Below, piece by piece: positions 1-64,000 of a stretch of DNA of 64,000 nt. The stretch is from a virus. The first letter of the stretch is position 1, and each line of letters opens with the position of its first letter. Location of the stretch: positions 1-64,000 of the IMG/VR virus record IMGVR_UViG_3300037586_005524; one strand, written 5' to 3'. Below the pieces are notes generated by a model. The model saw only the letters and a program-made list of their open reading frames with translations. It made no database searches and had not been told where the DNA came from. The position numbers and the translations under genes are program-made.

Positions 1-143
1 CATTTATATGTATTTTTGGGAATATTTACAGATAGTTTTCGTTTGTGATGTTTGCAGTAAGGGCAAAAAAACAAGTGTTCATCATTTGAGCGATAAAAAC
101 TACCTAAAACTTCTTCTAAGATTTGAAGCTTTTCAGAATACAT
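1..143 (-). CDS. DNA primase, N-terminal zinc-binding domain (partial, runs off window edge)
   Basis: Not in the ORF track. Manual translation from ATG at 143 gives MYSEKLQILEEVLGSFYRSNDEHLFFCPYCKHHKRKLSVNIPKNTYK(C). The CPxCxH...LxVN...YKC pattern is typical of primase Zn fingers. A sigma70-type promoter lies directly upstream. Confidence 0.75.
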   Translation of the reverse strand, partial: MYSEKLQILEEVLGSFYRSNDEHLFFCPYCKHHKRKLSVNIPKNTYK

Positions 144-149
144 GTTGTA

Positions 150-178
150 ATACTATCAAATAAAAAATTTAAAGTCAA
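150..178 (-). promoter_or_regulatory. sigma70-type promoter, probably leaderless, for the primase
   Basis: Minus strand reads TTGACT-N17-TAGTAT with an extended TG; the ATG follows 6 nt after the -10 box. Confidence 0.7.
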
Positions 179-205
179 GATTTTTTAATTTTTATCTTGA
201 ACGTG

Positions 206-364
206 TCAGATTTTTTCCTCATGATCCTTATGAGATAAATCTGATTGTTCTTCTTCCATTATTTGAAGGGCTTCGCTGAAAGATTCTTCGTCCATTGTTT
301 CAAGTATCTCAATAAGAGATTCTTTAAATAACTTCTGTAACTCTTTAAAATATAATTCGTGCAT
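206..364 (-). CDS. small acidic hypothetical protein (52 aa)
   Basis: Manual translation: MHELYFKELQKLFKESLIEILETMDEESFSEALQIMEEEQSDLSHKDHEEKI*. It has its own promoter and shares KESLxExLxT with the C-terminus of 650..1168. Confidence 0.6.
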   Translation of the reverse strand: MHELYFKELQKLFKESLIEILETMDEESFSEALQIMEEEQSDLSHKDHEEKI

Positions 365-370
365 AAATTA

Positions 371-398
371 ATATTATCATATATGGGCTAAAAGTCAA
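371..398 (-). promoter_or_regulatory. sigma70-type promoter, probably leaderless
   Basis: Minus strand reads TTGACT-N16-TAATAT with an extended TG; the ATG at 364 follows 6 nt after the -10 box. Confidence 0.6.
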
Positions 399-405
399 GG
401 AATTA

Positions 406-636
406 TTATCGACTGAATTTTCTCATAAGTTCTTTGGCGTCGGTAACGCGCAAAACTCGCGTAATGGCATCCGCAAGCTCCTCTCCTAAGCCGTGAGAAA
501 CTAAAAATTTAACCACTTCTTCTCCAGTTGGGTCGGGAGGATGTAGACTTTCATCTACAAGATTTTCAACTAGGCCTCTTAATTGTGATTTTGTAAGTTG
601 CACTTTCTTCCCCTGTGTCTTCCCCATGATCCTCAT
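406..636 (-). CDS. hypothetical protein with N-terminal TKxQLRxL(I/V)xE motif (possible internal head protein)
   Basis: Contains VQLTKSQLRGLVENLVDE; the true start may be the ATG at 627 after AGGA. Confidence 0.6.
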   Translation of the reverse strand: MRIMGKTQGKKVQLTKSQLRGLVENLVDESLHPPDPTGEEVVKFLVSHGLGEELADAITRVLRVTDAKELMRKFSR

Positions 637-649
637 GAGCTAAATCTGG

Positions 650-1168
650 TCATCCTTCTTCTAGTGTATCAAGTACTTCTGCGAGGGATTCTTTAAGCCA
701 ATCTGGGCCTACTGTTTTTTCAAAATGTGCCATGGCTCTCTTTCTTTGAGGCGATGGGGGGCGCGACATAGGATCAGTTTTAGGCGTTGGTAACATAGTA
801 TATTCTTCATCTTCATCAGAATCAACATCAGTGGGTGTATCTTCGCTCATATATTGTTTTAAGTGTCCCATATACGCTGGCCATAATGTGTCTGCAAACT
901 GTTCAGCGAGAGGTAACATATGGTCCATCAAGGATTCTTCATGTTCAAACGCCAAATCATTTTCAGTTATTTGGCCGGGCCCTGTACCAATCCTTCCGGC
1001 TCGGTTAGCCTCGGCATATATCTCGCGCTGTGCGTGAGAAACAAGCATGTCGTTTAATTGATATATAGGCCCAGAAGCCCATTCAGATTCAGGGCGCACA
1101 TCATCTGGCCAAGCCTCTTTTAAAACTTCTGTAATTAATTGTCTTAATTGGTTTTTAGTTACGTTCAT
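650..1168 (-). CDS. acidic hypothetical protein with N-terminal TKxQLRxL(I/V)xE motif
   Basis: Begins MNVTKNQLRQLITEVLKEA; AAGGA RBS; ACTATTTA motif upstream. Confidence 0.7.
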   Translation of the reverse strand: MNVTKNQLRQLITEVLKEAWPDDVRPESEWASGPIYQLNDMLVSHAQREIYAEANRAGRIGTGPGQITENDLAFEHEESLMDHMLPLAEQFADTLWPAYMGHLKQYMSEDTPTDVDSDEDEEYTMLPTPKTDPMSRPPSPQRKRAMAHFEKTVGPDWLKESLAEVLDTLEEG

Positions 1169-1697
1169 AATCAGATTCCTTGCTCTTATTTAAATAGTAC
1201 CCAGCTTTAGCAATTACCAAGGAATCGGCTTTATCATAAACACCTTTTGCTGGATTGCCTCTCTTAGTATACTCTGCTTTAAAATCTTTTTCATTTTCAA
1301 GTATATGTTGTAATACAATTTTTTTTGTATTCTCTCCTCTTTTAACTTTTATGCCACATGTTTTTCTTGCTGTGTGTACATTTATATACTCTGGGTTCAT
1401 ATCAAACAATTCTCTTAGCATCCAACAAACGACGCCATTAAATCTTTGAATTTTTGAGATAACTTGAGCAGAACTTCTTCCGGCAGCGAACATCCCTAAT
1501 GGCGCTTCAACGTAAATTTTTTCAATCGGGTATTGTGATTTTAAATGACAAATATTATCTTTAACAATATCAAGTTTTTCATAAAACGATAGCCCTGGTT
1601 TGTCGGTTCTCCAGGCTTCACAATATATTAATTCGTTATTTCGATCAACAATTGATACACCGGTGATCGAAGTGCTTATGTCTAGTCCTAAAATCAT
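1155..1697 (-). CDS. ruvC: RuvC-like Holliday junction resolvase
   Basis: MILGLDISTSITG (catalytic D), IYVEAP (E) and DKADSLVIA (DxxD) give the RNase H-fold RuvC pattern. Confidence 0.85.
   Translation of the reverse strand: MILGLDISTSITGVSIVDRNNELIYCEAWRTDKPGLSFYEKLDIVKDNICHLKSQYPIEKIYVEAPLGMFAAGRSSAQVISKIQRFNGVVCWMLRELFDMNPEYINVHTARKTCGIKVKRGENTKKIVLQHILENEKDFKAEYTKRGNPAKGVYDKADSLVIAKAGYYLNKSKESDYERN
1191..1198 (-). promoter_or_regulatory. candidate late promoter motif ACTATTTA
   Basis: 22 nt upstream of ATG 1168; the same motif recurs before other structural genes. Confidence 0.45.
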
Positions 1698-1701
1698 ATC
1701 T

Positions 1702-3273
1702 TTAAATGTCTAATTTAAGCTTAAATGTATATTCATCCGTTTCTAATTTTCTAACAGGTGTCGCGACTTTTGCGATTGCTATAAGATTTCTGTCTTTATC
1801 GTATATACCAATTTTATCAATAAATGTTTGTTTTTTAAAGCTCCCTGTAAACCCGCCCTTAAAAGAGCTACTAATTGTATTTTTAATGGTTTTGACATCG
1901 CTTTCTTTATAGAAAGAAGACCCAGATATTGAACCAGAACCTTGGCCAAAATTTAAATATGTAGGATTGTTTGACCAATTTAAATACCCTTTTTTAGCGT
2001 GAGCCATCATTGTAATTGTGGGAATATAAGTTGTGCCTGAAAATAACAATTCAAAAGAAGAGCTATGTAAAGATGCAGTGTTTACAGTTCGATAACTGCT
2101 CCCCTTGTCTGATGTATACTGGCCTTGGTTAGCATCCCAATTGTTTGGATACCCATCATTCATTCCTGTTCCAAAATAAATCCACGAGGGGCTATCGCCA
2201 GAATTATAACGCTGATAATCTTGGAGTCGCGGAGGCCCAAATATTGGATTCGAGGTTCCTTCTGGGCTAGTGAAAGCTGTGCTCTTTCCTGTTGTTAAAT
2301 CCCAGCTACCTGTTAAAACAATAGCGCCCTCATTATAAAGTACGATTCCGGCAACAGAACCAGACTGAAAGCTTCCAGAAGGGCCGGTTTGAATCAGTTC
2401 TCCATTTCTTTTTGGATCTTTCAGTTCCCCAACCAGAGTGCCAGTTATATAATATTTTAAATTTACAGTTCCTTTTTTGATGGCGCTTCCAAAAAATATC
2501 GAAGGCACATCAATAATAGAAACAGCTTGATAACTTTTGTCCCATGCGTGATAGCCTAATTCTTTTCTTGAATCAACTGGGTGAAAAGAAGAAGAATAAG
2601 TAAAGTGTGGGCTCCATTTTCTATAATAATTAATAGTATTTTCTAATGCCTGAATATATTTCTTTTTTAATTCTGGGGCATCTGTTATGGTTAGTTCCTT
2701 TGTTGGGTTTGCTGGGTTTTTTGTTTTTATCGTAGTTTGATCTTTTGTTTGATAAAAATATGTATTACCATCCGGGCCTGCAGGATCTATTTCATTTCCG
2801 TTTTCGGCGGAACCTTCGGTATAAAATATTCTTGTAATAGAAGCAGTTAATGGATAGCTTCCGCTTATTATATCCCCATAGTTAAAATCGTCTACATATG
2901 AATCGTACGCTACGCTTTTTAAAGAAATTTTACTCCCGGCTTTTGTTATAAAAGGAAAGATCAGGCTTGCTTTACCTTCATCAGTATCAGGACCCCAATT
3001 GCTGGCGTCGCCGGCGTTTGCTGTATTAATAGTGTGTAAGTCTTCGCGCCTATCAATGTTCATTTCATATGAATTAATATAACCAGAATTACAAGAACTA
3101 GTGTGGGCGCCCACAGAATACCCGACGTGCCCAATTGGACTGTTATATGCTCCACTTATAACATATTGATTATTATAATATGTGCAACCTTTCCAACTAA
3201 AAAAGTGACAACTTGGATGTGCTTTTATGCGATTGAAGAAAACGTCGTCTTCATTAAATTTATAATATGGCAT
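1702..3273 (-). CDS. baseplate/tail-fibre attachment structural protein with C-terminal tail-collar-like segment
   Basis: C-terminus IGIYDKDRNLIAIAKVATPVRK resembles the ELGLYDxxGxLIAVA motif of P2 gpH-like tail-collar domains; paralog of 3292..4461. Confidence 0.6.
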   Translation of the reverse strand: MPYYKFNEDDVFFNRIKAHPSCHFFSWKGCTYYNNQYVISGAYNSPIGHVGYSVGAHTSSCNSGYINSYEMNIDRREDLHTINTANAGDASNWGPDTDEGKASLIFPFITKAGSKISLKSVAYDSYVDDFNYGDIISGSYPLTASITRIFYTEGSAENGNEIDPAGPDGNTYFYQTKDQTTIKTKNPANPTKELTITDAPELKKKYIQALENTINYYRKWSPHFTYSSSFHPVDSRKELGYHAWDKSYQAVSIIDVPSIFFGSAIKKGTVNLKYYITGTLVGELKDPKRNGELIQTGPSGSFQSGSVAGIVLYNEGAIVLTGSWDLTTGKSTAFTSPEGTSNPIFGPPRLQDYQRYNSGDSPSWIYFGTGMNDGYPNNWDANQGQYTSDKGSSYRTVNTASLHSSSFELLFSGTTYIPTITMMAHAKKGYLNWSNNPTYLNFGQGSGSISGSSFYKESDVKTIKNTISSSFKGGFTGSFKKQTFIDKIGIYDKDRNLIAIAKVATPVRKLETDEYTFKLKLDI

Positions 3274-3291
3274 AAAATTTGTTCCATTGGT

Positions 3292-4461
3292 CTAATAATC
3301 TAGTCTAACACGAATTGTTAATTCATCTTCCGGAGTTTTCTTCAAGGGCTCAGATAGCTTGGCCACAGCTAACATTTCATTTTGCGCATTAAATAAGCCA
3401 ACAGTTGTAATATATGTGGTTGATATATCATCTGAGTTGTTTTTAACATTAATTTGGCCTCCAGATACATATGTTGGATTAGAACTATAATTAAACTCAT
3501 TATGGTTAACTCTGCAGAAATAGATTGCAGAATTTAATTCCGTGGTATTATTAAATTGAATATTATAAATTCTATTTCTTAAGCCGTCGCATGCCGCTTG
3601 AATTGTTGAACCAGTAAACATTTGCACACCTGAAGCAGATAAGCCAGAGCCCAATTCACATATGGCTTGGCCACCGTCATTGGCGGCACCATTGAAAAAG
3701 GCGCCTGCTCCAAGAGACGAGGACGCTCCACCAAAAACTGAACCAGAAATAACTGCCACCCCTGCTTGATAATAAATCAGTCCAGCAGGTAGATAACTCT
3801 GCACCTCACCAATTGTTTCGTTTCCAAGTAATGCCGTGCTTAAAGTGCTGTCGCCATCATATGATGTTTGAGCAAAAAGCACACCATATTCGCCTGCAGG
3901 AGAATTAACTTTATATCCATCCGACCCACTTCTATCTGTTAATTTTATTCTTCTTGAATGTACTGCGCCAAAATCAAAGCCACCACTAATGCCAAGCTCT
4001 AATTGAAAAGTACCTTTTTTAATTTCATCTTTAACAAGAAGTCTGGAGAAATTCAAAAAGTAAACTTCATCCATTTTATCGCCACTATCAATAGTTGATC
4101 CTCCGACGTCAAATCGAAGAATTGAACCAGTATGATCATAACCAGCTAATACCTGAGCCATTTGATTATAAATGTTTATTTTTTTCTCTTGTTGTGTCCC
4201 GGGCGTTGAGGCAGAAAAACTTGAATGTGCGCTAAACCCACAAGTAACGTCAAAAATATGATTTGCAGAAGAGCTTAAATATGGGTAATCATATACTGAC
4301 TGGAACATCCCATGTGAATAATTTTTTACATTTTCATCCGCATCAGAAACCACGTAGGTTCCAGAAATAAGCGATCCCGTTAGGGGGATATGTTCATGAA
4401 TTAAAGTTTTTCCTGTTTTTTTATCTTTTGGGGTTATTTCTTTTGAATCGCCAGTTGCCAT
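3292..4461 (-). CDS. baseplate/tail-fibre attachment structural protein, paralog of 1702..3273
   Basis: Shares IKKGT, G(I/L)xxYxxG, NxSxNPTY and the C-terminal VGLFNAQNEMLAVAKLSEPLKK...IRVRLDY with its neighbour. Confidence 0.6.
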   Translation of the reverse strand: MATGDSKEITPKDKKTGKTLIHEHIPLTGSLISGTYVVSDADENVKNYSHGMFQSVYDYPYLSSSANHIFDVTCGFSAHSSFSASTPGTQQEKKINIYNQMAQVLAGYDHTGSILRFDVGGSTIDSGDKMDEVYFLNFSRLLVKDEIKKGTFQLELGISGGFDFGAVHSRRIKLTDRSGSDGYKVNSPAGEYGVLFAQTSYDGDSTLSTALLGNETIGEVQSYLPAGLIYYQAGVAVISGSVFGGASSSLGAGAFFNGAANDGGQAICELGSGLSASGVQMFTGSTIQAACDGLRNRIYNIQFNNTTELNSAIYFCRVNHNEFNYSSNPTYVSGGQINVKNNSDDISTTYITTVGLFNAQNEMLAVAKLSEPLKKTPEDELTIRVRLDY

Positions 4462-4484
4462 TATTTATTATACCTCTTTTTTAT

Positions 4485-5540
4485 TTAATTACTACAATCA
4501 ACAAATTCCTTTGACTTGTAAAATCTAACAGGAACATCTATTGATGCACCTGTGTAGACACCTGATACTCGAATATAGGAATCTATTCTCCATAGAGTTC
4601 CGGCTGCGGCCTCTGCATCAATATCATTTGTGCCGCCGGCGGTGTAGCATGTGCTGCTATTACCTATGGTTGCAGCTGTGGTGTCCCAATCAGTACCAGT
4701 ATCTTGCGTCCCATGTTTCTGCCAAAGACTTTTTGAAGAATCTGGGTCTCCACTTTGTAATAAATCTGAAGCCATAATTTTAAACTCTATCTTATTGCCT
4801 CGCAGCCATCTTATTTTTGGTTGGTGGGGCTTTAGAGAGTCATCAAATTTATTCATTTCTGTAACCAAATCGGATCCCGCGGTTGCAAGAAGGAGTTGAA
4901 TTGCATCCTCATCGACAAAACTTCCATTTTGAGTTTCGCCGGTTACATTTGCGATTTGACAAAACCTACTATCATATTCAATATAAAAACTATCTTCATT
5001 TAATTCTGATAAATTGCTACCTTTCAAAGGTCCTGGTGTTTTTCCAGGAGTGTCGATCCCAAATTCTAATCGGATTCGCGAATTGGATTGCCCGGGGAAC
5101 ACTCCATTGAGAACGCCTGTTTCTGCATGCGCTCCCATCGCCCGGGCAGTGCCGACAGTACATGCAACAATAAATGTTTCTTTTGCTGGATCATACTGAA
5201 AAAACCCCACGTCTTTCCCATAACTTTTTTCCACCTCTGTGTTTAAAATTAATTGGGGCAAATAAAGAAGGTTAGGGTTTGTATAAGATATTAATTTGCT
5301 ATTAAGGGAGACCTCATTGTTGGTTAATGCTTCAAGAATTGGCGTTTGAAGAATCTCTAAATCATAATATGGGCTGCCACCTGTGTGATCTAAATTAAAA
5401 TTTTCATAATTTATTTCGTCGTCACCCAATTTAAAATGATTTATTTTAAAAGTTCCGTCGCCGCGGGCCATTGCGCGTCGGCCGGCGTCGGTTAATACTG
5501 CATCTAAAATAATATCTCCACTGTTATCTTGAAAAGCCAT
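4485..5540 (-). CDS. virion structural protein with N-terminal tail-collar-like segment
   Basis: DAVLTDAGRRAMARGDGTFKINHFKLGDDEINY resembles the LTxxG...GD start of P2 gpH-like collar domains; AGGAG RBS. Confidence 0.55.
   Translation of the reverse strand: MAFQDNSGDIILDAVLTDAGRRAMARGDGTFKINHFKLGDDEINYENFNLDHTGGSPYYDLEILQTPILEALTNNEVSLNSKLISYTNPNLLYLPQLILNTEVEKSYGKDVGFFQYDPAKETFIVACTVGTARAMGAHAETGVLNGVFPGQSNSRIRLEFGIDTPGKTPGPLKGSNLSELNEDSFYIEYDSRFCQIANVTGETQNGSFVDEDAIQLLLATAGSDLVTEMNKFDDSLKPHQPKIRWLRGNKIEFKIMASDLLQSGDPDSSKSLWQKHGTQDTGTDWDTTAATIGNSSTCYTAGGTNDIDAEAAAGTLWRIDSYIRVSGVYTGASIDVPVRFYKSKEFVDCSN
4486..4493 (-). promoter_or_regulatory. candidate late promoter motif AGTAATTA
   Basis: 24 nt upstream of ATG 4461, followed by a GAGG RBS. 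Confidence 0.4.
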
Positions 5541-5566
5541 TTTATACTCCTTATTCTGCGCACTTA

Positions 5567-5574
5567 TAAATAGT
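5567..5574 (-). promoter_or_regulatory. candidate late promoter motif ACTATTTA
   Basis: GTACTATTTATAAG in an intergenic gap, 26 nt upstream of ATG 5540. Confidence 0.5.
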
Positions 5575-5630
5575 ACGTATTATAAATAAAATCTTTTTCT
5601 TCTTTTTAAATTGCAATTGAGCATTCATTT

Positions 5631-8600
5631 TTAGTCTATCGGCGCCTTTGGTTTTAAATCATAGCCAAGGCCTTCGTGGCTATGAACAAAGTTCAAGTTT
5701 AAATCAAACATTTTTCCAGAAGATTTACTAGTAATTCTTACTTTAAATTTTTTTGCGCGGGGTCGACCGAAGAGCGGGCCTAAAATAACATCCTGGTCCT
5801 GTTTACTCTCTGCATCATATATACTAGCTGCTTCGGGGGCACTTAAATTACTTTGTTTTATCGTAGGAACTATATGTACATATTTTTTCATGCTTTTAGT
5901 CTTTTCTCTTGAGGTCTTTTCAGTAAAATCAACAATTTTGTTGCTTAAATAAATTGCGCCACTATCATCTATCAATTCAACTTCAAAAATTGGACTTGGA
6001 TTTGAAACATAGCCATGCCTATCCGTTGATCTGAACATATAATAATATTTTTTATTTGGCGAAACATTATCAATAAAATCTTTTTTATCTGGGGCCATCT
6101 CTTTTCTCAGGGCCGTGCTAAAATCTGACCAATCTATCGGGTGCTTTTCAAGTCTAAATATTTGATATGTATAATCTGGCTCATCTGATTTAAAAATAAT
6201 TTCAGAAGATGTGCCCTGTGCCGATTTTGCTTTATTAAATAATTCTTCATCCCCAGGTAAAATTGGGATTGGAACATCTTCGCGTTCACCTACGTATTGA
6301 CTAAATAAAAATAATAATTTGTTATTTATATTTTGATATGGAAATATTTCCATATTAGGATATAGTGGCGGAGCATCTGCCGTATACAAAGTTGGGAGTT
6401 TTATGTATGGAATTTTTAATAATTTAATTTTTGGTTTATTAATAGTATAAATAGTTGCAACTGGTGGACGCTTTTGGGTGCTGCTAGCAAGTTCGACGTC
6501 TATTATCTGTGTTTTTGTAGCTCCTTCTGGTGTCGGGAAATACCGATCAACAAGATTAATAGTTTCTCCCTGGATGTCTTGATATTGATATTCATTTCCT
6601 ACAACTATGACATAAGTATAAATTGTATAATCATACCCTTCATTAAGTTTGATTTGGCTATCAATATATTCAATCGATGCTTCGCCACTGAGATTGGTGG
6701 GCGCGGCAATAAAGAATCTTTGGACTATTTGACCGTGCTTGCTTTTTTCAATCTCGTAAAACATTATTTCAGTATGTGAAAAAGGATTCATATCATAATG
6801 GACACCGTACTTTTCGCGGGGCGCACAACGGCTTCGGCCTGGTGGTTGACATATCTGTTTGCCCGGGCTAACCTTTATCTCCTTCCCATCGTAAAGGGGC
6901 GCATTAAGAATCTCATAAATAGATCTCGTATTCGCGAACTCTTTAAGTTTGTCCGTGACCTCCCAAAAGGCATTACGAGCAGGAAGGGGTATCCCATTAA
7001 TGTCATCATCGAGGTCGTGCCATCCAGTATTTTCGATTCCAAAGTCGAAAGAAAGAAGATTAGATGATTCCACAGCGAAGTCATCGCTGCTCCACGCACC
7101 TACAAATTGTGTCAAATCCCATGAAAAAGTGTCTATACTTTCTTTAGAATCCACCTCTCTTTTCCAATAATTTTCTTCAGTTTCCATTACGAGTGGGTTG
7201 CCGGCAGCAAGAGCCATTAAAAACAGCATCAATTGGTCCTGACTTGGATCTGGGTCGGATCCCTCCCCTTCACTATTAAATATTTTTTTCAAAAACTGGT
7301 CCGCGGGACGCGCCTCCGGTACATTAATTGTTATGTCGGTCGCCCATGGTTGGTGAAAAAGGTCAAAACGATATTCTTGTAAAAATTTATACTTTGGAAA
7401 GCCAAATATAAAAGCTCCTTCGGGTTTTTCAAGGCTAGGCACACTTATAGAGTTATTCTCATTTGGGTTTACCATTTGTGTCCAAATTTGCATATATTGA
7501 TCAACGCCTATATTTTGATCAAAATACCATGCGTATGAATTGATCATCAGGCTGGGGTCCAAACTATATTTTGCTATCCCTCCTACTGTTAATAAATCAC
7601 CATATATTGTATTTGCCACGGTGCCGTCGGGGAATTGTCGATAAAATCTTTCTTTGTTCTCTGCTAGTTGACCAAGCAAATAACTATTTGGAATAAGAAG
7701 ATGTTGTTGATCAGACAAAATATTTACCGCGGCCTCGTAATTTAAATTGCTGTAATTTACCACTGAGCTTTGGCGGGCCGGGTCAAATCTTGGATGGTTT
7801 AAATGGAAGGCACTATCAGTGTAAAGGTTGTATTCGTTTATACCTTTTGAAACACTGGAAGGTCCGTAAGCATGTGTCCTATTTTTATAAGTCTCTCTAA
7901 TATGTTTGGCAAAGACAAGATTTACTTTAGGCGACCATAATTGCCATTGGTTTCCCGCCTCCATCGGATTCATAGTTTCTTCGCCGGCGTCCATCATCAC
8001 TTTCCTTGCTGCTTCATTACTATAAAAAATATCTGTGGTTTCTAAAAATATAACCTCCTCGGGAACGGTTAGCCCGAATTCATCGATAACAATTAATTCG
8101 GCGAGTTGTTTCTGTGTTGTTACTTTGGGCCCCTCGGTGCCTTGATGTGTCACTTCCGGCGTGCCATGGAATCCCATTTTTTCGTAAAAGGGCTTATAGG
8201 TTTCGAACCCGACTCGGCTCATGGCATCGTGATGATCGGCATCATAAAGCCAACCATTAAGTTTAGGATTATACATGTCAGGGTAAACACCCGGTTCGTA
8301 TATATCGATCAAGTGAGTGTGGTGAGGCGGAAATGGTCCGTCCAATGGATCGTGACCGGTCGTTTTAAGAGTGGCTAATATATCTATGCCAATGTCAGAG
8401 TCCTTGAAAAAATTAGCTATTTCTGCCCAGGCTGAATTTATGAACACTCCAGTGGTAAAGCCGCTATTATGTGCATTTATGTAGCCTTCGTGATAATGAG
8501 GCAAATAACCCGAATGTATGGCTTCGATGGCATATGCATGCCATTGGTCCAAAGTCTCGGGATTCTCGGCTGCACTACTTTGCCACCAAGACTTAAAAGT

Positions 8601-8993
8601 TTCCCACTCTGGGGTTGCCTGAGTAGAAACAGTTCTTATTTTTTTCTTTGCTAAAACGCGAAAAGTTTTGGCATGAGTCTGGCCGGGTGACTGGCGCCAC
8701 TTTGGACTTGGGCGTACAAATCTATTTTCTGTTTCGTTTCCCCAGCCTGGAAGGTCGACCAGTGAGTCGCCGGCGCCACCGGAATACATCCAGTGTCCAA
8801 AATAAGGTCTTAGTGGGTCTCCAGGGTGTCCCTCGCCCGTCATCGCGGTGGAATGAATGATCGTGGGGTTTAAATATAGAGGGGTTATAGACCCATAGAT
8901 TTTTTGCGCATTTTGGTGAGCCAATGAGAGGTGTTCGTTGAGCGTTTGGCCGCCAACGAGGCCGCCGGCAAGTAGATATGTTCTATGTGGCAT
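5631..8993 (-). CDS. large putative virion protein with C-terminal fibronectin type III-like segments
   Basis: 1120-aa ORF; FN3-like strands YIDSQIKLNEGYDYTIY and FIDNVSPNKKYYYMFRSTDRHGYVSNPS; start overlaps the upstream stop (TAATG). Confidence 0.55.
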   Translation of the reverse strand: MPHRTYLLAGGLVGGQTLNEHLSLAHQNAQKIYGSITPLYLNPTIIHSTAMTGEGHPGDPLRPYFGHWMYSGGAGDSLVDLPGWGNETENRFVRPSPKWRQSPGQTHAKTFRVLAKKKIRTVSTQATPEWETFKSWWQSSAAENPETLDQWHAYAIEAIHSGYLPHYHEGYINAHNSGFTTGVFINSAWAEIANFFKDSDIGIDILATLKTTGHDPLDGPFPPHHTHLIDIYEPGVYPDMYNPKLNGWLYDADHHDAMSRVGFETYKPFYEKMGFHGTPEVTHQGTEGPKVTTQKQLAELIVIDEFGLTVPEEVIFLETTDIFYSNEAARKVMMDAGEETMNPMEAGNQWQLWSPKVNLVFAKHIRETYKNRTHAYGPSSVSKGINEYNLYTDSAFHLNHPRFDPARQSSVVNYSNLNYEAAVNILSDQQHLLIPNSYLLGQLAENKERFYRQFPDGTVANTIYGDLLTVGGIAKYSLDPSLMINSYAWYFDQNIGVDQYMQIWTQMVNPNENNSISVPSLEKPEGAFIFGFPKYKFLQEYRFDLFHQPWATDITINVPEARPADQFLKKIFNSEGEGSDPDPSQDQLMLFLMALAAGNPLVMETEENYWKREVDSKESIDTFSWDLTQFVGAWSSDDFAVESSNLLSFDFGIENTGWHDLDDDINGIPLPARNAFWEVTDKLKEFANTRSIYEILNAPLYDGKEIKVSPGKQICQPPGRSRCAPREKYGVHYDMNPFSHTEIMFYEIEKSKHGQIVQRFFIAAPTNLSGEASIEYIDSQIKLNEGYDYTIYTYVIVVGNEYQYQDIQGETINLVDRYFPTPEGATKTQIIDVELASSTQKRPPVATIYTINKPKIKLLKIPYIKLPTLYTADAPPLYPNMEIFPYQNINNKLLFLFSQYVGEREDVPIPILPGDEELFNKAKSAQGTSSEIIFKSDEPDYTYQIFRLEKHPIDWSDFSTALRKEMAPDKKDFIDNVSPNKKYYYMFRSTDRHGYVSNPSPIFEVELIDDSGAIYLSNKIVDFTEKTSREKTKSMKKYVHIVPTIKQSNLSAPEAASIYDAESKQDQDVILGPLFGRPRAKKFKVRITSKSSGKMFDLNLNFVHSHEGLGYDLKPKAPID

Positions 8994-11900
8994 TAATACG
9001 TCCTCCCTCCGCCAGAACTCATTCCTCCCCCTGTTGTAGTAACGGTTCCTGGCGTAGTGGCAGTTGTTATAGCTGCTGTTGTTTGTGTAGTCTTAGTTTT
9101 GCTTGTCTGCCGAAACTTGGCCGCTTCGCCAAACATCATATTAGTTCTTACAAAATTACTGTTTATTTTTAATAAGCTATTATTATCTAGTGAGGTGGGG
9201 ACCTCTACTGGCCTTATTGTTCTTTTTGGTCTCCGCGCTGCCGTGCGAGGGGTTCCTTCAGCATTAATCAAAAAACATTGATTAAAAAGGTTTAAATCTA
9301 AAACCCTATTTTGATTAAAACATAATTTAGGATTAGTATATGGACTTAGGCGGCATAATAATTTTTTATTTGGACTGCGTGAGGCATTTTCAAGATGATC
9401 TCTTCTCAATCTTGTCCAAATAGGAGCGGCTATCGCTCCTCTATCAAAGCCAACCAGCACTTCAATTAAAACTATATTCTTTTGATTTAAATAATAAAAA
9501 GCTGCATTTTTTAATTGTTTTAATTGGGGCTCGCCGTTGTCATACCATGCTTGTTTAGTCAACGTAGAGCCTGCGCTACTAGCAGCTATAGCTTTTAATT
9601 GATTTGGCAAAAATTTAAATTCTGATGTTGATAAATTTTGTTTGCTTATATTAAGATTTAGTGCAGTGCTGCAACAACAGATTTCTTTTGCTATATCCAA
9701 GTTGTTCATATAAAATAAGGGGGCAAATATAAATGATGGATTAATTTTGGTTTCCTCTGTTATATTAATTCGATCTTCTCTGTCGTCTTTCGCTTGAATT
9801 TCTTTTTTATATTTTTCTGCAACGGAATTGTGCATTAATTTTGCAATTGTATTTTCTTCCTTGCTAGGTATTTCGTTGCATGAAGATTCATATTTTTTTA
9901 AAGCAGTCGTATTTATAATCGCCATATTCTGCGCTAAACCATTTTTAACATGTGTAGAGAATCCATCTGATTTTTGAGCAAATATATCCCCGGTCGTGCA
10001 TGAATTTGATTGTGATTTTCCAACTTCGGCTAAAGTTGAAATATTTTCTTTATGTAGCCGATTCATAGTTTTATGGGAGTACAGATCCATTAGCACACTA
10101 AAATGTCCTAATTCTGAGGCATTCTGTATCTGGCCCTGATCTCCTTTCCCATAAGTTCTAAAATTTCTACCTAGTATTTTAATTAAAGCAGGGGTCAAGT
10201 AGGAAAATTGAGTTGTACTCAATTGATTCTCGTACCTTTTATTGCCGGCTAAAATTCCTGTTTGTTGGGCGCTCTGCTTAAAAAATCGTAAATTTTCATT
10301 CATTGTTCTTCGTAAAAAGTCCGCGCTAGAAAAAGTCATCAAGCCTATTTCAGATGTTTTTGAACCATAAATAACGTCAAGATAGTCATATCCAACCTCT
10401 CCATTGTTTTTTGCGTTGAATATATCGGGAAAAACATGATTTATAGAAATAGTTTGTGTAAATGTTTTTTTTCCGGAAATAACTGCGTTAGAATTCATCT
10501 CATCTATATTTCTTGTGTTTTTAGAAGGAAACTCTTCTACTAAATCTTGAATAAAAGAACTAACATTATTATATATATCAATTACTTTTGATATACTTTC
10601 TGTGGTTGCGGTATTAGGAGAGGACAAGATATACATTTGCTGCTCATCATTATTTTCTAAATTGGCAAACGCCTTCACCGCTTTCAATAATATATTCAAG
10701 GCCCAGACCCACGGGCCTTTGTCATTTACCATATAATTTTTTCTAAGAGTGCCAGATTTAAAATCTTTAAAATATAATTCCATTGCTTTTCGACCTTCTG
10801 TTAAATCATTTAAAAGCTGTTTTATATATTTTATTGTCCCGTCTTCAACTTCTAATTTTACACCATATTTGAATAACCCATCTTTTATATCTTGCATTGA
10901 TATATCTGTTGAGCCAAAATATCTAATTTGTTTAGATGAGTTTAAATTATTAAAAGTGCTGGTTGATGGTTCGAGATATAAACCTTTGACCTCTGTTAAC
11001 TTGCCAATTATTTTTTTTACATTACTAATATGATTTGCTATGTGAGGATCTTTTTTTACAGAATAGTCTGTTGTGGCGACGACGGCGCCAACTTGTGTTG
11101 ATCGTGCAATAGTTTGTTGAACATTGTTGTGGCTTTTGCTTTCTGGAGAAATGTCGCCGGCTTCATTAACTTTCTCTCGTGTTAACACTATATTTTTTAT
11201 TTCGCTTAAGCTCATTATTTCATCAAAACTAAGTTTGCTAGAATCTAGAGCTAAAGAAAAATCAGTTTCACTAGCAACCAATCTAGGTAATTTGAAATTA
11301 TTTTTGCTAATTTCTCCCAAATCAATTGCAAAAAAGAGCCTAATAAATCCATTTTTATCGTTTGTTATACACAAATTAGAAAATTGAGCATTTTTTTTAT
11401 CAATCAAGGGTTTATTTTCTAATAATCTACAACTAAAATTTACTTTTGATATTTTATCGAGGACCCTATAATCATGCAATGTTGTATTTGGAATTTTTAC
11501 AAGATTTAATTTTGGACCTATAACAGAAGAATTATCTCCCATAGAACCAACATGCCCATCTGATGTAAACTGTACTGGACCCGTCCAAACTCTTTTGCCT
11601 CCTTGAGAAACTAAATAGTCTTCTTGCCCTTTGGGCAAAGTAACTGTTGAATCTCGAAAAACAAAAACATTAGCGTTCCTCACTATTGTTTTATTCCTAA
11701 AGACGTCCTCTGAAGCAATTGTCGCTGTGTTGATTAATAAATTTTTATAACTTGGGCTGGAAGATATTCTCCTTGCATGCCGTGGGTGATTTGGGTTATA
11801 TTGACAAATGGCATAGAACGATAAGTCCGAAGTATTCTTATCAATAAAAAATTCTTGTGTGACTGTGTTTTTAGAGCCCAAATCAAACGTCTTGACTTCT

Positions 11901-12175
11901 GCCTTTGATAAACTTATCTTTCCAAGGCTGCCATCATTTTTTGAATTTTCTATTAATTCAAAAATTGCTTTTTTGTTATTTAATTTAAGTTTTTTAATTA
12001 TATCTTTGTCGGCTATTTTAACAATACTTAATTGCATTGTTTCAGTCATTGGGCCCACTTTTGTGTTATTCATATAAACCGTTATAGTCACTCTAATATT
12101 CTTTTCAGCCGTAGTCGGCTCTAAAGTTATTTTAGAAATATATGGTTGCACTACTTCTGTTTCTGGATATCCCAT
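8993..12175 (-). CDS. large hypothetical protein (putative structural)
   Basis: About 1060 aa within the tail operon; likely start is ATG 12175 overlapping the upstream TAA; Thr/Gly low-complexity C-terminal tail. Confidence 0.6.
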   Translation of the reverse strand: MGYPETEVVQPYISKITLEPTTAEKNIRVTITVYMNNTKVGPMTETMQLSIVKIADKDIIKKLKLNNKKAIFELIENSKNDGSLGKISLSKAEVKTFDLGSKNTVTQEFFIDKNTSDLSFYAICQYNPNHPRHARRISSSPSYKNLLINTATIASEDVFRNKTIVRNANVFVFRDSTVTLPKGQEDYLVSQGGKRVWTGPVQFTSDGHVGSMGDNSSVIGPKLNLVKIPNTTLHDYRVLDKISKVNFSCRLLENKPLIDKKNAQFSNLCITNDKNGFIRLFFAIDLGEISKNNFKLPRLVASETDFSLALDSSKLSFDEIMSLSEIKNIVLTREKVNEAGDISPESKSHNNVQQTIARSTQVGAVVATTDYSVKKDPHIANHISNVKKIIGKLTEVKGLYLEPSTSTFNNLNSSKQIRYFGSTDISMQDIKDGLFKYGVKLEVEDGTIKYIKQLLNDLTEGRKAMELYFKDFKSGTLRKNYMVNDKGPWVWALNILLKAVKAFANLENNDEQQMYILSSPNTATTESISKVIDIYNNVSSFIQDLVEEFPSKNTRNIDEMNSNAVISGKKTFTQTISINHVFPDIFNAKNNGEVGYDYLDVIYGSKTSEIGLMTFSSADFLRRTMNENLRFFKQSAQQTGILAGNKRYENQLSTTQFSYLTPALIKILGRNFRTYGKGDQGQIQNASELGHFSVLMDLYSHKTMNRLHKENISTLAEVGKSQSNSCTTGDIFAQKSDGFSTHVKNGLAQNMAIINTTALKKYESSCNEIPSKEENTIAKLMHNSVAEKYKKEIQAKDDREDRINITEETKINPSFIFAPLFYMNNLDIAKEICCCSTALNLNISKQNLSTSEFKFLPNQLKAIAASSAGSTLTKQAWYDNGEPQLKQLKNAAFYYLNQKNIVLIEVLVGFDRGAIAAPIWTRLRRDHLENASRSPNKKLLCRLSPYTNPKLCFNQNRVLDLNLFNQCFLINAEGTPRTAARRPKRTIRPVEVPTSLDNNSLLKINSNFVRTNMMFGEAAKFRQTSKTKTTQTTAAITTATTPGTVTTTGGGMSSGGGRTY
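8996..9110 (-). repeat. Thr/Gly low-complexity C-terminal tail
   Basis: Encodes TSKTKTTQTTAAITTATTPGTVTTTGGGMSSGGGR. Confidence 0.5.
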
Positions 12176-13272
12176 TAATCGCACTCCGGAGTTGTTTCTG
12201 TTGCTTCTTTATAAATATCTGATGATAAAATATTTACCTCGGGTTCTTGTAAACAATCTAGTGGATCTGCCACAAAATGTCCTTTTTGTTTTGCTGCTGG
12301 TTTTAATTTACATATTAAATCTTTATCAATTTCATGATCAACATACACATTAAAAAAATGTTCCACGAAGGAGGAGTCTAAAGGAGTTAATTTCATTTTT
12401 AAATCTTCTTCAATAGATTTTATGTTTTCTTCTTCAGATTTTAAAAGGCCTTTTTCATTGACACTCGATGGATTTTTAGTGAAAGACAGTGATTTTAAAA
12501 ATGCGCCCACTGCTTCAAGCGTAGCATTTCCTTCGGCCACAACATGCGAATCAACTTCAAAAACTTCAATGTCAAAATTTTCTTTTAAAAACGGGACATT
12601 ATGTTCATTAATTTCTAATGTTACAAAATCTTCTTGAAAATCATAATATCCATCTGAATATACAGGAGGATTTTCATGTAGCTCATCAAATTCTTTTAGT
12701 CTAAGATCCGTGCTTTTGTTTATATTGTGCTCAGAAGTCTCCGGATCTTTATTTAAAGATTTTGCAACGGTTTTATATTCAATTTTAACGTCTATTTGAG
12801 GTATCTGCAAATATGGGTGCATGCTAGCAGTTAAATAGGATACGCTGCTGCCTGTTATAGCATTGTATAAAAATTTAATATCCCAGGACGGCGCATATTC
12901 ACTATCAAAACTGCAGTTTCCAAGTGGCAAAGACAAAGTATATTGTTTTATATATGAAGGAGGATGTTGTATTGGGTCGCATTCACCAGTATTAATACAC
13001 GCTTCAGTGGCGTCGTCGGGCCAAGATAATTTTGGAAGATCTGTATTCTGAAACGTATATTGGGTCTTTAGTCTTGGGACTTCTTTAATCCTATCTTTAA
13101 TATCGTTTTGTAATTCTGTAAACTCAGGCCTTGCATACTTACCATCATATAGAATCTCATCATCAAAAAACGCATATTGTGCTGGTTTAAATTCACCATT
13201 TAAAAGCAGATACTCCCCATATGGTGTTAATTCTAAATCTATTACATCTTCTTTTTTATTAAAAAATTCCAT
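12175..13272 (-). CDS. virion structural protein, N-terminus paralogous to 4485..5540
   Basis: VIDLELTPYGEYLLLNGEFKPAQYAFFDDEILYD aligns with IILDAVLTDAGRRAMARGDGTFKINHFKLGDDEINYE. Confidence 0.55.
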   Translation of the reverse strand: MEFFNKKEDVIDLELTPYGEYLLLNGEFKPAQYAFFDDEILYDGKYARPEFTELQNDIKDRIKEVPRLKTQYTFQNTDLPKLSWPDDATEACINTGECDPIQHPPSYIKQYTLSLPLGNCSFDSEYAPSWDIKFLYNAITGSSVSYLTASMHPYLQIPQIDVKIEYKTVAKSLNKDPETSEHNINKSTDLRLKEFDELHENPPVYSDGYYDFQEDFVTLEINEHNVPFLKENFDIEVFEVDSHVVAEGNATLEAVGAFLKSLSFTKNPSSVNEKGLLKSEEENIKSIEEDLKMKLTPLDSSFVEHFFNVYVDHEIDKDLICKLKPAAKQKGHFVADPLDCLQEPEVNILSSDIYKEATETTPECD

Positions 13273-13284
13273 TTCTTTTTATTC

Positions 13285-16200
13285 CTAGTCTATAAGTCCT
13301 AATTTCGTACCAGTTGATTGCGCAGTTGATCCTTGTCCCCTGCTTTTTTCTTGCCCATCTATTAATTGTAATTTATTTCCTGTCTGCTCTACAACACTTT
13401 GCATCGTAGTGACAGTTGTTGCTGAACGAGTCTCCTCTTGGATATCTGGGTGTCGAGAAGAAATACTTTGGGCGCCTTCGCCAGTAACTACTATGCCTTC
13501 TCCTCCCGAGCCAAGAGAGCCCATATCTGATTTAAGGCTCGCTGCTGATGGATGTACTTGTACCATTCCTTTCCCGCCAAATTGTGCTTCAACATCTACT
13601 TTTATTAATTCAACTAACGAACAAAAATCATATGGCCAGTTATAACTATAATCTAGGCCATATCCAGATGCAACATCGCTTTCAAGACGAGCATATTCTA
13701 TTATATCTTCAATATTAGTGCGGATGCCAGAAGAAAGAAGCCCGTGTTTTATGTTTGATGGTGCACTAGGCGCCATATCCATCTTTACTGCGGGGCCGTT
13801 GGCATCTCCGTTATTTCCTCCATTGGTGGGTCCGCCAATGAATTCATTGGTGGATCTGAGCGGGTGAAATGGGTTGGCGGATCCATGTGAATCTACTTGC
13901 GGCGCCGTAGCCTGAATTCCAAGTTGGACGCCGGCAGGTGCTGGGCCCGCATCTGGTCTTGGTGGCAGCATTCCAGCTAAATTAATTACTTTATCAAAAT
14001 AATTCCATTTCGCTTTTTGTTTAACTTTAAAAATCATCCAATGTAAATCTGGATTTTTTAGATCTTTTGCTGTTAATAATTCTCCTTGTTCTAGTCGATG
14101 ACAAATGGTGGCTTTCTCTTTTTTGTGTGTTTGTGCTATTTCTGGTTGTATATTCTGCCATATATTTGCAATTTCTTCTTGTGAAAATTCATGTTCAAAT
14201 TCAAAAAGATACATAGCAAAAGGTCTAAATCTCTTAGACCCAAACTTTTTTAATTGTGTCAAGAAGTCAAATTGTGGCGGAATGATATACCGCTGCATTG
14301 TTTTTACCATATTATAAACAGAAGTTGTGACACTGCTTTCTTCTGGTGTTTTACCTGCTAAAATATCTGCTACGGCTCTTTTAACGATGTTCTTATGTAT
14401 ATTGATAAATTTTGTTTGCACTCTACCTGTACGTTTGTTGAACTTCTTAATCACTGGTATTGCAACCACTGCTTCTCTAATTGTCTTTTCTTTATCGTCT
14501 GGCAAGATTCCTAATTTTTTAAGTCCTTTGTCAATTGTAAGCAGATCTGCCAGAGATTCATTGCCTGCTACGTCAAGAACGCCTAAGAATATTCCTTTTG
14601 AATTATCCGTTTCATAAACACCTTTTTGGTGCCACATGCCTTTTGTAGATGAGTCGCCCTCAGAGAAAGAAGTCTTTGTAACATTTGTAAAATTAAGTAT
14701 AGGAGTTTCAAATTTAGGTTGTATAACAAAACGTGCATCTTTTTGAAATATACTAACAGAAGCTGTTAAATTCATCATAGCAATATCTTGAAGATAATCC
14801 GCGCTATGTGTTCCGGAGCCAGATAACTGTGAGCCGTCGACACTTCTATGTTTTGTAATTGTAGAATTCGAAATGATTTCATCTAATGTATATTCATTGG
14901 CGCCTTCTGTACCGTATCTTTCTGCAACTGTGTGTTTCCATGGTGTAAAAGAATACTCAACATAAGAATAACCAGTTACAGAATCACTATAATAATAAGG
15001 AGGTGTAAATGGTGCATAGCCTCCTGGTCCACCATCCTTGCATGAATCAACTGTTGGGCCAAAAGCGCTTTCCCGATTGTACATAGAGAAATTTCTAGTA
15101 TTATTTGTAGAAACATCTTGATGGTCTGCTAAATAAATTCTCATTTTATAAACGTTTGTACTATCAACAATATAGCTATCTTCATTTTTTGATGAAATGA
15201 GCGTAGATACTTCTCCATTTTTTAAGAATAGATCAATAGAAGTGGCAAGAAAATTATGCATCGCCAGTTTGTAAGTATCGCTTTTAACAAGATCTAATTT
15301 GATACTACCAGTTGCAATAGGGCTGGCCTCAGTTGAATCAGCAGAGCCGCTTACTCTGGCAGTTGGATCTGGTTCTGCTTCATAAATATATGATCCATTG
15401 CCAATGTAAGTTTCTGGTCGAACTAAGCTGTCAAAAGGTAATCTATAATCAAATGATGCAGAAAGTCTATACAAGTTTTCATGAGCAGCAGTACTGCCGG
15501 TGCCTAAAGAATATGGCGTAGTCATCGTAACTGTTCCACCTGCTGTTGTAGTGCCAGGTTGCTTAGTATAAATTGGATAATCAACAGCAACTCCTGATTT
15601 AATTGAATTATATAAAATTCCAGGAGCAAAAAATGGTGTTAGAGCGATTCTTCTTTTAGAATTGTCCTCATATTTATCTGTGCCATATTCTGTTGATGAA
15701 TATGATTGACTAAATAATGTTGCCAATTGTAATGTTCTATCTGCTGGATAAAATCCTTTATATGGCAAAAGTTTCATGATCGCGTTACAAGTTAATGCGA
15801 TTCTGGAAGGCTCAATAACCCCTTTGTGATCTTCATAAATTAAAGAAAAATGCTTTAAAAAATCTGAGTGTGAATATGTTTTAAAGAAATTATTTACAGT
15901 GCTATCTGCATAATTTGAACCAGTACAAGTTAAAAACCCTTCCCTATCTGCAAAAAAGTTTCCATTTTTTTCATCTAAAAAGTATTCCATATGTTCACTC
16001 ATTCTAAATTCTGAAGCAATAGAATACTTTTGGCCCACTCTCCGTATCTCATTAGAATAATCATCATATGAATCATAAAATGGGTTGCCTGCTTCCCATA
16101 AAGTATCTCCATACAACATATCGCCTTCGGCGGCGCTGGCGCTTATAGGCCTAACATAACAAGCTGCTGGCGTAATTATATCTGTGCCTCCATGATGAAT

Positions 16201-19200
16201 TGAATAATTATTCTGTAGCTCGCCGGCGCCGTCATTTCCGGGAGAATGTTGGCCGCGTCTTGCTTCGGCGGCCGAACCTGTTCTTCCGTCCAGGGCCCAT
16301 ATACTTTGTTTAAGAATTGTTTGACCTTGAGAATTTGTTACATTAGTTTTAGTTCTATTGGACCGTGTTTCTCTCCAAAAATCAACAAAATAATTTGTCC
16401 TCATTCTTGCTTTTGCTAAATATACATTAATTTCTCTTGGATAAATCATTTCTCTATAATACAAACTAATAAGATTCGGCTTAAAAGAAACTACATCCTC
16501 TAAATAAAGATTTTTAATATAATCATATACTTGATCTCCGCCATAAAGTTTAGATTTAAGTTTATTCTGTACTTCGATATTTGCGAAACTTGCTAAATTG
16601 TTTCCATACGTATGTTGGATTATACCCTCTTTAAACACATGAACCATAGGCTTAAAACGACTTGTTGCCAAAGATTCAGTATGATGCTCAAGCCTATTGT
16701 CATAAAAGAAAGATAACATACTGTCTTTTCTTTCTTTTCTCATAACTGGATGTTGAGCTAATCTTGCCTGTTTCCAAGACGGCCAGCCATAAGGGCCTTG
16801 TCGATGGAGAATTAAACTATTAAAATCGTTGGGGCGCACAATCGATGCAATATTTGTATTTTTATAAACTCCATTAGAAGAGCTTAGAAGGTTCAAGGGT
16901 GAATCAAGGGGATCATAAATTAATGTATTGAGCCCAACAAAATCAACCGGTATTGTGGGGCCGCCCGCAATTGCTGCGGCGCCAGTGAGACTAGCACTTA
17001 ATAATGTTAAATCAGTAGAAGCATCCGGACCATATCGTCTAATATCGTTAGTTCGTGGGGTTTCATAACCATACAAAACTGACCCAGTATAACCAACAAT
17101 TAAACTAGCTGATATCCAAGAATATTGCATATCTGTTCTTGGAATTGGATGTTGAACCCAATAATTATCATAAGCAACCCCGGTAGGAAATGTAGTTGCC
17201 ACTTTCGTAGAATCCCCTTCAAGCTCTATTCTTCTTCGTGGGTTTCTATTAACCTTGTGATAAGAAGGCATTGGCTGGCCAGAAGTGCTAACACCCGCAT
17301 ATCCTGCTGATTTTACATCAGTTTGAGTGCCCGCATAGGAACCACCTTTGGCCGGGTCTTGAAAACCAGTACTAATGGCTGTTTCCCAGCTAGCAGAATA
17401 TTGTGCATCGCTCCAATATCCAAATTGGTTACAGTGGTTTGTTAAATATTCTTTGAGAGGTAATCGAGCTGCTAAATTTCTATAATTAAGACAATTATAT
17501 ACTGAGTATTCTCCAGATTCAAGATCTAAAAAGGCTGCGGCCATTGTTTCAGGGCCTCCTGGTGCACTAAATCTATTAACAAAAACAAACTCATTTGAAC
17601 CAGTTACAGAGCGATCAATAGATGTAAAATCAGGAACCCCTTGTACTGGTAGCTCTGCTGAATCTGGCTTTTGGCGATCAAGCCAATTAATATTTATGCC
17701 ATTGTTTTTAACAAAATATCTGTTATTGATTTTTCTTCCAGCGGTGGAAACGATATTATAATCAAATCTATAGTTTCCTATTTTTGTTGTGTGTTTTGGG
17801 TCTCTATAGCCGCCGGAGCCGGTTGTCGTACGAATATTTTCAATATTAACGGGACGCTTTGGCCCATTCCAGAACATTGAACGAGGGTTGTGGACAGAAG
17901 CAGATATAGGAGAAACAATTGTTACGTATTTGTTGCTTGAATCTTCTTTAAACACCAATCTCCAACCTTCTACTCTATTTGCCCTAGTATCTAAATTAGA
18001 GCCAACTTTAGCGCTGCCACTAAATTGCGACCAAACGTGTCTATATGGAAAGCCTCCAACCCATTTTTCGGTAAATGGACCTTGCATTGGTATTTCATAG
18101 TGTGGAGTATATATATCTTGGTGTAAATTAGCGAAGTCAATGCCGCCGGTGAAACTGCTTGAAAGTATTTTATTATATCCAGTAACGACAGAAGAACTCA
18201 TAATAGTGAAAGGGGTTGTCCATTTAGTATACGAATCCCCAAAATAATCGCGTTCTCCAGTGTCTGCGGAGGCGCCGCGGCTTTTTACTCTGGATGTGGT
18301 TAGAAATTCTCTCTTTTTATTTTTTGGAAAATATAGTCTCCTATATTCTTTGGCTATATCGCTTTCTGCAACCTTTTCATTTGTAACTTCCAAACCAACA
18401 CTTTCAGATCCAGAAACATTATTTATTAAAGTTTTAAATAAAGTTGGCTTTTTGTTTATTAAATTATTGACTCCGCCGTGTATTGGCTTAAATATATGTG
18501 CAGATAGTCTACCAGGACTCCGATTTGCTCTTTTAGATGTTTCAATTATAGCATCAAAGATTCTTTGTCTTGCACTATCGACGTCGCTATCTCCACTTGA
18601 AATTGCTGGTTCTGTAAGTTTGGCTCTTGTCCATGATAATGTATTTTTTGTTTCGTCATTTTTCTCCCAATCTTCATTGTCTGGGAGTCTCACGGTCATT
18701 TGAGTAGGTCCGTGCGCTTTCAATGTTTTTGTTAAACTTGGTTTGGCGGCATGGTGAGCCGAATGATGGTGCTCGGTAGTAAACTTGATTTGAATTTTGA
18801 TGCCATTATCATCTTTGGCTTCGCCGCCAAGGGTGCTTTCTAGTACATTTTTAGTATGCTTTTCTTTCTTTTCAATAATAGGTAATTTTGACCAATATTT
18901 ATTTCTTTCTAAGATATGGCTTTCAACCATATTTCTAATATTTTCAGAAAATCTTGAAGAAGCGGGAATAATTTGACGGATCATATTAGATATTGATTGA
19001 TCAATCCATTTATAATAATCAATATACTTCTCTAAATCTGGACTTACTATGTCGCCAGTGTTTTCTACTTTTCTTTCGAAGAAAAGTTGTCGTAGTTTTC
19101 CTAAAGCTTTATAATCTTGTCTGTATCGATTGGCTGGTTCCCCAATTAAATTATTAAAATCTTTAATTGTCGCAAAAAATCTTAACATTTCCTCAGAAAT

Positions 19201-22200
19201 TGTCTGATACATGCTTTTTTCGATGGCAAAAAAGTTAGTAGTGGGCCTTATATGTTTTGTAAAAACAATATCATCAGAATCTAAAATCTTCACCATATCA
19301 GAAGAATTGACATTCTCTGGTATGTTTTGTTTTGCTGAATATATGTATTCCTTGCTTATAACAGATTTATTTGGAGAAAAGAAATCTCCTTTTCCTGTAT
19401 GTTGTAAACTAGTGATTCCACTTATTGCTCCGTAACTTGAAGTAATATTTATAGAACCAGAAGACATGTCCGCAACTGAGAAACTAGCATTTTTATCACT
19501 AGTTCCATAATATGAATCGCTATTTGCTGGGCCCGAACTAGATAATCCGGTAAAATCCCAATTTAAAGCAAGGGTTTCTATTTGGGGAACATATGGTTGA
19601 GTTATCCCTTCGTTTTCTCCATCGGATGGCATAACTTCAAACAAATATGCAGGCTTGTATGGATTTAATCGACCAATATTTTTTGGGTCTCTGGCGTGTG
19701 CTCGAATGGTTTCATTATCAAGATAGTCTAACCAGCATCTTAATGAAGAAAACTTAATATCAGTTGGAGTTAAATAGGACCCAGTAAAATTAGTTCTATG
19801 TGCGCCTGCATAAGCTCGTTTGGAGCTAGATAGAAAGTTTTCTCCTTGTGCTTGAGATAGATTTCCAGTAACTAAAAATTCATTATTTATAGTATTTAAA
19901 TCATTATTAACACCATAAAACTCTATCACATATGCAAGAGGGCCATCCGCTTTCATCTTTTCGTCCATTTGAGAAAGAGTGCCAGATACGTAACTTGCTA
20001 ATGGATGCTTTTCTGGTCTGACCCGAACGGCAAAATTCCATTTATTATTATCATATACTTCTTTAAACACACTGCTTGTTAGCTCTAAAGCGAATCCCTC
20101 ATCCGAACTACTAAGCATAAAAAATGCATCTTTATTTGTAAATCCGGCCGAGGACACGATATCGTCATTTAATGTCTTTCTACATGCATAAACTTGAAAA
20201 TTTGCAGAGTCATCGCCGTGCCAAGTTAAATCATTATAGTTTTGTGCACTACTGGGAGGCTCTTCATAGTTTGTTTGCCTGGCAGTATGCATACCAAAAA
20301 GGGAGGCCGAAAGGTTTGAAAGCATAAAATAATTTTGATCCCGTGGAGATCCGGGATCTGGAAAAATAATCTCTGCTTCTGTTGTAAAAGGAATGGCGAT
20401 ACGAGTAAGCGAAGTGGATGTCGGTGTTGATTTTGAACCCGAAATAAAGGATACTGAGTTTGTATTTGCGCTAGATGTAAATTGATAAATTGTTCCATAA
20501 GCTCTGCCTGAATTACTAAAATCAACACAATTCTTTTTAACGGTCACTGAAGAAAAATTATTTTCAAATGTATAGTCTGATTGATCCGCATATAAATTTA
20601 ACTTTAAAATTTCATGATCAATACCAAAACATCTAATTAAATTTCTAAATGCTTTTTCGGTGCCTTTAGACTTATAGATAAGAGATAAAGAATTATAAAT
20701 ATTTTGATATATTTGATTTTTTATATGATAAAGTTTTTTTTCAAATAACTCATTATTAGACTGATTTAAAAATTGTGCTAAAATGTCGGCATCTGCAAAT
20801 ATTTCTGACGTCACGAATCCTTTTGATTCCAAGGCATCTTTTATAAAATGGTGTGGCTTTTCATAACTTCCGCTTGGATAAACTACATTTTGCAAAGTAG
20901 GCAATTCTTGTATTTGTAATTGCAAAGTATCAAAATAACTTGCCATTATTTGTGTTAGTTTTTTAAGTATTTCTCCATTTTCACCATCTTCATTTATTAT
21001 CCAAGCAGGCAAAGAATTATAAATGGCTGCATTATTTGAAAGATCGTGATGTTTTCCTTTGCTTATAGAAGAAGTCAAATAAGCATTTACATCTGGGTGT
21101 GTGCTATATAGAATCGGATCTTTAAACTCATAAGAGGCCGTTACTAAATTACTCAATGTAATAGCTGAACCGGTTTCTCTATGGCCAGAAGTATATCCTA
21201 TCCAAGTTCCATTATTAACCCGTCCAGAATAGTCTAAAATTGTTGAATCTGTGGGATTTTCTCCTGTTACGCCCTCATTAAACTTATAATAAACGCCCAA
21301 ATGTGTATTTGCATTGTCAGTATTTGTACCGCCGCCGACTTGCGTAAACCAATGTCGTCCAATTTGTTGAGAGTTTCTTTCTGTTTTCCAAAATCTAAAT
21401 TCATCTAGCGCGCCGGAAAACGGAGCCCAGCCTAATTGTGGCGTGCTATCGCCGCGCGGCGAAGTTGCAAGAACACCGATTGTTGCGAGCATGCCGCCGC
21501 TTACATAATCAACAGTTGCGCTTGACTGTTCTCTAATTAAATTAGTGGTGGTACCAACAATTGTATCATTGTGGGCTCCGTCGACATATAATTTTGCTTG
21601 TAAGTTTCCGGCCGCAAGACTTCCGGAATTTGCAAATGTAAATGCATAATGATGCCACTTATCATCACTAAAATTACCTGTTATCCCTTGACCAATAGAC
21701 GCTGTTTGAAAACCCACTCCGCCAGTGGTACCATCGGTGCTGCCACTTATATATGTAACTTGAAATTCTGGGTTGGCGGCGCCAGCACGGTAGATCTCTA
21801 TGGCCATGCGACCATACCCAGCTTCAGCTTCTGTTGCATTCACGGTATAAGTGTCAAATACTACTTCTCGTGCTAGCCGAGTAGTATCTTCTTTTTTCAT
21901 CCAAAATTCTACTGTATTGCCATCAACACCATCGATTTTTAAATTAGATTCTCTATTTTGAGATTGGTCATAAATATTGGAGTAACCACTTCTATAGTCG
22001 CCACTAGTATCGGTTACTTTTTTTCCTTTTCCGCGAGTGCTAGGATGTGGGCCGCCTCTAAATAAAATATATTCTGGGGTGGAAGAACTGAAATAATTAT
22101 TTGAACTGGCGCCATCAAAATAGCCAGAAGTGTCGCGAGCCGCAATGCGAATAAAACCATTTGTTCTAGGATATTCATTTTCAAAAACATAGTTATCTAG

Positions 22201-22479
22201 ATAAGAAGAAGAAAGGTACCAAGAAGTTCTCTCATATAAAGAGCCATCATATGGATAAGTTTGATAAATTCTTTTAACGGCATCATTGTAATATTGTTCT
22301 GCAGAACCAAAAAATGCAAAATTAGAAGCACTAGAAAAATCAATTCGAGGAACAAATCTTTCTTTTTCTTGGATATACGCGCCCATATATTCATAAGATT
22401 CAACTTCTTTTGCTAAAGAATCGATATCTGCTGAACTTACTATAGTTTGTGGGTCATCAAAATATTTTTTTGTATCCAT
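13285..22479 (-). CDS. giant baseplate wedge protein (gp7/P2 gpI-like segment plus LamG/concanavalin A-like domain)
   Basis: 3064 aa. LamG motifs: TVEFWMK, DDKWHHYAFTF, KLYVDG, FSGALDEFRFW. The segment YKSKGTEKAFRNLIRCFG matches the KGT...G motif of gpI/gp7 wedge proteins. It lies downstream of gp25 and gp6. Confidence 0.65.
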   Translation of the reverse strand: MDTKKYFDDPQTIVSSADIDSLAKEVESYEYMGAYIQEKERFVPRIDFSSASNFAFFGSAEQYYNDAVKRIYQTYPYDGSLYERTSWYLSSSYLDNYVFENEYPRTNGFIRIAARDTSGYFDGASSNNYFSSSTPEYILFRGGPHPSTRGKGKKVTDTSGDYRSGYSNIYDQSQNRESNLKIDGVDGNTVEFWMKKEDTTRLAREVVFDTYTVNATEAEAGYGRMAIEIYRAGAANPEFQVTYISGSTDGTTGGVGFQTASIGQGITGNFSDDKWHHYAFTFANSGSLAAGNLQAKLYVDGAHNDTIVGTTTNLIREQSSATVDYVSGGMLATIGVLATSPRGDSTPQLGWAPFSGALDEFRFWKTERNSQQIGRHWFTQVGGGTNTDNANTHLGVYYKFNEGVTGENPTDSTILDYSGRVNNGTWIGYTSGHRETGSAITLSNLVTASYEFKDPILYSTHPDVNAYLTSSISKGKHHDLSNNAAIYNSLPAWIINEDGENGEILKKLTQIMASYFDTLQLQIQELPTLQNVVYPSGSYEKPHHFIKDALESKGFVTSEIFADADILAQFLNQSNNELFEKKLYHIKNQIYQNIYNSLSLIYKSKGTEKAFRNLIRCFGIDHEILKLNLYADQSDYTFENNFSSVTVKKNCVDFSNSGRAYGTIYQFTSSANTNSVSFISGSKSTPTSTSLTRIAIPFTTEAEIIFPDPGSPRDQNYFMLSNLSASLFGMHTARQTNYEEPPSSAQNYNDLTWHGDDSANFQVYACRKTLNDDIVSSAGFTNKDAFFMLSSSDEGFALELTSSVFKEVYDNNKWNFAVRVRPEKHPLASYVSGTLSQMDEKMKADGPLAYVIEFYGVNNDLNTINNEFLVTGNLSQAQGENFLSSSKRAYAGAHRTNFTGSYLTPTDIKFSSLRCWLDYLDNETIRAHARDPKNIGRLNPYKPAYLFEVMPSDGENEGITQPYVPQIETLALNWDFTGLSSSGPANSDSYYGTSDKNASFSVADMSSGSINITSSYGAISGITSLQHTGKGDFFSPNKSVISKEYIYSAKQNIPENVNSSDMVKILDSDDIVFTKHIRPTTNFFAIEKSMYQTISEEMLRFFATIKDFNNLIGEPANRYRQDYKALGKLRQLFFERKVENTGDIVSPDLEKYIDYYKWIDQSISNMIRQIIPASSRFSENIRNMVESHILERNKYWSKLPIIEKKEKHTKNVLESTLGGEAKDDNGIKIQIKFTTEHHHSAHHAAKPSLTKTLKAHGPTQMTVRLPDNEDWEKNDETKNTLSWTRAKLTEPAISSGDSDVDSARQRIFDAIIETSKRANRSPGRLSAHIFKPIHGGVNNLINKKPTLFKTLINNVSGSESVGLEVTNEKVAESDIAKEYRRLYFPKNKKREFLTTSRVKSRGASADTGERDYFGDSYTKWTTPFTIMSSSVVTGYNKILSSSFTGGIDFANLHQDIYTPHYEIPMQGPFTEKWVGGFPYRHVWSQFSGSAKVGSNLDTRANRVEGWRLVFKEDSSNKYVTIVSPISASVHNPRSMFWNGPKRPVNIENIRTTTGSGGYRDPKHTTKIGNYRFDYNIVSTAGRKINNRYFVKNNGININWLDRQKPDSAELPVQGVPDFTSIDRSVTGSNEFVFVNRFSAPGGPETMAAAFLDLESGEYSVYNCLNYRNLAARLPLKEYLTNHCNQFGYWSDAQYSASWETAISTGFQDPAKGGSYAGTQTDVKSAGYAGVSTSGQPMPSYHKVNRNPRRRIELEGDSTKVATTFPTGVAYDNYWVQHPIPRTDMQYSWISASLIVGYTGSVLYGYETPRTNDIRRYGPDASTDLTLLSASLTGAAAIAGGPTIPVDFVGLNTLIYDPLDSPLNLLSSSNGVYKNTNIASIVRPNDFNSLILHRQGPYGWPSWKQARLAQHPVMRKERKDSMLSFFYDNRLEHHTESLATSRFKPMVHVFKEGIIQHTYGNNLASFANIEVQNKLKSKLYGGDQVYDYIKNLYLEDVVSFKPNLISLYYREMIYPREINVYLAKARMRTNYFVDFWRETRSNRTKTNVTNSQGQTILKQSIWALDGRTGSAAEARRGQHSPGNDGAGELQNNYSIHHGGTDIITPAACYVRPISASAAEGDMLYGDTLWEAGNPFYDSYDDYSNEIRRVGQKYSIASEFRMSEHMEYFLDEKNGNFFADREGFLTCTGSNYADSTVNNFFKTYSHSDFLKHFSLIYEDHKGVIEPSRIALTCNAIMKLLPYKGFYPADRTLQLATLFSQSYSSTEYGTDKYEDNSKRRIALTPFFAPGILYNSIKSGVAVDYPIYTKQPGTTTAGGTVTMTTPYSLGTGSTAAHENLYRLSASFDYRLPFDSLVRPETYIGNGSYIYEAEPDPTARVSGSADSTEASPIATGSIKLDLVKSDTYKLAMHNFLATSIDLFLKNGEVSTLISSKNEDSYIVDSTNVYKMRIYLADHQDVSTNNTRNFSMYNRESAFGPTVDSCKDGGPGGYAPFTPPYYYSDSVTGYSYVEYSFTPWKHTVAERYGTEGANEYTLDEIISNSTITKHRSVDGSQLSGSGTHSADYLQDIAMMNLTASVSIFQKDARFVIQPKFETPILNFTNVTKTSFSEGDSSTKGMWHQKGVYETDNSKGIFLGVLDVAGNESLADLLTIDKGLKKLGILPDDKEKTIREAVVAIPVIKKFNKRTGRVQTKFINIHKNIVKRAVADILAGKTPEESSVTTSVYNMVKTMQRYIIPPQFDFLTQLKKFGSKRFRPFAMYLFEFEHEFSQEEIANIWQNIQPEIAQTHKKEKATICHRLEQGELLTAKDLKNPDLHWMIFKVKQKAKWNYFDKVINLAGMLPPRPDAGPAPAGVQLGIQATAPQVDSHGSANPFHPLRSTNEFIGGPTNGGNNGDANGPAVKMDMAPSAPSNIKHGLLSSGIRTNIEDIIEYARLESDVASGYGLDYSYNWPYDFCSLVELIKVDVEAQFGGKGMVQVHPSAASLKSDMGSLGSGGEGIVVTGEGAQSISSRHPDIQEETRSATTVTTMQSVVEQTGNKLQLIDGQEKSRGQGSTAQSTGTKLGLID

Positions 22480-22483
22480 GTGC

Positions 22484-24124
22484 CTACTCTATATCTGTTG
22501 AGTGTTTTTCTACTCTAAATTTAAAAGTCTCTGGTTGCTCTACATATTTTCCATTCAAATAATATACAATTTTAATTCCGTACATATAATCGTTCTGAAG
22601 TATTGACATATCTAAATCAAAATAGCTTCCACTAACATCATATGAAGCTCTTGTGTGATTTAAACTACCTGTCCCATAATCAAGAACAGTTAAATTATCG
22701 TGCACTCTAAACACTTTATAATAAACATCTTCAATAATAGAAGATGATATCTCTGTTGTTGCTTTTGTATATATATTTGGGCTCCAGTTTTTATTTCTGG
22801 CAAATAATCTAAATCTAGCAGTCTCCTCATTAGAATAAATTGATTTAAGATTTTTTATAGAAGTGGCATAAGTATCGTTAGGATTGTGCTCGTATGATTC
22901 AAAGCTTTTAACGGCTATACCTGATCCTGTGTGAAATTCGATATAGCTGGCACCGGTGCCGCGATGAGTAGTGGCGCTTCCTGTTGACCAAACATCATAA
23001 ATTGTAGTTTCCGAGCCCGTATATGCGAATGAGGCGCTATAAGTACCTGAAGCAATATAAGAAGCAGTTATAACAAAAGCATTGTTAGCCGTTACACCTC
23101 CTCCTTCTGGTAGGGATTTTGCGTTACCATCAAGAGTAGCAAAAATCCTAACATCTAATTTTGTTTTTTGAACATTTTGTAAAGTTCCAGCATCGAGCCT
23201 AGCACCCGCTCCTCCTAAATTTGGTATATCTTTTAATTGCCCTCTAATATAATTGTACAAATAAAGAGTATTCAAATTGTCGGCGCCGCTAGCTAAAGAA
23301 CTACTTAAATAAAAATTTCCTCTATTGTCTTTTTTAGAAGAATCCCAACGAGCCTCAATTGCTGGTCGTTTAAAGAAATATTCAGACCCTCTAGCAAAAA
23401 ACTTTTTAGTGTAATACGAATCTGTAGAGCCAGTTGGATTTTTAAGCAGGCCATTTGTGCCATCAGTCATGTCTGTATTTTCATATTTGGCCTCTTGGCT
23501 GCTTGTTAAATGTACGCCAAATCCATATCTCGCACTTGATTTGTCGCCTAGAACGTTTCCAGGAGAATGTAACCATTGTTCTACTAGCGTTGTCACATCT
23601 ATCTCAAGATCTTCTGTCCCTTTTTCAAATGTTTGTTGAAAAGTAGAACCCTCCCCTGTATCATAGTCACCGCCGGGCCTTGTCCAGGTTGTTTTTTCTG
23701 TTGCCCTCATCCAATTCGAACCTGTGCCATCATATGTTAGATCTCTATAACCTTCCATGTCGAGGCCGCGGCCTTCTTCCCAATCTTTAGTTACTGCAGA
23801 TGCAGAAAGTGTGAAACTTCTTGGAACCGTAAATGGATGTTTGGCATTGAACATTCTTAAATAAAAACTTACGCTTCCGGAAGCAGGAATATCACCATTT
23901 GTTCTATCTGTGTTTATATCTGTAACTGGAAAATTAATAAGAACTCTTGATAGTTCTGCTGTTTTTGCTGCGTTAGAGCCACTAATTGTTTGTCCATATA
24001 TTGAAAAAATCTCCAAAGAGTCCGACATCCCCATATTTGAGCCAGTGCCGCGTGTTGTTAAACCTGCTTTAAACGCATTTGTAATTGTTGTGTCTGCGTT
24101 TGCTGTATACCTTTTTATAGCCAT
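22484..24124 (-). CDS. DNRLRE/disaggregatase-related domain virion protein
   Basis: Pattern ADTTI...SRVLINF...FYLRMF...KDWEEG...NW...WTRPGGDY...DLEIDVTTLVEQWL...YGF. Confidence 0.55.
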   Translation of the reverse strand: MAIKRYTANADTTITNAFKAGLTTRGTGSNMGMSDSLEIFSIYGQTISGSNAAKTAELSRVLINFPVTDINTDRTNGDIPASGSVSFYLRMFNAKHPFTVPRSFTLSASAVTKDWEEGRGLDMEGYRDLTYDGTGSNWMRATEKTTWTRPGGDYDTGEGSTFQQTFEKGTEDLEIDVTTLVEQWLHSPGNVLGDKSSARYGFGVHLTSSQEAKYENTDMTDGTNGLLKNPTGSTDSYYTKKFFARGSEYFFKRPAIEARWDSSKKDNRGNFYLSSSLASGADNLNTLYLYNYIRGQLKDIPNLGGAGARLDAGTLQNVQKTKLDVRIFATLDGNAKSLPEGGGVTANNAFVITASYIASGTYSASFAYTGSETTIYDVWSTGSATTHRGTGASYIEFHTGSGIAVKSFESYEHNPNDTYATSIKNLKSIYSNEETARFRLFARNKNWSPNIYTKATTEISSSIIEDVYYKVFRVHDNLTVLDYGTGSLNHTRASYDVSGSYFDLDMSILQNDYMYGIKIVYYLNGKYVEQPETFKFRVEKHSTDIE

Positions 24125-25935
24125 TATTTAACAGTTCCTTTAATATCCAATTCCGGAAACTTTACTTCGAAAATAGCATTTTGTGGGATTGCCACATATC
24201 TTCCGTCCGGAGAAGTAAATTCATCTATACTAAAACCAATTTGTGAATAATTGCTTGCATCTTTTTTAACAATTTTAACATTAACTGTGTCCGCAACTCC
24301 GCGTACGCGATTCAAAGTTGAGTATATCTCTGTGATGGAAAACGATTCCCCAATGGAAAGTACTTTTTCTTTGATTCTCTGTCTCAGGGCTCGTGATGCA
24401 ACTTCTAAAGTATCGAATTTATTTGCTGCAGAATGACTTACAATTTCAAACTCAATTCCAATATTAACAATTTCTGCATCTAAAATGTCTACTGTATCAT
24501 TTATCATTTTGTAGCGGTTGACCCAAGTTTTAAGATTCTGTTTTAGTGTGTCGTTTGCTTTTATTAATTTAGTGTTTGCATCTTCAGATAAAATGTATAA
24601 ATTAAGATTTCTTTTAAAAGAGTCTACATCACGAATAACATGACATTTTTTAATGGCCCCAAATTGAGCAGGCAACCTATAAACTAAGCTTGAATAATCT
24701 TGTAAAGTTACTGCACGACTTTGGGCAGAAAATGTACTTTTAATTCTTTGTTTTATTTGTGTTACGCTGGGCGTGGTTATGTTACCCAAAATAGGTTCGT
24801 CGTTGTTTACTTCTAAAGATGTTATAACCTCATTTAATTTTGAACTAACTAAGGTCGCACCATCCAATACAGAAGGAAATTCTAATCTAGCATCACGTTT
24901 GGCTACTAAAGTATTGGCGGCAGCATTCGTGTTTGATGCAGTATTAATACGATATCTAATAGTTAAAATAACATTGGATGGGCTAATTCCTAATTTATCT
25001 GTTGATAATAAATTAGTTGGATCAAAAGATTCGTCTGTAATATAGTCTCTCCCGTGAATTTTTAATATTACTTGACTTGGATCTTGGACTGCTGCGACTT
25101 CTGGCGTTAATTGATCTTCAGAGCCGTATCCAAATTGTAATATAGTTGTTCCATATTCTTTTACAACAGTAAATCGTCTTGGTACTGCAACTGTTTTTAA
25201 GATAAAAGGAGTGTCTTTCCTGTCTGAATTTGTATTATTTATTGGAACATAGATTGTATCTTGGGAAAGCTCTTCTACTTCAGACCATTCATTTCCATCT
25301 TCGTCCGCTACGGAAATAATTTCTGCCACATTTGCATTCTTTAATATTATCCTGCGAAATGGCTCGTGGTCTCCAACTGTTGCTACTTCACTTTCAAACT
25401 GGCCAGAGACTACAGAACCATGGGCTTTGACTGCATAATGTGTTGTTAAGGAAGAGTCTTCATCAAATTTAGCTGCAATAATATCATTTTTGTTATTAGA
25501 AAAATCTATATTTTCTAATAAAGTAAAAATATTACCATTCGTTGAAATAAAAGTGCTCCCTCTTCTTAAAACAGGGATGTAATCAGAATCGACTCCAATA
25601 CCATTTGAATTGGCTGGAACTAAAATATAAAAAATTGCTGTGCCATAAGAAGATGGAGATGTTTCATATTTATATCCTAATTGTTTTCCCAATCTTATTA
25701 CATTATTGTATTCAACCGCAGTGTCTAAAAAGGATTCATTTACTTGATAATCTAAATAAAAAGATAAAATGTCTCCAACATATGCTACGGTGTCAAGCAT
25801 AAGCGCACCGAAGGAGGACTTATTAAAATCTTTGAAACTTTCAGGATAGTAAGTTTTTGCATATGATACTAAATCACTCTTAATTGAATTAAAATCTCGA
25901 CTACTATATTTAATTGGTATTTGTTTTTCAGACAT
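24124..25935 (-). CDS. gp6: baseplate wedge subunit, T4 gp6 / baseplate J-like
   Basis: DFNSIKSDLVSY, LLD-type AYVGDILSFYLDYQVNESFLDTA, LGY and RAVTLQDY motifs; adjacent to gp25. Confidence 0.88.
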   Translation of the reverse strand: MSEKQIPIKYSSRDFNSIKSDLVSYAKTYYPESFKDFNKSSFGALMLDTVAYVGDILSFYLDYQVNESFLDTAVEYNNVIRLGKQLGYKYETSPSSYGTAIFYILVPANSNGIGVDSDYIPVLRRGSTFISTNGNIFTLLENIDFSNNKNDIIAAKFDEDSSLTTHYAVKAHGSVVSGQFESEVATVGDHEPFRRIILKNANVAEIISVADEDGNEWSEVEELSQDTIYVPINNTNSDRKDTPFILKTVAVPRRFTVVKEYGTTILQFGYGSEDQLTPEVAAVQDPSQVILKIHGRDYITDESFDPTNLLSTDKLGISPSNVILTIRYRINTASNTNAAANTLVAKRDARLEFPSVLDGATLVSSKLNEVITSLEVNNDEPILGNITTPSVTQIKQRIKSTFSAQSRAVTLQDYSSLVYRLPAQFGAIKKCHVIRDVDSFKRNLNLYILSEDANTKLIKANDTLKQNLKTWVNRYKMINDTVDILDAEIVNIGIEFEIVSHSAANKFDTLEVASRALRQRIKEKVLSIGESFSITEIYSTLNRVRGVADTVNVKIVKKDASNYSQIGFSIDEFTSPDGRYVAIPQNAIFEVKFPELDIKGTVK

Positions 25936-25959
25936 ATTTAACGTATTTCCCTTATAATA

Positions 25960-26352
25960 TTAAATAGTGTCTTCAAAGAAGAATTCCACAACATCATAGA
26001 TCCGTAATGGTTTGATAAGATATTTAATTTGAAGTTTAAATAAATGAGGATCTCCATACTCTATTTCATCTGGGCCGAACATTGTTACCTTCACTTCTAT
26101 AAATGGCATATATTTATTAACTTGACTTATGATTCTTGTTTCTATTTCTTGGTACGTTAGCTCGTGATTTGGCTCAAATAAATAATTTCTTATTCCGACA
26201 CCATATTCAGGATCCATAATTCGTTCACCAGGTGCAGTTAAAACAAGCATTTTTAAATTTTGAGATACCATTTCTGCATAAGTTTTATTTAATGTATAGC
26301 CGTCGCTTGTATCTTCTTGTAATGGTAATTTTGGTGATAGCCCTGATGCCAT
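25960..26352 (-). CDS. gp25: baseplate wedge subunit, gp25/GPW family
   Basis: QNLKMLVLTAPGERIMDPEYGVGIRNYLFE signature; AGGAG RBS. Confidence 0.92.
   Translation of the reverse strand: MASGLSPKLPLQEDTSDGYTLNKTYAEMVSQNLKMLVLTAPGERIMDPEYGVGIRNYLFEPNHELTYQEIETRIISQVNKYMPFIEVKVTMFGPDEIEYGDPHLFKLQIKYLIKPLRIYDVVEFFFEDTI
25961..25968 (-). promoter_or_regulatory. candidate late promoter motif ACTATTTA
   Basis: 25 nt upstream of the gp6-like ATG 25935, overlapping the gp25 stop. Confidence 0.45.
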
Positions 26353-26372
26353 AAAAATCTCTCCTTTAGTTA

Positions 26373-26380
26373 TAATTACT
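26373..26380 (-). promoter_or_regulatory. candidate late promoter motif AGTAATTA
   Basis: Intergenic, 20 nt upstream of gp25 ATG 26352. Confidence 0.4.
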
Positions 26381-26425
26381 TCTTTTTTATAAAATTGGGC
26401 CTATCTTTCTAAATTCTTTTTAATT

Positions 26426-29400
26426 TTAACAGAGTGCGTCTGTCCCTAGCACATCATAAGGGTCCCAAATCTTAGTGTCTAGACCATGAGTTACTGCAAT
26501 TTGGCGGTTCCAGTTGCCTTCCATGAAGGCCACATCGAGATCGTCGATATCGCCCCCGGCAGCCACGTACTTCTCCCCGATCTGTGCGATCTCGGCTGGC
26601 GACAGGCCACTCTCGGTTATTAAAGTGCCGGCGGGCGCTGTTAGCAGACCTGTTATATGTAATTCCACACCTCCACGGTTTCGGTTTGGGAGCGGCTTGC
26701 CGTCGAACCATTCACCGCCGGCGTCTTCAGCATTGCGATCAACCCACTGAATAGTTACAATATCCTGTAAATTATTTTGAGTTATGAACTCCTCGATGCT
26801 TTTCTTTATTGACCCGGCGAGATAGTTGAGTTCTCCACAACTACCATGGTCAACTGAAAATGCCCAGCCGCTGCCCGCGCTGGTGGTGTTTTCGCCGTAA
26901 ACCCAGGAACTCCCCATATCTTTGACTGCAATCTTTGTAGATGTACTTCCATGCACGTTTGAGTCAGGATCATCTTTTTTCCATTTAATATAACCAAGGG
27001 TTTTATCACAAGTTGCCTCGTAAAAATGTTTTGGCCCATCTGGCTGGCCTACTACAAATGACAGAGTATTTCCGTCCAGGAAGTTCGGGCGGAAATACTC
27101 TCGTGTTTGAGCGCTCGGGTGATGCCAGTTTCCTTTACAGTTTGTACCCTCGTAATCTTCGTTAGTGTACGGGAACTTAATAACCCATGCCACCACAGGG
27201 CTGTCCTTAGTAATTTCTTCAAGCTTTTTCTGAATTTCTAGTTTTTTATCTCCTTTTTCAAATATAGAAACCTCTTCGCCGAGGAATGTTACCCTACTAA
27301 GCACTGGTTCCCACGTATCACAGGCCTCATCGATACACCACTGGAAGTTCGACAAGCTTGGCAAATATGACGGTCCGGGGATTGTCTGCTGGCCGCCGGC
27401 GCTCAACACATCATTATAGAAGCCCTCAAGTATAAGAATTTGTTTTCTTGCTAATTCAAAGGTGGCCTTATTGTCGCATAAATCAACCAAGGTGTCTGAG
27501 ACAGGGAAGGGCGAAGAATTGACACTTTCACAATTAAAATATAAAATATCTAAAAATCCCTGGCTTGAGCCTGGCAGAATCATGCTGTCTGCCACCCAAG
27601 CATTATTTATATAATAATCTTCGTTTTTTGTTAAATCGCTTATTACTCTTTTATATTTCTCAATATAATCAAATGCATGTCCTTCGACTTCTATGAGCGT
27701 ATCATAATATTCTCTTAAAGTAGAAAATATTACTTCTAAGTTCATATCTGATGTCGCTTCTCCGGCTTTTTCTGCAGCTATCAGAGTATCAAATAACGCT
27801 GTGTCTGAAAACTTTCTATATTGGTAGGCCCAATCGAACGACGCCCCGGGGTTGTCCCGAGGGAAAGCAGTTGAGTTAGAATTCCTCGCCTTATATTTTT
27901 GGCGGAGAATCCAATTGCGGTCATCTTCCATTATATTATAAGATTTCATCAACATGTCAAACATTTTTTCATCCGCCGTATATTCTTCTTTAGAAATTGT
28001 TGGATCTTCATCGACTGCGCTGTCGCATGCTTTAACCTCGGCGGCTTTCAATTGGTCAGGTGCTTTATTCCCGAACCAAATACCGCTCATTGTGTCGCCT
28101 AAATACTTTTCTAACATGCACATAGTAAATCCTGCAGGGGTCCATGGGGTCATGAAAAATGGATTACATTTTTTCCATCCTGGATCAGTGGCTTGAACCA
28201 TACCTTTCATAATACCAAGCGGAGTCATGGCAAAAATTTGAGAATAGCTTGGTGGGCTCCCAAGCATTAAAGTTTGAAATTTGTTCCACCAGCTATCCTC
28301 TCCTGTGTCTTCTGTTTGACTGGTTTGTTCTTGACTGGCGGCTTCGGCGCCTCCTTTCAATGGATCCGCCGCTTGTGTATTAGAATAGAATAGAGATCTT
28401 AACATTCCTTTTGTTTCAGGAAACATGCCACCTTTTAATTCTGTTTCAGTGTCATAAACAGGAAGGCCGTTGCTGTCTTTATTGCCCGTGTCATATTCAG
28501 CCTGTGTTGTTTTCGTATATTCATCTAGTTCGAAAGTCTGCATAAGAACATATAATGAAATCAATGTTTTATAATTATCAATCGGAAATATTCTTCCAAA
28601 AAGTTTTTCAAAATCACTTGTTTCTGTCATTAAACCAAGAAGCTTGTTAAGAGGGAATTCATCTTCAATTGAATCTTGATAAGAAAAATATCCCAAAGGC
28701 ACTGCTTTTGTGTCCTGGGCCAACTTCACGAATCCGTCTGCAATAGTTTTTGCATCTTGGTCTGATTTTCCTTGTTCCTTCGCCTGGCTTTCATAAAAAC
28801 TATGCAGTGCGCCTGTTTCTGCAAAATTAAGACCACCAACAGGGAGTTCAACCTCCATTAATGGTATTTCAATTATGGGCGGTGATATGTCGGCGCCTTC
28901 TTTTAAAGTTGTTAAAGCGCTTTCATACTCAACGAACATATATGTTCCAGTGTCAAGCTCTGCTTTTCTAAGCTTTTCATATAAAATATAAGCTTTTTTA
29001 TTCAACAAATTTGGGCCTTCAATGGGCCCATTTATACTTGTATTAAAGGGCAGTAAAAGTTTATCAAGGTCGATCTTTACAGTCTTGTTAGTGTCGTCTG
29101 AGTTAAGTTTCCTTTTTACAGGTTCTTTTTCCAAACCCAGATAGATGGTATCGCCGGTGGAGGGATCGATCTGGATCGCCGGCGGGCCAACGCCGGAATA
29201 TACAGGGGCATAATCATATCTAAGTGGCAGGACATAAACCAATCTTAAGCCATACATCCATGGATCAAAATAATTTGTATGTGGCTCGCTAGCTTGGACA
29301 GAATTTTTATATTTTGCTACACCAAAACTATCGGCCGTCATTGCTTCCCGCCATTGGTTTATATTAATATAAGCACCTGGCTTTTCATCAAGATTGTCAG

Positions 29401-32400
29401 GAGTGTGCCAAATATTTCCAAATTCAAGAGGGAGGTCATTGTGAACAGAAGGGTCGAGTTCAAAAGCCTTAGAATTCATAACATCATCATATTCGGACTG
29501 GGCCCTGGTCTTGACGTGGGCGGACCAGTGGTCTTTGACGCACTGGGCATCGCATGCGGTGCCGATGGTATACATTCCATACCATTTTTTATATTCGTCG
29601 TATACCAACGCCATGGCGGGAGTGAGCTGCTCTTTGAGGTTGTTGTCGGGGTAGTTGGGGTGGGCCGGCGTCTCAATCTCGCCTGGTGACATGCCGGCAT
29701 AAGGGAACGCGAGCCAGCCCATGATTGTGGTAAGTTTGCTCAGGGCAATTGCTTTTTTTTCATCAAGACTTGTTGGTGTTATTTTTATTATGGGATCTTC
29801 TATCTTTGTGTGTTGGTGCGCACGGATATAAGGTTGCAATATAAAACCGCCATTTGGGCCTATTTTTGAAATAGCAGAGAGAGTAGATGCAACGGTATCT
29901 GTACCTAGGTATTCAATGTCGACGTAGCGATTTGTGCCGGCGTCTCCGTGGCCGGTGAAGAAGGCGTTGATTATAGAGAGGGGCGCCGACATTCCCCCGA
30001 AAGCGGCATCAAACTCCAACCACTCGCCCCCGTACCACGTGTCGGTAATGTATGCCTTGGCATTGGTGCGGTACCTGTTCATGAAATGTGAGTATAATCT
30101 TGGTTTGGTTAGGAAATGAGGATTTGGAGGTTGCCAGGCGTCGGAATCTTTATTCGTGTTATAATTTGGATCTATTTCGGCTATCTGCGGCATTAAATTA
30201 AAAATATTATCGTTGGGATCTGGGGATTGAACGTCCCCAACAAAGAAATCGTCAGTATTGTCCGACCCGCCAAAAAAGCTTTTCTCTTGACCCTCCCTGT
30301 ATCCATAATCTCTATCCAGGTGGCGCCAAAGAAAAGAAGACAAAAAAGAATGTTTCCAACTTTTTATATCTATATCTAATCTAGCTTCAAACTCTTTTTC
30401 CATAAAATCGCTAACTGAGATTATTTGTTCTTTGAGCAAATATTTTATACCACTTAAACTATAAGGATTGCGATCATATTCATATGGTTCCTCAGTTAGC
30501 GGATCTAATAATTTATATCCTCGTTTAGTTGCTTCCTTTATTTTTGCCCTTAATATCTTGTTGGCATAATAAACAACATGTGATTGGAACTTTGGCTCAA
30601 AATCGGCGCCATCTTTAGGAGCTATTACTTTTGTTGCCGGTTCATCGATAAATACATTTCTACTAAAGGGCCATGGCGTGCCACCAATTGGATTACTTAT
30701 ACGCTGTGGCCCAGCTTTTTCGTTAGGTGTCTGAAAATTTTCTTTTTCATCTCCAGTTGTGGTCTTGAACGTTTTTTGATAATCTAACATAGCCAGTTCA
30801 TGTACCATATTAGAAACAATAAGATTTATAATTGTTTCTGATTTGAGCACATCTTTTACTTTGAACATGGTAGAAACAGGCAAAAGACGGAGAAAAGTTT
30901 CAACAGTATATAAACGAGCTAATATATAAATTATACCTTCTGCTATTGAGCGCGAAAGATTGGGAGTGTCATTATCTATATCTGGTTCTTCTTCGCACTC
31001 AAGGGCCTCATTTCTTTCGCGAATATTTTGTTTTAGTTCTTCTATTTTTAAAAGAGAAACCTGTTTTATATCACACAGATCATCGGCGGGGAATATTTCT
31101 CTAGGAAAAAGGCCGGCAAAAAACTTTCTAAACATTTCTTTACCATCAGGATGAAAGGTTGGAGATCTCCGAAATGCATCAAGCAAATGATTTCCTAAAT
31201 CTCGTGTTATAATATTAAACATTTTTTCTAAGCTTTTCTCCGTATCTTGCCCAAAATACATCCCGGGATAGAACTTTTTATTTAATACATTAAAAAATTC
31301 TTGTTCTAGCGGAGAATGGAACCAATTATCTGAAGCGAGGGCTGCTTCGTCGATGCCAGACTGTTTGGCCTGCTCTGTTGGGCTCATCGCCCACCAGCCG
31401 CGTTTTATTTTTCCTTCTTTTATTTTTGCAGCGTTTTCAGTATATAAATATAAATATTTTCTTATTTGAGCTTCAAGATTATCAAACCATGGCGCGCCAT
31501 TGTGTAAAATATTATAAAAAAAGAACCGATCTTTACCTACCCAATAGTCAGTTTCAATTATTTGTTTTCCGGGGTCAGCAACAGAAAGATAATATTCTAG
31601 CTTATCGTCAGTCGCGTACACGGCGAGAGGGTTGGATGGATCGCTCCAGAGGAATCTTCGCTTTGGACTTTTTAATATAAAATTACTAAGGAGGTTATCA
31701 ATGCTATAACCCGGGAGCCATTGGAAAGGGGCGTTAAATGATTCTCGTATTATTGGTAAAAGGGCGCGGTCTGGTATATTTCCTGGGGTTTGCTTTTGGT
31801 TTTGCCAGGGTGTGTCGGATTCGAAATTCGTGAGGCCGTCAAGTGGCGGAAAGCCAGATGGGTAGCCTGTTAGAAGTTTATTATGAAATATAAATATTTC
31901 ACTTTTAAACCCAGGCTCAATTGTTCTTAAATTTTGATCAATTAATGTATTGTTTATCAGATTCGTTGGATAGATGTCATGTGGAATTCTATCCGGGTTG
32001 CCACAATCATCTGCAGCTAGGGGCGACTCTGGATTGTACGCTTTGTCAAGTAAATTAAGAAGCTTTTCTATCCTGTCAAGTTTTGCTCTGTTGCAAACAT
32101 TTTCAACTTGTTCTTTTGTTGCATGGCCATCCAATAACTCTCCGCAAAGTTCATGCACGTATGGTGGGATTTCACATTCACTATAAAGCTGCGTTGGTAA
32201 TTTTTTTTGTATCTCTTCACAATATGCAGGATCAATAACGCCTTCAAAACTCTTATGAAAAAATTCCTTAATCTTTTTATAAGAAAGAGTTTCATCATTC
32301 CCTTTTAATTGAGAATAGAGATTTTCAAATGATGTCATTAATAAATTTTTAATAATCTTTGATACAGTGAGTGTCGCCTCGCCATTGTTAAAAAGTGCAC

Positions 32401-35400
32401 AAAGTTCTGCTTGCGAAAGCATGCTTTCCAAGGCTTCCATTAGGCCTAAAATATTATTAGCTAGATCAGGCTCTGTTAAGTCAACTCCTTGGGCGCTAAG
32501 TTTTTTGGCCAAATTTCTTGCGGCGGCGCCCGGTGTTAAATCCATTAAATCATCAAAACTTGCTTTTCCAGGAATGCGATTTTTATTTCCCGGGTCTTTC
32601 GGGTCAAGGCCATCCCAGAGAAAATTCTTGAGGGCTTGGCACGCTAGAATAACTTCATTTAAGGTTTTCTTAACAAAATATAATATTGCTGCGTGAGCTA
32701 TTTGTGCACCAATGGCGCGCATCACTTCATCTGCCTGTGAGCCAAATGTGGTGGTCTTGTCTCTCGGGCGTTCTACTGCTTCTTCTTCTTTGTATTTCCG
32801 CTGCCGTTTTGCTTCATCTTCTTTTTTGGCCACTTCTTCTGGGGTTGGATTAACTGATTTTCTTATGGGATCGACGATTAAAGATTGAATTAAGTCAATA
32901 GCATTCGCACTATAACTTATTATATTTCTGCAAAGTTCCTTTTTAAAATTGGGATCAGTCATTTTCATTATTGATTTAGATATATCGCTCGCAGCTTCTG
33001 CCACTTCAGCATTAGTTACGCCCCCATATGATGAGGGCATATATGTTCCAGCGCTTCCTTCTACATAATTTGCATATGACGAATCCATTTCAACTTGACG
33101 TCTTCGGCCGATGGTATTGGCGATTTGTGTGTCTATTGCTTTTACATCTTTCGAAAGATTCTTCTCTTCTGGTGAGCCAGGTGTCGCGTTTTTAAGCTCG
33201 GATTCAACAACAACCTTTCTAGCAGTCAGTTCTTCAATTTGTGTGTTATATCTGTCTCTTTCGGACATAAGTTGTTGAAATTCTGCGTTTTGTACTCTTT
33301 TTTGTGCTTTGATTGTCTTAGCAGCATTGGCTACTTCTGTTGCAACTTGTGCAGTAGATTCTGCAATTAATTTGGTCAAAGTGCCGTCTTTGCTTATATT
33401 ATCAAAAAAGTTGTCAGCACCCATTTCTTTCATTGCATATCTACAAGCTATTTCAAGCCACTCGTTTGGATCTAGCCAACATTTTATTGCTTGTTTTACT
33501 AAAGTTTTAACGTCTGCCTGACTTAAGACTCTCGTGAAAATCGAACTTACGGGGTTGGGCCCATCTTCGATCCGTAATCGATCTCTTGTTTCAGGCAAAG
33601 TTCGCCAAAAATCATCGGCCACGTTGCGTACCCACTTTCGACTATAATGGGTATAATTTTCAGCCCAAGTTGGATCATTGGTCATTGCATTCGCGCTCAT
33701 TCTTGATTTGTGTGATGCAAGTGGTCCATGATTGTTAGTTATATACTGTTCCTGGGCCTTTTTGGTTCCTTCAGGATGATCATGAAGAAACTTATGAGTA
33801 TGCTGAATAGGTCCAATATATTTTTCAATAAAACTAAGAAGATCCAACTTTGTCCTGGCTGTTTCTGGGTCTATGTTAAAATCTACTTTAGGGTTGCGGC
33901 TGGCGCGGTCATCAACTACATCAAAACTATTTCCTTTGTGCATTGTAGATATAAAATATAATGTTCTTTCTGTGTCGGTCACAGTTCTGCGTAGTGTGCG
34001 CCGGAAGTCTTGAAAAGCGGGCTCTAAAGAAGCATTGAAGCCTCCTCCAAGGATTCTTGAATGTTCAACTTCACCCAGTCTTTGTATGCCAATTAAGCCA
34101 GGGGCCGTGCTATCTTCATTAAACTTAGTTTTCGGAGCGTATTCCCGTACATATGCAATATCCCAATCGGGTGCTGGGCCGTGAATTTTTTCTAGTTTTT
34201 TGTTTGATTTAGTAATGCCAATTTCAATTAAGTTCTTATCTTTGCCCCATGTTTCTGGATATTTTGCCCACTCTTCTTGTGCTTCTGAGGTTGGCCTATC
34301 CCCGGAGAAAAATCCACTGGGGACTCCTTGGCCGCCGCCGGCGGTGGCATCTTTTAATAAAGTTTTTAGTGCTTCTCTGAAGTCCTCTATCTGGTCTGCT
34401 TCGTTATCAAGCGATATCGTGTCCCAGCTGCCAAGTGCTGTTCCTTTTGGCGCCGGAGTTGGGCCAATTTCAAGTGGCGGTATAGACTCCTTTTGGGCTT
34501 GCTGATATACCTTTAATGTTTTTGCTATTTCATCAAGATCGTCATCGATTGATCCAACTTTCATAATTATTGCCCTATCAGGCGCTAAAACTTCTAGATT
34601 GGCACCAGGATCCGCGTCCTGAAGAAGGAGCAGTGTGGCTGGTTTACTTATCCCAATAAGAAAAGTTAAGCCTGGGTTGAACATACTTTGGTTGTCTTCT
34701 ATGTCCTCTATTTCGGCATTAATAGAAGCCAATTCAGCTTCTTGGAGACTATCTGGTGGCGGTGGCTGCGGTATTGCGTCTCTTTGTGCTTTAAGTTCTG
34801 CAAGTTTTTGTTTGTCTGCAGGCGCGTGAGCATCCTTTCTAGTTTCAATTGTATAGCCCCCAAATTCAACATAACCAGCTTTGATAAACTCTTCAACTTT
34901 GGGCCCAATCAAATTATAATAATCTTCTCGGTTTGTTTGTCCTGGGCCAGTAATGGCGCCTTTGTGGGCTATATTAGCCTTGACAAATCTTCTACCCAAC
35001 AATTCCAACGCAAGAGGAAGTGAAGCTTTAACCATATCGAACCAGGTTTCATACCCAATTTCAACACTGCCTTGGGCGAATTGTGCGATTGGATGTAAAT
35101 TTTTATATGATCTATAATCAAATGTATAATAGTACCAATCACTATCTTCTAATAATTCAACAAATCCAAATGGCTTATCTTCTAACCCATCAGCCCCAAC
35201 TGGTTCGACATCATGGATATCAATAGCATGCTGTGTTGCTAAGTGTATAAAACTTTCTGGTACTAGTGCTTTGGTGCGTATATTTGAGTCGACTGTGACA
35301 CTCTGCGGTGCTGGCGAGGCCTGCGTCATGGCGTAGAGACGGTCGCCGCCGATGATCGGTCCGCGCTTGGCGTCGTCTTCGTCCGCGGTGTAGAGATCCA

Positions 35401-35548
35401 CCATTGCGTCGAATGGGTTGGTGGCGCCCTTTTTACCAAAGGTTTCCGCCGCGCCCTCACCAGTCCATAAATCATCGGTAGACCACTTTTCTTTAATTAG
35501 ATCAATAACTTCTTGATATCTTTTGCTGCCGAAATAGCCTTCTTTCAC
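26426..35548 (-). CDS. giant hypothetical protein (3040 aa, helical, coiled-coil segment), probably virion-associated
   Basis: Uninterrupted ORF; GTG start with AGGAG RBS; lies between the spike gene and gp25; heptad-rich region around aa 740-830. Confidence 0.7.
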   Translation of the reverse strand: MKEGYFGSKRYQEVIDLIKEKWSTDDLWTGEGAAETFGKKGATNPFDAMVDLYTADEDDAKRGPIIGGDRLYAMTQASPAPQSVTVDSNIRTKALVPESFIHLATQHAIDIHDVEPVGADGLEDKPFGFVELLEDSDWYYYTFDYRSYKNLHPIAQFAQGSVEIGYETWFDMVKASLPLALELLGRRFVKANIAHKGAITGPGQTNREDYYNLIGPKVEEFIKAGYVEFGGYTIETRKDAHAPADKQKLAELKAQRDAIPQPPPPDSLQEAELASINAEIEDIEDNQSMFNPGLTFLIGISKPATLLLLQDADPGANLEVLAPDRAIIMKVGSIDDDLDEIAKTLKVYQQAQKESIPPLEIGPTPAPKGTALGSWDTISLDNEADQIEDFREALKTLLKDATAGGGQGVPSGFFSGDRPTSEAQEEWAKYPETWGKDKNLIEIGITKSNKKLEKIHGPAPDWDIAYVREYAPKTKFNEDSTAPGLIGIQRLGEVEHSRILGGGFNASLEPAFQDFRRTLRRTVTDTERTLYFISTMHKGNSFDVVDDRASRNPKVDFNIDPETARTKLDLLSFIEKYIGPIQHTHKFLHDHPEGTKKAQEQYITNNHGPLASHKSRMSANAMTNDPTWAENYTHYSRKWVRNVADDFWRTLPETRDRLRIEDGPNPVSSIFTRVLSQADVKTLVKQAIKCWLDPNEWLEIACRYAMKEMGADNFFDNISKDGTLTKLIAESTAQVATEVANAAKTIKAQKRVQNAEFQQLMSERDRYNTQIEELTARKVVVESELKNATPGSPEEKNLSKDVKAIDTQIANTIGRRRQVEMDSSYANYVEGSAGTYMPSSYGGVTNAEVAEAASDISKSIMKMTDPNFKKELCRNIISYSANAIDLIQSLIVDPIRKSVNPTPEEVAKKEDEAKRQRKYKEEEAVERPRDKTTTFGSQADEVMRAIGAQIAHAAILYFVKKTLNEVILACQALKNFLWDGLDPKDPGNKNRIPGKASFDDLMDLTPGAAARNLAKKLSAQGVDLTEPDLANNILGLMEALESMLSQAELCALFNNGEATLTVSKIIKNLLMTSFENLYSQLKGNDETLSYKKIKEFFHKSFEGVIDPAYCEEIQKKLPTQLYSECEIPPYVHELCGELLDGHATKEQVENVCNRAKLDRIEKLLNLLDKAYNPESPLAADDCGNPDRIPHDIYPTNLINNTLIDQNLRTIEPGFKSEIFIFHNKLLTGYPSGFPPLDGLTNFESDTPWQNQKQTPGNIPDRALLPIIRESFNAPFQWLPGYSIDNLLSNFILKSPKRRFLWSDPSNPLAVYATDDKLEYYLSVADPGKQIIETDYWVGKDRFFFYNILHNGAPWFDNLEAQIRKYLYLYTENAAKIKEGKIKRGWWAMSPTEQAKQSGIDEAALASDNWFHSPLEQEFFNVLNKKFYPGMYFGQDTEKSLEKMFNIITRDLGNHLLDAFRRSPTFHPDGKEMFRKFFAGLFPREIFPADDLCDIKQVSLLKIEELKQNIRERNEALECEEEPDIDNDTPNLSRSIAEGIIYILARLYTVETFLRLLPVSTMFKVKDVLKSETIINLIVSNMVHELAMLDYQKTFKTTTGDEKENFQTPNEKAGPQRISNPIGGTPWPFSRNVFIDEPATKVIAPKDGADFEPKFQSHVVYYANKILRAKIKEATKRGYKLLDPLTEEPYEYDRNPYSLSGIKYLLKEQIISVSDFMEKEFEARLDIDIKSWKHSFLSSFLWRHLDRDYGYREGQEKSFFGGSDNTDDFFVGDVQSPDPNDNIFNLMPQIAEIDPNYNTNKDSDAWQPPNPHFLTKPRLYSHFMNRYRTNAKAYITDTWYGGEWLEFDAAFGGMSAPLSIINAFFTGHGDAGTNRYVDIEYLGTDTVASTLSAISKIGPNGGFILQPYIRAHQHTKIEDPIIKITPTSLDEKKAIALSKLTTIMGWLAFPYAGMSPGEIETPAHPNYPDNNLKEQLTPAMALVYDEYKKWYGMYTIGTACDAQCVKDHWSAHVKTRAQSEYDDVMNSKAFELDPSVHNDLPLEFGNIWHTPDNLDEKPGAYININQWREAMTADSFGVAKYKNSVQASEPHTNYFDPWMYGLRLVYVLPLRYDYAPVYSGVGPPAIQIDPSTGDTIYLGLEKEPVKRKLNSDDTNKTVKIDLDKLLLPFNTSINGPIEGPNLLNKKAYILYEKLRKAELDTGTYMFVEYESALTTLKEGADISPPIIEIPLMEVELPVGGLNFAETGALHSFYESQAKEQGKSDQDAKTIADGFVKLAQDTKAVPLGYFSYQDSIEDEFPLNKLLGLMTETSDFEKLFGRIFPIDNYKTLISLYVLMQTFELDEYTKTTQAEYDTGNKDSNGLPVYDTETELKGGMFPETKGMLRSLFYSNTQAADPLKGGAEAASQEQTSQTEDTGEDSWWNKFQTLMLGSPPSYSQIFAMTPLGIMKGMVQATDPGWKKCNPFFMTPWTPAGFTMCMLEKYLGDTMSGIWFGNKAPDQLKAAEVKACDSAVDEDPTISKEEYTADEKMFDMLMKSYNIMEDDRNWILRQKYKARNSNSTAFPRDNPGASFDWAYQYRKFSDTALFDTLIAAEKAGEATSDMNLEVIFSTLREYYDTLIEVEGHAFDYIEKYKRVISDLTKNEDYYINNAWVADSMILPGSSQGFLDILYFNCESVNSSPFPVSDTLVDLCDNKATFELARKQILILEGFYNDVLSAGGQQTIPGPSYLPSLSNFQWCIDEACDTWEPVLSRVTFLGEEVSIFEKGDKKLEIQKKLEEITKDSPVVAWVIKFPYTNEDYEGTNCKGNWHHPSAQTREYFRPNFLDGNTLSFVVGQPDGPKHFYEATCDKTLGYIKWKKDDPDSNVHGSTSTKIAVKDMGSSWVYGENTTSAGSGWAFSVDHGSCGELNYLAGSIKKSIEEFITQNNLQDIVTIQWVDRNAEDAGGEWFDGKPLPNRNRGGVELHITGLLTAPAGTLITESGLSPAEIAQIGEKYVAAGGDIDDLDVAFMEGNWNRQIAVTHGLDTKIWDPYDVLGTDALC

Positions 35549-35557
35549 TTCTTTCTC

Positions 35558-36634
35558 CTAATTTGTATTGTTATATTTGCTCTTGATGTAGCACTTTGGA
35601 TTTTGTGGGTTAAGATATTTTGACTCGATTTTTCGAATATTCTTTGTGTGCCTCTTATAAGAAACAAATACTGTTGTCCCAATACCATTGCTAGCATCAC
35701 AGCCACTATTTATATTTCGTGCGTCTTCTCGTACCGGAGTATATGGACATGCTGGCGGGTGCCCATGATTAGAATAATGGTCTAAAAATTGAACCAGATA
35801 ATTAACTAATTTTTGATTTGTTGACATGATTTGTCTTATTTCATAAGAAATTTCGCGCAAGCATCCTTCCAAATTATCGCCTTTCACTAAAGGTTGCATG
35901 GTCGCACCTCTTTTCAAAAATTTGTTTTCGCCGTCGCCGAGCTTTTCTGTCACTGTGGCGTTCTCTGGGTCTATGGCGATCAAATCAATTCCTTTGGCTG
36001 TGATGACTTCGCCATATGAGTTAACTTTATCGGGTCCGGTTATTAATTTAATTCCCTCATTTCCTATAATTCTTATTGCATCGGCTTTGATACCAATTCC
36101 AGACATATTAATAGATGGTTTGACTTTTCCTTCGGGAATCCCACGAAGCTTGGTGAGGCCAAAATTATCATCAATATCTGTTTTTTGACTAATATAAATT
36201 CTAGCTGCATCAGTTGCAAATTTTACAGGCGCGGGGTTTTGCTTGTCTTCTTTCGGGGCATATGGAACTAGCATCGGATCGACCATCATGGAGCTTTCCG
36301 TATCGCCTTCGCCGGCATACTTAAATTTTTCTATTGGCGTTGGGTGCATTCTTCCGACTACAAGATCAATCATTCCACATTGTGTGTCGCCTTTACCGCC
36401 ATACCCTGAATATATCCCACCTGGTCTATCTCGGCCTAGGACAATATAACTATTGTTTTTTCCAGGAATTACTGTTTCACAATCTGCCTTCACAAAATGA
36501 GGTATTGGTTCTCTAATATTTCCACAATTTAGGCCGGGGACTTTTTTAGTCTTTGACTGGTTCGTTTTGGCCTTTTGGAGATCCTTGGAGTCCATGCCGC
36601 TTTGGTTTATTGCTGGTACATCGCCATTTGCCAT
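35558..36634 (-). CDS. baseplate central spike (gp5 C-terminal / P2 gpV-like)
   Basis: Short beta-strand repeats (NSYIVLGRD, ARIYISQ, GIGIKADAIRIIGNEGIKLITG), QPLVKGD and a C-terminal HxH (NHGHP) typical of metal-binding spike tips. Confidence 0.6.
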   Translation of the reverse strand: MANGDVPAINQSGMDSKDLQKAKTNQSKTKKVPGLNCGNIREPIPHFVKADCETVIPGKNNSYIVLGRDRPGGIYSGYGGKGDTQCGMIDLVVGRMHPTPIEKFKYAGEGDTESSMMVDPMLVPYAPKEDKQNPAPVKFATDAARIYISQKTDIDDNFGLTKLRGIPEGKVKPSINMSGIGIKADAIRIIGNEGIKLITGPDKVNSYGEVITAKGIDLIAIDPENATVTEKLGDGENKFLKRGATMQPLVKGDNLEGCLREISYEIRQIMSTNQKLVNYLVQFLDHYSNHGHPPACPYTPVREDARNINSGCDASNGIGTTVFVSYKRHTKNIRKIESKYLNPQNPKCYIKSKYNNTN

Positions 36635-36635
36635 T

Positions 36636-38639
36636 TTATGTTTTCTCCATATAAGATGTTGCTTTAAACCACATTTTTTGTCCTTTTTCTAAATATTTAT
36701 TTAAGGAAACGTCACCAAAAACTGGTATTTTTGTTGGGCCATGACCTTTGCCCTTGTGAAGCTTTGGTATTGTTTCGGCTGCCGCGGCTAAAGTAATATA
36801 CCAAGATTCTAAATGGCCAAAACCGAGTTGGCGCGTAAGAAGATAGTGTTCTAAAAATGGGCTGCTATCTGTTCCCCATCTAGAATAAGAAACTATTCCA
36901 GATATTGCAGAATTACCTTTACTTTTTAAACCGTTTTTCCAAAATATTTCTGGTTTATTATATTTTTCGATTGGAAGAGGCCCTATTTTCCCCCATGGGA
37001 ATCCGGGTTCAATATTGTGCCTATTCCCCCTTTTTTTAATAAAATGGCTGGTTGGATAGATATCCACGCCGCCTCCGGCGGCAGGAAAATTCCAAGCTAA
37101 AATATGTTTATGCCATGTAGGCTTCTTATACCCCCAGGAATATGTTGATCTCGGAGGCGTGTTGACAATACTTGACACCAATTCATATAAAGCCGCAGCC
37201 TGGTCAAGTGTCGGCAAAAAATAATGCCCAGTAGGAGACCAAGTTATTCGACCTGACCAAAAATTATTATTTGAAATATCTAAAACTGGGGTATTCTGAT
37301 TTGCATTTGGTCCTGTTCGCAGCCCGGGCGTTCCAAAAGGACCTAGTATAAATGGGAAAGAATTATCTGGTAATCTTTTGTCTGTAATCCAATTATGTAA
37401 TTTATTTTTAAAATTAGAAAATTTTTGACTTTTATTAATTTCTTTTATTGGCTTATGCGAAGCCCAAGTAGAGCTAGGTCCAAAAAAATGACGTCCATCA
37501 AATGGCGAAGAAACCATACAACCAACAGAGGTACTAGAAAAAGTATTCTTTTCATTTATAACAAGGCCATATGGTACATTAACTCGAATTGTACAAAGTC
37601 TATGTTTATGGCCGTTCTTATAATTTTCAAGACCAACATGAGAACCATCTAAAATAGAATTCATAGAAATTGTATAATGCATGGTAGGATTTGTGTGTAT
37701 TTTTTTATATGTTTCTATATGATTTCGACCAGATTCTCTTATTATAAAAAGTTTTGTTTCTTTTCTTTGTTTGATTTCTAAATCTGGAGGTAAGAAAAAT
37801 AATTTATTTCCTGGTCTGTGTTGAATATATTTAAAATCAGAAAGCTCATCAGCCATGTCTTCGACATTTTTAATTATTGAAGATCCTGGAAGGATATCGT
37901 AATTTTTCATATTAGGATAATCAAGCTCTTTATCAATATAAATTTCTCTGGTGAGGTGTGCCAAACTAGAAACCTCTAGCGTTTCAGCTGTTATTTCTCC
38001 TGGGGTAAAATACACATATTTATCTTCAAAAGGGCTCCCTTTATTTATATTTCCCTTTGCATTCTTATCATAGGCGTCTTGTGGCGAATCTATTGTAGGA
38101 AGTGGTATGAGGATTGGTCTAGTCTTATGAACTGGGCCTATATAAATTGGGTCAGTCCAAGTAGATGTATCCTGCGGGTCTGGCTTGTTTAGCCAGTCAA
38201 CATAAACTAGCTCTCCCAGATGAGGAACGTGTAAACATTCTTCTTTTGCAACAAATCTTGGAAGTGCGATAACGGCGTCTACCTCACCAGGCTCAAGATC
38301 CTCTCCTCCAGAATCTCCTGTTACATGATTAATTAAATATGAGGTGGGTTTTGGAGTGAGCGTAATACCATCAACATACCCATAAACTTTTACTTTTGGT
38401 ATCATTGGAGTTTGTGTTATCCTTCTCATCCGTGATTCGTCAGAAGTAGGATAGTCCCACGTGCTTGTACTGTCTAAACCAAATACGACAGCATAATATG
38501 GACCTGCTTGGGCAAGATTAATATTAGTTTTATAGTCTTTTAATATTAACTTTACAAGTTCTCTGAAGGGATTGAAATTGCTTACATCAAATTCTCGGCT
38601 GGTTGGAAGATTGGTTGTTATATTATCAACCATTTCCAT
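36636..38639 (-). CDS. gp5-like hub protein: N-terminal OB-fold plus degenerate N-acetylmuramoyl-L-alanine amidase domain
   Basis: OB-fold pattern YAVV...VKVYG...VPHLGELVYVDW...PIYIG; Amidase_2-like pattern FIIRES / MHYTI / STSVGCMV / PTLDQAAALYELV / GIVSY. Confidence 0.5.
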   Translation of the reverse strand: MEMVDNITTNLPTSREFDVSNFNPFRELVKLILKDYKTNINLAQAGPYYAVVFGLDSTSTWDYPTSDESRMRRITQTPMIPKVKVYGYVDGITLTPKPTSYLINHVTGDSGGEDLEPGEVDAVIALPRFVAKEECLHVPHLGELVYVDWLNKPDPQDTSTWTDPIYIGPVHKTRPILIPLPTIDSPQDAYDKNAKGNINKGSPFEDKYVYFTPGEITAETLEVSSLAHLTREIYIDKELDYPNMKNYDILPGSSIIKNVEDMADELSDFKYIQHRPGNKLFFLPPDLEIKQRKETKLFIIRESGRNHIETYKKIHTNPTMHYTISMNSILDGSHVGLENYKNGHKHRLCTIRVNVPYGLVINEKNTFSSTSVGCMVSSPFDGRHFFGPSSTWASHKPIKEINKSQKFSNFKNKLHNWITDKRLPDNSFPFILGPFGTPGLRTGPNANQNTPVLDISNNNFWSGRITWSPTGHYFLPTLDQAAALYELVSSIVNTPPRSTYSWGYKKPTWHKHILAWNFPAAGGGVDIYPTSHFIKKRGNRHNIEPGFPWGKIGPLPIEKYNKPEIFWKNGLKSKGNSAISGIVSYSRWGTDSSPFLEHYLLTRQLGFGHLESWYITLAAAAETIPKLHKGKGHGPTKIPVFGDVSLNKYLEKGQKMWFKATSYMEKT

Positions 38640-38943
38640 TTCCTTGAATTAAATCAAATAGTTCATCTTTGTCTTCATTTGAAAGGGAGACGTCTTCCTG
38701 TTTAGAAAGTTGTTTGTGGAGCAAAGCAGTAATCTTTACCAATTGTTCATTAGACCTTTGTAAGGTTTCTACATACTTTGCAGCAATTTGTCCCAGATCT
38801 TTATGCGTGTCCGCAGTTGATTGTGTCTTTTTTATCTCGATGACTAAATCTGAAAGTAAATTCGCAGTGATCGAGCGATCATTTTTAATGTTTTCTATTG
38901 CTTCTTGAATATATTCACTTACATGTTTCAGTCCCGATTCCAT
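38626..38943 (-). CDS. hypothetical helical protein
   Basis: 105-aa ORF overlapping both neighbours in the operon. Confidence 0.65.
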   Translation of the reverse strand: MESGLKHVSEYIQEAIENIKNDRSITANLLSDLVIEIKKTQSTADTHKDLGQIAAKYVETLQRSNEQLVKITALLHKQLSKQEDVSLSNEDKDELFDLIQGNGNG

Positions 38944-39599
38944 TCTTTTTTAAACCCCCGATATCTTACTCTCAATTTATTAAGATTGTTGACTACTTGT
39001 TTTGTATTTAATCCTGTAATTTCCCTTAGATATAAGTAAATAGCTTTTTTGTTGAAAATTTCAATATCTTCTGAGCTTTCGAATAAAATTTTTACTGCTT
39101 CTAAAACTTTTCTCTCGTTGGCTTTAAGATTTTCACCGCCCCAAGATTCAATGCGCAAATACAATGATTTCCAAAATTCTTTTTCATTTCGAGTTTCATA
39201 ATAATTATTATAAGAAACTAAATGCTCTTGTTCTAGGCTTTGTTTTACATCATCTAGTTGCACTTCTCTTTTTGTTTGTTTTGAATTTTTCTTAACTTTA
39301 TGAATAAACCAATTTTTTGTAATTACACTAAAATAAGAAAAAGCTTTTGAGCCTTTTTCTGGATCAAATTTATCTAATATAGTTGTAAGCCAAATCTTAC
39401 ATTCTTCTTTTAAATTATCGATATTGGGTAAGTTTGTAAATTTATAAGTGTAAACTATCTTGTCTACCATTTCATCGAAAACGGGGCCTATATATTCAAT
39501 ATATAATTTTGTTCTAATTTTTATGTCATCTGTTTTTGCGTATTCTACAATAGCGTCTTGATGATCCTTGGTAAAATAATGATTTTTACGTTTCGCCAT
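38928..39599 (-). CDS. gp55: RNA polymerase sigma factor, T4 gp55-like (late transcription)
   Basis: MAKRKNHYF start and KFDPEKGSKAFSYFSVITKNWF match gp55/sigma region 2; start at ATG 39599 preferred because of the RBS. Confidence 0.7.
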   Translation of the reverse strand: MAKRKNHYFTKDHQDAIVEYAKTDDIKIRTKLYIEYIGPVFDEMVDKIVYTYKFTNLPNIDNLKEECKIWLTTILDKFDPEKGSKAFSYFSVITKNWFIHKVKKNSKQTKREVQLDDVKQSLEQEHLVSYNNYYETRNEKEFWKSLYLRIESWGGENLKANERKVLEAVKILFESSEDIEIFNKKAIYLYLREITGLNTKQVVNNLNKLRVRYRGFKKEWNRD

Positions 39600-39885
39600 C
39601 TTCACCTTCCTCTTCTTCATCATATACTAATGTATAAATCTCTTCATAAGCTTTTATCTCTTGTACTATTTCTTTTGAATACTCTAAGAGGCGTTCAATT
39701 GTTTCGTCTCCATAATATGTTTCCATATTATATATTGTTTCTATATATTCAGAATAGTCACTTAAAGTTTCTAAAAAGTCCGCTACGTTATCGGAAACAA
39801 ATAGTAATTTTTTCAATAAGGTATATACATACCAAATAAAAAATAAATTAACTACTGCGGACACTATTAATAAAGTTAAAATCAT
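39586..39885 (-). CDS. small membrane-anchored protein with acidic coiled-coil
   Basis: N-terminal hydrophobic helix MILTLLIVSAVVNLFFIWYVY followed by an acidic helical tail. Confidence 0.65.
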   Translation of the reverse strand: MILTLLIVSAVVNLFFIWYVYTLLKKLLFVSDNVADFLETLSDYSEYIETIYNMETYYGDETIERLLEYSKEIVQEIKAYEEIYTLVYDEEEEGEDGET

Positions 39886-40151
39886 TCCTTATACTCCTGA
39901 TTGCGCAAAATTTCTTTCTCTTTTTTAAGATCTTCTTTGTTGCTTTCAATAAAATCTTTTACTAGGCTCCCAACTTTGTGTGCTTGTTCTTGTTTTTTAT
40001 GTTGTGCAGAAAAATTGCTTGGAATACGCTTTAAACTCCCGGATTCATTGCATTTTTTTACTTCATGGCAAGATGTATATTTTTCTTTAATTGAATGAAA
40101 AGCTTTAAATTCTTTTTCGCACTTTTCACAAAAATATATGTAAATTGGCAT
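39882..40151 (-). CDS. FmdB-family zinc ribbon protein
   Basis: MPIYIYFCEKCEKEF...CHEVKKC...LKRIPS. Confidence 0.8.
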   Translation of the reverse strand: MPIYIYFCEKCEKEFKAFHSIKEKYTSCHEVKKCNESGSLKRIPSNFSAQHKKQEQAHKVGSLVKDFIESNKEDLKKEKEILRNQEYKE

Positions 40152-40153
40152 TT

Positions 40154-40399
40154 TTATTTTTGTGCTGGCTGATCAGCAACTGCATCAATATCTTTTAAAT
40201 CTTGAAATTGTTCTTCAGCTTCATCATCAAATTTAACCAAAGGCGGATTCATCACCATCAAACCATCCTCTGATAATCGAAATTTAAATTCTTTTAGCAC
40301 CGGTACAATATCGCTTTGTTCCAGCAAAGATCTCTGTAGTGCCATCATAACTGCGCCAACTGCTTGATCTGTCATCGCCATGTTTTTATCTTCTGTCAT
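40154..40399 (-). CDS. hypothetical protein
   Basis: Start MTEDK after a GGAGG RBS; operonic spacing. Confidence 0.65.
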   Translation of the reverse strand: MTEDKNMAMTDQAVGAVMMALQRSLLEQSDIVPVLKEFKFRLSEDGLMVMNPPLVKFDDEAEEQFQDLKDIDAVADQPAQK

Positions 40400-40400
40400 T

Positions 40401-41291
40401 TTATTTTTCCTCCAATTCGTTTTTAAGTGATTTATAACATCGATGTATACCATTTTGGATATCCATCTCTGCCTTCCATCCTAATTCTTTAAGGGGCAAT
40501 ACGTTGCCTTGTGTATACAATACATCGCCTTTTCTTTCTTCTATATAATCAAATGTTACATCTGGAAAATATTTTAGAACAATCTCTTTGATCTCGTTTA
40601 AAGAAATGTTACTGCCTGTCCCAATGTCAAAATGCCGTCCATTGAAATTTTCTTTGTGCTCCATTGCAAAAAGATTAGCCGATACAACATCGCCTAAATA
40701 TGCCATATCTCTTCTTTGTTCACCATTCCCTGTGATAAAAGGATTTTTACCTTTTCTTATATGTTCCATCCAATTAGCAATTGCCGTGGCATATGGCCCT
40801 TGAGCTTCTTGGTCTTCTGAATAAACATTAAAATATCGTAAACTAACTGTGTCTAAACCATATAAATCAGAATATAGTTTGCATTCCATTTCGGAAATTA
40901 ATTTTTGTAGCCCATATGGATTTGTGGGGCCGGATCCATTTCCATTTACAGATGAGGATCCGGAATAGATGACTCGTTTGACGCCAGCTTTTCTAGCAAA
41001 ATTAAGAATATAGGTTGTTGCTAATACATTATTTTCCATTGTCTCTACTGGCTTTTCTACACTGTATGCAACTCTTGGAATACAAGCTAGGTGAAAAATA
41101 TATTCTGGTTTGAAATCAAAATAATGTGGGTGGAATCTTTGGCTGCCGTCTGAATATTCTTTAAGATCTTTTACAATATTGCATCCTTCAAAAAGATCGA
41201 TTCCTTGTACTTCGTGTCCTAATTCTTGTAATTTTTTATATACGCGAGAGCCAATATATCCTCTATGCCCCGTCACCAAACATCTAGCCAT
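40401..41291 (-). CDS. NAD-dependent NDP-sugar epimerase/dehydratase
   Basis: VTGHRGYIG, FHLA, YGLQK (YxxxK), LRYFNVY. Confidence 0.92.
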   Translation of the reverse strand: MARCLVTGHRGYIGSRVYKKLQELGHEVQGIDLFEGCNIVKDLKEYSDGSQRFHPHYFDFKPEYIFHLACIPRVAYSVEKPVETMENNVLATTYILNFARKAGVKRVIYSGSSSVNGNGSGPTNPYGLQKLISEMECKLYSDLYGLDTVSLRYFNVYSEDQEAQGPYATAIANWMEHIRKGKNPFITGNGEQRRDMAYLGDVVSANLFAMEHKENFNGRHFDIGTGSNISLNEIKEIVLKYFPDVTFDYIEERKGDVLYTQGNVLPLKELGWKAEMDIQNGIHRCYKSLKNELEEK

Positions 41292-42138
41292 TATTTTTTT
41301 CCTTTGTTACTGCACCTTCGATATCTTTCCAATCATGCTCTTCTCTTACTTCAAGATTTTTTTGCCAAACGGACTTCATAACCTTTGGGTCAATGCCAAT
41401 TTCTTCAAATAATCCAATAAATGCATTTAAGTCTTTTGGAAAACATTTTCCTCCAAAACCAAGGGAGTCATCATGGCCAGGAACATCTAAATGAGAATTT
41501 CCAATTCTTCCATCAGAAACAAATCCATGCATTGTGTCCTCCCAGCTTACATTAAGTTCATCTGCTGCTTGCTTCATTTCATTCATAAAAGAAACTTTAG
41601 TAGCAAAAAAACAATTTGCCATATATTTTATAAACTGCGCAGTTGTTACATCTGTTTTAATAATTTTAATATACGGAAATCTACTCTTTATAAGCTTTTC
41701 TGCCTCATCAAGCAAATCTGGGCGGCCACCTAATATAATTCGAGAGGCATTAATAAAATCTAGCCGCGCGCTGCGCTCAGTTAAAAATTCTGGACTGTGT
41801 ATAATATTAAGATTAGGATATTTAAAAATCAAATCTTCCATGATGCCTGGTACAACGGTTGATTTAACTATAAAAATATTATCAGTTCTTTCATTTATTT
41901 CAGATATTTGATTGAAAGCAGAATACATAATATTTGTATCAATTTTTCCACCTAAAGCATCTTTCATCGGAGTTGGAACAGAAACAAAAATGAATTTTGA
42001 AGAGTTTATAACCTCACTCATTGAGTGTGTAGACTTCTCTGGATTTATATCATATATTTTAATATTTGCATGGAGAGAAAACCCATGTGCGATAGCAGAT
42101 CCTACAAAACCATTCCCTATTATTCCTATATTGTACAT
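41284..42138 (-). CDS. UDP-glucose/GDP-mannose 6-dehydrogenase family (short form)
   Basis: IIGNGFVG, VPTP, KSTVVPG, SPEFLTE, KYMAN, GFGGKCFPKD. Confidence 0.9.
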   Translation of the reverse strand: MYNIGIIGNGFVGSAIAHGFSLHANIKIYDINPEKSTHSMSEVINSSKFIFVSVPTPMKDALGGKIDTNIMYSAFNQISEINERTDNIFIVKSTVVPGIMEDLIFKYPNLNIIHSPEFLTERSARLDFINASRIILGGRPDLLDEAEKLIKSRFPYIKIIKTDVTTAQFIKYMANCFFATKVSFMNEMKQAADELNVSWEDTMHGFVSDGRIGNSHLDVPGHDDSLGFGGKCFPKDLNAFIGLFEEIGIDPKVMKSVWQKNLEVREEHDWKDIEGAVTKEKNNG

Positions 42139-42181
42139 TTATTCCTCGAAAACACTTACGCAGTTATTATTTTAGCACACT

Positions 42182-42913
42182 TTAGTTTATATGTTTAATA
42201 ATAAATTTCTCAAATAATTTAACTGATTGATTTAAATTTAAGCTTTCAGTGTCAATAATTAAATCTGGGTCAATTGGCTCATCAAATGAATCAGAAATTC
42301 CAGTAAAATTGTATACTTTACTTGGGTCTCCATCTGGAAGAAGGGCTCGCCTGTATAGGCCTTTGGTGTCTCTTCTTTTTAACTCTTCTAAGCTACACTT
42401 AACATAAACCAATTTTGATTTTGGAATTACTTTTCTAACATGCTGTCTTGTGGAATTATAAGGATTAATTGCAGACATAACGCAAACAACGTTATTTCGG
42501 CCTAACACCTTCCCCACAAACGATAGCCTTTTTATATTTGTTTCGCGATCTTTTTTAGAAAATCCTAAATCTTTACAAAGGTTGTTTCTGTATTCGTCGC
42601 CGTCGATGATCTCTATTTTAATGCCACGTTTTCTTATTTTTTTTTCAATAGATCTAGCTAGTGTTGTTTTGCCGGCGCCGCTCATACCTGTCATCTGAAT
42701 ATACAATCCTTTTGTTTTGCCCCACTTTACTTTATTCCAGACATGTTCGTGGGTCATAAATAAAACCAACATTAAAGCGTGATATATAATTGCAACAAAC
42801 CCGGTTTCTTTTAAAGAACCCGTAATAATATAAGCTACTAATGAAAGCACCAAAAAACCTAGAAGTTTCCAACTAAGTGCTTTGCTGAAACTTCTTCTTG
42901 TAGAATCAATCAA
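42182..42913 (-). CDS. cysC: adenylyl-sulfate (APS) kinase fused to an N-terminal DUF2061-like membrane domain
   Basis: TGMSGAGKTT, DGDEYR, LGFSKKDRETNIKR, RDTKGLY, FTGISDSFDEP; N-terminal RSFSKALSWK...HEHVWNKVKWG; TTG 42913 follows GGAGG. Confidence 0.92.
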   Translation of the reverse strand: MIDSTRRSFSKALSWKLLGFLVLSLVAYIITGSLKETGFVAIIYHALMLVLFMTHEHVWNKVKWGKTKGLYIQMTGMSGAGKTTLARSIEKKIRKRGIKIEIIDGDEYRNNLCKDLGFSKKDRETNIKRLSFVGKVLGRNNVVCVMSAINPYNSTRQHVRKVIPKSKLVYVKCSLEELKRRDTKGLYRRALLPDGDPSKVYNFTGISDSFDEPIDPDLIIDTESLNLNQSVKLFEKFIIKHIN

Positions 42914-43251
42914 AATAGATCCTCCATTGTTTTTTCCCAACTCGTAAAGTGATACGCGCGGTCATCGATATATATCCTAGCTGGCACTTTTGTGTTTGTC
43001 ACCTCGTCGAAGCAATCTTCTAGATCATATTTTTTAAGCCATTCATGAATAGGCTCTACAGGACGACTTGAAAATATAACCAATCTAAACCCTCTTTTTT
43101 TAAGTTCTCTTATGGACTCGGCCGCACCGTCGTGTGGCGGATCGTATGTATTATATAAACCCTGCCAGCCTTTAGAATATTTATGGATAACTCCATCAAA
43201 ATCTATAGCAATTGTATTGTTTTTTATCTTGTACGATATCTCTTTTGGCAT
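42910..43251 (-). CDS. small HAD-superfamily phosphatase-like protein
   Basis: IAIDFDGVIH, FSSR, K..YIDDRA. Confidence 0.75.
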   Translation of the reverse strand: MPKEISYKIKNNTIAIDFDGVIHKYSKGWQGLYNTYDPPHDGAAESIRELKKRGFRLVIFSSRPVEPIHEWLKKYDLEDCFDEVTNTKVPARIYIDDRAYHFTSWEKTMEDLF

Positions 43252-43257
43252 TATTCT

Positions 43258-44073
43258 TTATTCTCCTAATATTTCTTTCTCAACGAATGATTTCCAATCA
43301 CTATAAGTTGTCTTCTTACGTTTGAAATATCTATTATCTTTTTTTAGTGTGCCGCGGCCGAGATGCATAAAAATAATATTCCCTGAGTCGTCGACTGCGC
43401 GGTCTGTCGTAAGAAAAGTAAAAGAATTTGGTAATTCAAAATCAACATTATTATTAAAAGTGTTTTTACTACAAAAATACTTTAAGTTAAATTTATTACA
43501 ATATGCAGTATATGCATCACAAACGTCTATCTCGTCTTTAACATCTAAAGTTTTTCTTGTAGATTTTATTTCTTCTATTTTTTCTTTAGTTAATCCTTCT
43601 AACCTTGGATGGCCTTCTCTCAAGATTGGGAAACATGAAACTTTTTTAGCCAATTCTGTTGTCAACAACATACCTGATGAATGGACTGCATTTATTCTCG
43701 TATTATCTAAAAGCGTGCCCGCGATTGAATAGCCTTTTTGTATTTTCTCGTATAAATAATTCATCCAATTTTCATGACAAGCCGCAACGTCATTATGGCA
43801 CATAAAAACTAAATCCGACTGTACATGTTCCAAACCAACTTCAATCGCCTCTGCGTGTGCTGCAGCCGCAAGATAACAACATTTTTGTTGATTTGAAACC
43901 CAAACAACATTTTCCGATAAAGATAAAATTTCGTCTTTATAAGATTCATCCGAAGCATTTTCTACTACAATATATCTAAATTCAAAATTGTTTTTATATT
44001 TTTCAAAAGAACGTATACATAGAGATGTCAAGCCCTTAGAATGATAAGATGGTATAATAAAATCAATATTCAT
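43258..44073 (-). CDS. glycosyltransferase family 2-like
   Basis: FIIPSY, IVVENASD, FMCHND (DxD-like). Confidence 0.75.
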   Translation of the reverse strand: MNIDFIIPSYHSKGLTSLCIRSFEKYKNNFEFRYIVVENASDESYKDEILSLSENVVWVSNQQKCCYLAAAAHAEAIEVGLEHVQSDLVFMCHNDVAACHENWMNYLYEKIQKGYSIAGTLLDNTRINAVHSSGMLLTTELAKKVSCFPILREGHPRLEGLTKEKIEEIKSTRKTLDVKDEIDVCDAYTAYCNKFNLKYFCSKNTFNNNVDFELPNSFTFLTTDRAVDDSGNIIFMHLGRGTLKKDNRYFKRKKTTYSDWKSFVEKEILGE

Positions 44074-44083
44074 TTTTTACTCC

Positions 44084-45178
44084 CTACAAAAAGTTGATAT
44101 CTTTAGTTTCTTTTGGATGTGTTAAAAAGTCTATCAGTTTATTTGGTTCCGCCAGTTTACAGCACATTTGGCATTTTGTTTTATAATCCATGCTTCTAAC
44201 ATATTTAATTGCTTCTTTTCTTTGGTCTGATCCCCATATTTCTTTAAAAGAAGATTGATATATGTTTCCAAAAGATAATTTTTTATTCATGGGATGGTAG
44301 GTGCATACCTTAACTTCCCCAGTTGCATCTAAAATAGGTTCAAAAAAGTGCCCCTCACAGCTTCTAAAATTATATGCGGTGCCATTTTTAAGATCATGTC
44401 TTTTGTCGTCGCTTAAATTAATTTTAACATTTTTAGCGTTATTATCTAAATAATTCCACACATCTACATTAATCTCGGCTGTACCAGTTTTTTTATACGC
44501 TGTTTCGGCTTCTTTATAATATCGTGGAAGAATTGGCCTAAACTGTAAATAAGCAATATCATCTGTTTCGCCTACCCAATCTATCAATTGTTTTGCATGC
44601 TCAATCGTTATATTGGGACCTACGTTACAATTGATTCCAATTTTAGCTGGGTATTGTGCTAACTCTTCTACATTTCTTTTGATTACTTTTACACCATCAA
44701 CCTCTTTCCATTCTTTATATTTTTCAGCATCAAGAGTGTCTAAAGAAATGCGCATCCATTCAAAATTTTCGCCTATTAATTTATTATACTTTTTCTTATA
44801 AACGGCATTTGTCATTAAACCAAGTTGCAAACCCATTTCTTTAGCATACAATACAGCTTCTTCGAAGTGTGGGTAAAAAGTTGGCTCACCTTGCCCAGCA
44901 TATGTAATCGCTTTGCCGCCCATTTCAGCAAAATCCTTAAGATATCTTTTAAGAGCCTCTATTTCCAAGTGGGCACCAAATTTATTATCTCTTCCATTTT
45001 CCGTAATGCACCAGTAACAAGCCATATTACACTTGTTTGTTAAGCCAACTTCCATAAAAATGGGACAATCTGTGTCTCCAGTGGAAAGATACTGGTGTAA
45101 CTTATCAAAATGTAAAATTAATTTTGCTTGTGTGCCAAATGGGTTTGCGCCTGAAAATCTTACGTATTCATTACTCAT
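44084..45178 (-). CDS. radical SAM protein with SPASM/twitch domain
   Basis: CNMACYWC, GEPT, MTNA, RISLD, C...GEVKVC...FGNIYQSSFKEIW...CQMC. Confidence 0.92.
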   Translation of the reverse strand: MSNEYVRFSGANPFGTQAKLILHFDKLHQYLSTGDTDCPIFMEVGLTNKCNMACYWCITENGRDNKFGAHLEIEALKRYLKDFAEMGGKAITYAGQGEPTFYPHFEEAVLYAKEMGLQLGLMTNAVYKKKYNKLIGENFEWMRISLDTLDAEKYKEWKEVDGVKVIKRNVEELAQYPAKIGINCNVGPNITIEHAKQLIDWVGETDDIAYLQFRPILPRYYKEAETAYKKTGTAEINVDVWNYLDNNAKNVKINLSDDKRHDLKNGTAYNFRSCEGHFFEPILDATGEVKVCTYHPMNKKLSFGNIYQSSFKEIWGSDQRKEAIKYVRSMDYKTKCQMCCKLAEPNKLIDFLTHPKETKDINFL

Positions 45179-45180
45179 CT

Positions 45181-46020
45181 TTAATATTCCTTTTGATTTT
45201 TAATTAACATTTCTATTCCATCCCATATGCTATATTTTGGCTTAAACCCCAAATTATTTAATTTTGCAACGTCCAAATACATATCTTTAACTTGTACTGT
45301 TTTATGAAAATGTGGTGGTTCTACAGAAATAAAATTACTCTTTGAGTTTGTTCGTTGTTTAACATAATTCATCATATCTATAAACCTATGTGGTGTCCCG
45401 CTTCCAATATTAATAATTTCATTTAAAGGAGCTTCTTTCACAACAAGATTTATCGCACGACATACATCTTCTACATGCATAAAATCTCTTATATCTTCAC
45501 CAGAATTATATAAATTAATGTCTTTACTATTAACAACCTCTCCTATTAAATATTGTAATGCGTTTCTTTTTTTAGAAACTTTTTTATCTTCTATTCCATA
45601 TATATTACAAAGTCTTAAAATTCTATAATTAATATCAAATGTTTCGCAGTAAGATATTAATAATTGTTCAGCCGTCCTTTTAGTAATAGAGTAAAATCCT
45701 TTAGGGTTACAACAAGATTCTTCTTTAGCAGGAAGATCATCGGTCTTGCCATACACAAACCATGAACTAATAAAATTAAAGACTATATTTTCTTTATCTC
45801 TACATTTTTCCAGCACGCTAACTAATAAATTTAAATTCGTATTAATATCCAAGTGTGGGTTCTCAAATACATTATAATTATTATTAGTACTTATAAAATA
45901 TATAATATCCTTTGTTTCTGAAGAGAGTTGAAAACGTGGGACAGTCAAAGACTCAGTAGCATATATATTAGAGTACACGCTGCCTATAAATCCTGTGGCG
46001 CCAAAAATTGCTATCTTCAT
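45181..46020 (-). CDS. NAD-dependent epimerase/dehydratase
   Basis: GATGFIG, ISSWFVYG, YSITK, RLCNIYG, RDFMHVED. Confidence 0.9.
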   Translation of the reverse strand: MKIAIFGATGFIGSVYSNIYATESLTVPRFQLSSETKDIIYFISTNNNYNVFENPHLDINTNLNLLVSVLEKCRDKENIVFNFISSWFVYGKTDDLPAKEESCCNPKGFYSITKRTAEQLLISYCETFDINYRILRLCNIYGIEDKKVSKKRNALQYLIGEVVNSKDINLYNSGEDIRDFMHVEDVCRAINLVVKEAPLNEIINIGSGTPHRFIDMMNYVKQRTNSKSNFISVEPPHFHKTVQVKDMYLDVAKLNNLGFKPKYSIWDGIEMLIKNQKEY

Positions 46021-46676
46021 GTTTCTTTCCTTTTATTACAAGACAATAAAATATATAATTGTGGTGGTGCGTTAGCCAATGTACCAGCTTTGATGTGGAC
46101 AATCTCATCACTGGTACCGCCCCATAATGCCTTCATATTATATGATAAATCAAAATATTTTTTAATATATTTAATTGGCAAAATTTCTGGTATTTCTTCG
46201 TAAGCGGCTTTTTTAACGTCAAAATATTCATATTGTCTTACCCTTGATTCGAATAAGCTATATTCTTCATCTTTTAAAAAGGAGTCATCCCAAACACCAG
46301 ACCAAAGATAATTATCATCTTCGTAGGCATATTCATGTTCTCCATCTTTAACCCATCCTATTTTATAATTTTCAAACCTCCAATGATCGCCTAAACCCCA
46401 ATCAACATATAATTTTCCTCCATCATTAAGACTATTATAACAACGCTTTATAAAATCTTTTGGGTTTTTTGCAAAATAAGCAGTACGAGTACAGATAATA
46501 GTATCGTATTTCTTTTTTAGCTCCCAACTATCATTTATATTCCAGTTATTTAACTGTAGGTCATATAAATCCCCATCAAACCAATTATTATCAACAAAGC
46601 CCAATAAAGCAGCTTCTCCTTGTGGCTTAATATGCTCTTTATAAAAGTCATATATATATGGATCACTTCTTCCCAT
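46017..46676 (-). CDS. divergent class I SAM methyltransferase-like protein
   Basis: YDTIIC...PKDFIKRCYNSLNDGGKLYVD; weak motif I; paralog of 52912..53529. Confidence 0.5.
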   Translation of the reverse strand: MGRSDPYIYDFYKEHIKPQGEAALLGFVDNNWFDGDLYDLQLNNWNINDSWELKKKYDTIICTRTAYFAKNPKDFIKRCYNSLNDGGKLYVDWGLGDHWRFENYKIGWVKDGEHEYAYEDDNYLWSGVWDDSFLKDEEYSLFESRVRQYEYFDVKKAAYEEIPEILPIKYIKKYFDLSYNMKALWGGTSDEIVHIKAGTLANAPPQLYILLSCNKRKET

Positions 46677-46685
46677 GATAACCTC

Positions 46686-47348
46686 TCAAAATTCGTAATT
46701 AAACAAGTTTAAATCTTTTTCGTATAACTCTTCAATGATCTTTCTTGTATCGTCAGTGTAATATTTTTTATATTTATCCCTTTTCGGAGTTATATTAGTT
46801 TTATTTATAGACCTGGGAAGGGGCAAATTTAGCTGCTCAAATATATTTTGTAAATCAATGTCAAAATTTTGTAGTTTGCCAACATAATCAGGAATAAGTT
46901 TATTATTTTTATTATATGCATAAAGATATTGAGGACATATATGATTTGGTTGTGTTCGACCCAGCCATTTATAATATTCTTTTGTATTAACAGCTTTTTT
47001 AACTTTTTGTACAAAATCGTCAAACGCTATATTAGACTCAATACCATATGTGTCTTGTGAATAGTGATAAACAGAAACAAGCCTATCAAATGGATTTCTA
47101 ACAAATGTAAACTTCCAGGCATTTGAAAAATCTTTTTCATTAAAAGTTTTCATGTTATAGTGCTGCTCTAATGTATAATGATGTGGCTTACAATGATATC
47201 CATATTTTTGGGCTCGCTCTCTTTGGTCGATATCATAGTCCCTACTTGACATAACTGCATCTAAATTATGCCAATCTTCATTTGGCAAATAACTATGAAC
47301 TGTCGATCCTGCACATTTAGGGTTATGTAAAAAAATATATTTTCTCAT
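46686..47348 (-). CDS. sulfotransferase (Sulfotransfer_2 family)
   Basis: FLHNPKCAGST (5'-PSB), FVRNPFDRLVSVY (3'-PB), LYEKDLNLFNY. Confidence 0.9.
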   Translation of the reverse strand: MRKYIFLHNPKCAGSTVHSYLPNEDWHNLDAVMSSRDYDIDQRERAQKYGYHCKPHHYTLEQHYNMKTFNEKDFSNAWKFTFVRNPFDRLVSVYHYSQDTYGIESNIAFDDFVQKVKKAVNTKEYYKWLGRTQPNHICPQYLYAYNKNNKLIPDYVGKLQNFDIDLQNIFEQLNLPLPRSINKTNITPKRDKYKKYYTDDTRKIIEELYEKDLNLFNYEF

Positions 47349-48316
47349 GGGTTTACACAATTTTGTATTTTTGATTTTTCAAAAAAATCTTTAATTGTTC
47401 TCCATCCTTTAACTTTTAGTTCTCTAAACGACTCATCTGTAAAAAAGGCCGCATGTGGTGTTATACAAAACCTGCTTTTAATCCAAGGCTCCTTTTTTCT
47501 CCAAGCGCTAATAAGAGGATGTTCTTCGGGAGGAGGTTCTATTTCTAAAACATCCATACCAGCAGCTTTAATTTTATTGTTTTTCAAAGCCCAATAAAGA
47601 TCGTCTAAGCTTATTATCTCACCTCTTGCTGTATTAATTAAGATACAATTTTCTTTCATTTGAGAAAATTGATCTTTGCCTATTAGTTCTTTTGTTTCTT
47701 CTGTTAAAGGAGTATGTATGGAAATGATATCATTATTTGAAAGAAGCTCATCAAAATCTACTTTTTCTACCCCCAATGATTTATCTATTCCAGCAGCAAC
47801 ATAAGGATCATAATATTGTATATTTAAACCAAAAGCTTTTGCTCTTAAAGCAACTGCAATGCCAATGCGCCCTAAGCCAATTAAGCCAATATTTTTGCCA
47901 CGCAACCTAAAAAGACTTTTTGGCAAAAATGGATCCCAAATATCGCTTTCATTATAAGAATTAATATTCCTCACAAGATTCAATAATAAGGCCATCGTAT
48001 GATCTGCAACGACATCCGTGCCATAATCTGGTATATTAGAAACTACAATATTTTCTTTTTTCGCCCGCAATAAATCAATATTGTCATATCCAACGCCCAT
48101 ACGAACTATTATAGAACATTTTTCCATAGTGTCAAAAGATATGTTGCTTATAGGAATTTCATGCCACACAACAAGTGCGTCTGCATCTTTTATATAGGGC
48201 TGGATATCTTCTTCTGTTTCTGCATTTAAAAATATAACAGTATAAGGATCATCAAGTACTGCTATCTCCTCTTTTGTCCTTTCTGTAATAAAATCAGTAA
48301 CTACGATTTTTTTCAT
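47345..48316 (-). CDS. D-isomer-specific 2-hydroxyacid dehydrogenase (SerA/CtBP-like)
   Basis: RMGVGYDNID, GLGRIG, HTPLTEET, INTARG, DVLEIEP, TPHAAF. Confidence 0.92.
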   Translation of the reverse strand: MKKIVVTDFITERTKEEIAVLDDPYTVIFLNAETEEDIQPYIKDADALVVWHEIPISNISFDTMEKCSIIVRMGVGYDNIDLLRAKKENIVVSNIPDYGTDVVADHTMALLLNLVRNINSYNESDIWDPFLPKSLFRLRGKNIGLIGLGRIGIAVALRAKAFGLNIQYYDPYVAAGIDKSLGVEKVDFDELLSNNDIISIHTPLTEETKELIGKDQFSQMKENCILINTARGEIISLDDLYWALKNNKIKAAGMDVLEIEPPPEEHPLISAWRKKEPWIKSRFCITPHAAFFTDESFRELKVKGWRTIKDFFEKSKIQNCVNP

Positions 48317-49089
48317 TCCAACTCCAATAAAAAAGATATATCATCGGTGATCTTTCTTGCAGCATTATATAACATATCACAATCTGCTCTATATGCCAAA
48401 AGTCTAACGCCATTGTTGATTAAAAATTTGGCATACTTAATATCTTTTACAAAAGATCCTATGACAATATTTTTGCTTTCAGCTTGTTTGCAGCACTTTT
48501 CTATTAAATTTAATACCTTTAGATTTTCTATATCTCCTGGGCATCCTAAACTTTGAGAAAGGTCATATGGGCCAAGATAAATTATATCTATATTTTTGAC
48601 ATCTAATATTTCATTAAAGTTATTAATGCCCTCCTCTCCTTCAATAATAATTGAAGTCAAAATTTTATTGTTTGCTATGTTAGTATGATTTTCTACAGCA
48701 GTAAATCCGCCCGCCCTGGTAAAAGGAGAATATCCTCTATTGCCCTCTGGGAAATATCTACTACACTCTGCAACTTGTTTGGCGCTTTTAAAATCTACAA
48801 CTTGTGGCACAATGACTCCGTGAGAGCCTATTTCCAAAGCTCGTAATATTAAATTTTCATTATTGTCGCCAACTCTAAATAATGCTGAAGCGCTGTTTAC
48901 TTCACAAGCTCTAATCATATTTTGTGCTGTTTCATAAGATGCTGGGCCGTGTTCTGCATCGACTACAATAAAGTCCATACCAGCAAATGTAAGAACATCA
49001 GCAACCGTTGGAGAAGGAATAACCGACCATGTACCAATTACAGTTTTTCCAGAGTTTAGTTTATCTTTCAAAAAATTATTTTTATGCAT
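48313..49089 (-). CDS. HpcH/HpaI (GarL-like) class II pyruvate aldolase
   Basis: DFIVVDAEHG, LEIGSHGVIVPQV, YFPEGNRG, GPYDLSQSLG. Confidence 0.9.
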   Translation of the reverse strand: MHKNNFLKDKLNSGKTVIGTWSVIPSPTVADVLTFAGMDFIVVDAEHGPASYETAQNMIRACEVNSASALFRVGDNNENLILRALEIGSHGVIVPQVVDFKSAKQVAECSRYFPEGNRGYSPFTRAGGFTAVENHTNIANNKILTSIIIEGEEGINNFNEILDVKNIDIIYLGPYDLSQSLGCPGDIENLKVLNLIEKCCKQAESKNIVIGSFVKDIKYAKFLINNGVRLLAYRADCDMLYNAARKITDDISFLLELE

Positions 49090-49091
49090 TT

Positions 49092-49832
49092 TTATTCCAA
49101 ATAAGGAGTCGTGCTTTCAGAAAAGCCGTGTTTTTTAAGCCAATATTCAGCAACAGCTATTTGCCATTCAGCATCAATATCAAAGCCGAAGTCAACTTCT
49201 AAGCCATATGTTTTATTTCCCATCCACTTAAAAGGTAGTTTACCATTTTCAATATCTTCAAAACAAACAGGTCGTAAAACTTGTATTGATAAATCTGCGA
49301 AATATACGTCGCCTTGGCTATCTCTTATTGATGAAACATCATCAAACACATTTAAATCTACAAAGGAATCAACGATATTGTTTTCTAACTTCCTTGCTCG
49401 TGTTGGGCTAAACATATTATATTTAACCACACTAAAACATGAATCTAATGTTTCGTCTTTCTTTAGCACTTCAATTGCTTCGGTTAGTTTATTACAATCC
49501 GTCATGGGAGTATTGGCAAACAAAAGAACAATTATTTCAGGAACTTCGCCTAGATCTTTTATTATGAAATCATATGCATGTGTTAACACGTCTTCAGTTA
49601 ATGATTCTGGTGTTGCTAACTCCGGTGGTCTATTAATCACTGTAGCATTGTATGATAGTGCAGTCGATTTAATTGAAGGCGAATCTGTGGAAATATATAA
49701 CTTGTTTATATGCTTACAATTATGTGCTGCCATTAAAGAATACTCGTTTAATTGTCTGCCGAGCAATTTCATATAGTTTTTTCCAGGGCAGCCCATGCTT
49801 TTTTCTTTTCCAATTTGCAGTCCGACTATCAT
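49092..49832 (-). CDS. cytidylyltransferase, NeuA/KdsB (CMP-ulosonate synthetase) family
   Basis: SMGCPGKN, ISTDS, RPPELA, LFANTP, DIDAEWQ. Confidence 0.85.
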   Translation of the reverse strand: MIVGLQIGKEKSMGCPGKNYMKLLGRQLNEYSLMAAHNCKHINKLYISTDSPSIKSTALSYNATVINRPPELATPESLTEDVLTHAYDFIIKDLGEVPEIIVLLFANTPMTDCNKLTEAIEVLKKDETLDSCFSVVKYNMFSPTRARKLENNIVDSFVDLNVFDDVSSIRDSQGDVYFADLSIQVLRPVCFEDIENGKLPFKWMGNKTYGLEVDFGFDIDAEWQIAVAEYWLKKHGFSESTTPYLE

Positions 49833-50221
49833 TTATTTAATAATTCCTCTTTGAAAATAGATTCCCAATTTTTGAATCTTATTGCTTTATCATCAATATA
49901 ACATACAGCATTTGGTTTTTCAAACGATACATCTTCAATATATTCGTCCATATTGTTTTCAGCTAACCATTCCCAAATTAATTCTTTTCCAGTTTTACCA
50001 TTTATAAGAGGGCGTTTTGGATTTGCTTTACAACTATAAACAATCAGTGTGTAATCTTGAGAAAGCTTTTTTAACGCTTCGTCCGAACCTTTTATTGGAG
50101 GATCATATACAGTACCATCATGAAATCCTAAAGAACTTCTATGTATGACTCCATCAAAATCAATTGCTAATATTTTTTCTTCTTGTTCTGTAATGAGCTT
50201 TAAAAATTGTTCTTTATCCAT
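49829..50221 (-). CDS. small HAD-superfamily phosphatase-like protein, paralog of 42910..43251
   Basis: LAIDFDGVIH, YDPP, KP...YIDDKA. Confidence 0.75.
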   Translation of the reverse strand: MDKEQFLKLITEQEEKILAIDFDGVIHRSSLGFHDGTVYDPPIKGSDEALKKLSQDYTLIVYSCKANPKRPLINGKTGKELIWEWLAENNMDEYIEDVSFEKPNAVCYIDDKAIRFKNWESIFKEELLNK

Positions 50222-51194
50222 TTAGCGCCATCCTAGCTACATCAAGTGCGCGTCGAGCATATGCCCACTCATTATCATACCAAACTACTAACTTTAATGT
50301 ATTTTTATTTAATACTTTTATCCACTGAGCGTCTAATATTGCTGAGTGTTCAGTCATTTTATAATCAACAGAGACTTTAGATTCTTCGTTAACTGTTAAG
50401 AAATCATTTTGTGAAGCTTTAAAAACTTCTAGCACTTCCTTTAAATTAAATTCGTTTTCACAAAATATAGTTATATCCGAACAAGTCACTACATCGGTTG
50501 GAACTCTAAAGGACATTGCATCCAACTTTCCTTCTAATTCTGGTAAAATCTCTAGTACAGCTTTTGCGGCTGTTGTATTTTTAGGAATTAAGTTATTTAC
50601 CGCAGAGCGTCCTAGTGAATAGTCTTTCCAAATATTGCCAGGCTTTGAAACAGAGGAGACCGTTCCGTCAACTAAATTTTGGTAAGAAAGCCAGGGATGC
50701 AAAGTAGTAAAAAAACAATTTTTGATTTTCCACCTGTCGTTTACAATTTTTAAAACTTGCGCCACCGCATTGGCGTCACATATGCTAGATGAAACTAAAT
50801 TATGGTTTTTTTTATCATATTCTGACTCATTTGCGCCCATAATAATCGTTTTGTCCACATCATCAGAACAATGAGTTATTACTGCTTTGGCCAGCCTTTT
50901 CTCATCGAGCATTGTCTTTAGTTTTTTTACATTTTCAGATACACCTGTCGCATCTATAACAATATCCACCTCGTCGACCCATTCAATATTTTCTATATTT
51001 AATTCGGAAGTATATTTAGTCTCTTTAATATCCGCTTCAAATCTGCCATAAGTTGAATCGTATTTTAGCAGATAAGCCATGTTTTCTATATTATCTATAT
51101 CATTAATCCCAACAACATTAAAAAAGCTGTGCTTTTGATTTATCTTAAATATGGCTCGGCCAATTCTTCCAAAGCCGTTAATTCCTAATTTCAT
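50214..51194 (-). CDS. type I GAPDH / erythrose-4-phosphate dehydrogenase-like protein
   Basis: GINGFGRIGR, YLLKYDSTYG, SSICDANA (catalytic Cys), FRVPT, WYDNEWAY. Confidence 0.88.
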   Translation of the reverse strand: MKLGINGFGRIGRAIFKINQKHSFFNVVGINDIDNIENMAYLLKYDSTYGRFEADIKETKYTSELNIENIEWVDEVDIVIDATGVSENVKKLKTMLDEKRLAKAVITHCSDDVDKTIIMGANESEYDKKNHNLVSSSICDANAVAQVLKIVNDRWKIKNCFFTTLHPWLSYQNLVDGTVSSVSKPGNIWKDYSLGRSAVNNLIPKNTTAAKAVLEILPELEGKLDAMSFRVPTDVVTCSDITIFCENEFNLKEVLEVFKASQNDFLTVNEESKVSVDYKMTEHSAILDAQWIKVLNKNTLKLVVWYDNEWAYARRALDVARMALNG

Positions 51195-52201
51195 TTTTTT
51201 CCATCTAGTTCGTAAGCAGTTTTAATTATATTTTGACATACATTGTCGTTTTTTACAAGATATTTTTTAGTTGCATCGGCAAATTGTTCATCATAGTTTT
51301 TTTGTTTTAAATCGCTTATAGCTTTTCTTATGTCATCAATAGACATGTCTCCGGAAATCTTTTTATAAAAATCATAATCGTAAAAAAATCTAAAAACATC
51401 TCTAACAATTGGTCGATGCTTATTTATAAGATGAACATCCATATCTAAGAAAGGCTTGTTGAAAAATACTGCTTCCTTTATTGCAGAAGAGCTTTCGTGA
51501 GTCACAACTAAATCGACAATTTTCATAAGCTCCATAGAAGTGTGAGGATGCCAAGATTCATCAAGAAAATAATGATCGCCACGATATTGTTTATTGTGAA
51601 TAGGATTTTTACCTCTTGTTTTAACAATTATTTCGTATCCTTCTTCTTTTAAAGCAGTATACAAAAAATCTAGATTTACTTTTGCAGGATAATATCGTGC
51701 ATCTGGATATATCATTATAGCTTTTTTAGCCTCTTTTTTTAAACCGTATTTTTTGCAAATAGAGTCTGCATCAAGTTCTATACTATATTTTGGAGACCCA
51801 AGATATAAATTTTTATCAGAAAGAGTTTTCCCATAAACTGCATATTCTTTACTAGGAAATATCGAGTAATCAATATTATCAATATAATCATGAAACATCA
51901 CGACATAATCTGTACCATATGAAAGAGAAAATATCGTTTGTTTCTTCTTATCTGGATATTTAGAACCTACCCCTTCGATACAAAAAATAGGACCGTGATG
52001 CTTTGTTATTTCTTTAATGCCATAAAAGTTAAAATTATAAGCCTCTAATAGCTTATTAAATTCTTTCACATTGTTAGATATGCTGTTATATTTGTTTATA
52101 TTCCAAGAGAATAAACTAGACTTTATTCCCATTTTGTTACCTTCTTCAATCAAAGGTATGAAATATTTTAAAAAGGTCATCTCTGGTATGATAAAGTTCA
52201 T
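51191..52201 (-). CDS. GT-B transferase resembling CDP-glycerol glycerophosphotransferases / ulosonate transferases
   Basis: LGSPKY, IIVKTR, DLVVTHESSSAIKEAVFFNKP. Confidence 0.55.
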   Translation of the reverse strand: MNFIIPEMTFLKYFIPLIEEGNKMGIKSSLFSWNINKYNSISNNVKEFNKLLEAYNFNFYGIKEITKHHGPIFCIEGVGSKYPDKKKQTIFSLSYGTDYVVMFHDYIDNIDYSIFPSKEYAVYGKTLSDKNLYLGSPKYSIELDADSICKKYGLKKEAKKAIMIYPDARYYPAKVNLDFLYTALKEEGYEIIVKTRGKNPIHNKQYRGDHYFLDESWHPHTSMELMKIVDLVVTHESSSAIKEAVFFNKPFLDMDVHLINKHRPIVRDVFRFFYDYDFYKKISGDMSIDDIRKAISDLKQKNYDEQFADATKKYLVKNDNVCQNIIKTAYELDGKK

Positions 52202-52214
52202 TGGTCTCCCAAAT

Positions 52215-52919
52215 TTATAATTCCCCTAAATAACAAAATTGAATTTCATTATTTTGTAGAAAGTCACCAAGTTCTTTTGTCTTCTGCTCACATAGATAAT
52301 TTTTATCCCACTCGCAAGCATGATAAACAATTTCTGTTTTTTCAAATAAACATAGAGGATGCACTGGTGGCATTACGTTGGCATATACAACTTTATCAAA
52401 ATTTTTATCTTCGCCCGCATATACTTCTAAATATTCTTCTTGACCATCGTACAATCCTAAAGTTTCAATACCTTTGTCTTTACACGCTTTAAAAGTATCA
52501 GGCGACATGCGCCAAGCTGGTGGCCTAAAAATAGGTTTAAATATTTCTTTTAAATTTGCTCTTTCAACTATATCAAACATTAAATCAAATTTCTCACAAG
52601 CTTCTTCATAATTTAATGTCATAAATTCATCATTATCGGTTTTACCTGGAATTCCGTGAAAAAGACCATGATAGCCAATTTCAAAATTTTGTTTTGGTAA
52701 TTTTCTTAACTCTTCACAAAATGAAGGATGTTCGGACAATATTAATGGTTTTTTTGTAGCTATATCATGACGGATTGTTCTCCAATAAGCAATTGGTACA
52801 AAAAGGGTAAATTTTATATCTTCAAACTTTTCTATCAAACTGTAACATCGTTTTAATACTTTCGTTGAAGAACGAGGGTGTGGAGAAACATCATCAATGC
52901 TAATATTCACTTTATACAC
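52215..52919 (-). CDS. polysaccharide deacetylase (NodB/DUF2334-like)
   Basis: ISIDDVSP, EIGYHGLFH, FRPPAW. Confidence 0.82.
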   Translation of the reverse strand: MYKVNISIDDVSPHPRSSTKVLKRCYSLIEKFEDIKFTLFVPIAYWRTIRHDIATKKPLILSEHPSFCEELRKLPKQNFEIGYHGLFHGIPGKTDNDEFMTLNYEEACEKFDLMFDIVERANLKEIFKPIFRPPAWRMSPDTFKACKDKGIETLGLYDGQEEYLEVYAGEDKNFDKVVYANVMPPVHPLCLFEKTEIVYHACEWDKNYLCEQKTKELGDFLQNNEIQFCYLGEL

Positions 52920-53529
52920 TTTTATTCCAAAACGCGTAAGTAATCAAATCCTTCTTGTAATTATTAAATCTATTAATCATCACACTAGCACTAATGTTGT
53001 TTGTTTTAAATGTTTCTTCCGTAGCACAATTGGTCATTGTAGCATTAAAATAATTTTGCCAATCTGGTATGTCGCTATGAAAATCAACGGTGTTCGGCAG
53101 ATCGCGAAAATCAAACTTTGCAGTTAAGCTAGGAGGCGTTCTTGTTGAACCATAGTCATCTAATAGTCCAGCATATAAAGTAAAATCAAATATAACATTT
53201 TCATTCTTAGATACACATTCTTTCAACTGCTTTATAAAAAAATCTATATTTTTAACATACATTGTTGTGCGGTGACAAACAACAATATCATAATTTTCAA
53301 TCTCCCACTCATCATCAATATTCCAGTTTTCCAATACAATATCATATAAATCATGTTGCGCATCTGGAAATAAATGCTTATAATGAGCAACTGTTTCATT
53401 TGTATTAGAATTCCCCAAATATGCTATCTTAGATACTTGTTCATTATCGTTTACTATATAATCATTTTCTAACAAAAAGTTTATAAAAGCTTTCTGCTGT
53501 GGTAATACAATAAAATCTGACATTCCCAT
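52912..53529 (-). CDS. divergent methyltransferase-like protein, paralog of 46017..46676
   Basis: MGMSD...DLYDIVLENWNIDDEWEIENYDIVVCHRT versus MGRSD...DLYDLQLNNWNINDSWELKKKYDTIICTRT. Confidence 0.5.
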   Translation of the reverse strand: MGMSDFIVLPQQKAFINFLLENDYIVNDNEQVSKIAYLGNSNTNETVAHYKHLFPDAQHDLYDIVLENWNIDDEWEIENYDIVVCHRTTMYVKNIDFFIKQLKECVSKNENVIFDFTLYAGLLDDYGSTRTPPSLTAKFDFRDLPNTVDFHSDIPDWQNYFNATMTNCATEETFKTNNISASVMINRFNNYKKDLITYAFWNKSV

Positions 53530-53557
53530 AAATTGATTCTCCCGTTTTTATAATATA

Positions 53558-54466
53558 TTATATGTTTGCAATAATTTTCTCATATTCTTTCAATGTATCA
53601 TCAATTGTTCTTGTATAACTCATTGCTTTTTCTTTATAGCTATCATAATTTGCTTTCATTTCTTTTATTGAGTTTAACAACCCATCAAAATCTGAGTACT
53701 CTAATCCATACTCACAACAATAATTATTTATACTTCCACCATTGCTGTGGTAAATAACAGGTAAACCTGCAGCTAGTGCCTCTAAAACATGATTGGCGCC
53801 TGCTTCTTCTTCTGACGCGGTTAAATATATATCACTTTCTGATATTTCTTTAGCTAAATACTCATTATCTCCTGTTGGGTCAACATGATTAGAATTATTA
53901 AAATAAAAATTCTTTGGAAGTCTACCAATAAAAGTAAAATTTATATTTTCGGCGACGTGATCATCCAACAGTTTATAATATTCAAACCCTTTTTTTGGAT
54001 TTGTTGACCAATGATGGGTTATTATATTAAGGGTATCATTTAATTTGTTGCTTTTTTTATATTTATGAAATATTTTTAATGGTCCATTGTGAACAATGTT
54101 GTAATTTTTTCCTCCATAATCAACATATTCTTTGGCCCACTCGCTTGGAAAAATTAAATGATCTGATGTTAATATTGTTTGTTTAATAAGATTAGTTAAT
54201 TCCGGTTTCCCGTGAGTCCCAAGATCTCCAACTCTTTGAATTATTTTTGTTCGAGGCCGGGAATTTTTATAATTTAAAAAATGTTGGTACCACTCACCAT
54301 TTTTGTTTGGTCTGGGATCAAAACAAAAAATCATATCAATATTATCCTCCAACCGAAAAGTAACTTGATGGCCTGTTTTCTCCAATGTTTCAGAAAGTTT
54401 AGTCACTGTTTTGTTTCCACCGCCCCATGGCCCTTTTAACGGTTGTCTATTAAGATAAATTTTCAT
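53558..54466 (-). CDS. glycosyltransferase family 4 (GT-B)
   Basis: GPWGGGN, IFPSEW, VHNG, EAGANHVLEALAAGLPV (EX7E). Confidence 0.88.
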   Translation of the reverse strand: MKIYLNRQPLKGPWGGGNKTVTKLSETLEKTGHQVTFRLEDNIDMIFCFDPRPNKNGEWYQHFLNYKNSRPRTKIIQRVGDLGTHGKPELTNLIKQTILTSDHLIFPSEWAKEYVDYGGKNYNIVHNGPLKIFHKYKKSNKLNDTLNIITHHWSTNPKKGFEYYKLLDDHVAENINFTFIGRLPKNFYFNNSNHVDPTGDNEYLAKEISESDIYLTASEEEAGANHVLEALAAGLPVIYHSNGGSINNYCCEYGLEYSDFDGLLNSIKEMKANYDSYKEKAMSYTRTIDDTLKEYEKIIANI

Positions 54467-54476
54467 TTGTCATTCT

Positions 54477-55463
54477 TTACAAAAACTTAGAATCAAGAAT
54501 TGGATTCGCACCATAATATTCAGAATACCATGAAATGGTTTTTTTGAGACCTTCATCTATATTATATTTTGGGCTAAAGCCTGTAGCTTCTCTTAAAAGT
54601 GTTAAGTCTGGGCAACGACGTTGTACACTTCCCTCTGGAGGTTGTTTAATATCAAATTTAGGATTATAATTAAAATATTTAACTACTTTTTCAGCTAAAT
54701 TCATTATTGGCATTTCCTCTTTATCATTGCCAATATTAAATACTCCTTTTTTATCACTTAATGCCAGGTTCATAGAGGCTCGTACGGCGTCACTGACATA
54801 ACAAAAAGATCTTGTTTGAGTTGCTCCGTATATATTAAATGGGTCTTCTTTGAAATATGCTCTTTTAATAAACTGAGGTATGACATGCTTAAACCCCATT
54901 CGTGGGCCATAAATATTATTATATCTAATAATTTGAAACTCTAAATCATGTTGATGAGAAAAATTAGCAACAAGAAGCTCCCCTGTTATTTTGCTCCCAC
55001 CATATGAATATCGAGGATTGAAAATATCGTCAATACATAATTCAACTGTTTCTGGGGTTGGGATAAGATCTTTTCTAAATTTAAAAGTACAAGAATATGT
55101 TTCTGAGGAGGAGGAATAAACAAATTTGGTTTGACAGCCTTTAAAATATTCTAATAAATTCATGGTGGACAAAATATTAACACGCATTACATCATAAGGA
55201 ATTGTATAAAAATTTTCTGTTCCATTGATGGCGGCCAAATGAAAAATAATATCATAATCTTTATCTAATTTTATTATTTCATCCATTTTTGTGAGATCGC
55301 ATTTTATAAATTTGGAGCCGCGCGAAATTAAGCCGTCTATAAAAGCATCTTTGACCCCTCTTAGATTATTATCACAAATATGGACAATATTGCTGTTTTC
55401 CAATGCGTAATCTGCTAAATAGGCGCCGATGAAACCACTACCACCAGTAATTAAAATTTTCAT
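54477..55463 (-). CDS. NAD-dependent NDP-sugar epimerase/decarboxylase
   Basis: ITGGSGFIG, FHLAAING, SSSETY, PRYSYGGSK, RSFCYVSD. Confidence 0.92.
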   Translation of the reverse strand: MKILITGGSGFIGAYLADYALENSNIVHICDNNLRGVKDAFIDGLISRGSKFIKCDLTKMDEIIKLDKDYDIIFHLAAINGTENFYTIPYDVMRVNILSTMNLLEYFKGCQTKFVYSSSSETYSCTFKFRKDLIPTPETVELCIDDIFNPRYSYGGSKITGELLVANFSHQHDLEFQIIRYNNIYGPRMGFKHVIPQFIKRAYFKEDPFNIYGATQTRSFCYVSDAVRASMNLALSDKKGVFNIGNDKEEMPIMNLAEKVVKYFNYNPKFDIKQPPEGSVQRRCPDLTLLREATGFSPKYNIDEGLKKTISWYSEYYGANPILDSKFL

Positions 55464-56227
55464 TTATTACCTCTATATTTGCAAACATACATTATTTTAT
55501 AATCCTTGAAGCTAGCTTGTTTTTCAATATCATAAGATTTATTAATCTCCACTACATCAAAATTATATTCATTTAGTAACTCTTTTAAAATAAAAGGAGT
55601 CCATAAAACGTGGTCTAAATCATAGTCGAAGCTGTTAACCAGTTCTCCGTCTTTGAATATTTCTACATAATTTTTCATTTTTATAAAAGAGTTTAATAAG
55701 TCTGTGTTGGCAATACACTTTGTTATTATTTTGTTTTTATCATCAGCGTATCTCTCTCTGGTTGAAGAATAGGGCGGCTCTTTAATTGCAGCAATGCCAT
55801 TCCAAGTATCAAAAATAAGAAGTGCATTTTTATTAAGCTTGTCAGAGGCTAGCTGTAAAAATTCTTTTAACTGTTTAAAGCTGGTTAAATGATTAACCAC
55901 ATAAAACATACTGATCATCAAATCAAAACTCTTGTCACTTAAATCCTCTTTTGTATTAGTAAAAAAGCATAAATTATTTTCAATTGATTTTTGTTTTGCA
56001 ATTTTTATCATATCAGAAGAACAATCATAACCGACCACATTTGTATTAGTTTTCTCAGATAAATAAGAAGCATGATTTCCTGTCCCACATCCAAAATCTA
56101 ATATGGATTCAAGTGGAGCTTTTGAGTGTTTATTATATGCTTTAAAAACATAATCCACTTCTTGTGAATATTGTTTTTTTGAAAATATTTTATCGTAATA
56201 TTCTACAAAATTACCAGAATAACTCAA
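55460..56227 (-). CDS. class I SAM methyltransferase (sugar N-methyltransferase-like)
   Basis: YYDKIF...ILDFGCGTG, FDLMISMF; TTG start after GAGG. Confidence 0.85.
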   Translation of the reverse strand: MSYSGNFVEYYDKIFSKKQYSQEVDYVFKAYNKHSKAPLESILDFGCGTGNHASYLSEKTNTNVVGYDCSSDMIKIAKQKSIENNLCFFTNTKEDLSDKSFDLMISMFYVVNHLTSFKQLKEFLQLASDKLNKNALLIFDTWNGIAAIKEPPYSSTRERYADDKNKIITKCIANTDLLNSFIKMKNYVEIFKDGELVNSFDYDLDHVLWTPFILKELLNEYNFDVVEINKSYDIEKQASFKDYKIMYVCKYRGNK

Positions 56228-56228
56228 C

Positions 56229-56729
56229 TTAATTTACCTCCCAATATTTCTGAGAGACAATAGAATGGTGATACCTGTAGTCATCTGCTAGCGCTTCTTT
56301 GTATGTAAGATTGCTCAAAAATATTATATTTGTATTTTCTTCCAAACTCATCCAACCATTCGCACGATAAGGAGGGATTACCAAAACTTTAGGTGAACGA
56401 TAACTCAATACATAACTTGAAATATAGCTTGGATTTGCTTTTAAAAATTCTTTTATAGCCAGCTCATCGTTATTATCAACTAAATCCTCCGGTATATCAA
56501 CGCTTAAAAATTTTGCTGCCCCCGTAAGAACAGTATATATCTTCCATTCTTTTTTATGATAATGCACACCACGTATCACGCCCCTGCCATAATCTCCAAC
56601 AAAACACGCTCGATTGATTAAGTCAGGATCTATATCATCTGTAAGAGGAGATAAAAAACCTCTTTGGTCATTTAAAACTAAAGTATTTATTAATTTTGTT
56701 TCTTTGAGGTCTTTGTTTATTTTATACAT
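56229..56729 (-). CDS. cupin NDP-keto-sugar epimerase/isomerase (RmlC/FdtA-like)
   Basis: DQRGFL, IRGVHYH, LVIPPYRANGW. Confidence 0.8.
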   Translation of the reverse strand: MYKINKDLKETKLINTLVLNDQRGFLSPLTDDIDPDLINRACFVGDYGRGVIRGVHYHKKEWKIYTVLTGAAKFLSVDIPEDLVDNNDELAIKEFLKANPSYISSYVLSYRSPKVLVIPPYRANGWMSLEENTNIIFLSNLTYKEALADDYRYHHSIVSQKYWEVN

Positions 56730-57828
56730 AAAAATCTTTTATGACCTCACAAACATAATTAATTTGTTCTTCGCTAATATTAACAAAAGAAGGCAAACAA
56801 ATTCCATTATCATAGGACTTTTCTGCCACTGGAAAGTGCTCTCTATTATAACGAGGATCTTTCTTCCAATATTCAAAGGCCGGCTGTAAGTGCAACGGAT
56901 AAAAAAACATTCTTGGTTCTACATCGTTTTCTCGCATATGTTGCATTAAGTCTTCAGCTTCATCTTTTTTAGTTTTCAAAATAACTCTAAAAGGAATGTA
57001 AGGGCATACCTCTTCTGGAGGTTGATAAATATCAACATGCTTAAACTCAGAAAAAGCTTCTGTATACTTTTTATGAATAAAATTTTTCTTTTCTACTAGG
57101 GTATCAAACTTTTTCATTTGAGCTAAACCAATTGCGCATTGAATATCAGTCATTCTGAAATTATAGCCCACTTGAGGATGAACAAAAGTTCCTCTTCCTC
57201 TTCTTCCTTGATTTCTAAGATACAAAAGCTTCTCATAGACCTCTTCATTGTTTGTGGTTACAAAGCCGCCTTCGGCAGTTGTAAGGGTTTTATCTGCGAA
57301 AAAAGAAAAACAACCAACATCTCCAAAACTGCCGCAACCTTTGCCTTTCCATTTTATACCAAGCGCTTGGGCTGCATCTTCAATTACCAGCAAATTATGT
57401 TTTCTTGCATATGCCATTACTTGATCCATATTAGAAGTAAATCCAAAAAGATGAACTGGCATGATTGCTTTTGTTTTTTCTGTTAAAACGCGGTCGCAAT
57501 CTTCTACGTTAATTTGTAAATTTTCACAAACATCAACAAATACAGGCTTTGCGCCTAAAAATTCGACAGAAGTGGCGGAAGCAAAAAATGTAACATCCGG
57601 CACAATAACTTCGTCGCCCGGGCCTATTCCTAGTGCTTTTAAGCCCAAAATCAATGCCAGCGTGCCATTTGGTGCATAAACCCCATATTTCACGCCAATT
57701 TTTTCACACAACTTTTGATTAAATTCTTTAGCTAATGGACCTTCTGTTATCCAATTTGTTTCAAAACATTGTTTTATTGCTTCATATTCTTCCATCCCAA
57801 CGAATGGCATAAACTGTGGTACTTTCAT
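56722..57828 (-). CDS. DegT/DnrJ/EryC1/StrS sugar aminotransferase (perosamine synthase-like)
   Basis: NGTLAL, GPGDEVIVP, IEDAAQALG, FSFFADKTLTTAEGG, GYNFRMTDIQ. Confidence 0.95.
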   Translation of the reverse strand: MKVPQFMPFVGMEEYEAIKQCFETNWITEGPLAKEFNQKLCEKIGVKYGVYAPNGTLALILGLKALGIGPGDEVIVPDVTFFASATSVEFLGAKPVFVDVCENLQINVEDCDRVLTEKTKAIMPVHLFGFTSNMDQVMAYARKHNLLVIEDAAQALGIKWKGKGCGSFGDVGCFSFFADKTLTTAEGGFVTTNNEEVYEKLLYLRNQGRRGRGTFVHPQVGYNFRMTDIQCAIGLAQMKKFDTLVEKKNFIHKKYTEAFSEFKHVDIYQPPEEVCPYIPFRVILKTKKDEAEDLMQHMRENDVEPRMFFYPLHLQPAFEYWKKDPRYNREHFPVAEKSYDNGICLPSFVNISEEQINYVCEVIKDFYV

Positions 57829-59444
57829 TTTTTCCTCACTAATAAATTTACATCATAAAAATACAGATAGTCAATGTTTGTTCTCAAAAAACAATCTAGT
57901 GCATGTTCTGCTGTTTCACAAATTGGTTCCCTATCATTAAAGCTTGTATTCAAAACAATTGGGACTCCAGATTTATTATACCATTTTTTAATAAAATTAT
58001 AATACCATTTATTATCATTTTCTGTGACAGTCTGCAATCTAGCAGTTCCATTTAAATGCACAACTGCTGGTACTTTATTTTTTGCCTCTTCTTTGAACTC
58101 CAAAACAAAGCTCATATATGGACTATTTTTATCTTTTGTGAACCAATTTTTGACTTCTTCGCGAAGAATAGATGGTGCGAAAGGCCTAAACCACTGTCTA
58201 TGTTTTACTTTTTCATTAATGAGGTCCTTCATATTAGGACTTCTAGGATCTGCCAAAATGCTTCTATTCCCCAAAGCTCTTCGTCCGGACTCTGAGCCTC
58301 CTCCAAAAACTGCAACAATTTTTTGTTCATCCAGCAAATCAACTACTTTATCGTCGGTACACTTCTCATATAAAATATTATCCTGTTTTTTTAAGGCTTC
58401 TTCGACATTGTTATATCCAAAACCAAGATAAGGCGTGAAGTTGTCCTTCCACTCAATTCGTGGATTGTCCAGCACTTGATGCCAAAGATATTGGGCTGCA
58501 CCAATTGTTAGACCGCCATCATGAGGAGTTGGTGTTACATATATACTTTTTATTTGTGGGAACCAATCAAACATTTTTCCTACAGCTACCGAATTTAAGC
58601 TTACGCCACCAGAAAGACAAATATTTTCAATGCCCTCTATCTGATTTAAAAGGCTTTCAAACATTTCTCTAATATAATCTTCTGTGGCTCTTTGAAGACC
58701 TGCGGCTAAATCAAATTTAGCTTGTTCGCTTTCTTTTGCTATTTCTGCCCATTTATTTAAGTAAGGGTGTGCAGGGTCATTTCCAGTGTTTGCCCCACGA
58801 GGTTGATCTGCGGGCTTATGAGTTGCTGCAGCAAGGTCGAAAGTAAGCATTCTAAAGAAATCGTTTTTATACTTTTCTGGGTTTCCCATCGCGGCCATGG
58901 CCATGACTGTTCCGGCTTGATGTCCTCGGGGCCAACCAGATTGAAGATTAAAAATATAGCGCGTGCACCTTGTCCAAACTCCTCCAATATTTACCAAGTT
59001 AATTGGATAAGTGTGCACATGCTCTATTTTGTTTCCCTTCCCTTTCCACACCGTAAAAGCTGTTGCGAAATTATCTTTTGACTCAAAGCCTCCGCCATCG
59101 ATGGTTACAATTAAGGCGTTGTCTAGGTTACTAGAAAAAAATGCATTGGCTGCATGGCATTGATGGTGCCCATAAACATGTAAATGGCCGCCATTTTTCT
59201 CAGCAGTCTCCATTATTTTTTGATATGATTCTTCATAGCTTTTTAGTTTTTTTACAGAATAACAAGTCGCAAAATGTTGAATCTCGTTATAATTTTCATA
59301 TTCATCAAATAAAAATTGTGCACTATCTCCTGCAGGCTCTTTTTCTCTAATATATCTTTCATATTCTGCATGTACAAGAGGTTTTCCATCTTCCAATACG
59401 CAAAATGAACAATCATGCCCAGACCATATACCAGCTATTTTCAT
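57825..59444 (-). CDS. O-carbamoyltransferase (NodU/CmcH/TobZ family)
   Basis: GHDCS, EYERYIREK, HHQCHAA, IDGGG, SGGVSLN, GRRALGNRSILADP, RPFAPS, LNTSFN. Confidence 0.95.
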   Translation of the reverse strand: MKIAGIWSGHDCSFCVLEDGKPLVHAEYERYIREKEPAGDSAQFLFDEYENYNEIQHFATCYSVKKLKSYEESYQKIMETAEKNGGHLHVYGHHQCHAANAFFSSNLDNALIVTIDGGGFESKDNFATAFTVWKGKGNKIEHVHTYPINLVNIGGVWTRCTRYIFNLQSGWPRGHQAGTVMAMAAMGNPEKYKNDFFRMLTFDLAAATHKPADQPRGANTGNDPAHPYLNKWAEIAKESEQAKFDLAAGLQRATEDYIREMFESLLNQIEGIENICLSGGVSLNSVAVGKMFDWFPQIKSIYVTPTPHDGGLTIGAAQYLWHQVLDNPRIEWKDNFTPYLGFGYNNVEEALKKQDNILYEKCTDDKVVDLLDEQKIVAVFGGGSESGRRALGNRSILADPRSPNMKDLINEKVKHRQWFRPFAPSILREEVKNWFTKDKNSPYMSFVLEFKEEAKNKVPAVVHLNGTARLQTVTENDNKWYYNFIKKWYNKSGVPIVLNTSFNDREPICETAEHALDCFLRTNIDYLYFYDVNLLVRKK

Positions 59445-59459
59445 TATTACACCTTTTCC

Positions 59460-60392
59460 TTAAGATATTATTTCATAAGATACATTTTCTGTTTCAATAG
59501 GCCAATTAATTGGGTTCTTCTTCCAGTTGCCGCACTCATCAATTGGTAACTCCCAATCGCCATTTGCGATTGCTATTTCTTCAATAGAAAATGGTCTATG
59601 ATCGTGAAATACAAAATCTTTTTTATCAACCCATTGATAATATAAATTGTCTTTTAGTGCTTCCCAATATAATCCATATCTAACATTTCCTCTCACGCGG
59701 CCTTGAGTCCCTCGCGGGTCTGTAAATATGGCAACAGAAGCTGGAAACCAGGGAACAAAAACTTTTTTACGACCATGAAAATGTGCGTTCCCCATTGTGG
59801 AAAAAAGATCTTCAGCATTGATGTTTCCATCAACTTTCCAACCTCCCATTGTATCCAAACATTCTTTATTATAAAAACAATCTCCTGCTCCTGGAATAAC
59901 TTTATGTTTTTGTATTGCAAAAATAGAATTACTCATTTTATGTTTTTCGTACTGTTCATTTTCTAAACGAACTTTACGTTGGGCGTCTAGCATTACAACA
60001 AAAACATCATCCCGAGAATCTAAGAAGTCAACATATTCATTTAACCAGCCTTTTCTGATAAATTGTGTATCTCCTTGTAACGGGACAATATATTCGCCAC
60101 TTGCAGTTTGATGAAACAAATTTAGTGCTGCTGAGAACTCATCGATAACGTCTTTTATTTTTCCAATATCTTTTTTTTCTTTAGATCTGGTTTCTTCTTG
60201 ATTAATAATTGTCCAGCCGCGATCTTTTAATGTTTGCAAATATTCTTGTGTACCCTTTTCTTTACTATTGTCGTCAATGCAGATAAATTCTAATTCATCA
60301 TCATAATCTTTTACTGACTCCATTAAAGATTCGGCACAGCTTTTTAAATAAAAAAGTCTGTTATAGTTAACGATCCCAAAAGAAATTTTCAT
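59460..60392 (-). CDS. glycosyltransferase family 2-like
   Basis: IVNYNR, ICIDDNS, GEYIVPLQGD. Confidence 0.78.
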   Translation of the reverse strand: MKISFGIVNYNRLFYLKSCAESLMESVKDYDDELEFICIDDNSKEKGTQEYLQTLKDRGWTIINQEETRSKEKKDIGKIKDVIDEFSAALNLFHQTASGEYIVPLQGDTQFIRKGWLNEYVDFLDSRDDVFVVMLDAQRKVRLENEQYEKHKMSNSIFAIQKHKVIPGAGDCFYNKECLDTMGGWKVDGNINAEDLFSTMGNAHFHGRKKVFVPWFPASVAIFTDPRGTQGRVRGNVRYGLYWEALKDNLYYQWVDKKDFVFHDHRPFSIEEIAIANGDWELPIDECGNWKKNPINWPIETENVSYEIIS

Positions 60393-60393
60393 A

Positions 60394-61191
60394 TCACTCC
60401 TCTCTCATCCCCTCAAATACCGTTGTTTTATACTTTGAATTTTCTTCTAATAACATTTCAAAAAATCCTACATCTAGTTTTAAATTTTTTACCATGGCTG
60501 CTATAGTTCTTGTATCTTTTGGCAAACACGGCCCACCAAAACCTCTAAAATCTTCATTGCAGTTCAAATAAACATCATTAATATGATTTCTTTGTGTTAT
60601 TGTGTTTTTTATTTTAGTATAATCGGCGCCGGCGGCCTTGCATACTTCATAAAAGCTATTTGCAAAAGTTACCAAAGTTGCATTATAAATATTATTGAAA
60701 TATTTAATAAATTCTGCTTCTAAAGGAGATAGTTGTACAAACTTTTTTGGATAATATCCATGTACATTTTTTAACATTTCATATGTCGAGAAATTATCAG
60801 TGCCTATAACACACAAATCATGATTATCAATAAAATCTGCAACTGCACATCTTTCTCTAAGAAATTCCGGAATAAAGCATAATTCTAAGTTTGGATACGT
60901 TTTTGAAAATTTATTTATAGTTCCAGGAGCAACTGTAGATTTTATAGCAACAATTCCTTCATAATTATATTCATTTAAATCATCTACTACCATTTCAACA
61001 ATGTCAGTGTCGCACTCTCCATTTTCTTTAGATGGAGTTGGAACACAAACAAAACAGATATCAGTATCAAGCACATCTCTAATAGAAGAATCATATTTTA
61101 TATCATGCACTCTCATATTATGACCTAATTTTTTTAATCCTTCATGGACGGCGGCGCCAACTATGCCGGCGCCAATAATACCAATTTTCAT
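60394..61191 (-). CDS. UDP-glucose/GDP-mannose 6-dehydrogenase family (short form), second copy
   Basis: IIGAGIVG, VPTP, KSTVAPG, PEFLRE, GFGGPCLPKD; start MKIG after GGAG. Confidence 0.9.
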   Translation of the reverse strand: MKIGIIGAGIVGAAVHEGLKKLGHNMRVHDIKYDSSIRDVLDTDICFVCVPTPSKENGECDTDIVEMVVDDLNEYNYEGIVAIKSTVAPGTINKFSKTYPNLELCFIPEFLRERCAVADFIDNHDLCVIGTDNFSTYEMLKNVHGYYPKKFVQLSPLEAEFIKYFNNIYNATLVTFANSFYEVCKAAGADYTKIKNTITQRNHINDVYLNCNEDFRGFGGPCLPKDTRTIAAMVKNLKLDVGFFEMLLEENSKYKTTVFEGMREE

Positions 61192-61192
61192 A

Positions 61193-62155
61193 TTATTTTT
61201 CTCCAGAAATTTTTGTAACAATAAAAGTATAAGGACTTGGATGTGAATAAACTATTTTAAGACCTATACTCTGAACAAAATAAGAAATTTCACTAGGATC
61301 ATAAGTCCATATATATGGAGTTGTACAATCTTCTAAATGTAGTGCTTCTTCAATTTTTTTTATAGAATATTTTTTACATAATTTTTTAAGGCCGCTTATC
61401 ATATTCGAGTATTTTGTGTCTTTAACCAAAAGCATATCTTTTAAGCTTTTTTGTTTTTTTTCATAATGCCATAATTTTCCTATAATTTTTAAAAACTCAT
61501 AAGTGTTTTCTAAACTTTCATTTAAAAATATTTCTCTTATATCCCAAGTGATTTGTGGGACATCGTTATCAGTAAAAAAATTAAAAATTAAAAACCCATT
61601 TGGTTTCAGTAAGTGTGACAAATCTTTTAATGTTTTTTTATAATCGCGTTGATGGTGTAGCGCCATATGATGAATAATCACATCAAATTGTTCTGAATTA
61701 AATACATTTGTAATCTCTTCTATATCTGTCTGCAAAAAACAAAAATTCTCTAAAGGGTTTTTTAAATTATTTAAATTAATAATATTATTAAAAAAAATAT
61801 TTTCTTCTTTTCTATAAGGAATTCTTTTATTTTTAAGGGCCTCGTGGGTCATTTTTGGACCAACATAAGAGCCATCTGCTGCGCACACAAATTTGGCGCC
61901 TAATTCAGCCGCAACTATAGAAAATCTACCAAGGCCCGAGCATGCATCTAAAACTACTTTATCTTTAAAATTTATATTTCCTCCGGAAAACCGCAAAAAC
62001 TTTTGAATTCGAGATTTTCCCCAAGAGTCATCAAGGAAATCTCTTGATTGCAGTTCCCACATTCTATCATACAAATCATTATTTTTAGCCTTATTGTTTA
62101 CATAAACGCCTTTACAATTTTTTAAAGAATCAAAATCTTTAAATATATTAATCAT
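61193..62155 (-). CDS. class I SAM methyltransferase
   Basis: VLDACSGLG, FDVIIHHMALHH, LLKPNG. Confidence 0.85.
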   Translation of the reverse strand: MINIFKDFDSLKNCKGVYVNNKAKNNDLYDRMWELQSRDFLDDSWGKSRIQKFLRFSGGNINFKDKVVLDACSGLGRFSIVAAELGAKFVCAADGSYVGPKMTHEALKNKRIPYRKEENIFFNNIINLNNLKNPLENFCFLQTDIEEITNVFNSEQFDVIIHHMALHHQRDYKKTLKDLSHLLKPNGFLIFNFFTDNDVPQITWDIREIFLNESLENTYEFLKIIGKLWHYEKKQKSLKDMLLVKDTKYSNMISGLKKLCKKYSIKKIEEALHLEDCTTPYIWTYDPSEISYFVQSIGLKIVYSHPSPYTFIVTKISGEK

Positions 62156-63077
62156 TTTGTTCTCCTATAGTTTTTGTGAACAAGCCTGCGTACTCTTCAA
62201 CGAGATTGTGCATGTCATATCTTTTAACGTTATTATAGCAAATATTTATATCATTATTAATTGGAAAATACATATTTTTAGGTATATCTACCACACAATT
62301 TTTGTTTAAAACCGCAGTAGCCATGCCCACATCCCTCGATATTATAGGGATTTTCATTGCAGAGGCTTCTAAAATTGCTTGTGGACCTCCCTCTACTCTC
62401 GATGCAACTATATATAAATCACAACAAGCATACATATCTTTTAATGTTTCTAGTGGCGCCATCTCTATAAAGTGAAAATTAATATTTTCTTCTTCGAGGC
62501 GATTAATTATATATTGTCTTCTCCAACCGCCTAACAACACAAATAAATTGTCTTTATTAATTTTTTTAAGAGTCTCAACGAATAAATCTGGGCCTTTTTC
62601 GAGTTTTGGGCTTATTAAGTCTGAGCCTTCTGTATCCCTCTGAAAGCTTCCAACAACATAAGCATCAGCAGGAATTTTTAATTCTTCTCTAGCTTTATAT
62701 TTGTCAGTCGGGCTCCATATTTTTGAATTATACCAATATCCAATAACCTCTACTGGTTTTTTTGTCATTTTAGAAATAAAATCCTTGGTTTTTTGACAAG
62801 GAGTGTGATAACAATCTACATATTTGTCTCTTACAAGAAACTCACGAAGAGAGTCTTTACTAAACTTTTCAGGCACAACGTGGTGAATAGTAACTACAAC
62901 TTTCTTTTCAATAAGAAATTTTGCTGGTATATTCCTCCAAAGCCACGGACTAATAATCCACAACAAATTTGCATTGTTTAAATTATCTGTATGATATTGT
63001 GGTTTAAGTTCTCGCCATTCCTTGACAATTCTATCAAGAATCCAATTTTCTTTTGGTGCTAGTGAAAAAATCTTCAT
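62148..63077 (-). CDS. glycosyltransferase family 4 (GT-B)
   Basis: GSFQRD, EKGPD, DLYIVASRVEGGPQAILEA. Confidence 0.88.
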   Translation of the reverse strand: MKIFSLAPKENWILDRIVKEWRELKPQYHTDNLNNANLLWIISPWLWRNIPAKFLIEKKVVVTIHHVVPEKFSKDSLREFLVRDKYVDCYHTPCQKTKDFISKMTKKPVEVIGYWYNSKIWSPTDKYKAREELKIPADAYVVGSFQRDTEGSDLISPKLEKGPDLFVETLKKINKDNLFVLLGGWRRQYIINRLEEENINFHFIEMAPLETLKDMYACCDLYIVASRVEGGPQAILEASAMKIPIISRDVGMATAVLNKNCVVDIPKNMYFPINNDINICYNNVKRYDMHNLVEEYAGLFTKTIGEQND

Positions 63078-63939
63078 ATTTTTTTGCTACTTTCCTCATA
63101 TCATAATCGCTATCATGATTATTTTTTATTTTTTTTGTAAAGTCCATTGGTGGTGGTTCATATAATTTTACGGGCTCGAAGTCCCACTCGTCTTCTTTAA
63201 TAATAATGGCGTTTGGACCTGCTATTTCTTTTGTTCCACCTGCAGAAGAACATATGATTTGACATCCACTTGCACGAGCATCAACAACAACATTTGGACA
63301 GTGATCAAGCCACGCTAAATGTATGAAATATTTAGATCTTTTATATAAAGAAATAAGTTGTAAAATGTTTGTGTTGCCAATATAAAAGATTCTATCATCT
63401 TTTAAAATATCTTCGTTCTTTTCGCCGGCGATTACTAAACAATCTTTTTCAGAAGAGTGTTCTAAAAAATAATTCATATTCTCCGACAATCTTTTGTGTG
63501 GGCGCCAAGATGAAGCACAGCACCATACATTTTCATATTTATCTAATCGCGAATTAAAAGAGTGTGGCACTTTATCAATGTATTCAATATCAGCGCCATT
63601 GTGTATAACAATGGAATTTTTATGTTCTCCAAAATATTTTGTTATAAGCTGCTTATTAAAATTTGATTGAAAAATGGCGCCATCAGCACCGTCATAAGTC
63701 CTTTTTATGTTTGTATTCCGTATTCTGTAATTTTGCGCTGTGTTGAAATATATGCCGTCTAATCTTTGAAATAATGGTATATTATCAAAAGTACTTCTAT
63801 AAGATTCTATAAAACATAATCTTGCATCCGGGGCTTTATTTATATCAAAAGTCGTATCTAAGTATTTCATCAATTTTGAAGCAAAGTGGTTTGGCCCAGA
63901 TGTGCTTCGCAAATCAACGTTTTCTAAGTGTATATTCAT
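63034..63939 (-). CDS. glycosyltransferase family 4 (GT-B)
   Basis: QRLDG, IFQS, IHNG, WRPHKR, DHCPNVVVDARASG; related to 53558..54466. Confidence 0.88.
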   Translation of the reverse strand: MNIHLENVDLRSTSGPNHFASKLMKYLDTTFDINKAPDARLCFIESYRSTFDNIPLFQRLDGIYFNTAQNYRIRNTNIKRTYDGADGAIFQSNFNKQLITKYFGEHKNSIVIHNGADIEYIDKVPHSFNSRLDKYENVWCCASSWRPHKRLSENMNYFLEHSSEKDCLVIAGEKNEDILKDDRIFYIGNTNILQLISLYKRSKYFIHLAWLDHCPNVVVDARASGCQIICSSAGGTKEIAGPNAIIIKEDEWDFEPVKLYEPPPMDFTKKIKNNHDSDYDMRKVAKKYEDFFTSTKRKLDS

Positions 63940-64000
63940 ATTCTTGTGTATGGTTTCTTATTTCTGATTATTTGTGCTAATTCAGATTGTTTCTGTGCTT

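Follow-up and report, generated by a model that had tools for sequence, protein, structure and literature searches.

In a 64,000-nucleotide stretch of viral DNA, analysed as a whole and henceforth referred to as the window, we found that the outer baseplate and fibre proteins carry about a four- to six-fold excess of the tripeptide [ST]-[GAS]-S. Sequence comparisons across relatives indicate that this motif is kept by selection at the protein level even though the proteins fold without it, which makes an attachment place for the phage's own sugars its most likely role. With about even confidence, we thus read the motif from sequence as a putative acceptor site for O-glycosylation on proteins of the virion exterior; the glycan nature of the modification, the modified residue and the enzyme reading the motif are those that we infer.

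Motif excess in the virion module

The genes of the virion module are listed below (motif counts observed versus expected where given).

22484..24124, minus strand: 546-aa motif-rich baseplate protein, whose gene comes immediately after that of the gp6-like wedge protein
13285..22479, minus strand: 3064-aa motif-rich giant baseplate/fibre protein with a Laminin_G_3 domain (residues 185-373)
3292..4461, minus strand: 389-aa motif-rich distal protein with a fibre-like C-terminal domain
1702..3273, minus strand: 523-aa motif-rich distal protein, the module's last gene
12175..13272, minus strand: 365-aa protein, weakly enriched (2 versus 0.4)
4485..12184, minus strand: three motif-lacking proteins of 351, 1120 and 1063 aa (0, 1 and 1 versus 1.0, 1.9 and 2.9)
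24124..26352, minus strand: gp6-like (603 aa) and gp25-like (130 aa) baseplate wedge proteins (PF04965 GPW_gp25; phrog_219, wedge subunit; 1 and 0 motifs)
26426..35548, minus strand: 3040-aa motif-free protein upstream of the wedge genes (0 versus 4.4)

In Pfam and PHROG, the 546-, 523- and 389-aa proteins matched no family and the giant showed just the one Laminin_G_3 domain; the “DNRLRE-like” label that the initial annotation had given to the 546-aa protein has no Pfam or PHROG family behind it. The hand counts of that annotation were reproduced in all the proteins it had named, and the excess withstood comparison with composition shuffles: 13 versus 2.8 motifs in the 523-aa protein (z 6.2), 9 versus 2.2 in the 389-aa protein (z 4.6), 41 versus 12.5 in the giant (z 8.7) and 16 versus 2.9 in the 546-aa protein (z 7.9). 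Pooled, the four proteins hold 79 motifs, compared with 20.8 after global shuffling and 24.7 after shuffling within 20-residue windows, meaning that neither overall nor local composition accounts for the excess. Together with motif-poor orthologues that are still 8-10% Ser (see below), this rules out mere richness in Ser, Thr and Gly.

The excess is highly specific. An unbiased scan covering every tripeptide put TGS, SGS, SAS and SSS in the top four places for enrichment ([ST]GS alone occurs 40 times in the four proteins, with 6-8 expected), while the close variants [ST][GAS]T, [ST][GAS]G/A/N, NGS, GGS, AGS and DGS were at chance level in the same proteins. Hydrophobic residues flank the motif at position -1 (71%) and position +3 (67%). 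As had been claimed from the sequence, the copies use varied codons (both TCN and AGY encode the motif serines) and lie in unrelated proteins: the four are mutually non-homologous except for a C-terminal domain of 120 aa common to the 523- and 389-aa proteins. The mixed codons and the lack of cross-matches beyond this domain rule out a DNA repeat or codon artefact. Likewise, periodicity, which the initial annotation had named as evidence that would count against its idea, was not what we found: spacing is irregular in the window proteins and no repeats were detected in them, the giant included, so that a shared domain or periodic repeat is ruled out there.

The further claim that the motif is absent from the remaining proteins was only partly borne out. 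It describes the window's other structural proteins, where the motif falls below chance (5 versus 14.5), but enzymes carry it at chance level, as does the rest of the proteome of a complete relative (108 versus 101.6), and a proteome-wide avoidance outside the tagged proteins is thus not supported. A control set of 18 T4 structural proteins contained 29 motifs (30.3 expected), which rules out a generic trait of myovirus tail proteins.

Conservation of the motif among relatives

We used the gp6-like wedge gene as the anchor for cross-genome comparisons. In 57 of 60 gp6-anchored IMG/VR loci, the region downstream of gp6 had a ratio of observed to expected motifs of 2.2-4.7, and the region upstream one of about 1; the open frame in the position of the 3040-aa protein contained 0-2 motifs versus 2.4-4.8 in relatives, with one exception (8 versus 5.1). 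In the complete 203-kb relative (G009), the same orthologues are motif-rich or motif-poor as in the window genome. Specifically, 45 versus 14.8 motifs were found in its orthologue of the giant (42-61 versus 12-15 across giant orthologues), 8 versus 2.4 in that of the 389-aa protein, 8 versus 2.5 in that of the 523-aa protein and 5 versus 0.8 (z 5.0) in that of the 365-aa protein (373 aa), while the orthologues of the 351- and 1120-aa proteins likewise lack the motif. Enrichment was seen in 7 of the 161 ORFs of this genome, including the neck; no capsid or tube gene was recognised in it.

The family of the 546-aa protein has more than 5000 metagenomic homologues. Across 56 aligned homologues, we counted a mean of 14.2 motifs versus 3.3, with sites 27, 82, 274 and 485 at least 95% conserved. 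Some sites are fixed and others turn over, with 9-20 motifs per protein maintained, and within this family residues in the motif show higher conservation than residues of the same types outside it (p 0.01 to 0.0008).

The motif is also enriched in two cultured phages, Flavobacterium phage immuto and Microcystis phage Mel-JY01, both of which encode motif-rich homologues of the 389-aa protein; this makes the hypothesis directly testable. In the 1053-aa fibre of immuto, the motif lies within periodic, structural-looking [ST]AS[YF] repeats of 6 or 9 residues, and a PDB sequence search with this region gave no match. Further afield, Rhodothermus phage RM378 possesses a homologue of GT4a and encodes two adjacent enriched proteins without PHROG annotation, and the virion proteins of Tetrasphaera phage TJE1 showed no enrichment.

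The AF2 model of the 546-aa protein is all-beta (pLDDT 76), and its matches in a fold search were beta-sandwich proteins (a carbohydrate-binding module, which was the best match, and antibody and Ig/FN3 domains). Of its 16 motifs, 13 fall in coil at strand ends; this placement, like the finding that motifs are closer to indel-prone columns than other Ser/Thr residues, is a weak proxy for exposure.

Motif loss and the adjoining glycan island

Next to the virion module lies a cluster of sugar genes, followed beyond the window by two glycosyltransferase genes:

38928..39623, minus strand: late sigma factor (phrog_234), marking the island's virion-module edge
40401..64000, minus strand: glycan island, continuing to genome position 65552
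65549..66835, just beyond the window: GT4b
66832..68115, just beyond the window: GT4a

Island genes encode SDR epimerases, UDP-sugar dehydrogenases, a DegT aminotransferase, APS kinase, cytidylyltransferase, radical SAM, GT2 and GT4 proteins, as well as carbamoyl-, sulfo- and methyltransferases. In the island and GT4 pair we found no polytopic membrane protein and, by Pfam, no flippase, polymerase, oligosaccharyltransferase, export gene or polyprenyl-phosphate glycosyltransferase; the only membrane segments in the island belong to a two-segment DUF2061 on the APS kinase and a single-segment ORF of 99 aa. This lack of membrane, export and polymerase genes is what one would expect if a soluble acceptor were glycosylated in the cytoplasm. 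Nearly all of the island's content is specific to each genome: SDR epimerases are the only island gene families common to all motif-rich genomes, no conserved island-encoded reader glycosyltransferase was found among the genomes compared, and even SDR epimerases are not a perfect island marker, being absent from the mini-island of one contig (G029).

Three lineages (L061, L055 and L087) have full-length orthologues at 41-46% identity and yet have lost the motif, with replacements even at sites that are otherwise at least 95% conserved. Their downstream proteins keep their serine content with the motif at chance, and a search for a replacement motif found none. The motif is therefore dispensable for the fold. 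The gp6 tree requires at least two independent losses, and such events are few (two or three). None of the five long contigs poor in the motif carries the glycan island, and wherever a contig has island genes, it is motif-rich. In island-less relatives, the sigma gene follows GT4b directly or after one to a few short ORFs; reading two motif-poor contigs gene by gene confirmed this arrangement (one intervening ORF of 98 aa in G006; four of 194, 215, 96 and 126 aa in G016). However, one lineage (L077; contigs G039 and G048-G051) is motif-rich (2.7-3.9) without an island at the usual place: nothing but a 220-aa GT2-like gene (and, in G039, a 98-aa ORF) separates GT4b from sigma, and no SDR epimerase is present on these 29-60 kb contigs. 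The island is thus not required, unless it has moved. Of the initial proposal that a selected tag is modified by the neighbouring 24-kb cluster, the part on selection and exterior virion proteins is upheld by these comparisons, in which no motif-poor phage has the island; the part that makes this cluster the whole system is not, since the island is genome-specific and L077 does without it there.

These patterns bear on an unlikely alternative, namely that the motif is an unmodified structural or physicochemical element at strand ends or turns, contributing to the stability, flexibility or hydration of exterior beta-sandwich and fibre domains, and that a shift in host or habitat lies behind the loss of motif and island alike. 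The hydrophobic flanks would fit beta-strand geometry, the position at strand ends and the periodic repeats of the immuto fibre agree with it, and so does retention of the motif in L077. On the other hand, orthologues at the same divergence fold without the motif, even where otherwise invariant sites are replaced; it strictly disfavours Thr, Asn, Gly and Ala at its third position, even though strands favour Thr; it overlies unrelated folds, including the Laminin-G domain; T4 equivalents lack it; and the motif-poor lineages are all island-less. Instead of periodic placement in one repeated fold, we found irregular placement across non-homologous proteins.

If, as we prefer, the motif is an O-glycosylation tag, the leading candidate readers would be the GT4a/GT4b pair and a third glycosyltransferase adjoining it. 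The pair, outside the window, represents the only clade-wide conserved glycosyltransferases; both members keep EX7E in the marine clade, immuto and Mel-JY01, and the gene after GT4b occurs in two unrelated forms. Both show weak matches to the chlorovirus glycosyltransferase B736L, a match to Gtf1 was weak (E 0.036), and no DUF1975 domain was found in the Pfam scan. DNA would be an unlikely acceptor for the pair, judging by published LC-MS of the relative immuto, whose DNA showed only dA, dC, dT and fdPreQ1 (PMC10516641). The difficulty is that GT4a and GT4b persist, EX7E intact, in the motif-poor G006 and G016: the pair either has a motif-independent role or does not read the motif, it is not sufficient as the motif's determinant, and the expected co-occurrence of motif and particular glycosyltransferases failed for it.

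That GT4a and GT4b do not track the motif, that its specificity is enzyme-like and that it persists without an island in L077 would also suit a different covalent modification (phosphorylation, phosphoglycosylation or acylation) by a phage or host enzyme, with the island only indirectly linked. We consider this improbable: scans with Pfam, PHROG and NCBIfam found no kinase or other protein-modifying enzyme near the module, and the loss of motif with island would be a coincidence. Most improbable of all is a non-covalent role, in which the motif would form carbohydrate-binding or adhesive loops on domains resembling lectins, holding phage-made or host glycan on the tail or aiding adsorption, for despite the carbohydrate-binding fold match, the Laminin_G_3 domain of the giant and the co-variation of motif and sugar genes, known carbohydrate-binding sites are not built from one tripeptide over dozens of unrelated loops, and the sites turn over in position.

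Under the preferred explanation, Phi-[ST]-[GAS]-S-Phi would act as a short acceptor tag that proteins of the virion exterior (peripheral baseplate and fibres, with the neck in G009) carry in their surface loops. Soluble phage glycosyltransferases would add O-glycans to it in the cytoplasm, either ahead of assembly or in its course, and the hypervariable island adjoining the virion module would supply and elaborate strain-specific sugars, resulting in a variable glycan coat on the tail periphery. More tentatively, and with more doubt than belief, we suggest that myophages of a very abundant clade, marine and freshwater alike, use a conserved soluble transferase of their own to read one sequon, priming tail-periphery O-glycans that the island diversifies; the phage would in this way have a “serotype” system for its virion, and some lineages would have lost system and sequon together.

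Should the motif prove to be a glycosylation site, these phages, a large and abundant aquatic group, would cover the end of the virion that meets the host with self-made, strain-variable sugars. This would bear on how they adsorb, which hosts they infect, how readily they stick to marine polymers, and how fast they are grazed and decay. It would also account for 7-28 kb of sugar genes without export machinery, allow glycosylated virion proteins to be predicted from metagenome sequence alone by a three-residue sequon, and offer a compact tag for glyco-engineering.

Comparison with known glycosylation systems

The closest parallel is found in mycobacteriophages, in which phage-encoded glycosyltransferases O-glycosylate the virion, with glycans on the C-terminal ends of capsid and tail-tube subunits (Freeman et al. 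2023, as summarised in PMC12619734). As far as that summary goes, the systems share phage-encoded soluble glycosyltransferases (here the GT2 and GT4 genes of the island and the conserved GT4 pair), proposed to modify, in the cytoplasm, structural proteins of the phage that encodes them, and a coat that varies between phages. Judged against the same summary, the phages studied here differ in having a tripeptide dispersed over loops of the baseplate, the fibres and the neck, much larger gene sets (up to ~28 kb) and aquatic rather than actinobacterial hosts (Flavobacterium and Microcystis for the cultured relatives), and their glycosylation is proposed from sequence.

Among bacterial systems, GtfA/GtfB is a cytoplasmic GT4 pair responsible for O-GlcNAcylation of streptococcal and staphylococcal serine-rich-repeat adhesins, in which one partner is inactive and chaperone-like. 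The GT4 pair, an acceptor rich in S-A-S and S-x-S and the elaboration of the glycan by further glycosyltransferases are alike. By contrast, both phage GT4s keep E-x7-E, which rules out an active/inactive pair of this type, and scattered single motifs take the place of long tandem repeats, periodic runs occurring only in the immuto fibre.

Flagellin glycosylation islands of Campylobacter, Aeromonas and Pseudomonas similarly place hypervariable sugar-synthesis genes next to structural genes, use no lipid carrier and O-link sugars to Ser/Thr in exposed regions, often near hydrophobic residues, as proposed here. Flagellin sites, however, follow no strict tripeptide, and we saw no Maf-type transferase or Pse/Leg synthase in the phage island. 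Giant viruses, too, glycosylate their own proteins (the chlorovirus capsid protein and mimivirus fibrils); virus-encoded, host-independent machinery, atypical sequons and exterior virion proteins would be common to both, whereas these are viruses of eukaryotes with a chemistry that is N-linked or fibril-specific, and the genes are unrelated. Finally, the general O-glycosylation of Bacteroidota, which acts on D-[ST]-[ALIVMT], takes place in the periplasm from a lipid-linked glycan and relies on a flippase and an oligosaccharyltransferase, neither of which the phage encodes. Different as the two sequons are, both span three residues, and Flavobacterium, the host of one cultured relative, belongs to the same phylum.

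A serine-ending tripeptide in four tail-periphery proteins

Every gene in the window lies on the minus strand, and the window covers the first 64 kb of a viral contig of 83.2 kb. The annotated genes encode, among others, gp25-like and gp6-like wedge proteins, RuvC and a late sigma factor; most structural proteins matched no Pfam or PHROG family, and a single Laminin_G_3 domain was found in the 3064-aa giant protein. The initial annotation had reported, from hand counts, that the tripeptide [ST]-[GAS]-S (the motif) is concentrated in four structural proteins, and counting in every window ORF reproduced these numbers, with z-scores of 4.6-8.7 across the four proteins.

Motif-rich proteins of the window, with observed motif counts and means of 1000 composition shuffles
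1702..3273, minus strand: 523-aa protein, 13 motifs vs 2.8
3292..4461, minus strand: 389-aa protein, 9 motifs vs 2.2
13285..22479, minus strand: 3064-aa giant protein, 41 motifs vs 12.5
22484..24124, minus strand: 546-aa protein, 16 motifs vs 2.9

The 3040-aa protein has 0 motifs (4.4 expected from composition shuffles), and the gp6-like, 1120-aa and 1063-aa proteins have one each. When the four motif-rich proteins were pooled, we counted 79 motifs, far above the expectation both from global shuffles (20.8) and from shuffles confined to 20-residue windows (24.7); hence neither overall nor local Ser/Thr/Gly richness can account for the excess. The signal is chemically specific: in the same pooled proteins [ST]GS was observed 40 times (6-8 expected), while [ST][GAS]T, [ST][GAS]G/A/N, NGS, GGS, AGS and DGS remained at chance level, and a blind scan of all tripeptides ranked TGS, SGS, SAS and SSS first to fourth. 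Motif serines are encoded by both serine codon families, motif spacing along the proteins is irregular, and the only homology among the four is a 120-aa C-terminal domain common to the 523- and 389-aa proteins. As the position preceding the motif (-1) is hydrophobic at 71% of sites (with Leu 4.2-fold over background) and position +3 at 67%, the full motif can be written as Phi-[ST]-[GAS]-S-Phi.

The AlphaFold model of the 546-aa protein is all-beta (pLDDT 76); a fold search with it matched beta-sandwich proteins (a carbohydrate-binding module, antibody and Ig/FN3 domains). In this predicted model, 13 of the 16 motifs fall in coil directly before or after a strand. Indel-prone alignment columns, a weak proxy, were nearer to motifs than to other Ser/Thr residues.

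Conservation and loss among relatives

The 546-aa protein has >5000 metagenomic homologues, many from Tara samples. The 56 homologues that were aligned (about 53-80% identity) carried 14.2 motifs on average (3.3 expected); sites 27, 82, 274 and 485 were occupied in at least 95% of sequences and other sites in 10-85%, with 67 alignment columns holding a motif in at least one sequence. Within this family, residues of the motif are also better conserved than identical residue types at other positions. We surveyed relatives by anchoring on gp6: downstream of it the observed-to-expected ratio was 2.2-4.7 in 57 out of 60 IMG/VR loci, compared with about 1 on the upstream side. In a complete 203-kb relative with direct terminal repeats (G009), 7 out of 161 ORFs were motif-enriched, five of them orthologues of the window's 546-, 3064-, 365-, 389- and 523-aa proteins; the remaining 154 ORFs held 108 motifs (101.6 expected), and orthologues of the window's motif-free proteins were likewise motif-free. 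The other two enriched ORFs, located at 126188..126958 and 136814..138085 (L179), encode a 256-aa protein of unassigned family (16 motifs vs 3.3) and a gp13-like neck protein (5 vs 1.1), meaning that the motif reaches beyond the baseplate module.

The nearest cultured phages are Flavobacterium phage vB_FspM_immuto and Microcystis phage Mel-JY01 (gp6 identity 31-33%). Several of their proteins downstream of gp6, fibres and 'spikes' included, are enriched (z 3-9.5); no enrichment was seen in gp6, gp25 or most of the upstream proteins. The immuto 'tail spike' (1053 aa, L023:35287-38448) has 60 motifs (20.6 expected), many of them in periodic [ST]AS[YF] runs with a period of 6 or 9 residues and in repeated [ST]GSF-[ST]GSF-x-GDGS-x-L elements, after which come YadA-head-like repeats; none of the solved structures matches this repeat region. 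In the thermophilic Rhodothermus phage RM378, two adjacent proteins of unassigned function, p077 and p078, are enriched as well (8 vs 1.8 and 6 vs 1.1; NC_004735.1 64825..67547; L040:8826-11548).

The three motif-poor loci among the 60 were L061 (ratio 1.4), L055 (0.8) and L087 (1.7). Each of them has a full-length orthologue (41-46% identity) as the ORF next to gp6 on the downstream side, and the motif-rich L096 and L100 are just as diverged. Near-invariant sites are replaced in the motif-poor orthologues (for example TGS by TDA/KDA, SSS by KRK/ESN/DVS, TGS by IGT/IGG), further members of the L061 and L087 lineages (within-lineage identity down to 51%) all had ratios of 0.8-1.6, and Ser content in the downstream proteins persists at 8.4-10.2%. 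No replacement tripeptide appeared in these lineages. In a quick gp6 tree, L055 and L061 share a well-supported clade with motif-rich L085, and L087 falls in another such clade with motif-rich L095 and L104; the supported branches force at least two losses. Judging from these orthologous sequences, the fold does not need the motif.

The sugar island and candidate reading enzymes

Beside the virion module lies an island of sugar genes, followed by two GT4 glycosyltransferase genes (GT4a and GT4b) and a PD-(D/E)XK nuclease.

Sugar island and neighbouring features
40.4 kb to 65.5 kb, minus strand: sugar island
window 42182..42940 and 46686..47360, minus strand: APS kinase with N-terminal two-segment DUF2061; sulfotransferase
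window 47345..52201, minus strand: sub-module of 2-hydroxyacid dehydrogenase, HpcH/HpaI aldolase, cytidylyltransferase and GAPDH-like dehydrogenase
window 57825..59444, minus strand: carbamoyltransferase
genome 63936..65552 (L011:37-1653): gene whose N-terminal part is a 280-aa virus-specific domain
genome 65549..68913 (L011:1650-5014), beyond the window: overlapping GT4 pair (427 and 428 aa) with the nuclease
genome 70404..71726 and 74622..75686, beyond the window: PIN-PhoH fusion protein; tubulin/FtsZ (PhuZ-like) homologue

The last two genes sit in a phage with relatives of up to about 200 kb. The island encodes SDR epimerases, UDP-sugar dehydrogenases, an aminotransferase, a cytidylyltransferase, an APS kinase, carbamoyl-, sulfo- and methyltransferases, a radical SAM enzyme and GT2 and GT4 genes, with no polytopic membrane protein. 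The APS kinase and sulfotransferase genes suggest a sulfated glycan, the carbamoyltransferase and several methyltransferases suggest further decoration, and the 47345..52201 sub-module may produce a CMP-activated keto-deoxy sugar acid through an aldolase route.

In the initial annotation, relatives that keep the motif without glycosyltransferases counted as a refutation. We mostly found the opposite: motif-poor contigs were island-less, although one lineage (L077) without the island retains the motif. All five long motif-poor contigs (G006, G016-G019) have the GT4 pair, and an SDR epimerase is absent from all of them. The gene order in G006 (145 kb, 80% complete) is nuclease, GT4a, GT4b, a 98-aa ORF and sigma; in G016, ORFs of 194, 215, 96 and 126 aa separate GT4b from sigma. 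Among contigs surveyed, those with island genes were motif-rich without exception (the window genome, G001, G003, G009, G010, G012, G013, G020-G025, G052-G054 and 15 contigs from a further batch of 19 motif-rich ones), and most also carried GT4a. Two of these, G024 and G025, are sisters of the poor lineages. G029 has no SDR epimerase, but its 6.8-kb mini-island encodes an aminotransferase and a dehydrogenase. Almost all of the island's content is genome-specific, the SDR family alone being universal across 13 motif-rich genomes.

Two findings complicate a link between motif and island: motif-poor phages still carry the GT4 pair, and the motif is retained in one lineage that lacks the island. 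That lineage (L077; G039, G048-G051; 70-100% identity) has ratios of 2.7-3.9 with SGS and TGS as top tripeptides; its contigs (29-60 kb) carry no epimerase, and the genes before sigma are limited to GT4a, GT4b and one of 220 aa that is GT2-like. Either the core glycosyltransferases are enough when nucleotide sugars come from the host, or the island has changed its place, or motif and island are only indirectly linked.

In those marine relatives whose genes were read one by one, motif-poor G006 and G016 among them, the nuclease-GT4-GT4 synteny is kept; homologues of all three genes are present in immuto and Mel-JY01 (GT4a/GT4b identity 54-65% within the marine clade, 31-35% to the two cultured phages). 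In RM378, next after a GT4a homologue, lies a gene that aligns with GT4b; this copy lacks the second Glu of the E-x7-E catalytic motif. Because E-x7-E is intact in both GT4a and GT4b even in motif-poor, island-less G006 and G016, these enzymes either serve a function independent of the motif or do not read it. DNA would be an unlikely acceptor of the conserved pair, since published LC-MS of immuto DNA found only dA, dC, dT and fdPreQ1 (PMC10516641).

The gene following GT4b takes two unrelated forms, and neither was present in the two motif-poor genomes that were examined. In one form a GT2 domain is joined to GT4b; the other is the 280-aa virus-specific domain, which resembles a small GT-B enzyme. 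This domain occurs alone or fused to a GT2 domain or to GT4b, and in other relatives the GT2 domain fused to GT4b replaces it. It has no match in Pfam or PDB; a GGGE loop and E-x7-E mark it as a probable miniature GT-B glycosyltransferase. In motif-poor G016 and the motif-rich L077 lineage, this place is taken by a GT2-like domain of a third, distinct kind.

Possible explanations and known systems

The most economical reading, to which we give about an even chance, is that exterior virion proteins would be O-glycosylated at a short tag, stepwise and in the cytoplasm, with the variable island diversifying the glycan. Its main rival is an unmodified structural or physicochemical motif at strand ends, which would fit the hydrophobic flanks as well as the periodic [ST]AS[YF] runs and SGSF-x-GDGS-x-L elements of the immuto fibre, but accounts poorly for the strict Ser at position 3, for an overlay on unrelated folds and for wholesale loss in orthologues that still fold. 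A covalent modification other than a glycan, or non-covalent glycan binding, is also possible. The motif is not common to myovirus tails in general: in phage T4, 18 proteins of the baseplate, fibres, sheath and head whose composition is similar were at chance (29 observed vs 30.3 expected).

Titles and abstract openings of literature pairing 'virion glycosylation' with 'phage' held no mention of a tripeptide tag on myophage baseplates, and in the portions of text examined further that phrase cites mycobacteriophage work only. One such paper from 2025 (PMC12619734) describes large aquatic 'moraphages' with four core glycosyltransferase orthogroups, whose target its authors leave open. Glycosylation of virions by phage glycosyltransferases is, as summarised there, already known from mycobacteriophages, where the glycans are located at the C-termini of capsid and tail-tube subunits (PMC12619734).

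Follow-up and report, generated by a model that had tools for sequence, protein, structure and literature searches.

GGCGCC and GCCGGC lead a genome-wide surplus of uninterrupted palindromes in an uncultured marine T4-like phage

The genome of an uncultured marine T4-like phage (IMGVR_UViG_3300037586_005524; whole record, 83 kb) contains the hexamers GGCGCC and GCCGGC at approximately 3-4 times the frequency that its protein sequences and codon usage call for, and these two words are the tip of a genome-wide surplus of uninterrupted palindromes. Within the window, the 64,000-nucleotide stretch at positions 1-64,000 of the record, we counted 36 GGCGCC and 26 GCCGGC (Table 1), bearing out the first-pass annotation, which had estimated about 40 and 25. 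Every site coordinate listed there holds one of the two words as claimed, and the fused GCCGGCGCC that it placed at 42671 and 61165 is real, with further copies at 8769 and 16222 and a fused GGCGCCGGC at 60625.

To evaluate this excess, we compared the counts with successively stricter null models. Base composition predicts 2.0 copies of each word in the window, dinucleotide-preserving shuffles (n = 100) yield 4.1 per word with a maximum of 10, and within-gene synonymous-codon shuffles (n = 500) yield 8.6 GGCGCC and 8.7 GCCGGC with maxima of 19 and 17. Across the coding DNA of the 83-kb record, the 43 GGCGCC and 33 GCCGGC compare with 10.7 and 10.9 expected after codon shuffling, and with 15.0 and 14.6 when protein sequence, codon usage and all dinucleotides were preserved together; even this last shuffle does not reproduce the counts. 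Codon usage, dinucleotides and protein sequence thus fail to account for the excess. Under the codon and the codon-plus-dinucleotide nulls alike, GGCGCC and GCCGGC rank first and second among 4096 hexamers (z = 8.8 and 6.2), and no other hexamer has z > 6. As to whether all GC-only hexamers are equally enriched, the others are indeed raised (~1.3-1.6x in frame, 1.5-2.0x off frame), but the two words stand well above them (~3x in frame). Both words combined give 78 sites in 83 kb, at a mean spacing of 1015.

Table 1. Sites of GGCGCC, GCCGGC and their fused forms, in window coordinates
Word	Position	Strand	Reading	Remark
GCCGGC	3010..3015	.	in-frame Ala-Gly (GCC-GGC)	minus-strand gene; inside 8-mer CGCCGGCG 3009-3016
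GGCGCC	3106..3111	.	in-frame Gly-Ala (GGC-GCC)	
GGCGCC	3700..3705	.	in-frame Gly-Ala	
GCCGGC	4635..4640	.	in-frame Ala-Gly	inside CGCCGGCG
GCCGGC	5481..5486	.	in-frame Ala-Gly	
GGCGCC	5641..5646	.	off frame, Lys-Ala-Pro	
GCCGGC	7200..7205	.	in-frame Ala-Gly	inside TGCCGGCA
GCCGGC	7983..7988	.	in-frame Ala-Gly	inside CGCCGGCG
GGCGCC	8693..8698	.	off frame, Trp-Arg-Gln	inside TGGCGCCA
fused GCCGGCGCC	8769..8777	.	Gly-Ala-Gly	coding strand
GCCGGC	8964..8969	.	in-frame Ala-Gly	
GCCGGC	10244..10249	.	in-frame Ala-Gly	
GGCGCC	11084..11089	.	in-frame Gly-Ala	
GCCGGC	11156..11161	.	in-frame Ala-Gly	
GGCGCC	13471..13476	.	in-frame Gly-Ala	
GGCGCC	13769..13774	.	off frame, Met-Ala-Pro	
GGCGCC	13901..13906	.	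off frame, Thr-Ala-Pro	inside CGGCGCCG
GCCGGC	13930..13935	.	in-frame Ala-Gly	
GGCGCC	14899..14904	.	in-frame Gly-Ala	
fused GCCGGCGCC	16222..16230	.	Gly-Ala-Gly	L008: same residues, spelled GGA-GCA-GGA
GGCGCC	16978..16983	.	in-frame Gly-Ala	
GGCGCC	18271..18276	.	in-frame Gly-Ala	L008 has Gly-Asp
GGCGCC	21778..21783	.	in-frame Gly-Ala	L008 has Ala-Ala
GGCGCC	22108..22113	.	in-frame Gly-Ala	inside TGGCGCCA
GGCGCC	23282..23287	.	in-frame Gly-Ala	inside CGGCGCCG
GCCGGC	26627..26632	.	in-frame Ala-Gly	
GCCGGC	26717..26722	.	in-frame Ala-Gly	inside CGCCGGCG
GCCGGC	27395..27400	.	in-frame Ala-Gly	inside CGCCGGCG
GGCGCC	28346..28351	.	in-frame Gly-Ala	
GGCGCC	28892..28897	.	in-frame Gly-Ala	
GCCGGC	29178..29183	.	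off frame, Pro-Pro-Ala	inside CGCCGGCG
GCCGGC	29664..29669	.	off frame, Thr-Pro-Ala	
GCCGGC	29693..29698	.	in-frame Ala-Gly	10-bp palindrome core, ATGCCGGCAT
GCCGGC	29936..29941	.	in-frame Ala-Gly	
GGCGCC	29982..29987	.	off frame, Ser-Ala-Pro	
GGCGCC	30322..30327	.	off frame, Trp-Arg-His	inside TGGCGCCA
GGCGCC	30605..30610	.	in-frame Gly-Ala	
GCCGGC	31112..31117	.	in-frame Ala-Gly	
GGCGCC	32525..32530	.	in-frame Gly-Ala	within 14-base G/C run
GCCGGC	34337..34342	.	in-frame Ala-Gly	10-bp palindrome core, CCGCCGGCGG; within 15-base G/C run
GGCGCC	34449..34454	.	off frame, Pro-Ala-Pro	
GGCGCC	34955..34960	.	in-frame Gly-Ala	
GGCGCC	35423..35428	.	in-frame Gly-Ala	
GCCGGC	36311..36316	.	in-frame Ala-Gly	
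fused GCCGGCGCC	42671..42679	.	Gly-Ala-Gly	P-loop, APS-kinase-like gene
GGCGCC	45997..46002	.	in-frame Gly-Ala	N-terminal NAD-binding glycine motif, epimerase-like gene; inside TGGCGCCA
GGCGCC	53795..53800	.	in-frame Gly-Ala	
GGCGCC	55422..55427	.	in-frame Gly-Ala	
GCCGGC	56879..56884	.	off frame, Gln-Pro-Ala	
fused GGCGCCGGC	60625..60633	.	Ala-Gly-Ala	coding strand; within 14-base G/C run
GGCGCC	61153..61158	.	in-frame Gly-Ala	
fused GCCGGCGCC	61165..61173	.	Gly-Ala-Gly	N-terminal NAD-binding glycine motif, UDP-glucose-dehydrogenase-like gene
GGCGCC	61895..61900	.	in-frame Gly-Ala	
GGCGCC	62455..62460	.	off frame, Met-Ala-Pro	inside TGGCGCCA
GCCGGC	63424..63429	.	in-frame Ala-Gly	10-bp palindrome core, TCGCCGGCGA
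GGCGCC	63501..63506	.	off frame, Trp-Arg-Pro	
GGCGCC	63676..63681	.	in-frame Gly-Ala	10-bp palindrome core, ATGGCGCCAT

Frame analysis revealed that approximately 80-90% of copies are in-frame Gly-Ala (GGC-GCC) or Ala-Gly (GCC-GGC). This concentration in one codon pair and one frame went unmentioned in the first-pass annotation, as did the place of the two words as only the top of a palindrome excess. GGC-GCC pairs occur 33 times at a codon distance of 1 against 7.0 expected and fall to ~1x at distances of at least 3. The choices of base at wobble positions 3 and 6 are linked, the odds ratio being 6.1 in Gly-Ala and 4.2 in Ala-Gly compared with 1.4 for all remaining contexts pooled. The enrichment is also independent of frame. 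Off-frame GGCGCC numbers 10 against 2.6-4.8 expected, a count reached by 0 of 200 shuffles and an excess only slightly above that of other GC-only words; off-frame GCCGGC (4 against 1.8-3.7) shows no significant excess in this genome alone. Pooled off frame over 80 relatives, GGCGCC reaches 36 against 18.8-25.0 and GCCGGC 39 against 22.1-27.3, compared with only ~1.0-1.2x for GGCGGC and GCCGCC.

Perfect palindromes of any composition are enriched 1.08-fold at 6 bp, 1.22-fold at 8 bp and 1.39-fold at 10 bp, and GC-only ones 1.9-, 3.7- and 5.2-fold. This excess is found in all three codon phases, rises with length and GC content, and persists once the two core words are excluded. Mixed-composition mirror repeats show no enrichment in this genome, and at spacers of 1-12 its inverted repeats stay mostly close to expectation (0.95-1.10x, with isolated spacers 2, 9 and 11 reaching z = 2.6-3.8), leaving spacer 0 alone clearly enriched. 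In the 80 pooled relatives, spacer-4 inverted repeats are enriched as much as spacer-0 ones, a comparison made on stop-to-stop frames, into which intergenic hairpins may have entered. Symmetry extends to an 8-bp palindrome in 40-42% of sites, and CGCCGGCG occurs 11 times against 0.08 expected. GC-only palindromes are not uniformly enriched here: GCGCGC and CGCGCG stand at ~0.7-0.8x and therefore reveal some word specificity, which a purely stability-driven process does not predict.

The presence of this pattern among relatives is patchy. The complete 185-kb relative G005 repeats it, with 8 of its 12 top hexamers palindromic and the excess likewise limited to zero spacer, and G001 and most of the family share the palindrome excess. 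G002-G004 show no excess. Distant relatives and four cultured phages are without both words, and most avoid palindromes; G002 avoids those of 4 and 6 bp, and P-SSM2, HTVC008M and Mel-JY01 avoid palindromes as well. That restriction-site (palindrome) avoidance occurs in phages is among the points made by Rusinov et al. 2018 (PMC6286503); it concerns the same class of words, but its sign is opposite to that seen in this genome, G001, G005 and most of the family. Such avoidance probably purges single words in some members, as two-word counts of 9/0 (L082), 7/0 (L046) and 0/8 (L044) illustrate. The relative L008, 71% identical, has a site density equal to that of this genome, yet none of the sites compared shares a position with it; the sites are therefore not conserved signals. 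They turn over fast and are not retained in place.

Several alternative explanations deserve weighing. A translation-level preference of the host ribosome or tRNA pool for GGC beside GCC would turn the palindromes into a mere by-product of the reverse complementarity of the two codons. It would accommodate the 27 of 36 GGCGCC and 23 of 26 GCCGGC copies in frame 0, their rank as the genome's two strongest codon pairs (p = 9e-13 and 1.5e-8), the confinement of the effect to adjacent codons, and the ~1.5x within-gene preference of the distant relative G002 for T-ending GGT-GCT and GCT-GGT. We nevertheless consider it very unlikely: off-frame enrichment is of similar degree in this genome and the pooled family, every phase shows an excess of palindromes covering 3-4 codons, and the palindromic pairs (4.7x, 3.5x) far exceed the same-codon, same-composition non-palindromes GGC-GGC (2.0x) and GCC-GCC (2.3x). 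Moreover, the pair, at 4.7x here, stands at 0.4x in G002, a member of the same phage family, and the realised fraction is alike in virion genes (0.34/0.30) and glycan enzyme genes (0.44/0.21). The first-pass annotation had correctly assigned three frames (Gly-Ala at 45997, Met-Ala-Pro at 62455, Trp-Arg-Pro at 63501), and its contention that codon-pair bias alone is insufficient holds, off-frame copies and general dyad symmetry being likewise enriched. An excess acting on the DNA word, not on translation, is supported. General G/C clustering contributes part of the signal in this lineage, with 100 G/C runs of at least 8 against 12.5 expected. Were it the source without any dyad specificity, a context-dependent mutation bias, for example reduced cytosine deamination in stable GC-rich stretches, would keep or create G/C beside G/C, and the two words would simply be the commonest GC-only codon pairs. 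Consistent with this, wobble G/C climbs from 0.16 to 0.45 as the neighbouring bases become richer in G/C (flat in G002), other GC-only hexamers are all at 1.3-2.0x, and GC-only mirror repeats are enriched too (1.5-2.1x). However, ACC, GTC and TCC show no rise before GC-starting codons, the effect being specific to GGC and GCC; GC-only pairs reach 3.8x if palindromic against 1.6x otherwise; and palindromes of mixed composition are enriched where mixed mirror repeats are not, which makes this account distinctly improbable.

In E. coli, Dcm methylation with Vsr very-short-patch repair makes CCWGG commoner and its deamination neighbours rarer. An analogous process, also proposed for cyanobacterial alternate HIPs (highly iterated palindromes), could plausibly account for the two top words through host enzymes, although as a full explanation it seems to us unlikely. 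The enzyme methylating cytosine in both words (e.g. GRCGYC or RCCGGY specificity) would belong either to the host or to the phage, encoded in its unsequenced half, and mark-biased mismatch or very-short-patch repair would ratchet near-sites into sites, over-representing the target as Dcm/Vsr does with no function of single sites. Alternate HIPs are the same two words, GGCGCC in Calothrix PCC 7103 and RCCGGY/GCCGGC in Oscillatoria PCC 10802, and a single model yields both (Elhai 2015, PMC4390886); they share the very large surplus in a fairly AT-rich genome and the density of ~1 per kb, and their single sites are not thought functional. Further points in favour are the rise of the two words far over other palindromes, independent gain or loss of one word per lineage, the restriction to uninterrupted palindromes, as in sites of dimeric type II enzymes, and depletion of the wobble T neighbours GGCGCT (z = -2.0) and GCCGGT (z = -2.4). 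Yet the carrier here is a lytic-type phage rather than a cyanobacterial chromosome, it holds both words together, and its excess covers uninterrupted palindromes generally, including mixed-composition ones of 8-10 bp for which one or two methylases cannot account. Of the methylation- or repair-driven process suggested by the first-pass annotation, the action on the DNA word stands, but gene content lends the methylase/Vsr link no support: the proposed search of the rest of the genome detected no PF00145, PF01555, PF02086 or PF03852 in the 83-kb record or four relatives, and G005 carries the excess without PF00145 or PF01555. Deamination neighbours containing T or A are undepleted (GGTGCC 6/6.5, GGCACC 11/10.2, GTCGGC 3/3.6, GCCGAC 8/8.3), and the one-off forms predicted by a ratchet are not consistently enriched (GGCGTC 5/5.5, ACCGGC 9/9.4). 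The first-pass annotation also envisaged maintained binding, packaging or recombination signals. Sites bound by a dimeric phage protein, or serving packaging, replication or recombination, might be expected at ~1 per kb with dyad symmetry continued into the flanks; this reading is nonetheless extremely improbable, given the lack of positional conservation in L008, spacing indistinguishable from random (exponential) with gaps up to 7.8 kb, placement wherever Gly-Ala or Ala-Gly happen to be, an excess common to many unrelated palindromes, and absence of the words from relatives having the same virion genes.

The best explanation, which we hold with middling confidence, is a lineage-specific DNA-level bias favouring uninterrupted perfect dyad symmetry, increasing with the G+C content and length of the word and opposed by restriction avoidance in some lineages. 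GGCGCC and GCCGGC would be its most visible product rather than discrete functional sites. They top the list because two common residues, Gly and Ala, have codons that are reverse complements of each other (GGC and GCC). With C at just two wobble positions, either dipeptide, Gly-Ala or Ala-Gly, is spelled as a GC-only palindrome, and approximately one third of these dipeptides use that spelling.

As to mechanism, our best guess is that the palindromes arise by templated mutation. In this scenario, a nascent strand whose last bases form a short GC-rich, self-complementary seed (GCGC, CCGG) would pair again with the opposite strand at the same location and copy a few bases, and the palindrome would thereby grow outward. 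Quasi-palindrome template-switch mutagenesis, in which imperfect inverted repeats are made perfect (PMC7202029), is comparable in that mutation is templated, the product is unselected and stable arms are favoured; perfect short inverted repeats are also enriched in Proteobacteria (PMC5941160). The classical form, however, predicts arms separated by a loop, whereas there is no consistent excess at spacers 1-12 here, and only zero-spacer arms are in clear excess in this genome and G005. Such growth would be countered in some lineages by ordinary restriction avoidance, which would purge single words or all short palindromes. The surplus described here is the opposite of the usual avoidance of palindromes by phages.

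The window carries 36 copies of GGCGCC and 26 of GCCGGC, against 2.0 of each expected from base composition, 4.1 of each under dinucleotide shuffling (n = 100; largest count, 10), and 8.6 and 8.7, respectively, when synonymous codons are shuffled within genes. The excess described for these two palindromes in the first-pass annotation is real and is present at every position where that annotation had placed it. In all coding DNA of the record, GGCGCC is present 43 times and GCCGGC 33 times, compared with 10.7 and 10.9 after codon shuffling; the more stringent check suggested there, a shuffle preserving protein, codon usage and all dinucleotides, also fails to reproduce them (expected 15.0 and 14.6). 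Under both codon-aware nulls, these words take the first two places among the 4096 hexamers, and no other hexamer has z > 6. Markov expectations of order 3-4 amount to 16-26 and were not taken as a null; they seemingly account for the counts because their pentamers belong to the same signal.

The 78 sites in 83,220 bases have a mean spacing of 1015; the spacing fits an exponential distribution, with gaps of up to 7.8 kb. Plain clustering of G and C contributes part of the signal: other GC-only hexamers are enriched 1.3-2.0x, and long G/C runs occur eightfold over expectation. The alternative that all GC-only hexamers are raised equally is borne out to that extent, but the two words lie well above this level. 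A mosaic of GC-rich patches was rejected because the correlation of wobble G/C falls to approximately zero within 3-5 codons.

Within the window, 27 of the 36 GGCGCC copies are Gly-Ala written GGC-GCC, and 23 of the 26 GCCGGC copies are Ala-Gly written GCC-GGC. Record-wide, GGC-GCC encodes 33 of 98 Gly-Ala dipeptides (codon usage predicts 7.0) and GCC-GGC encodes 29 of 116 Ala-Gly dipeptides (8.3 predicted); no other codon pair of the genome comes near these two in strength, and the realised fraction is alike in virion and enzyme genes. Neither Gly-Ala nor Ala-Gly is over-represented as a dipeptide (for Gly-Ala, 98 versus about 96 estimated from residue frequencies). The pair excess is limited to adjacent codons, declining to 1.6x with one codon between and vanishing beyond, and the two wobble bases covary (odds ratio 6.1 for Gly-Ala and 4.2 for Ala-Gly, versus a pooled 1.4 elsewhere). 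The use of GGC peaks where the next codon starts with GC, and that of GCC where it starts with GG; no comparable increase is seen for ACC, GTC and TCC, and the preference is therefore not a general GC-rich-neighbour effect.

Five results point to a DNA word rather than a codon pair. A translational codon-pair bias would be expected to raise the words in the pair's frame only and to treat other codon orders alike, yet off-frame GGCGCC occurs 10 times in this genome against 2.6-4.8 expected, a count reached by 0 of 200 shuffles (off-frame GCCGGC, at 4 versus 1.8-3.7, is not significant alone). The same holds in a family pool of 693 kb of coding DNA, with frames trimmed and non-overlapping, from 80 relatives found via the gp23-like capsid protein, where off-frame counts are 36 versus 18.8-25.0 for GGCGCC and 39 versus 22.1-27.3 for GCCGGC. 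In that family, the non-palindromes of identical composition, GGCGGC and GCCGCC, reach 1.0-1.2x off frame and 1.1-1.4x in frame, versus 1.6-2.0x for the palindromic pairs in frame. Reordering the same codons in this genome gives much weaker signals, with GGC-GGC at 2.0x and GCC-GCC at 2.3x versus 4.7x for GGC-GCC and 3.5x for GCC-GGC. Translational accuracy at conserved residues was rejected, since the sites in virion genes fall on residues that differ in the relative.

Measured against the codon-plus-dinucleotide null, uninterrupted perfect palindromes are over-represented 1.39-fold at 10 bp and 1.08- and 1.22-fold at 6 and 8 bp, the opposite of phage restriction-site avoidance, under which short palindromes are under-represented. 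GC-only palindromes reach 1.9-, 3.7- and 5.2-fold at 6, 8 and 10 bp, and those of mixed composition 1.24-fold at 8 bp and 1.53-fold at 10 bp, whereas mixed-composition mirror repeats show no excess (1.03- and 0.99-fold). Each of the three codon phases shows the excess, even without the two core words. At 40-42% of sites the palindrome extends to 8 bp, and CGCCGGCG has 11 copies where 0.08 would be expected; no enrichment is seen for GCGCGC or CGCGCG in this genome. The two hexamers are the largest members of the set because the codons GGC for Gly and GCC for Ala, both common residues, are reverse complements of each other. Four other palindromes are depleted under the codon-aware null (CGATCG 0 versus 4.6, CTCGAG 0 versus 4.4, GAGCTC 0 versus 4.6, CAGCTG 3 versus 11.3), which may reflect restriction avoidance of single words.

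Inverted repeats with arms of 4 and spacers of 1-12 show no consistent excess in this genome (0.95-1.10x) or in G005, a 185-kb relative rated 100% complete; isolated spacers reach z of 2.6-3.9 across the two genomes, and enrichment is clear at spacer 0 only. Spacer-4 inverted repeats are in excess in the pooled family, in a run that used stop-to-stop frames, and this excess may stem from intergenic hairpins. Products of quasi-palindrome template switching share the preference for reverse-complement over mirror symmetry, but would also be expected to show looped arms in excess, and spacers of 1-12 here stay mostly near 1.0x.

The record is 83,220 bases long, with a CheckV completeness of 46%; its initial 64 kb are 35.5% G+C and 99% coding, with every gene on the minus strand. 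By gp6, the closest cultured phage is Microcystis phage Mel-JY01 (33%), followed by Flavobacterium phage immuto (31%). DNA of this phage is contained in marine metagenome runs from 22 studies, and many related strains are represented over 13001-33000, where aligned contigs of four marine runs carry 833 differences. Contigs of other marine runs skip pieces of 0.2-2 kb within the first of the two ~3050-residue protein genes, which suggests strain-to-strain length variation there. The gp6-like protein had no relative in genome contigs, a DNA search of a phage collection gave no match, and the back-translated tail of the tmRNA tag, EFDYALAA-stop, had 0 exact matches among 185,579 prokaryote genomes.

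Positions of features in the record
Feature	Coordinates	Strand	Detail
Virion proteins	1-39 kb	minus	gp6-like baseplate wedge, two proteins of ~3050 residues, gp55-like sigma factor
First ~3050-residue protein	13285-22479	minus	3064 residues
gp6-like baseplate wedge	24124-25935	minus	
Second ~3050-residue protein	26426-35548	minus	3040 residues
Sugar-modifying enzymes	40-68 kb	minus (in the window)	
Long plus-strand frame	49111-49776	plus	221 residues; sole one of the window; antisense to gene 49092-49832
Genes past the window end			PD-(D/E)XK nuclease, PIN-PhoH protein, tubulin-like protein, tmRNA
tmRNA, phage-encoded	75735-76115 (= 11835-12215 of locus L007)	minus	tag peptide ANDNVEFDYALAA

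The close relative G001 (locus L008) is 71% identical in protein; at four-fold sites the identity is 46%, close to saturation. Its site density equals that of the present genome (7 and 8 in 16 kb, about 2.0 expected for each), and the two share 0 site positions over 3653 aligned residues, several sites differing by amino-acid changes. The sites are not kept in place. More distant relatives (G002, 131 kb; G003; G004), whose gp6 identity is about 43%, lack the GGCGCC excess, with 6 versus 7 expected in G002. There, CCGCGG, CCCGGG and CGCGCG are all at zero, palindromes of 4 and 6 bp are avoided (6 bp, 0.91-fold), wobble G/C is context-independent and GGC-GCC occurs 3 times versus 7.4. G002 (loci L016-L022) has a separate habit at proline, where CCC makes up 68% of codons before a GG-starting codon and at most 18% elsewhere, and CCC-GGT occurs 19 times versus 2.8. 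A Chi-like reading of GCTGGT in G002 was rejected, as GCTGGTGG has only 4 + 2 copies and one repeat-rich gene gives much of the signal.

Taken together, the 80 relatives found via the capsid protein show a pair excess of about 2x, and some lineages have one word and zero of the other (9/0, 7/0, 0/8). Of the 42 loci with 10 kb or more of coding sequence, 25 have 8-bp palindromes above 1.15x. In G005, palindromes make up 8 of the 12 most enriched hexamers (CCCGGG, GCCGGC, GGCGCC, CCATGG, GGTACC, ACCGGT, CCGCGG and TCCGGA). None of four cultured phages has the two-word excess, copies being present in HTVC008M only (4 and 1 in 50 kb); palindromes are avoided by P-SSM2 (6 bp, 0.74-fold), HTVC008M and Mel-JY01, and neither avoided nor favoured by immuto. 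In the Prochlorococcus phage P-SSM2 (L028, 1-50000), GGC and GCC are just 2-3% of Gly and Ala codons, and G/C runs of at least 8 number 0 versus 10.6 expected. Mel-JY01, a cyanophage of 32% G+C in which palindromes are otherwise avoided, is rich in CCCCGG (28 versus 2.0), CCCGGG (23 versus 2.5) and TTCCGG (42 versus 5.9) over 143500-185353 (L030).

The first-pass annotation had linked the sites to methylation or repair, and a HIP-like methylation-and-repair model acting through host enzymes is possible. Cyanobacterial HIP is a grossly over-represented palindrome, an outlier among words of its length, at about 1 site per 1000 nucleotides (Elhai 2015, PMC4390886); both words fit this description, and the model fits their identity and density. 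Our literature search on these words in phages or marine genomes, and on the codon pair, yielded that paper as the sole relevant one. Gene content does not support the enzymatic part of the link. A HIP-bearing genome would be expected to encode a methyltransferase with the word in its specificity; no C5 (PF00145), N4/N6 (PF01555) or Dam-type (PF02086) methylase and no Vsr (PF03852) was found in the 46%-complete record or in G001-G004, and neither PF00145 nor PF01555 in the complete G005. Very-short-patch repair would bring a vsr gene and depleted T-containing deamination neighbours, neither of which is seen in the record: the deamination neighbours stand near expectation (observed/expected: GGTGCC 6/6.5, GGCACC 11/10.2, GTCGGC 3/3.6, GCCGAC 8/8.3), and the only depleted neighbours are the wobble T forms GGCGCT and GCCGGT (z about -2). 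The HIP ratchet predicts raised GGCGTC/GACGCC and GCCGGT/ACCGGC, a pattern not matched by the one-off forms here (GACGCC 16/10.1, GGCGTC 5/5.5, GCCGGT 2/7.9, ACCGGC 9/9.4). Nor does the model fit the general palindrome excess.

Collectively, the excess is one of uninterrupted palindromes, variable among lineages, independent of frame, rising with G+C and length, and without positional conservation. We infer as its cause a drive to dyad symmetry, countered in some lineages by restriction avoidance; such a combination accounts for the general excess, for some lineages accumulating and others purging the words, and for the absence of a methylase from G005. The mechanism we prefer would be a short switch of strands at a GC-rich seed that is self-complementary, after which the switched strand would copy the complementary strand and so extend the palindrome. 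The restriction to spacer 0, the shell-by-shell rise and the dependence on G+C all agree with this proposal. In its full form, which we put forward tentatively and regard as somewhat doubtful, a "palindrome drive" would operate throughout a large family of marine T4-like phages: replication- or repair-templated mutation would lengthen short GC-rich self-complementary seeds to larger uninterrupted palindromes across coding DNA, writing words such as GGCGCC, GCCGGC, CCCGGG and CGCCGGCG about once per kb. With restriction avoidance working against it, related lineages would alternate between building up and losing the same words.

Textbooks present palindrome avoidance as typical of phages. Here, an abundant marine phage lineage reverses that avoidance within coding DNA, with codon choice paying the cost. 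If the cause is mutational, the pattern would be a phage-replisome mutational signature that has not been described before, and it would skew both protein-coding sequence and host prediction based on oligonucleotides. If it is linked to methylation, the unexplained HIP phenomenon would reach from cyanobacteria into viruses, providing a second independent test system. With either cause, the words flag lineages that evade particular restriction systems or are subject to them.

Follow-up and report, generated by a model that had tools for sequence, protein, structure and literature searches.

The stretch of DNA analyzed here (the window, 64,000 nucleotides) covers positions 1-64,000 of an 83,220-bp contig, 46% complete, from an abundant, uncultured marine phage that is a distant T4-like myophage. 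A sugar gene cluster lies on the minus strand and extends over 27.7 kb, from position 40401 to contig position 68115. Its 31 genes are tightly packed, with overlaps at 18 of the 30 junctions and a widest gap of 43 bp. The packing and overlaps described in a first-pass annotation of positions 40401-63939 were upheld, while its count of about 27 genes in that interval was revised to 28 minus-strand ORFs. As had also been proposed, the cluster runs on past the right edge of the window: a further 4.2 kb contains three more glycosyltransferase (GT) genes, and the cluster ends beside a PD-(D/E)XK nuclease gene (68125-68913), with ordinary phage genes following. Downstream, and on the same strand as previously stated, three small ORFs separate the cluster from the gene for a gp55-like late sigma factor (38928-39623, 231 aa; phrog_234, PHROGs), beyond which lie baseplate wedge genes (24124-25935 and 25960-26352). 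These three core ORFs (99, 89, and 99 aa; assigned with PHROG and Pfam; one containing a Zn ribbon and another a lone transmembrane helix) and the sigma gene make up a conserved flank (38928-40453), whose genes have homologues in 73-82 of 89 related loci. A position upstream of the late sigma gene does not itself make a gene late.

Gene classes were assigned with Pfam, NCBIfam, PHROGs, and Atlas, and every enzyme class named in the first-pass annotation was recovered. Nearest the sigma gene, a GalE/TviC-like SDR NDP-sugar epimerase (40401-41291, 296 aa) and a short nucleotide-sugar dehydrogenase (41284-42138, 284 aa) that is without the C-terminal UDP-binding domain, both assigned by Pfam with NCBIfam matches below equivalog cut-offs, form a candidate uronic-acid module; homologues of these genes adjoin the o21-sigma block in three relatives (G003, G037, and G023). 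They are followed by an APS kinase (42182-42940, 252 aa) with an N-terminal DUF2061 two-helix membrane anchor (Pfam; TIGR00455 at 162 bits against a cut-off of 138.7 bits; two hydrophobic segments), which would supply PAPS for sulfation, and directly after it by a small HAD-like hydrolase (113 aa, within 42182-43251; Pfam, NCBIfam). Five further genes, assigned by Pfam and NCBIfam, encode a GT2 (43258-44073, 271 aa), a radical SAM/SPASM enzyme (44084-45178, 364 aa) for which a PDB sequence search returned generic relatives only, an SDR epimerase/dehydratase (45181-46020, 279 aa), a weakly matched methyltransferase (46017-46676, 219 aa), and a Sulfotransfer_2 sulfotransferase (46686-47360, 224 aa).

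The block at 47345-52201 encodes proteins resembling D-2-hydroxyacid/phosphoglycerate dehydrogenase (323 aa), HpcH/HpaI class II aldolase (258 aa), a CTP_transf_3 cytidylyltransferase of the PseF/KdsB type (246 aa), a SIS isomerase (130 aa), and GAPDH/erythrose-4-P dehydrogenase (326 aa), all assigned by Pfam with NCBIfam matches below cut-off, and it includes a match to PHROG 1238. At its end lies a TagF-like GT-B (51191-52201, 336 aa) detected by Atlas only (features 0.96; structure TM 0.80 to Glyphos_transf clusters). Together, these genes are a candidate module for a predicted CMP-activated acidic sugar and its transferase. A putative DUF2334 deacetylase (52215-52919, 234 aa; Pfam) and a GT4 (53558-54466, 302 aa; Pfam) come next, with a 205-aa protein between them (within 52215-54466) for which the PDB sequence search gave no relative. 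The genes at 54477-59444, assigned by Pfam and NCBIfam, encode a 4,6-dehydratase-like SDR (54477-55463, 328 aa), a SAM methyltransferase (55460-56227, 255 aa), an RmlC/FdtA-like cupin (56229-56729, 166 aa), a DegT/LegC/PseC-like aminotransferase (56722-57828, 368 aa), and a NodU/CmcH-type carbamoyltransferase (57825-59444, 539 aa); this block, which is common to relatives L084, L085, and L086 at 50-84% identity, probably constitutes an amino-deoxy-sugar module. Assigned in the same way are a GT2 (59460-60392, 310 aa), a second short nucleotide-sugar dehydrogenase (60394-61221, 275 aa), a SAM methyltransferase (61193-62155, 320 aa), and two GT4 proteins (62148-63077, 309 aa; 63034-63939, 301 aa). 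A GT1-like/GT2 fusion (contig positions 63936-65552, 538 aa; Pfam, Atlas), only the 3' end of which is inside the window, leads to two adjacent GT4 genes that close the cluster. In all, eight GTs supported by Pfam and one TagF-like GT-B were counted, none with a transmembrane segment. Sugar-nucleotide synthesis genes and several GTs thus form one co-oriented block, as in bacterial surface-polysaccharide loci.

An origin of the contig as a chimera with a bacterial O-antigen locus, raised in the first-pass annotation, was rejected. The GC3 of the island matches that of its flanks (overall GC is slightly below them), independent metagenome runs contain mismatch-free sequence across the junction between core genes and island, and an island occupies the same site in at least 31 related phage contigs.

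The two closing genes, hereafter the anchors, encode GT4 proteins of 428 aa (contig positions 65549-66835) and 427 aa (66832-68115), characterized by Pfam, Atlas, and alignments. The EX7E motif is invariant in both, and the N-terminal, acceptor-side domains are strongly conserved in two alignments (A1 and A2), suggesting that both enzymes are catalytically intact. Some relatives have the second anchor as a fusion with a GT2. AlphaFold2 models (pLDDT 85-87) gave as top PDB fold match of both anchors the uncharacterized chlorovirus NY-2A protein B736L. The closest characterized PDB relatives by sequence and fold are BshA, MshA, and PimB', which act on small-molecule or lipid acceptors; the protein O-GTs GtfA and SdgB stand far down the fold-match list, with GtfA ranked 24th-37th.

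Comparison with relatives revealed a fixed pair of anchors beside a highly variable island. Of 50 related records, 37 carry the anchor GT, as do all three complete ones, with identities of 57-81%. The island, which separates the anchors from the late sigma gene, ranges from about 0 to 25 kb and holds other sugar genes in each phage: the anchor-to-sigma gap in 31 relatives spans 2.2 to 27.4 kb with differing gene sets, 103 island ORFs of four relatives again encode sugar-nucleotide enzymes and GTs, and the complete genome G033 has the two anchors only. The order nuclease, GT, GT, and variable sugar genes is kept in the cultured phages immuto (Flavobacterium) and Mel-JY01 (Microcystis), and an anchor homologue also occurs in Rhodothermus phage RM378; together with one megaphage, these were the only isolates matched by the sigma and anchor GT proteins. 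Given that this gene order is shared by phages whose hosts have unrelated envelopes, an acceptor encoded by the phage itself can be argued. In immuto and Mel-JY01, the module adjoins replication or lysis genes rather than baseplate or other structural genes, the Mel-JY01 anchors lying inside a replication and nucleotide-metabolism module; co-orientation with late genes is therefore a weak argument for the function of the cluster.

The flanking sequence was annotated for flippase and polymerase genes, as the first-pass annotation had suggested, and nothing related to export was found just past the window edge. The entire contig is without a gene for a polytopic membrane protein. Pfam searches for Wzx (PF01943), Wzy_C (PF04932), and ABC2_membrane (PF01061), and for the initiating phosphoglycosyl transferases Bac_transf (PF02397) and WecA-type Glycos_transf_4 (PF00953), gave no match on the contig or in three complete relatives (181-190 kb), while positive controls were matched. 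Likewise, the 1.75 Mb of related loci, with 1,756 ORFs, encode no Wzx/Wzy-like protein, and four or more hydrophobic segments were found in one giant structural protein only. The polytopic ORFs of the complete relatives are limited to a PAP2 phosphatase, a tape-measure-like protein, and small holin-like proteins. Neither the island nor the complete relatives contain GtrA, GtrB, GtrC, or a membrane acyltransferase of the kind used in phage serotype conversion. The earlier statement that the window lacks Wzx/Wzy, ABC exporter, and initiating transferase genes therefore holds for the contig, the three complete relatives, and the 1.75 Mb of loci, and an absence across the lineage carries far more weight than one from a single window.

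Candidate acceptors were sought among the structural proteins by comparing counts of the motif [ST][GAS]S with those in composition-preserving shuffles. On the minus strand of the contig, four distal structural proteins are rich in the motif (1702-3273, 3292-4461, 13285-22479, and 22484-24124; z = 5-8), the third being a 3064-aa protein with a Laminin_G_3 domain (Pfam). Each of the six genomes tested that have the GT pair (this contig, G003, G033, G037, immuto, and Mel-JY01) encodes three to six distal structural proteins enriched at z > 4; these genomes belong to one clade and so amount to roughly one evolutionary contrast for a motif chosen post hoc. The immuto tail spike reached z = 9.9. 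By contrast, no z above 2.2 was obtained for S-RIM32, Syn1, and XG4, control T4-like marine phages that are without the GT pair and have similar serine content. The correlation is consistent with tail proteins carrying [ST][GAS]S as glycan acceptors; it could also reflect a structural repeat specific to the lineage.

From these data, we infer an acceptor, an order of steps, sugar identities, and a biological role as follows. The best reading, in which we have about even confidence, is cytoplasmic O-glycosylation of tail and baseplate proteins. The locus would be a self-contained cytoplasmic glycosylation system with a fixed and a variable part. In the fixed part, the two anchors would put the first sugars on a phage-encoded acceptor, most likely on serine or threonine residues of distal baseplate and fiber proteins rich in [ST][GAS]S. 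The variable 25-kb island would then provide unusual activated sugars, and with its about seven further GTs and tailoring enzymes the glycan would be lengthened and decorated. The predicted sugars are uronic acids, an amino-deoxy sugar bearing methyl and carbamoyl groups, and a CMP-activated acidic sugar, with PAPS for sulfation. The first-pass annotation had proposed a cytoplasmic acceptor, either virion proteins or phage DNA; virion proteins gain indirect support from the occurrence of the GT pair across host phyla and from motif co-occurrence, whereas phage DNA is disfavored. Several observations count against the tail-protein reading: a PAP2 phosphatase in the complete relatives, the membrane-anchored APS kinase, nearest anchor relatives that act on small molecules or lipids or are uncharacterized, and modules in immuto and Mel-JY01 that are not beside structural genes.

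The same genes might instead build or modify a glycan linked to undecaprenyl phosphate or to lipid A/core at the inner membrane face, with host machinery performing export and the cell surface changing during infection, for example to block superinfection. We regard such envelope remodeling as the main rival, possible but distinctly less probable. Comparable gene sets of marine T4-like phages, the cyanomyophages and pelagimyophages, are usually read this way in the literature (PMC7029224; PMC12801897), and O-antigen and capsule loci draw on the same gene families as the island. The APS kinase has a membrane anchor, and hypervariability is also expected of a surface antigen. The PAP2 family includes undecaprenyl-pyrophosphate and phosphatidate phosphatases, and the membrane PAP2 phosphatase of the complete relatives could act on undecaprenyl pyrophosphate. 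Given that the GTs of bacterial O-antigen clusters are also soluble, soluble GTs are compatible with a lipid-linked route, for which a host initiating transferase, flippase, and ligase could be used. However, genes for a flippase, a polymerase, an ABC exporter, an initiating transferase, or a Gtr-type membrane protein are missing from all of about 85 islands and three complete genomes, whereas each phage O-antigen modification system described to date includes one or more membrane proteins. The Wzx, Wzy, and ligase of the host would need to take a different foreign glycan for each phage strain, and the anchors and their acceptor-side domains are conserved across phages of Bacteroidota, Cyanobacteria, and Rhodothermus, hosts with no acceptor in common among their surface glycans. 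The relatedness of the anchors to BshA, MshA, and PimB' also fits a membrane lipid or small cytoplasmic molecule as acceptor, with the island tailoring the product. Diacylglycerol released by the PAP2 phosphatase of the relatives might yield phosphate-sparing glycolipids, or a thiol- or inositol-type acceptor might yield a soluble glycoside used in host takeover; a PhoH gene is located upstream of the anchors at a distance of five genes, and the carbamoyl, methyl, amino, and radical SAM tailoring set resembles natural-product glycoside pathways. This explanation is unlikely: making a lipid or metabolite in bulk would not call for eight or more GTs in a hypervariable island of 0 to 25 kb, PAP2 in G003 is encoded more than 45 kb from the island, and motif co-occurrence is left unexplained.

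Least probable of all is a glycan on hypermodified bases of phage DNA that evades restriction, which we consider very improbable. In T-even phages and their relatives, DNA is glycosylated on hydroxymethyl-pyrimidines. The anchors always adjoin the PD-(D/E)XK nuclease gene and in Mel-JY01 fall within the replication module, and B736L has been reported among the top HHpred matches to T4 alpha-glucosyltransferase (PMC6024577); the T4 alpha- and beta-glucosyltransferases themselves are not among the top fold matches of the anchors. Genes for hmC/hmU synthesis, the support for a DNA acceptor named in the first-pass annotation, were found neither on the contig nor in the three complete relatives. 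In this same set, there was no thymidylate-synthase-family hydroxymethylase (PF00303) or C5 DNA methyltransferase (PF00145), nor a match to TET/JBP (PF12851) in a search made without a positive control. With no route to hydroxymethyl-pyrimidines, nor any other known route to a glycosyl-accepting base, found in these sequences, a DNA acceptor is disfavored. No known DNA glycan comes close to requiring 31 genes, about nine GTs, sulfation, and carbamoylation.

Among known systems, the locus matches virus-encoded virion glycosylation in its soluble viral GTs, of a kind that would need no lipid carrier or export step, and in its variation in content between relatives. The glycogene clusters of the genus Mimivirus (PMC9614988) are likewise virus-encoded. 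They are clade-specific and host-independent, comprise 9-21 genes with several GTs and bacterial-type rare sugars, yield amino-dideoxy and methylated sugars, include sulfate metabolism in Cotonvirus, differ in content between related viruses, and coat proteinaceous surface fibers. The best PDB fold match of the anchors is also from a giant virus. The differences are that the present cluster is a tight, operon-like array in a tailed phage of a bacterial host, varying at strain level at one fixed site bounded by two conserved GTs. In mycobacteriophages, which infect Actinobacteria, phage GTs O-glycosylate the phage's own structural proteins in the cytoplasm without export, according to summaries of that work (Freeman et al. 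2023, via PMC12619734 and PMC11256854); as far as PMC11256854 reports, few GTs are involved and the C termini of capsid and tail-tube subunits are modified. The present locus has, by comparison, complete sugar pathways, tailoring enzymes, and distal baseplate and fiber proteins as candidate acceptors.

The clusters of P-SSM2 and S-SCSM2R and the host-recognition cluster of pelagimyophages similarly combine many GTs with NDP-sugar epimerases and dehydratases near tail genes (PMC12801897; PMC7029224). These LPS/cell-wall clusters lie in hypervariable regions, have putative functions, contain KDO-type genes, and are read as modifying the host O-chain or DNA, and S-SCSM2R encodes a PgaA exporter homologue; neither source describes a conserved pair of GT anchors, a lack of export genes across the lineage, or an acceptor motif linked to the genes. 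By its sigma and anchor GT proteins, the present phage belongs to a different lineage. Bacterial O-antigen and capsule loci share the sugar-nucleotide pathways, GTs, tailoring enzymes, strain-hypervariable fixed site, and GC slightly below that of the flanks, but the initiating transferase, flippase, polymerase, chain-length regulator, and ABC transporter of such loci are absent here and in the relatives examined. A pair of adjacent GT4-type proteins is also seen in the O-GlcNAc transferase GtfA/GtfB, which starts cytoplasmic O-glycosylation of Gram-positive serine-rich-repeat adhesins, the glycan then being lengthened by other GTs. In that pair GtfA has a DUF1975 insertion and GtfB lacks catalytic activity, whereas both anchors keep EX7E and no DUF1975 was detected by Pfam; the likeness, drawn by analogy, is functional only.

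The new feature of this lineage is a conserved GT4 anchor pair bounding a variable sugar-gene island at one fixed site. Given that the content of the island differs from phage to phage, glycosylation of tail proteins, if it occurs, would leave each strain with a tail coated in a glycan of its own, comparable to the decorated fibrils of giant viruses.

The 83,220-bp contig, a viral IMG/VR record with a CheckV completeness of 46%, carries nearly all of its genes on the minus strand. The first-pass annotation had described about 27 tightly packed sugar genes at 40401-63939, continuing past the right edge of the window. The dense packing was borne out by ORF calling, with the count revised to 28 ORFs, and reading of the remaining contig revealed three more genes, all on the minus strand. 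These encode a 538-amino acid protein with a glycosyltransferase (GT) 1-like N-terminal half and a GT2 domain (63936-65552; Pfam and Atlas), followed by two GT4 proteins of 428 (contig 65549-66835) and 427 amino acids (contig 66832-68115), termed here the anchors. The cluster stops at a PD-(D/E)XK nuclease gene (contig 68125-68913). With the three extra genes, it therefore comprises 27.7 kb and 31 genes, of which 18 of 30 junctions overlap and the widest gap is 43 bp. Past the nuclease gene lie a metallopeptidase-like gene, PIN-PhoH, a trypsin-like peptidase and a homologue of the tubulin/FtsZ GTPase family. The last of these is located beyond the window (contig 74622-75686), in a phage with relatives whose genome size is only ∼180-190 kb.

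Every enzyme class previously listed for sugar synthesis, transfer and decoration was recovered with Pfam, NCBIfam, PHROGs and Atlas. The protein listed earlier simply as another GT-B enzyme (336 amino acids; 51191-52201) resembles TagF-type CDP-alcohol/CMP-sugar transferases (Atlas features 0.96, structure TM 0.80). A Pfam search with this protein gave no match, and a PDB sequence search yielded no relatives for it or for a 205-amino acid protein and generic relatives only for the radical SAM enzyme. None of the sugar enzymes attained an equivalog cut-off in NCBIfam, where an APS-kinase domain model was the one curated model whose cut-off was attained. The sugar identities are therefore guesses, and the island represents a source of divergent carbohydrate enzymes. 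Comparison of the cluster with 50,697 phage records by megablast returned no match.

Two nucleotide-sugar dehydrogenases (41284-42138 and 60394-61221) are short, at 284 and 275 amino acids, and are missing both the C-terminal UDP-binding domain and some of the N-terminal Rossmann region. Given that short homologues recur in ∼30 related loci, this form is conserved and not decayed. The APS kinase (42182-42940) is fused at its N terminus to a DUF2061 two-helix membrane domain; since the contig is devoid of ATP sulfurylase, APS would have to be supplied by the host.

A chimera with a bacterial locus was rejected on the basis of GC3, metagenome contigs that bridge the junction and the presence of islands at the same site in relatives. 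The GC content of the island is 32.5%, compared with 36-37% in the flanks, and GC3 is the same in both (medians of 0.24 and 0.25-0.27, respectively). Near-identical copies of the region 38900-46900 were present in no fewer than 16 marine metagenome runs, drawn from many studies; in four of these runs, 36000-55999 is fully covered by contigs. Zero-mismatch pieces span the transition from the core genes to the first island gene in two runs (X10, 39664-41169; X17, 40271-41179). In several independent marine runs, contigs end at identical island positions (41576-41617 and ∼47074) with identical unrelated continuations, which suggests co-occurring phage variants that diverge at these points.

The claim that genes for export and polymerization are missing held on the contig and in all relatives examined. 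By hydropathy scan, the contig as a whole was free of polytopic membrane proteins, and the cluster has a single membrane feature, the two-helix anchor of the APS kinase. As the contig is a fragment, the search was extended to relatives. The sigma protein retrieved >560 related IMG/VR contigs, and three complete relatives of 181-190 kb were examined in full: G003 and G033, which have direct terminal repeats, and G037. In these genomes, ORFs with at least three hydrophobic segments were limited to a PAP2-family phosphatase and tape-measure-like, giant structural and small holin-like proteins. Profile searches for Polysacc_synt (Wzx), Wzy_C, Bac_transf, Glycos_transf_4 and ABC2_membrane, for each of which control genomes were positive, returned no match in the contig or the three complete relatives. 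The related loci (1.75 Mb, with ∼85 islands or island ends) hold 1,756 ORFs, of which only one, a 1939-amino acid structural protein, has at least four hydrophobic segments. The PAP2-superfamily phosphatase is present in all three complete relatives (G003, 140409-141029, minus strand, L100:409-1029; G033, 161783-162412; G037, 87180-87836) as a protein of 206-218 amino acids with five transmembrane helices, whose gene is distant from the island. Undecaprenyl pyrophosphate, phosphatidate and lipid A are possible substrates of this enzyme, which is the sole hint of a lipid-linked step.

The organization of the locus in relatives was established by comparing the contig proteins with 89 related loci using tblastn. 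The sigma block was present in 73-82 of these, and the block formed by the nuclease and two GT4 genes was present wherever the fetched locus extended to that island end (7-9 of 89). Genes between the two blocks were mostly confined to 0-8 loci. In the complete genome G033, the island is absent and the two GT4 genes directly adjoin the sigma block. In 31 relatives, the outer GT4 gene and the sigma gene are 2.2-27.4 kb apart (median 16.3 kb), and the 27.2 kb of the present contig lies at the top of this range. Of 50 records, 37 contain the outer GT4, as do all three complete genomes, at 57-81% identity, a conservation equal to that of the sigma factor. Its family comprises >7,354 protein clusters in metagenomes, and among the matches listed, the longest contigs are of phage-genome size. 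In four relatives, 103 island ORFs assigned by Pfam were of the same kind but comprised other members, including 15 epimerase/dehydratases, 5 DegT aminotransferases and two NeuB proteins, as well as GT1, GT2, RmlC, nucleotide-sugar dehydrogenases and radical SAM enzymes. The amino-sugar/carbamoyl block of the present island recurs in three related loci (L084, L085 and L086) and its epimerase/dehydrogenase/APS-kinase block in G037; thus, the island is a mosaic of exchangeable modules.

Alignments showed that the EX7E motif is invariant in both anchors, as are many residues of the N-terminal, acceptor-side domain; both proteins are therefore probably active. A GtfA/GtfB-type pair with one inactive partner was rejected, as EX7E is kept in both. 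AlphaFold2 models of the anchors were good (pLDDT of 85 and 87), and the best PDB match for each was B736L of chlorovirus NY-2A, an uncharacterized GT4 that, for the inner anchor, was ahead of the next match by four orders of magnitude in E-value. Further matches were BshA, MshA, PimB′ and similar enzymes. The likeness in fold to B736L does not identify the acceptor of the anchors: that of B736L is not known (PMC9614988), and B736L is also a top HHpred match of T4 α-glucosyltransferase (PMC6024577). Matches of the anchors to Pfam PF20706 (“GT4-conflict”) overlap with the generic GT4 model and were taken as uninformative. In three relatives, the inner anchor has a C-terminal extension, giving a total of 660-700 amino acids (L044:1407-3398, L110:7371-9467 and L087:2657-4768). 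The extension in L044 is a GT2 domain, a fusion that points to consecutive steps on one substrate. That in L110, which belongs to G037, is a ∼280-amino acid domain with no Pfam match and no GT2, and the L087 extension is homologous to it.

Both the anchor GT and the sigma factor match the same few phages among isolates, namely Flavobacterium phage vB_FspM_immuto (host Flavobacterium sp. LMO8), Microcystis phage Mel-JY01 and a single uncultured phage of 484 kb; the anchor GT additionally matches Rhodothermus phage RM378. Immuto and Mel-JY01 retain the order of PD-(D/E)XK nuclease, GT and GT, followed by more GTs, aminotransferases, methyltransferases and epimerases. A phage-encoded acceptor accounts more readily than host LPS or capsule for an acceptor domain that is conserved across a change of host phylum.

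A candidate sequon was found in distal structural proteins, in which the tripeptide [ST][GAS]S was scored against composition-preserving shuffles. Four of these proteins (1702-3273, 3292-4461, 13285-22479 and 22484-24124) had z values of 5-8 and most of the occurrences. Of two structural proteins of ∼3,050 amino acids, that at 13285-22479 (3064 amino acids), which bears a Laminin_G_3 (ConA-like lectin) domain, has 41 sites and that at 26426-35548 (3040 amino acids) has none. The same enrichment was observed in the corresponding proteins of G003, G037 and G033, the last of which has the anchors only. In immuto, the 1053-amino acid “tail spike” contains the tripeptide 60 times (z = 9.9). Mel-JY01 has six enriched post-baseplate proteins, five of them at z > 4 with at least five occurrences. 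In S-RIM32, Syn1 and XG4, marine T4-like phages that do not have the GT pair, giant structural proteins of similar serine content gave no z > 2.2. The pattern fits a sequon; however, the motif was defined post hoc and its positives are all from one clade.

The island is flanked downstream, on the same strand, by three small conserved ORFs, a gp55-like late sigma factor gene (38928-39623) and gp25/gp6-like baseplate wedge genes. A promoter scan found σ70-like sites at a frequency no higher than in shuffled sequence. One 12/12 consensus match lies upstream of the nuclease-GT module (contig 70395-70367, minus strand; L002:7147-7175), overlaps the Shine-Dalgarno sequence and start codon of a 98-amino acid gene and is kept in the closest relative only. 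A second (48135-48108, minus strand) falls within the coding region of the 2-hydroxyacid dehydrogenase. No minus-strand terminator-like site was detected in 36000-55999, and the rest of the cluster has a single one of doubtful weight (contig ∼63676-63690, minus strand). In metagenome runs, the summed contig depth was up to ∼20-30-fold higher over the late sigma gene (38668-39334), reaching 707 in run X4 compared with ∼20-36 in adjacent bins. Such a peak fits many related phages that share this gene at ≥95% identity and differ in their islands.

LPS-like gene clusters have been listed in marine phages for twenty years and, to our knowledge, are routinely taken as host-surface modification without evidence. 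The large sets of marine T4-like phages, with which the present locus shares gene content, have been interpreted as host O-chain or DNA modification (PMC7029224; PMC12801897), and a count of 13 GTs has been described as perhaps the largest for any marine phage (PMC12801897). Here, remodeling of the host envelope using host machinery is a possible but rather unlikely function, given the constancy of the acceptor domain across host phyla. Attachment to DNA would require a base that can be modified. Neither the ThyA-type hydroxymethylase family nor C5 methyltransferases were present in the three complete genomes or the contig, and TET/JBP gave no match in the same sequences in a search run without a positive control; modification of phage DNA is thus very improbable. 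Of the cytoplasmic acceptors originally proposed, virion proteins or DNA, the first is favored by the conserved acceptor domains and the motif, and the second is disfavored by the missing hydroxymethylase and C5 methyltransferase.

Glycosylation of virion proteins has about an even chance of being correct. Against a purely cytoplasmic, virion-directed pathway, however, the PAP2 phosphatase of the relatives could process undecaprenyl pyrophosphate or phosphatidate, and the APS kinase is membrane-anchored. The characterized relatives of the anchors take small-molecule or lipid acceptors, and a glycolipid or small-molecule product is an improbable alternative. Moreover, the module of immuto and Mel-JY01 adjoins lysis or replication genes, not baseplate genes, so the adjacency to late genes invoked earlier is a weak argument.

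A fuller version of virion glycosylation can be put forward tentatively, at somewhat less than an even chance: an abundant lineage of marine myophages may glycosylate its tail fibers and outer baseplate with a strain-specific glycan by means of the anchor pair and the hypervariable island. This glycan would work like a phage “O-antigen”. The two conserved GTs would initiate it on the serine tripeptide sequon, with completion by the island, which co-occurring strains would exchange. Sulfated and carbamoylated sugars would be among its constituents, together with a CMP-activated acidic sugar not described before, made via an HpcH-type aldolase. The putative module for this sugar (47345-52201) comprises the aldolase, dehydrogenases and a cytidylyltransferase.

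In its logic, the locus is closest to virus-encoded virion glycosylation. This is established in mycobacteriophages, according to the summary in PMC12619734, and in giant viruses, where clade-specific clusters of 9-21 genes provide bacterial-type sugars for fibrils (PMC9614988). The present locus adds to this logic a fixed-anchor, variable-island layout at the level of strains. The lineage has two cultured relatives, immuto and Mel-JY01; its clusters combine the absence of export machinery in all those examined, two GTs conserved across phages of unrelated hosts and a co-occurring candidate sequon. If the proposal is correct, no other glycosylation system known in a phage would be as complex, and it would be without precedent in phages that infect Gram-negative or marine hosts. 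If virions are glycosylated, marine phage particles would bear strain-specific sugar coats, with consequences for how they recognize hosts, adsorb to particles, are grazed and decay, and for the annotation of auxiliary “cell-wall” genes in viromes.
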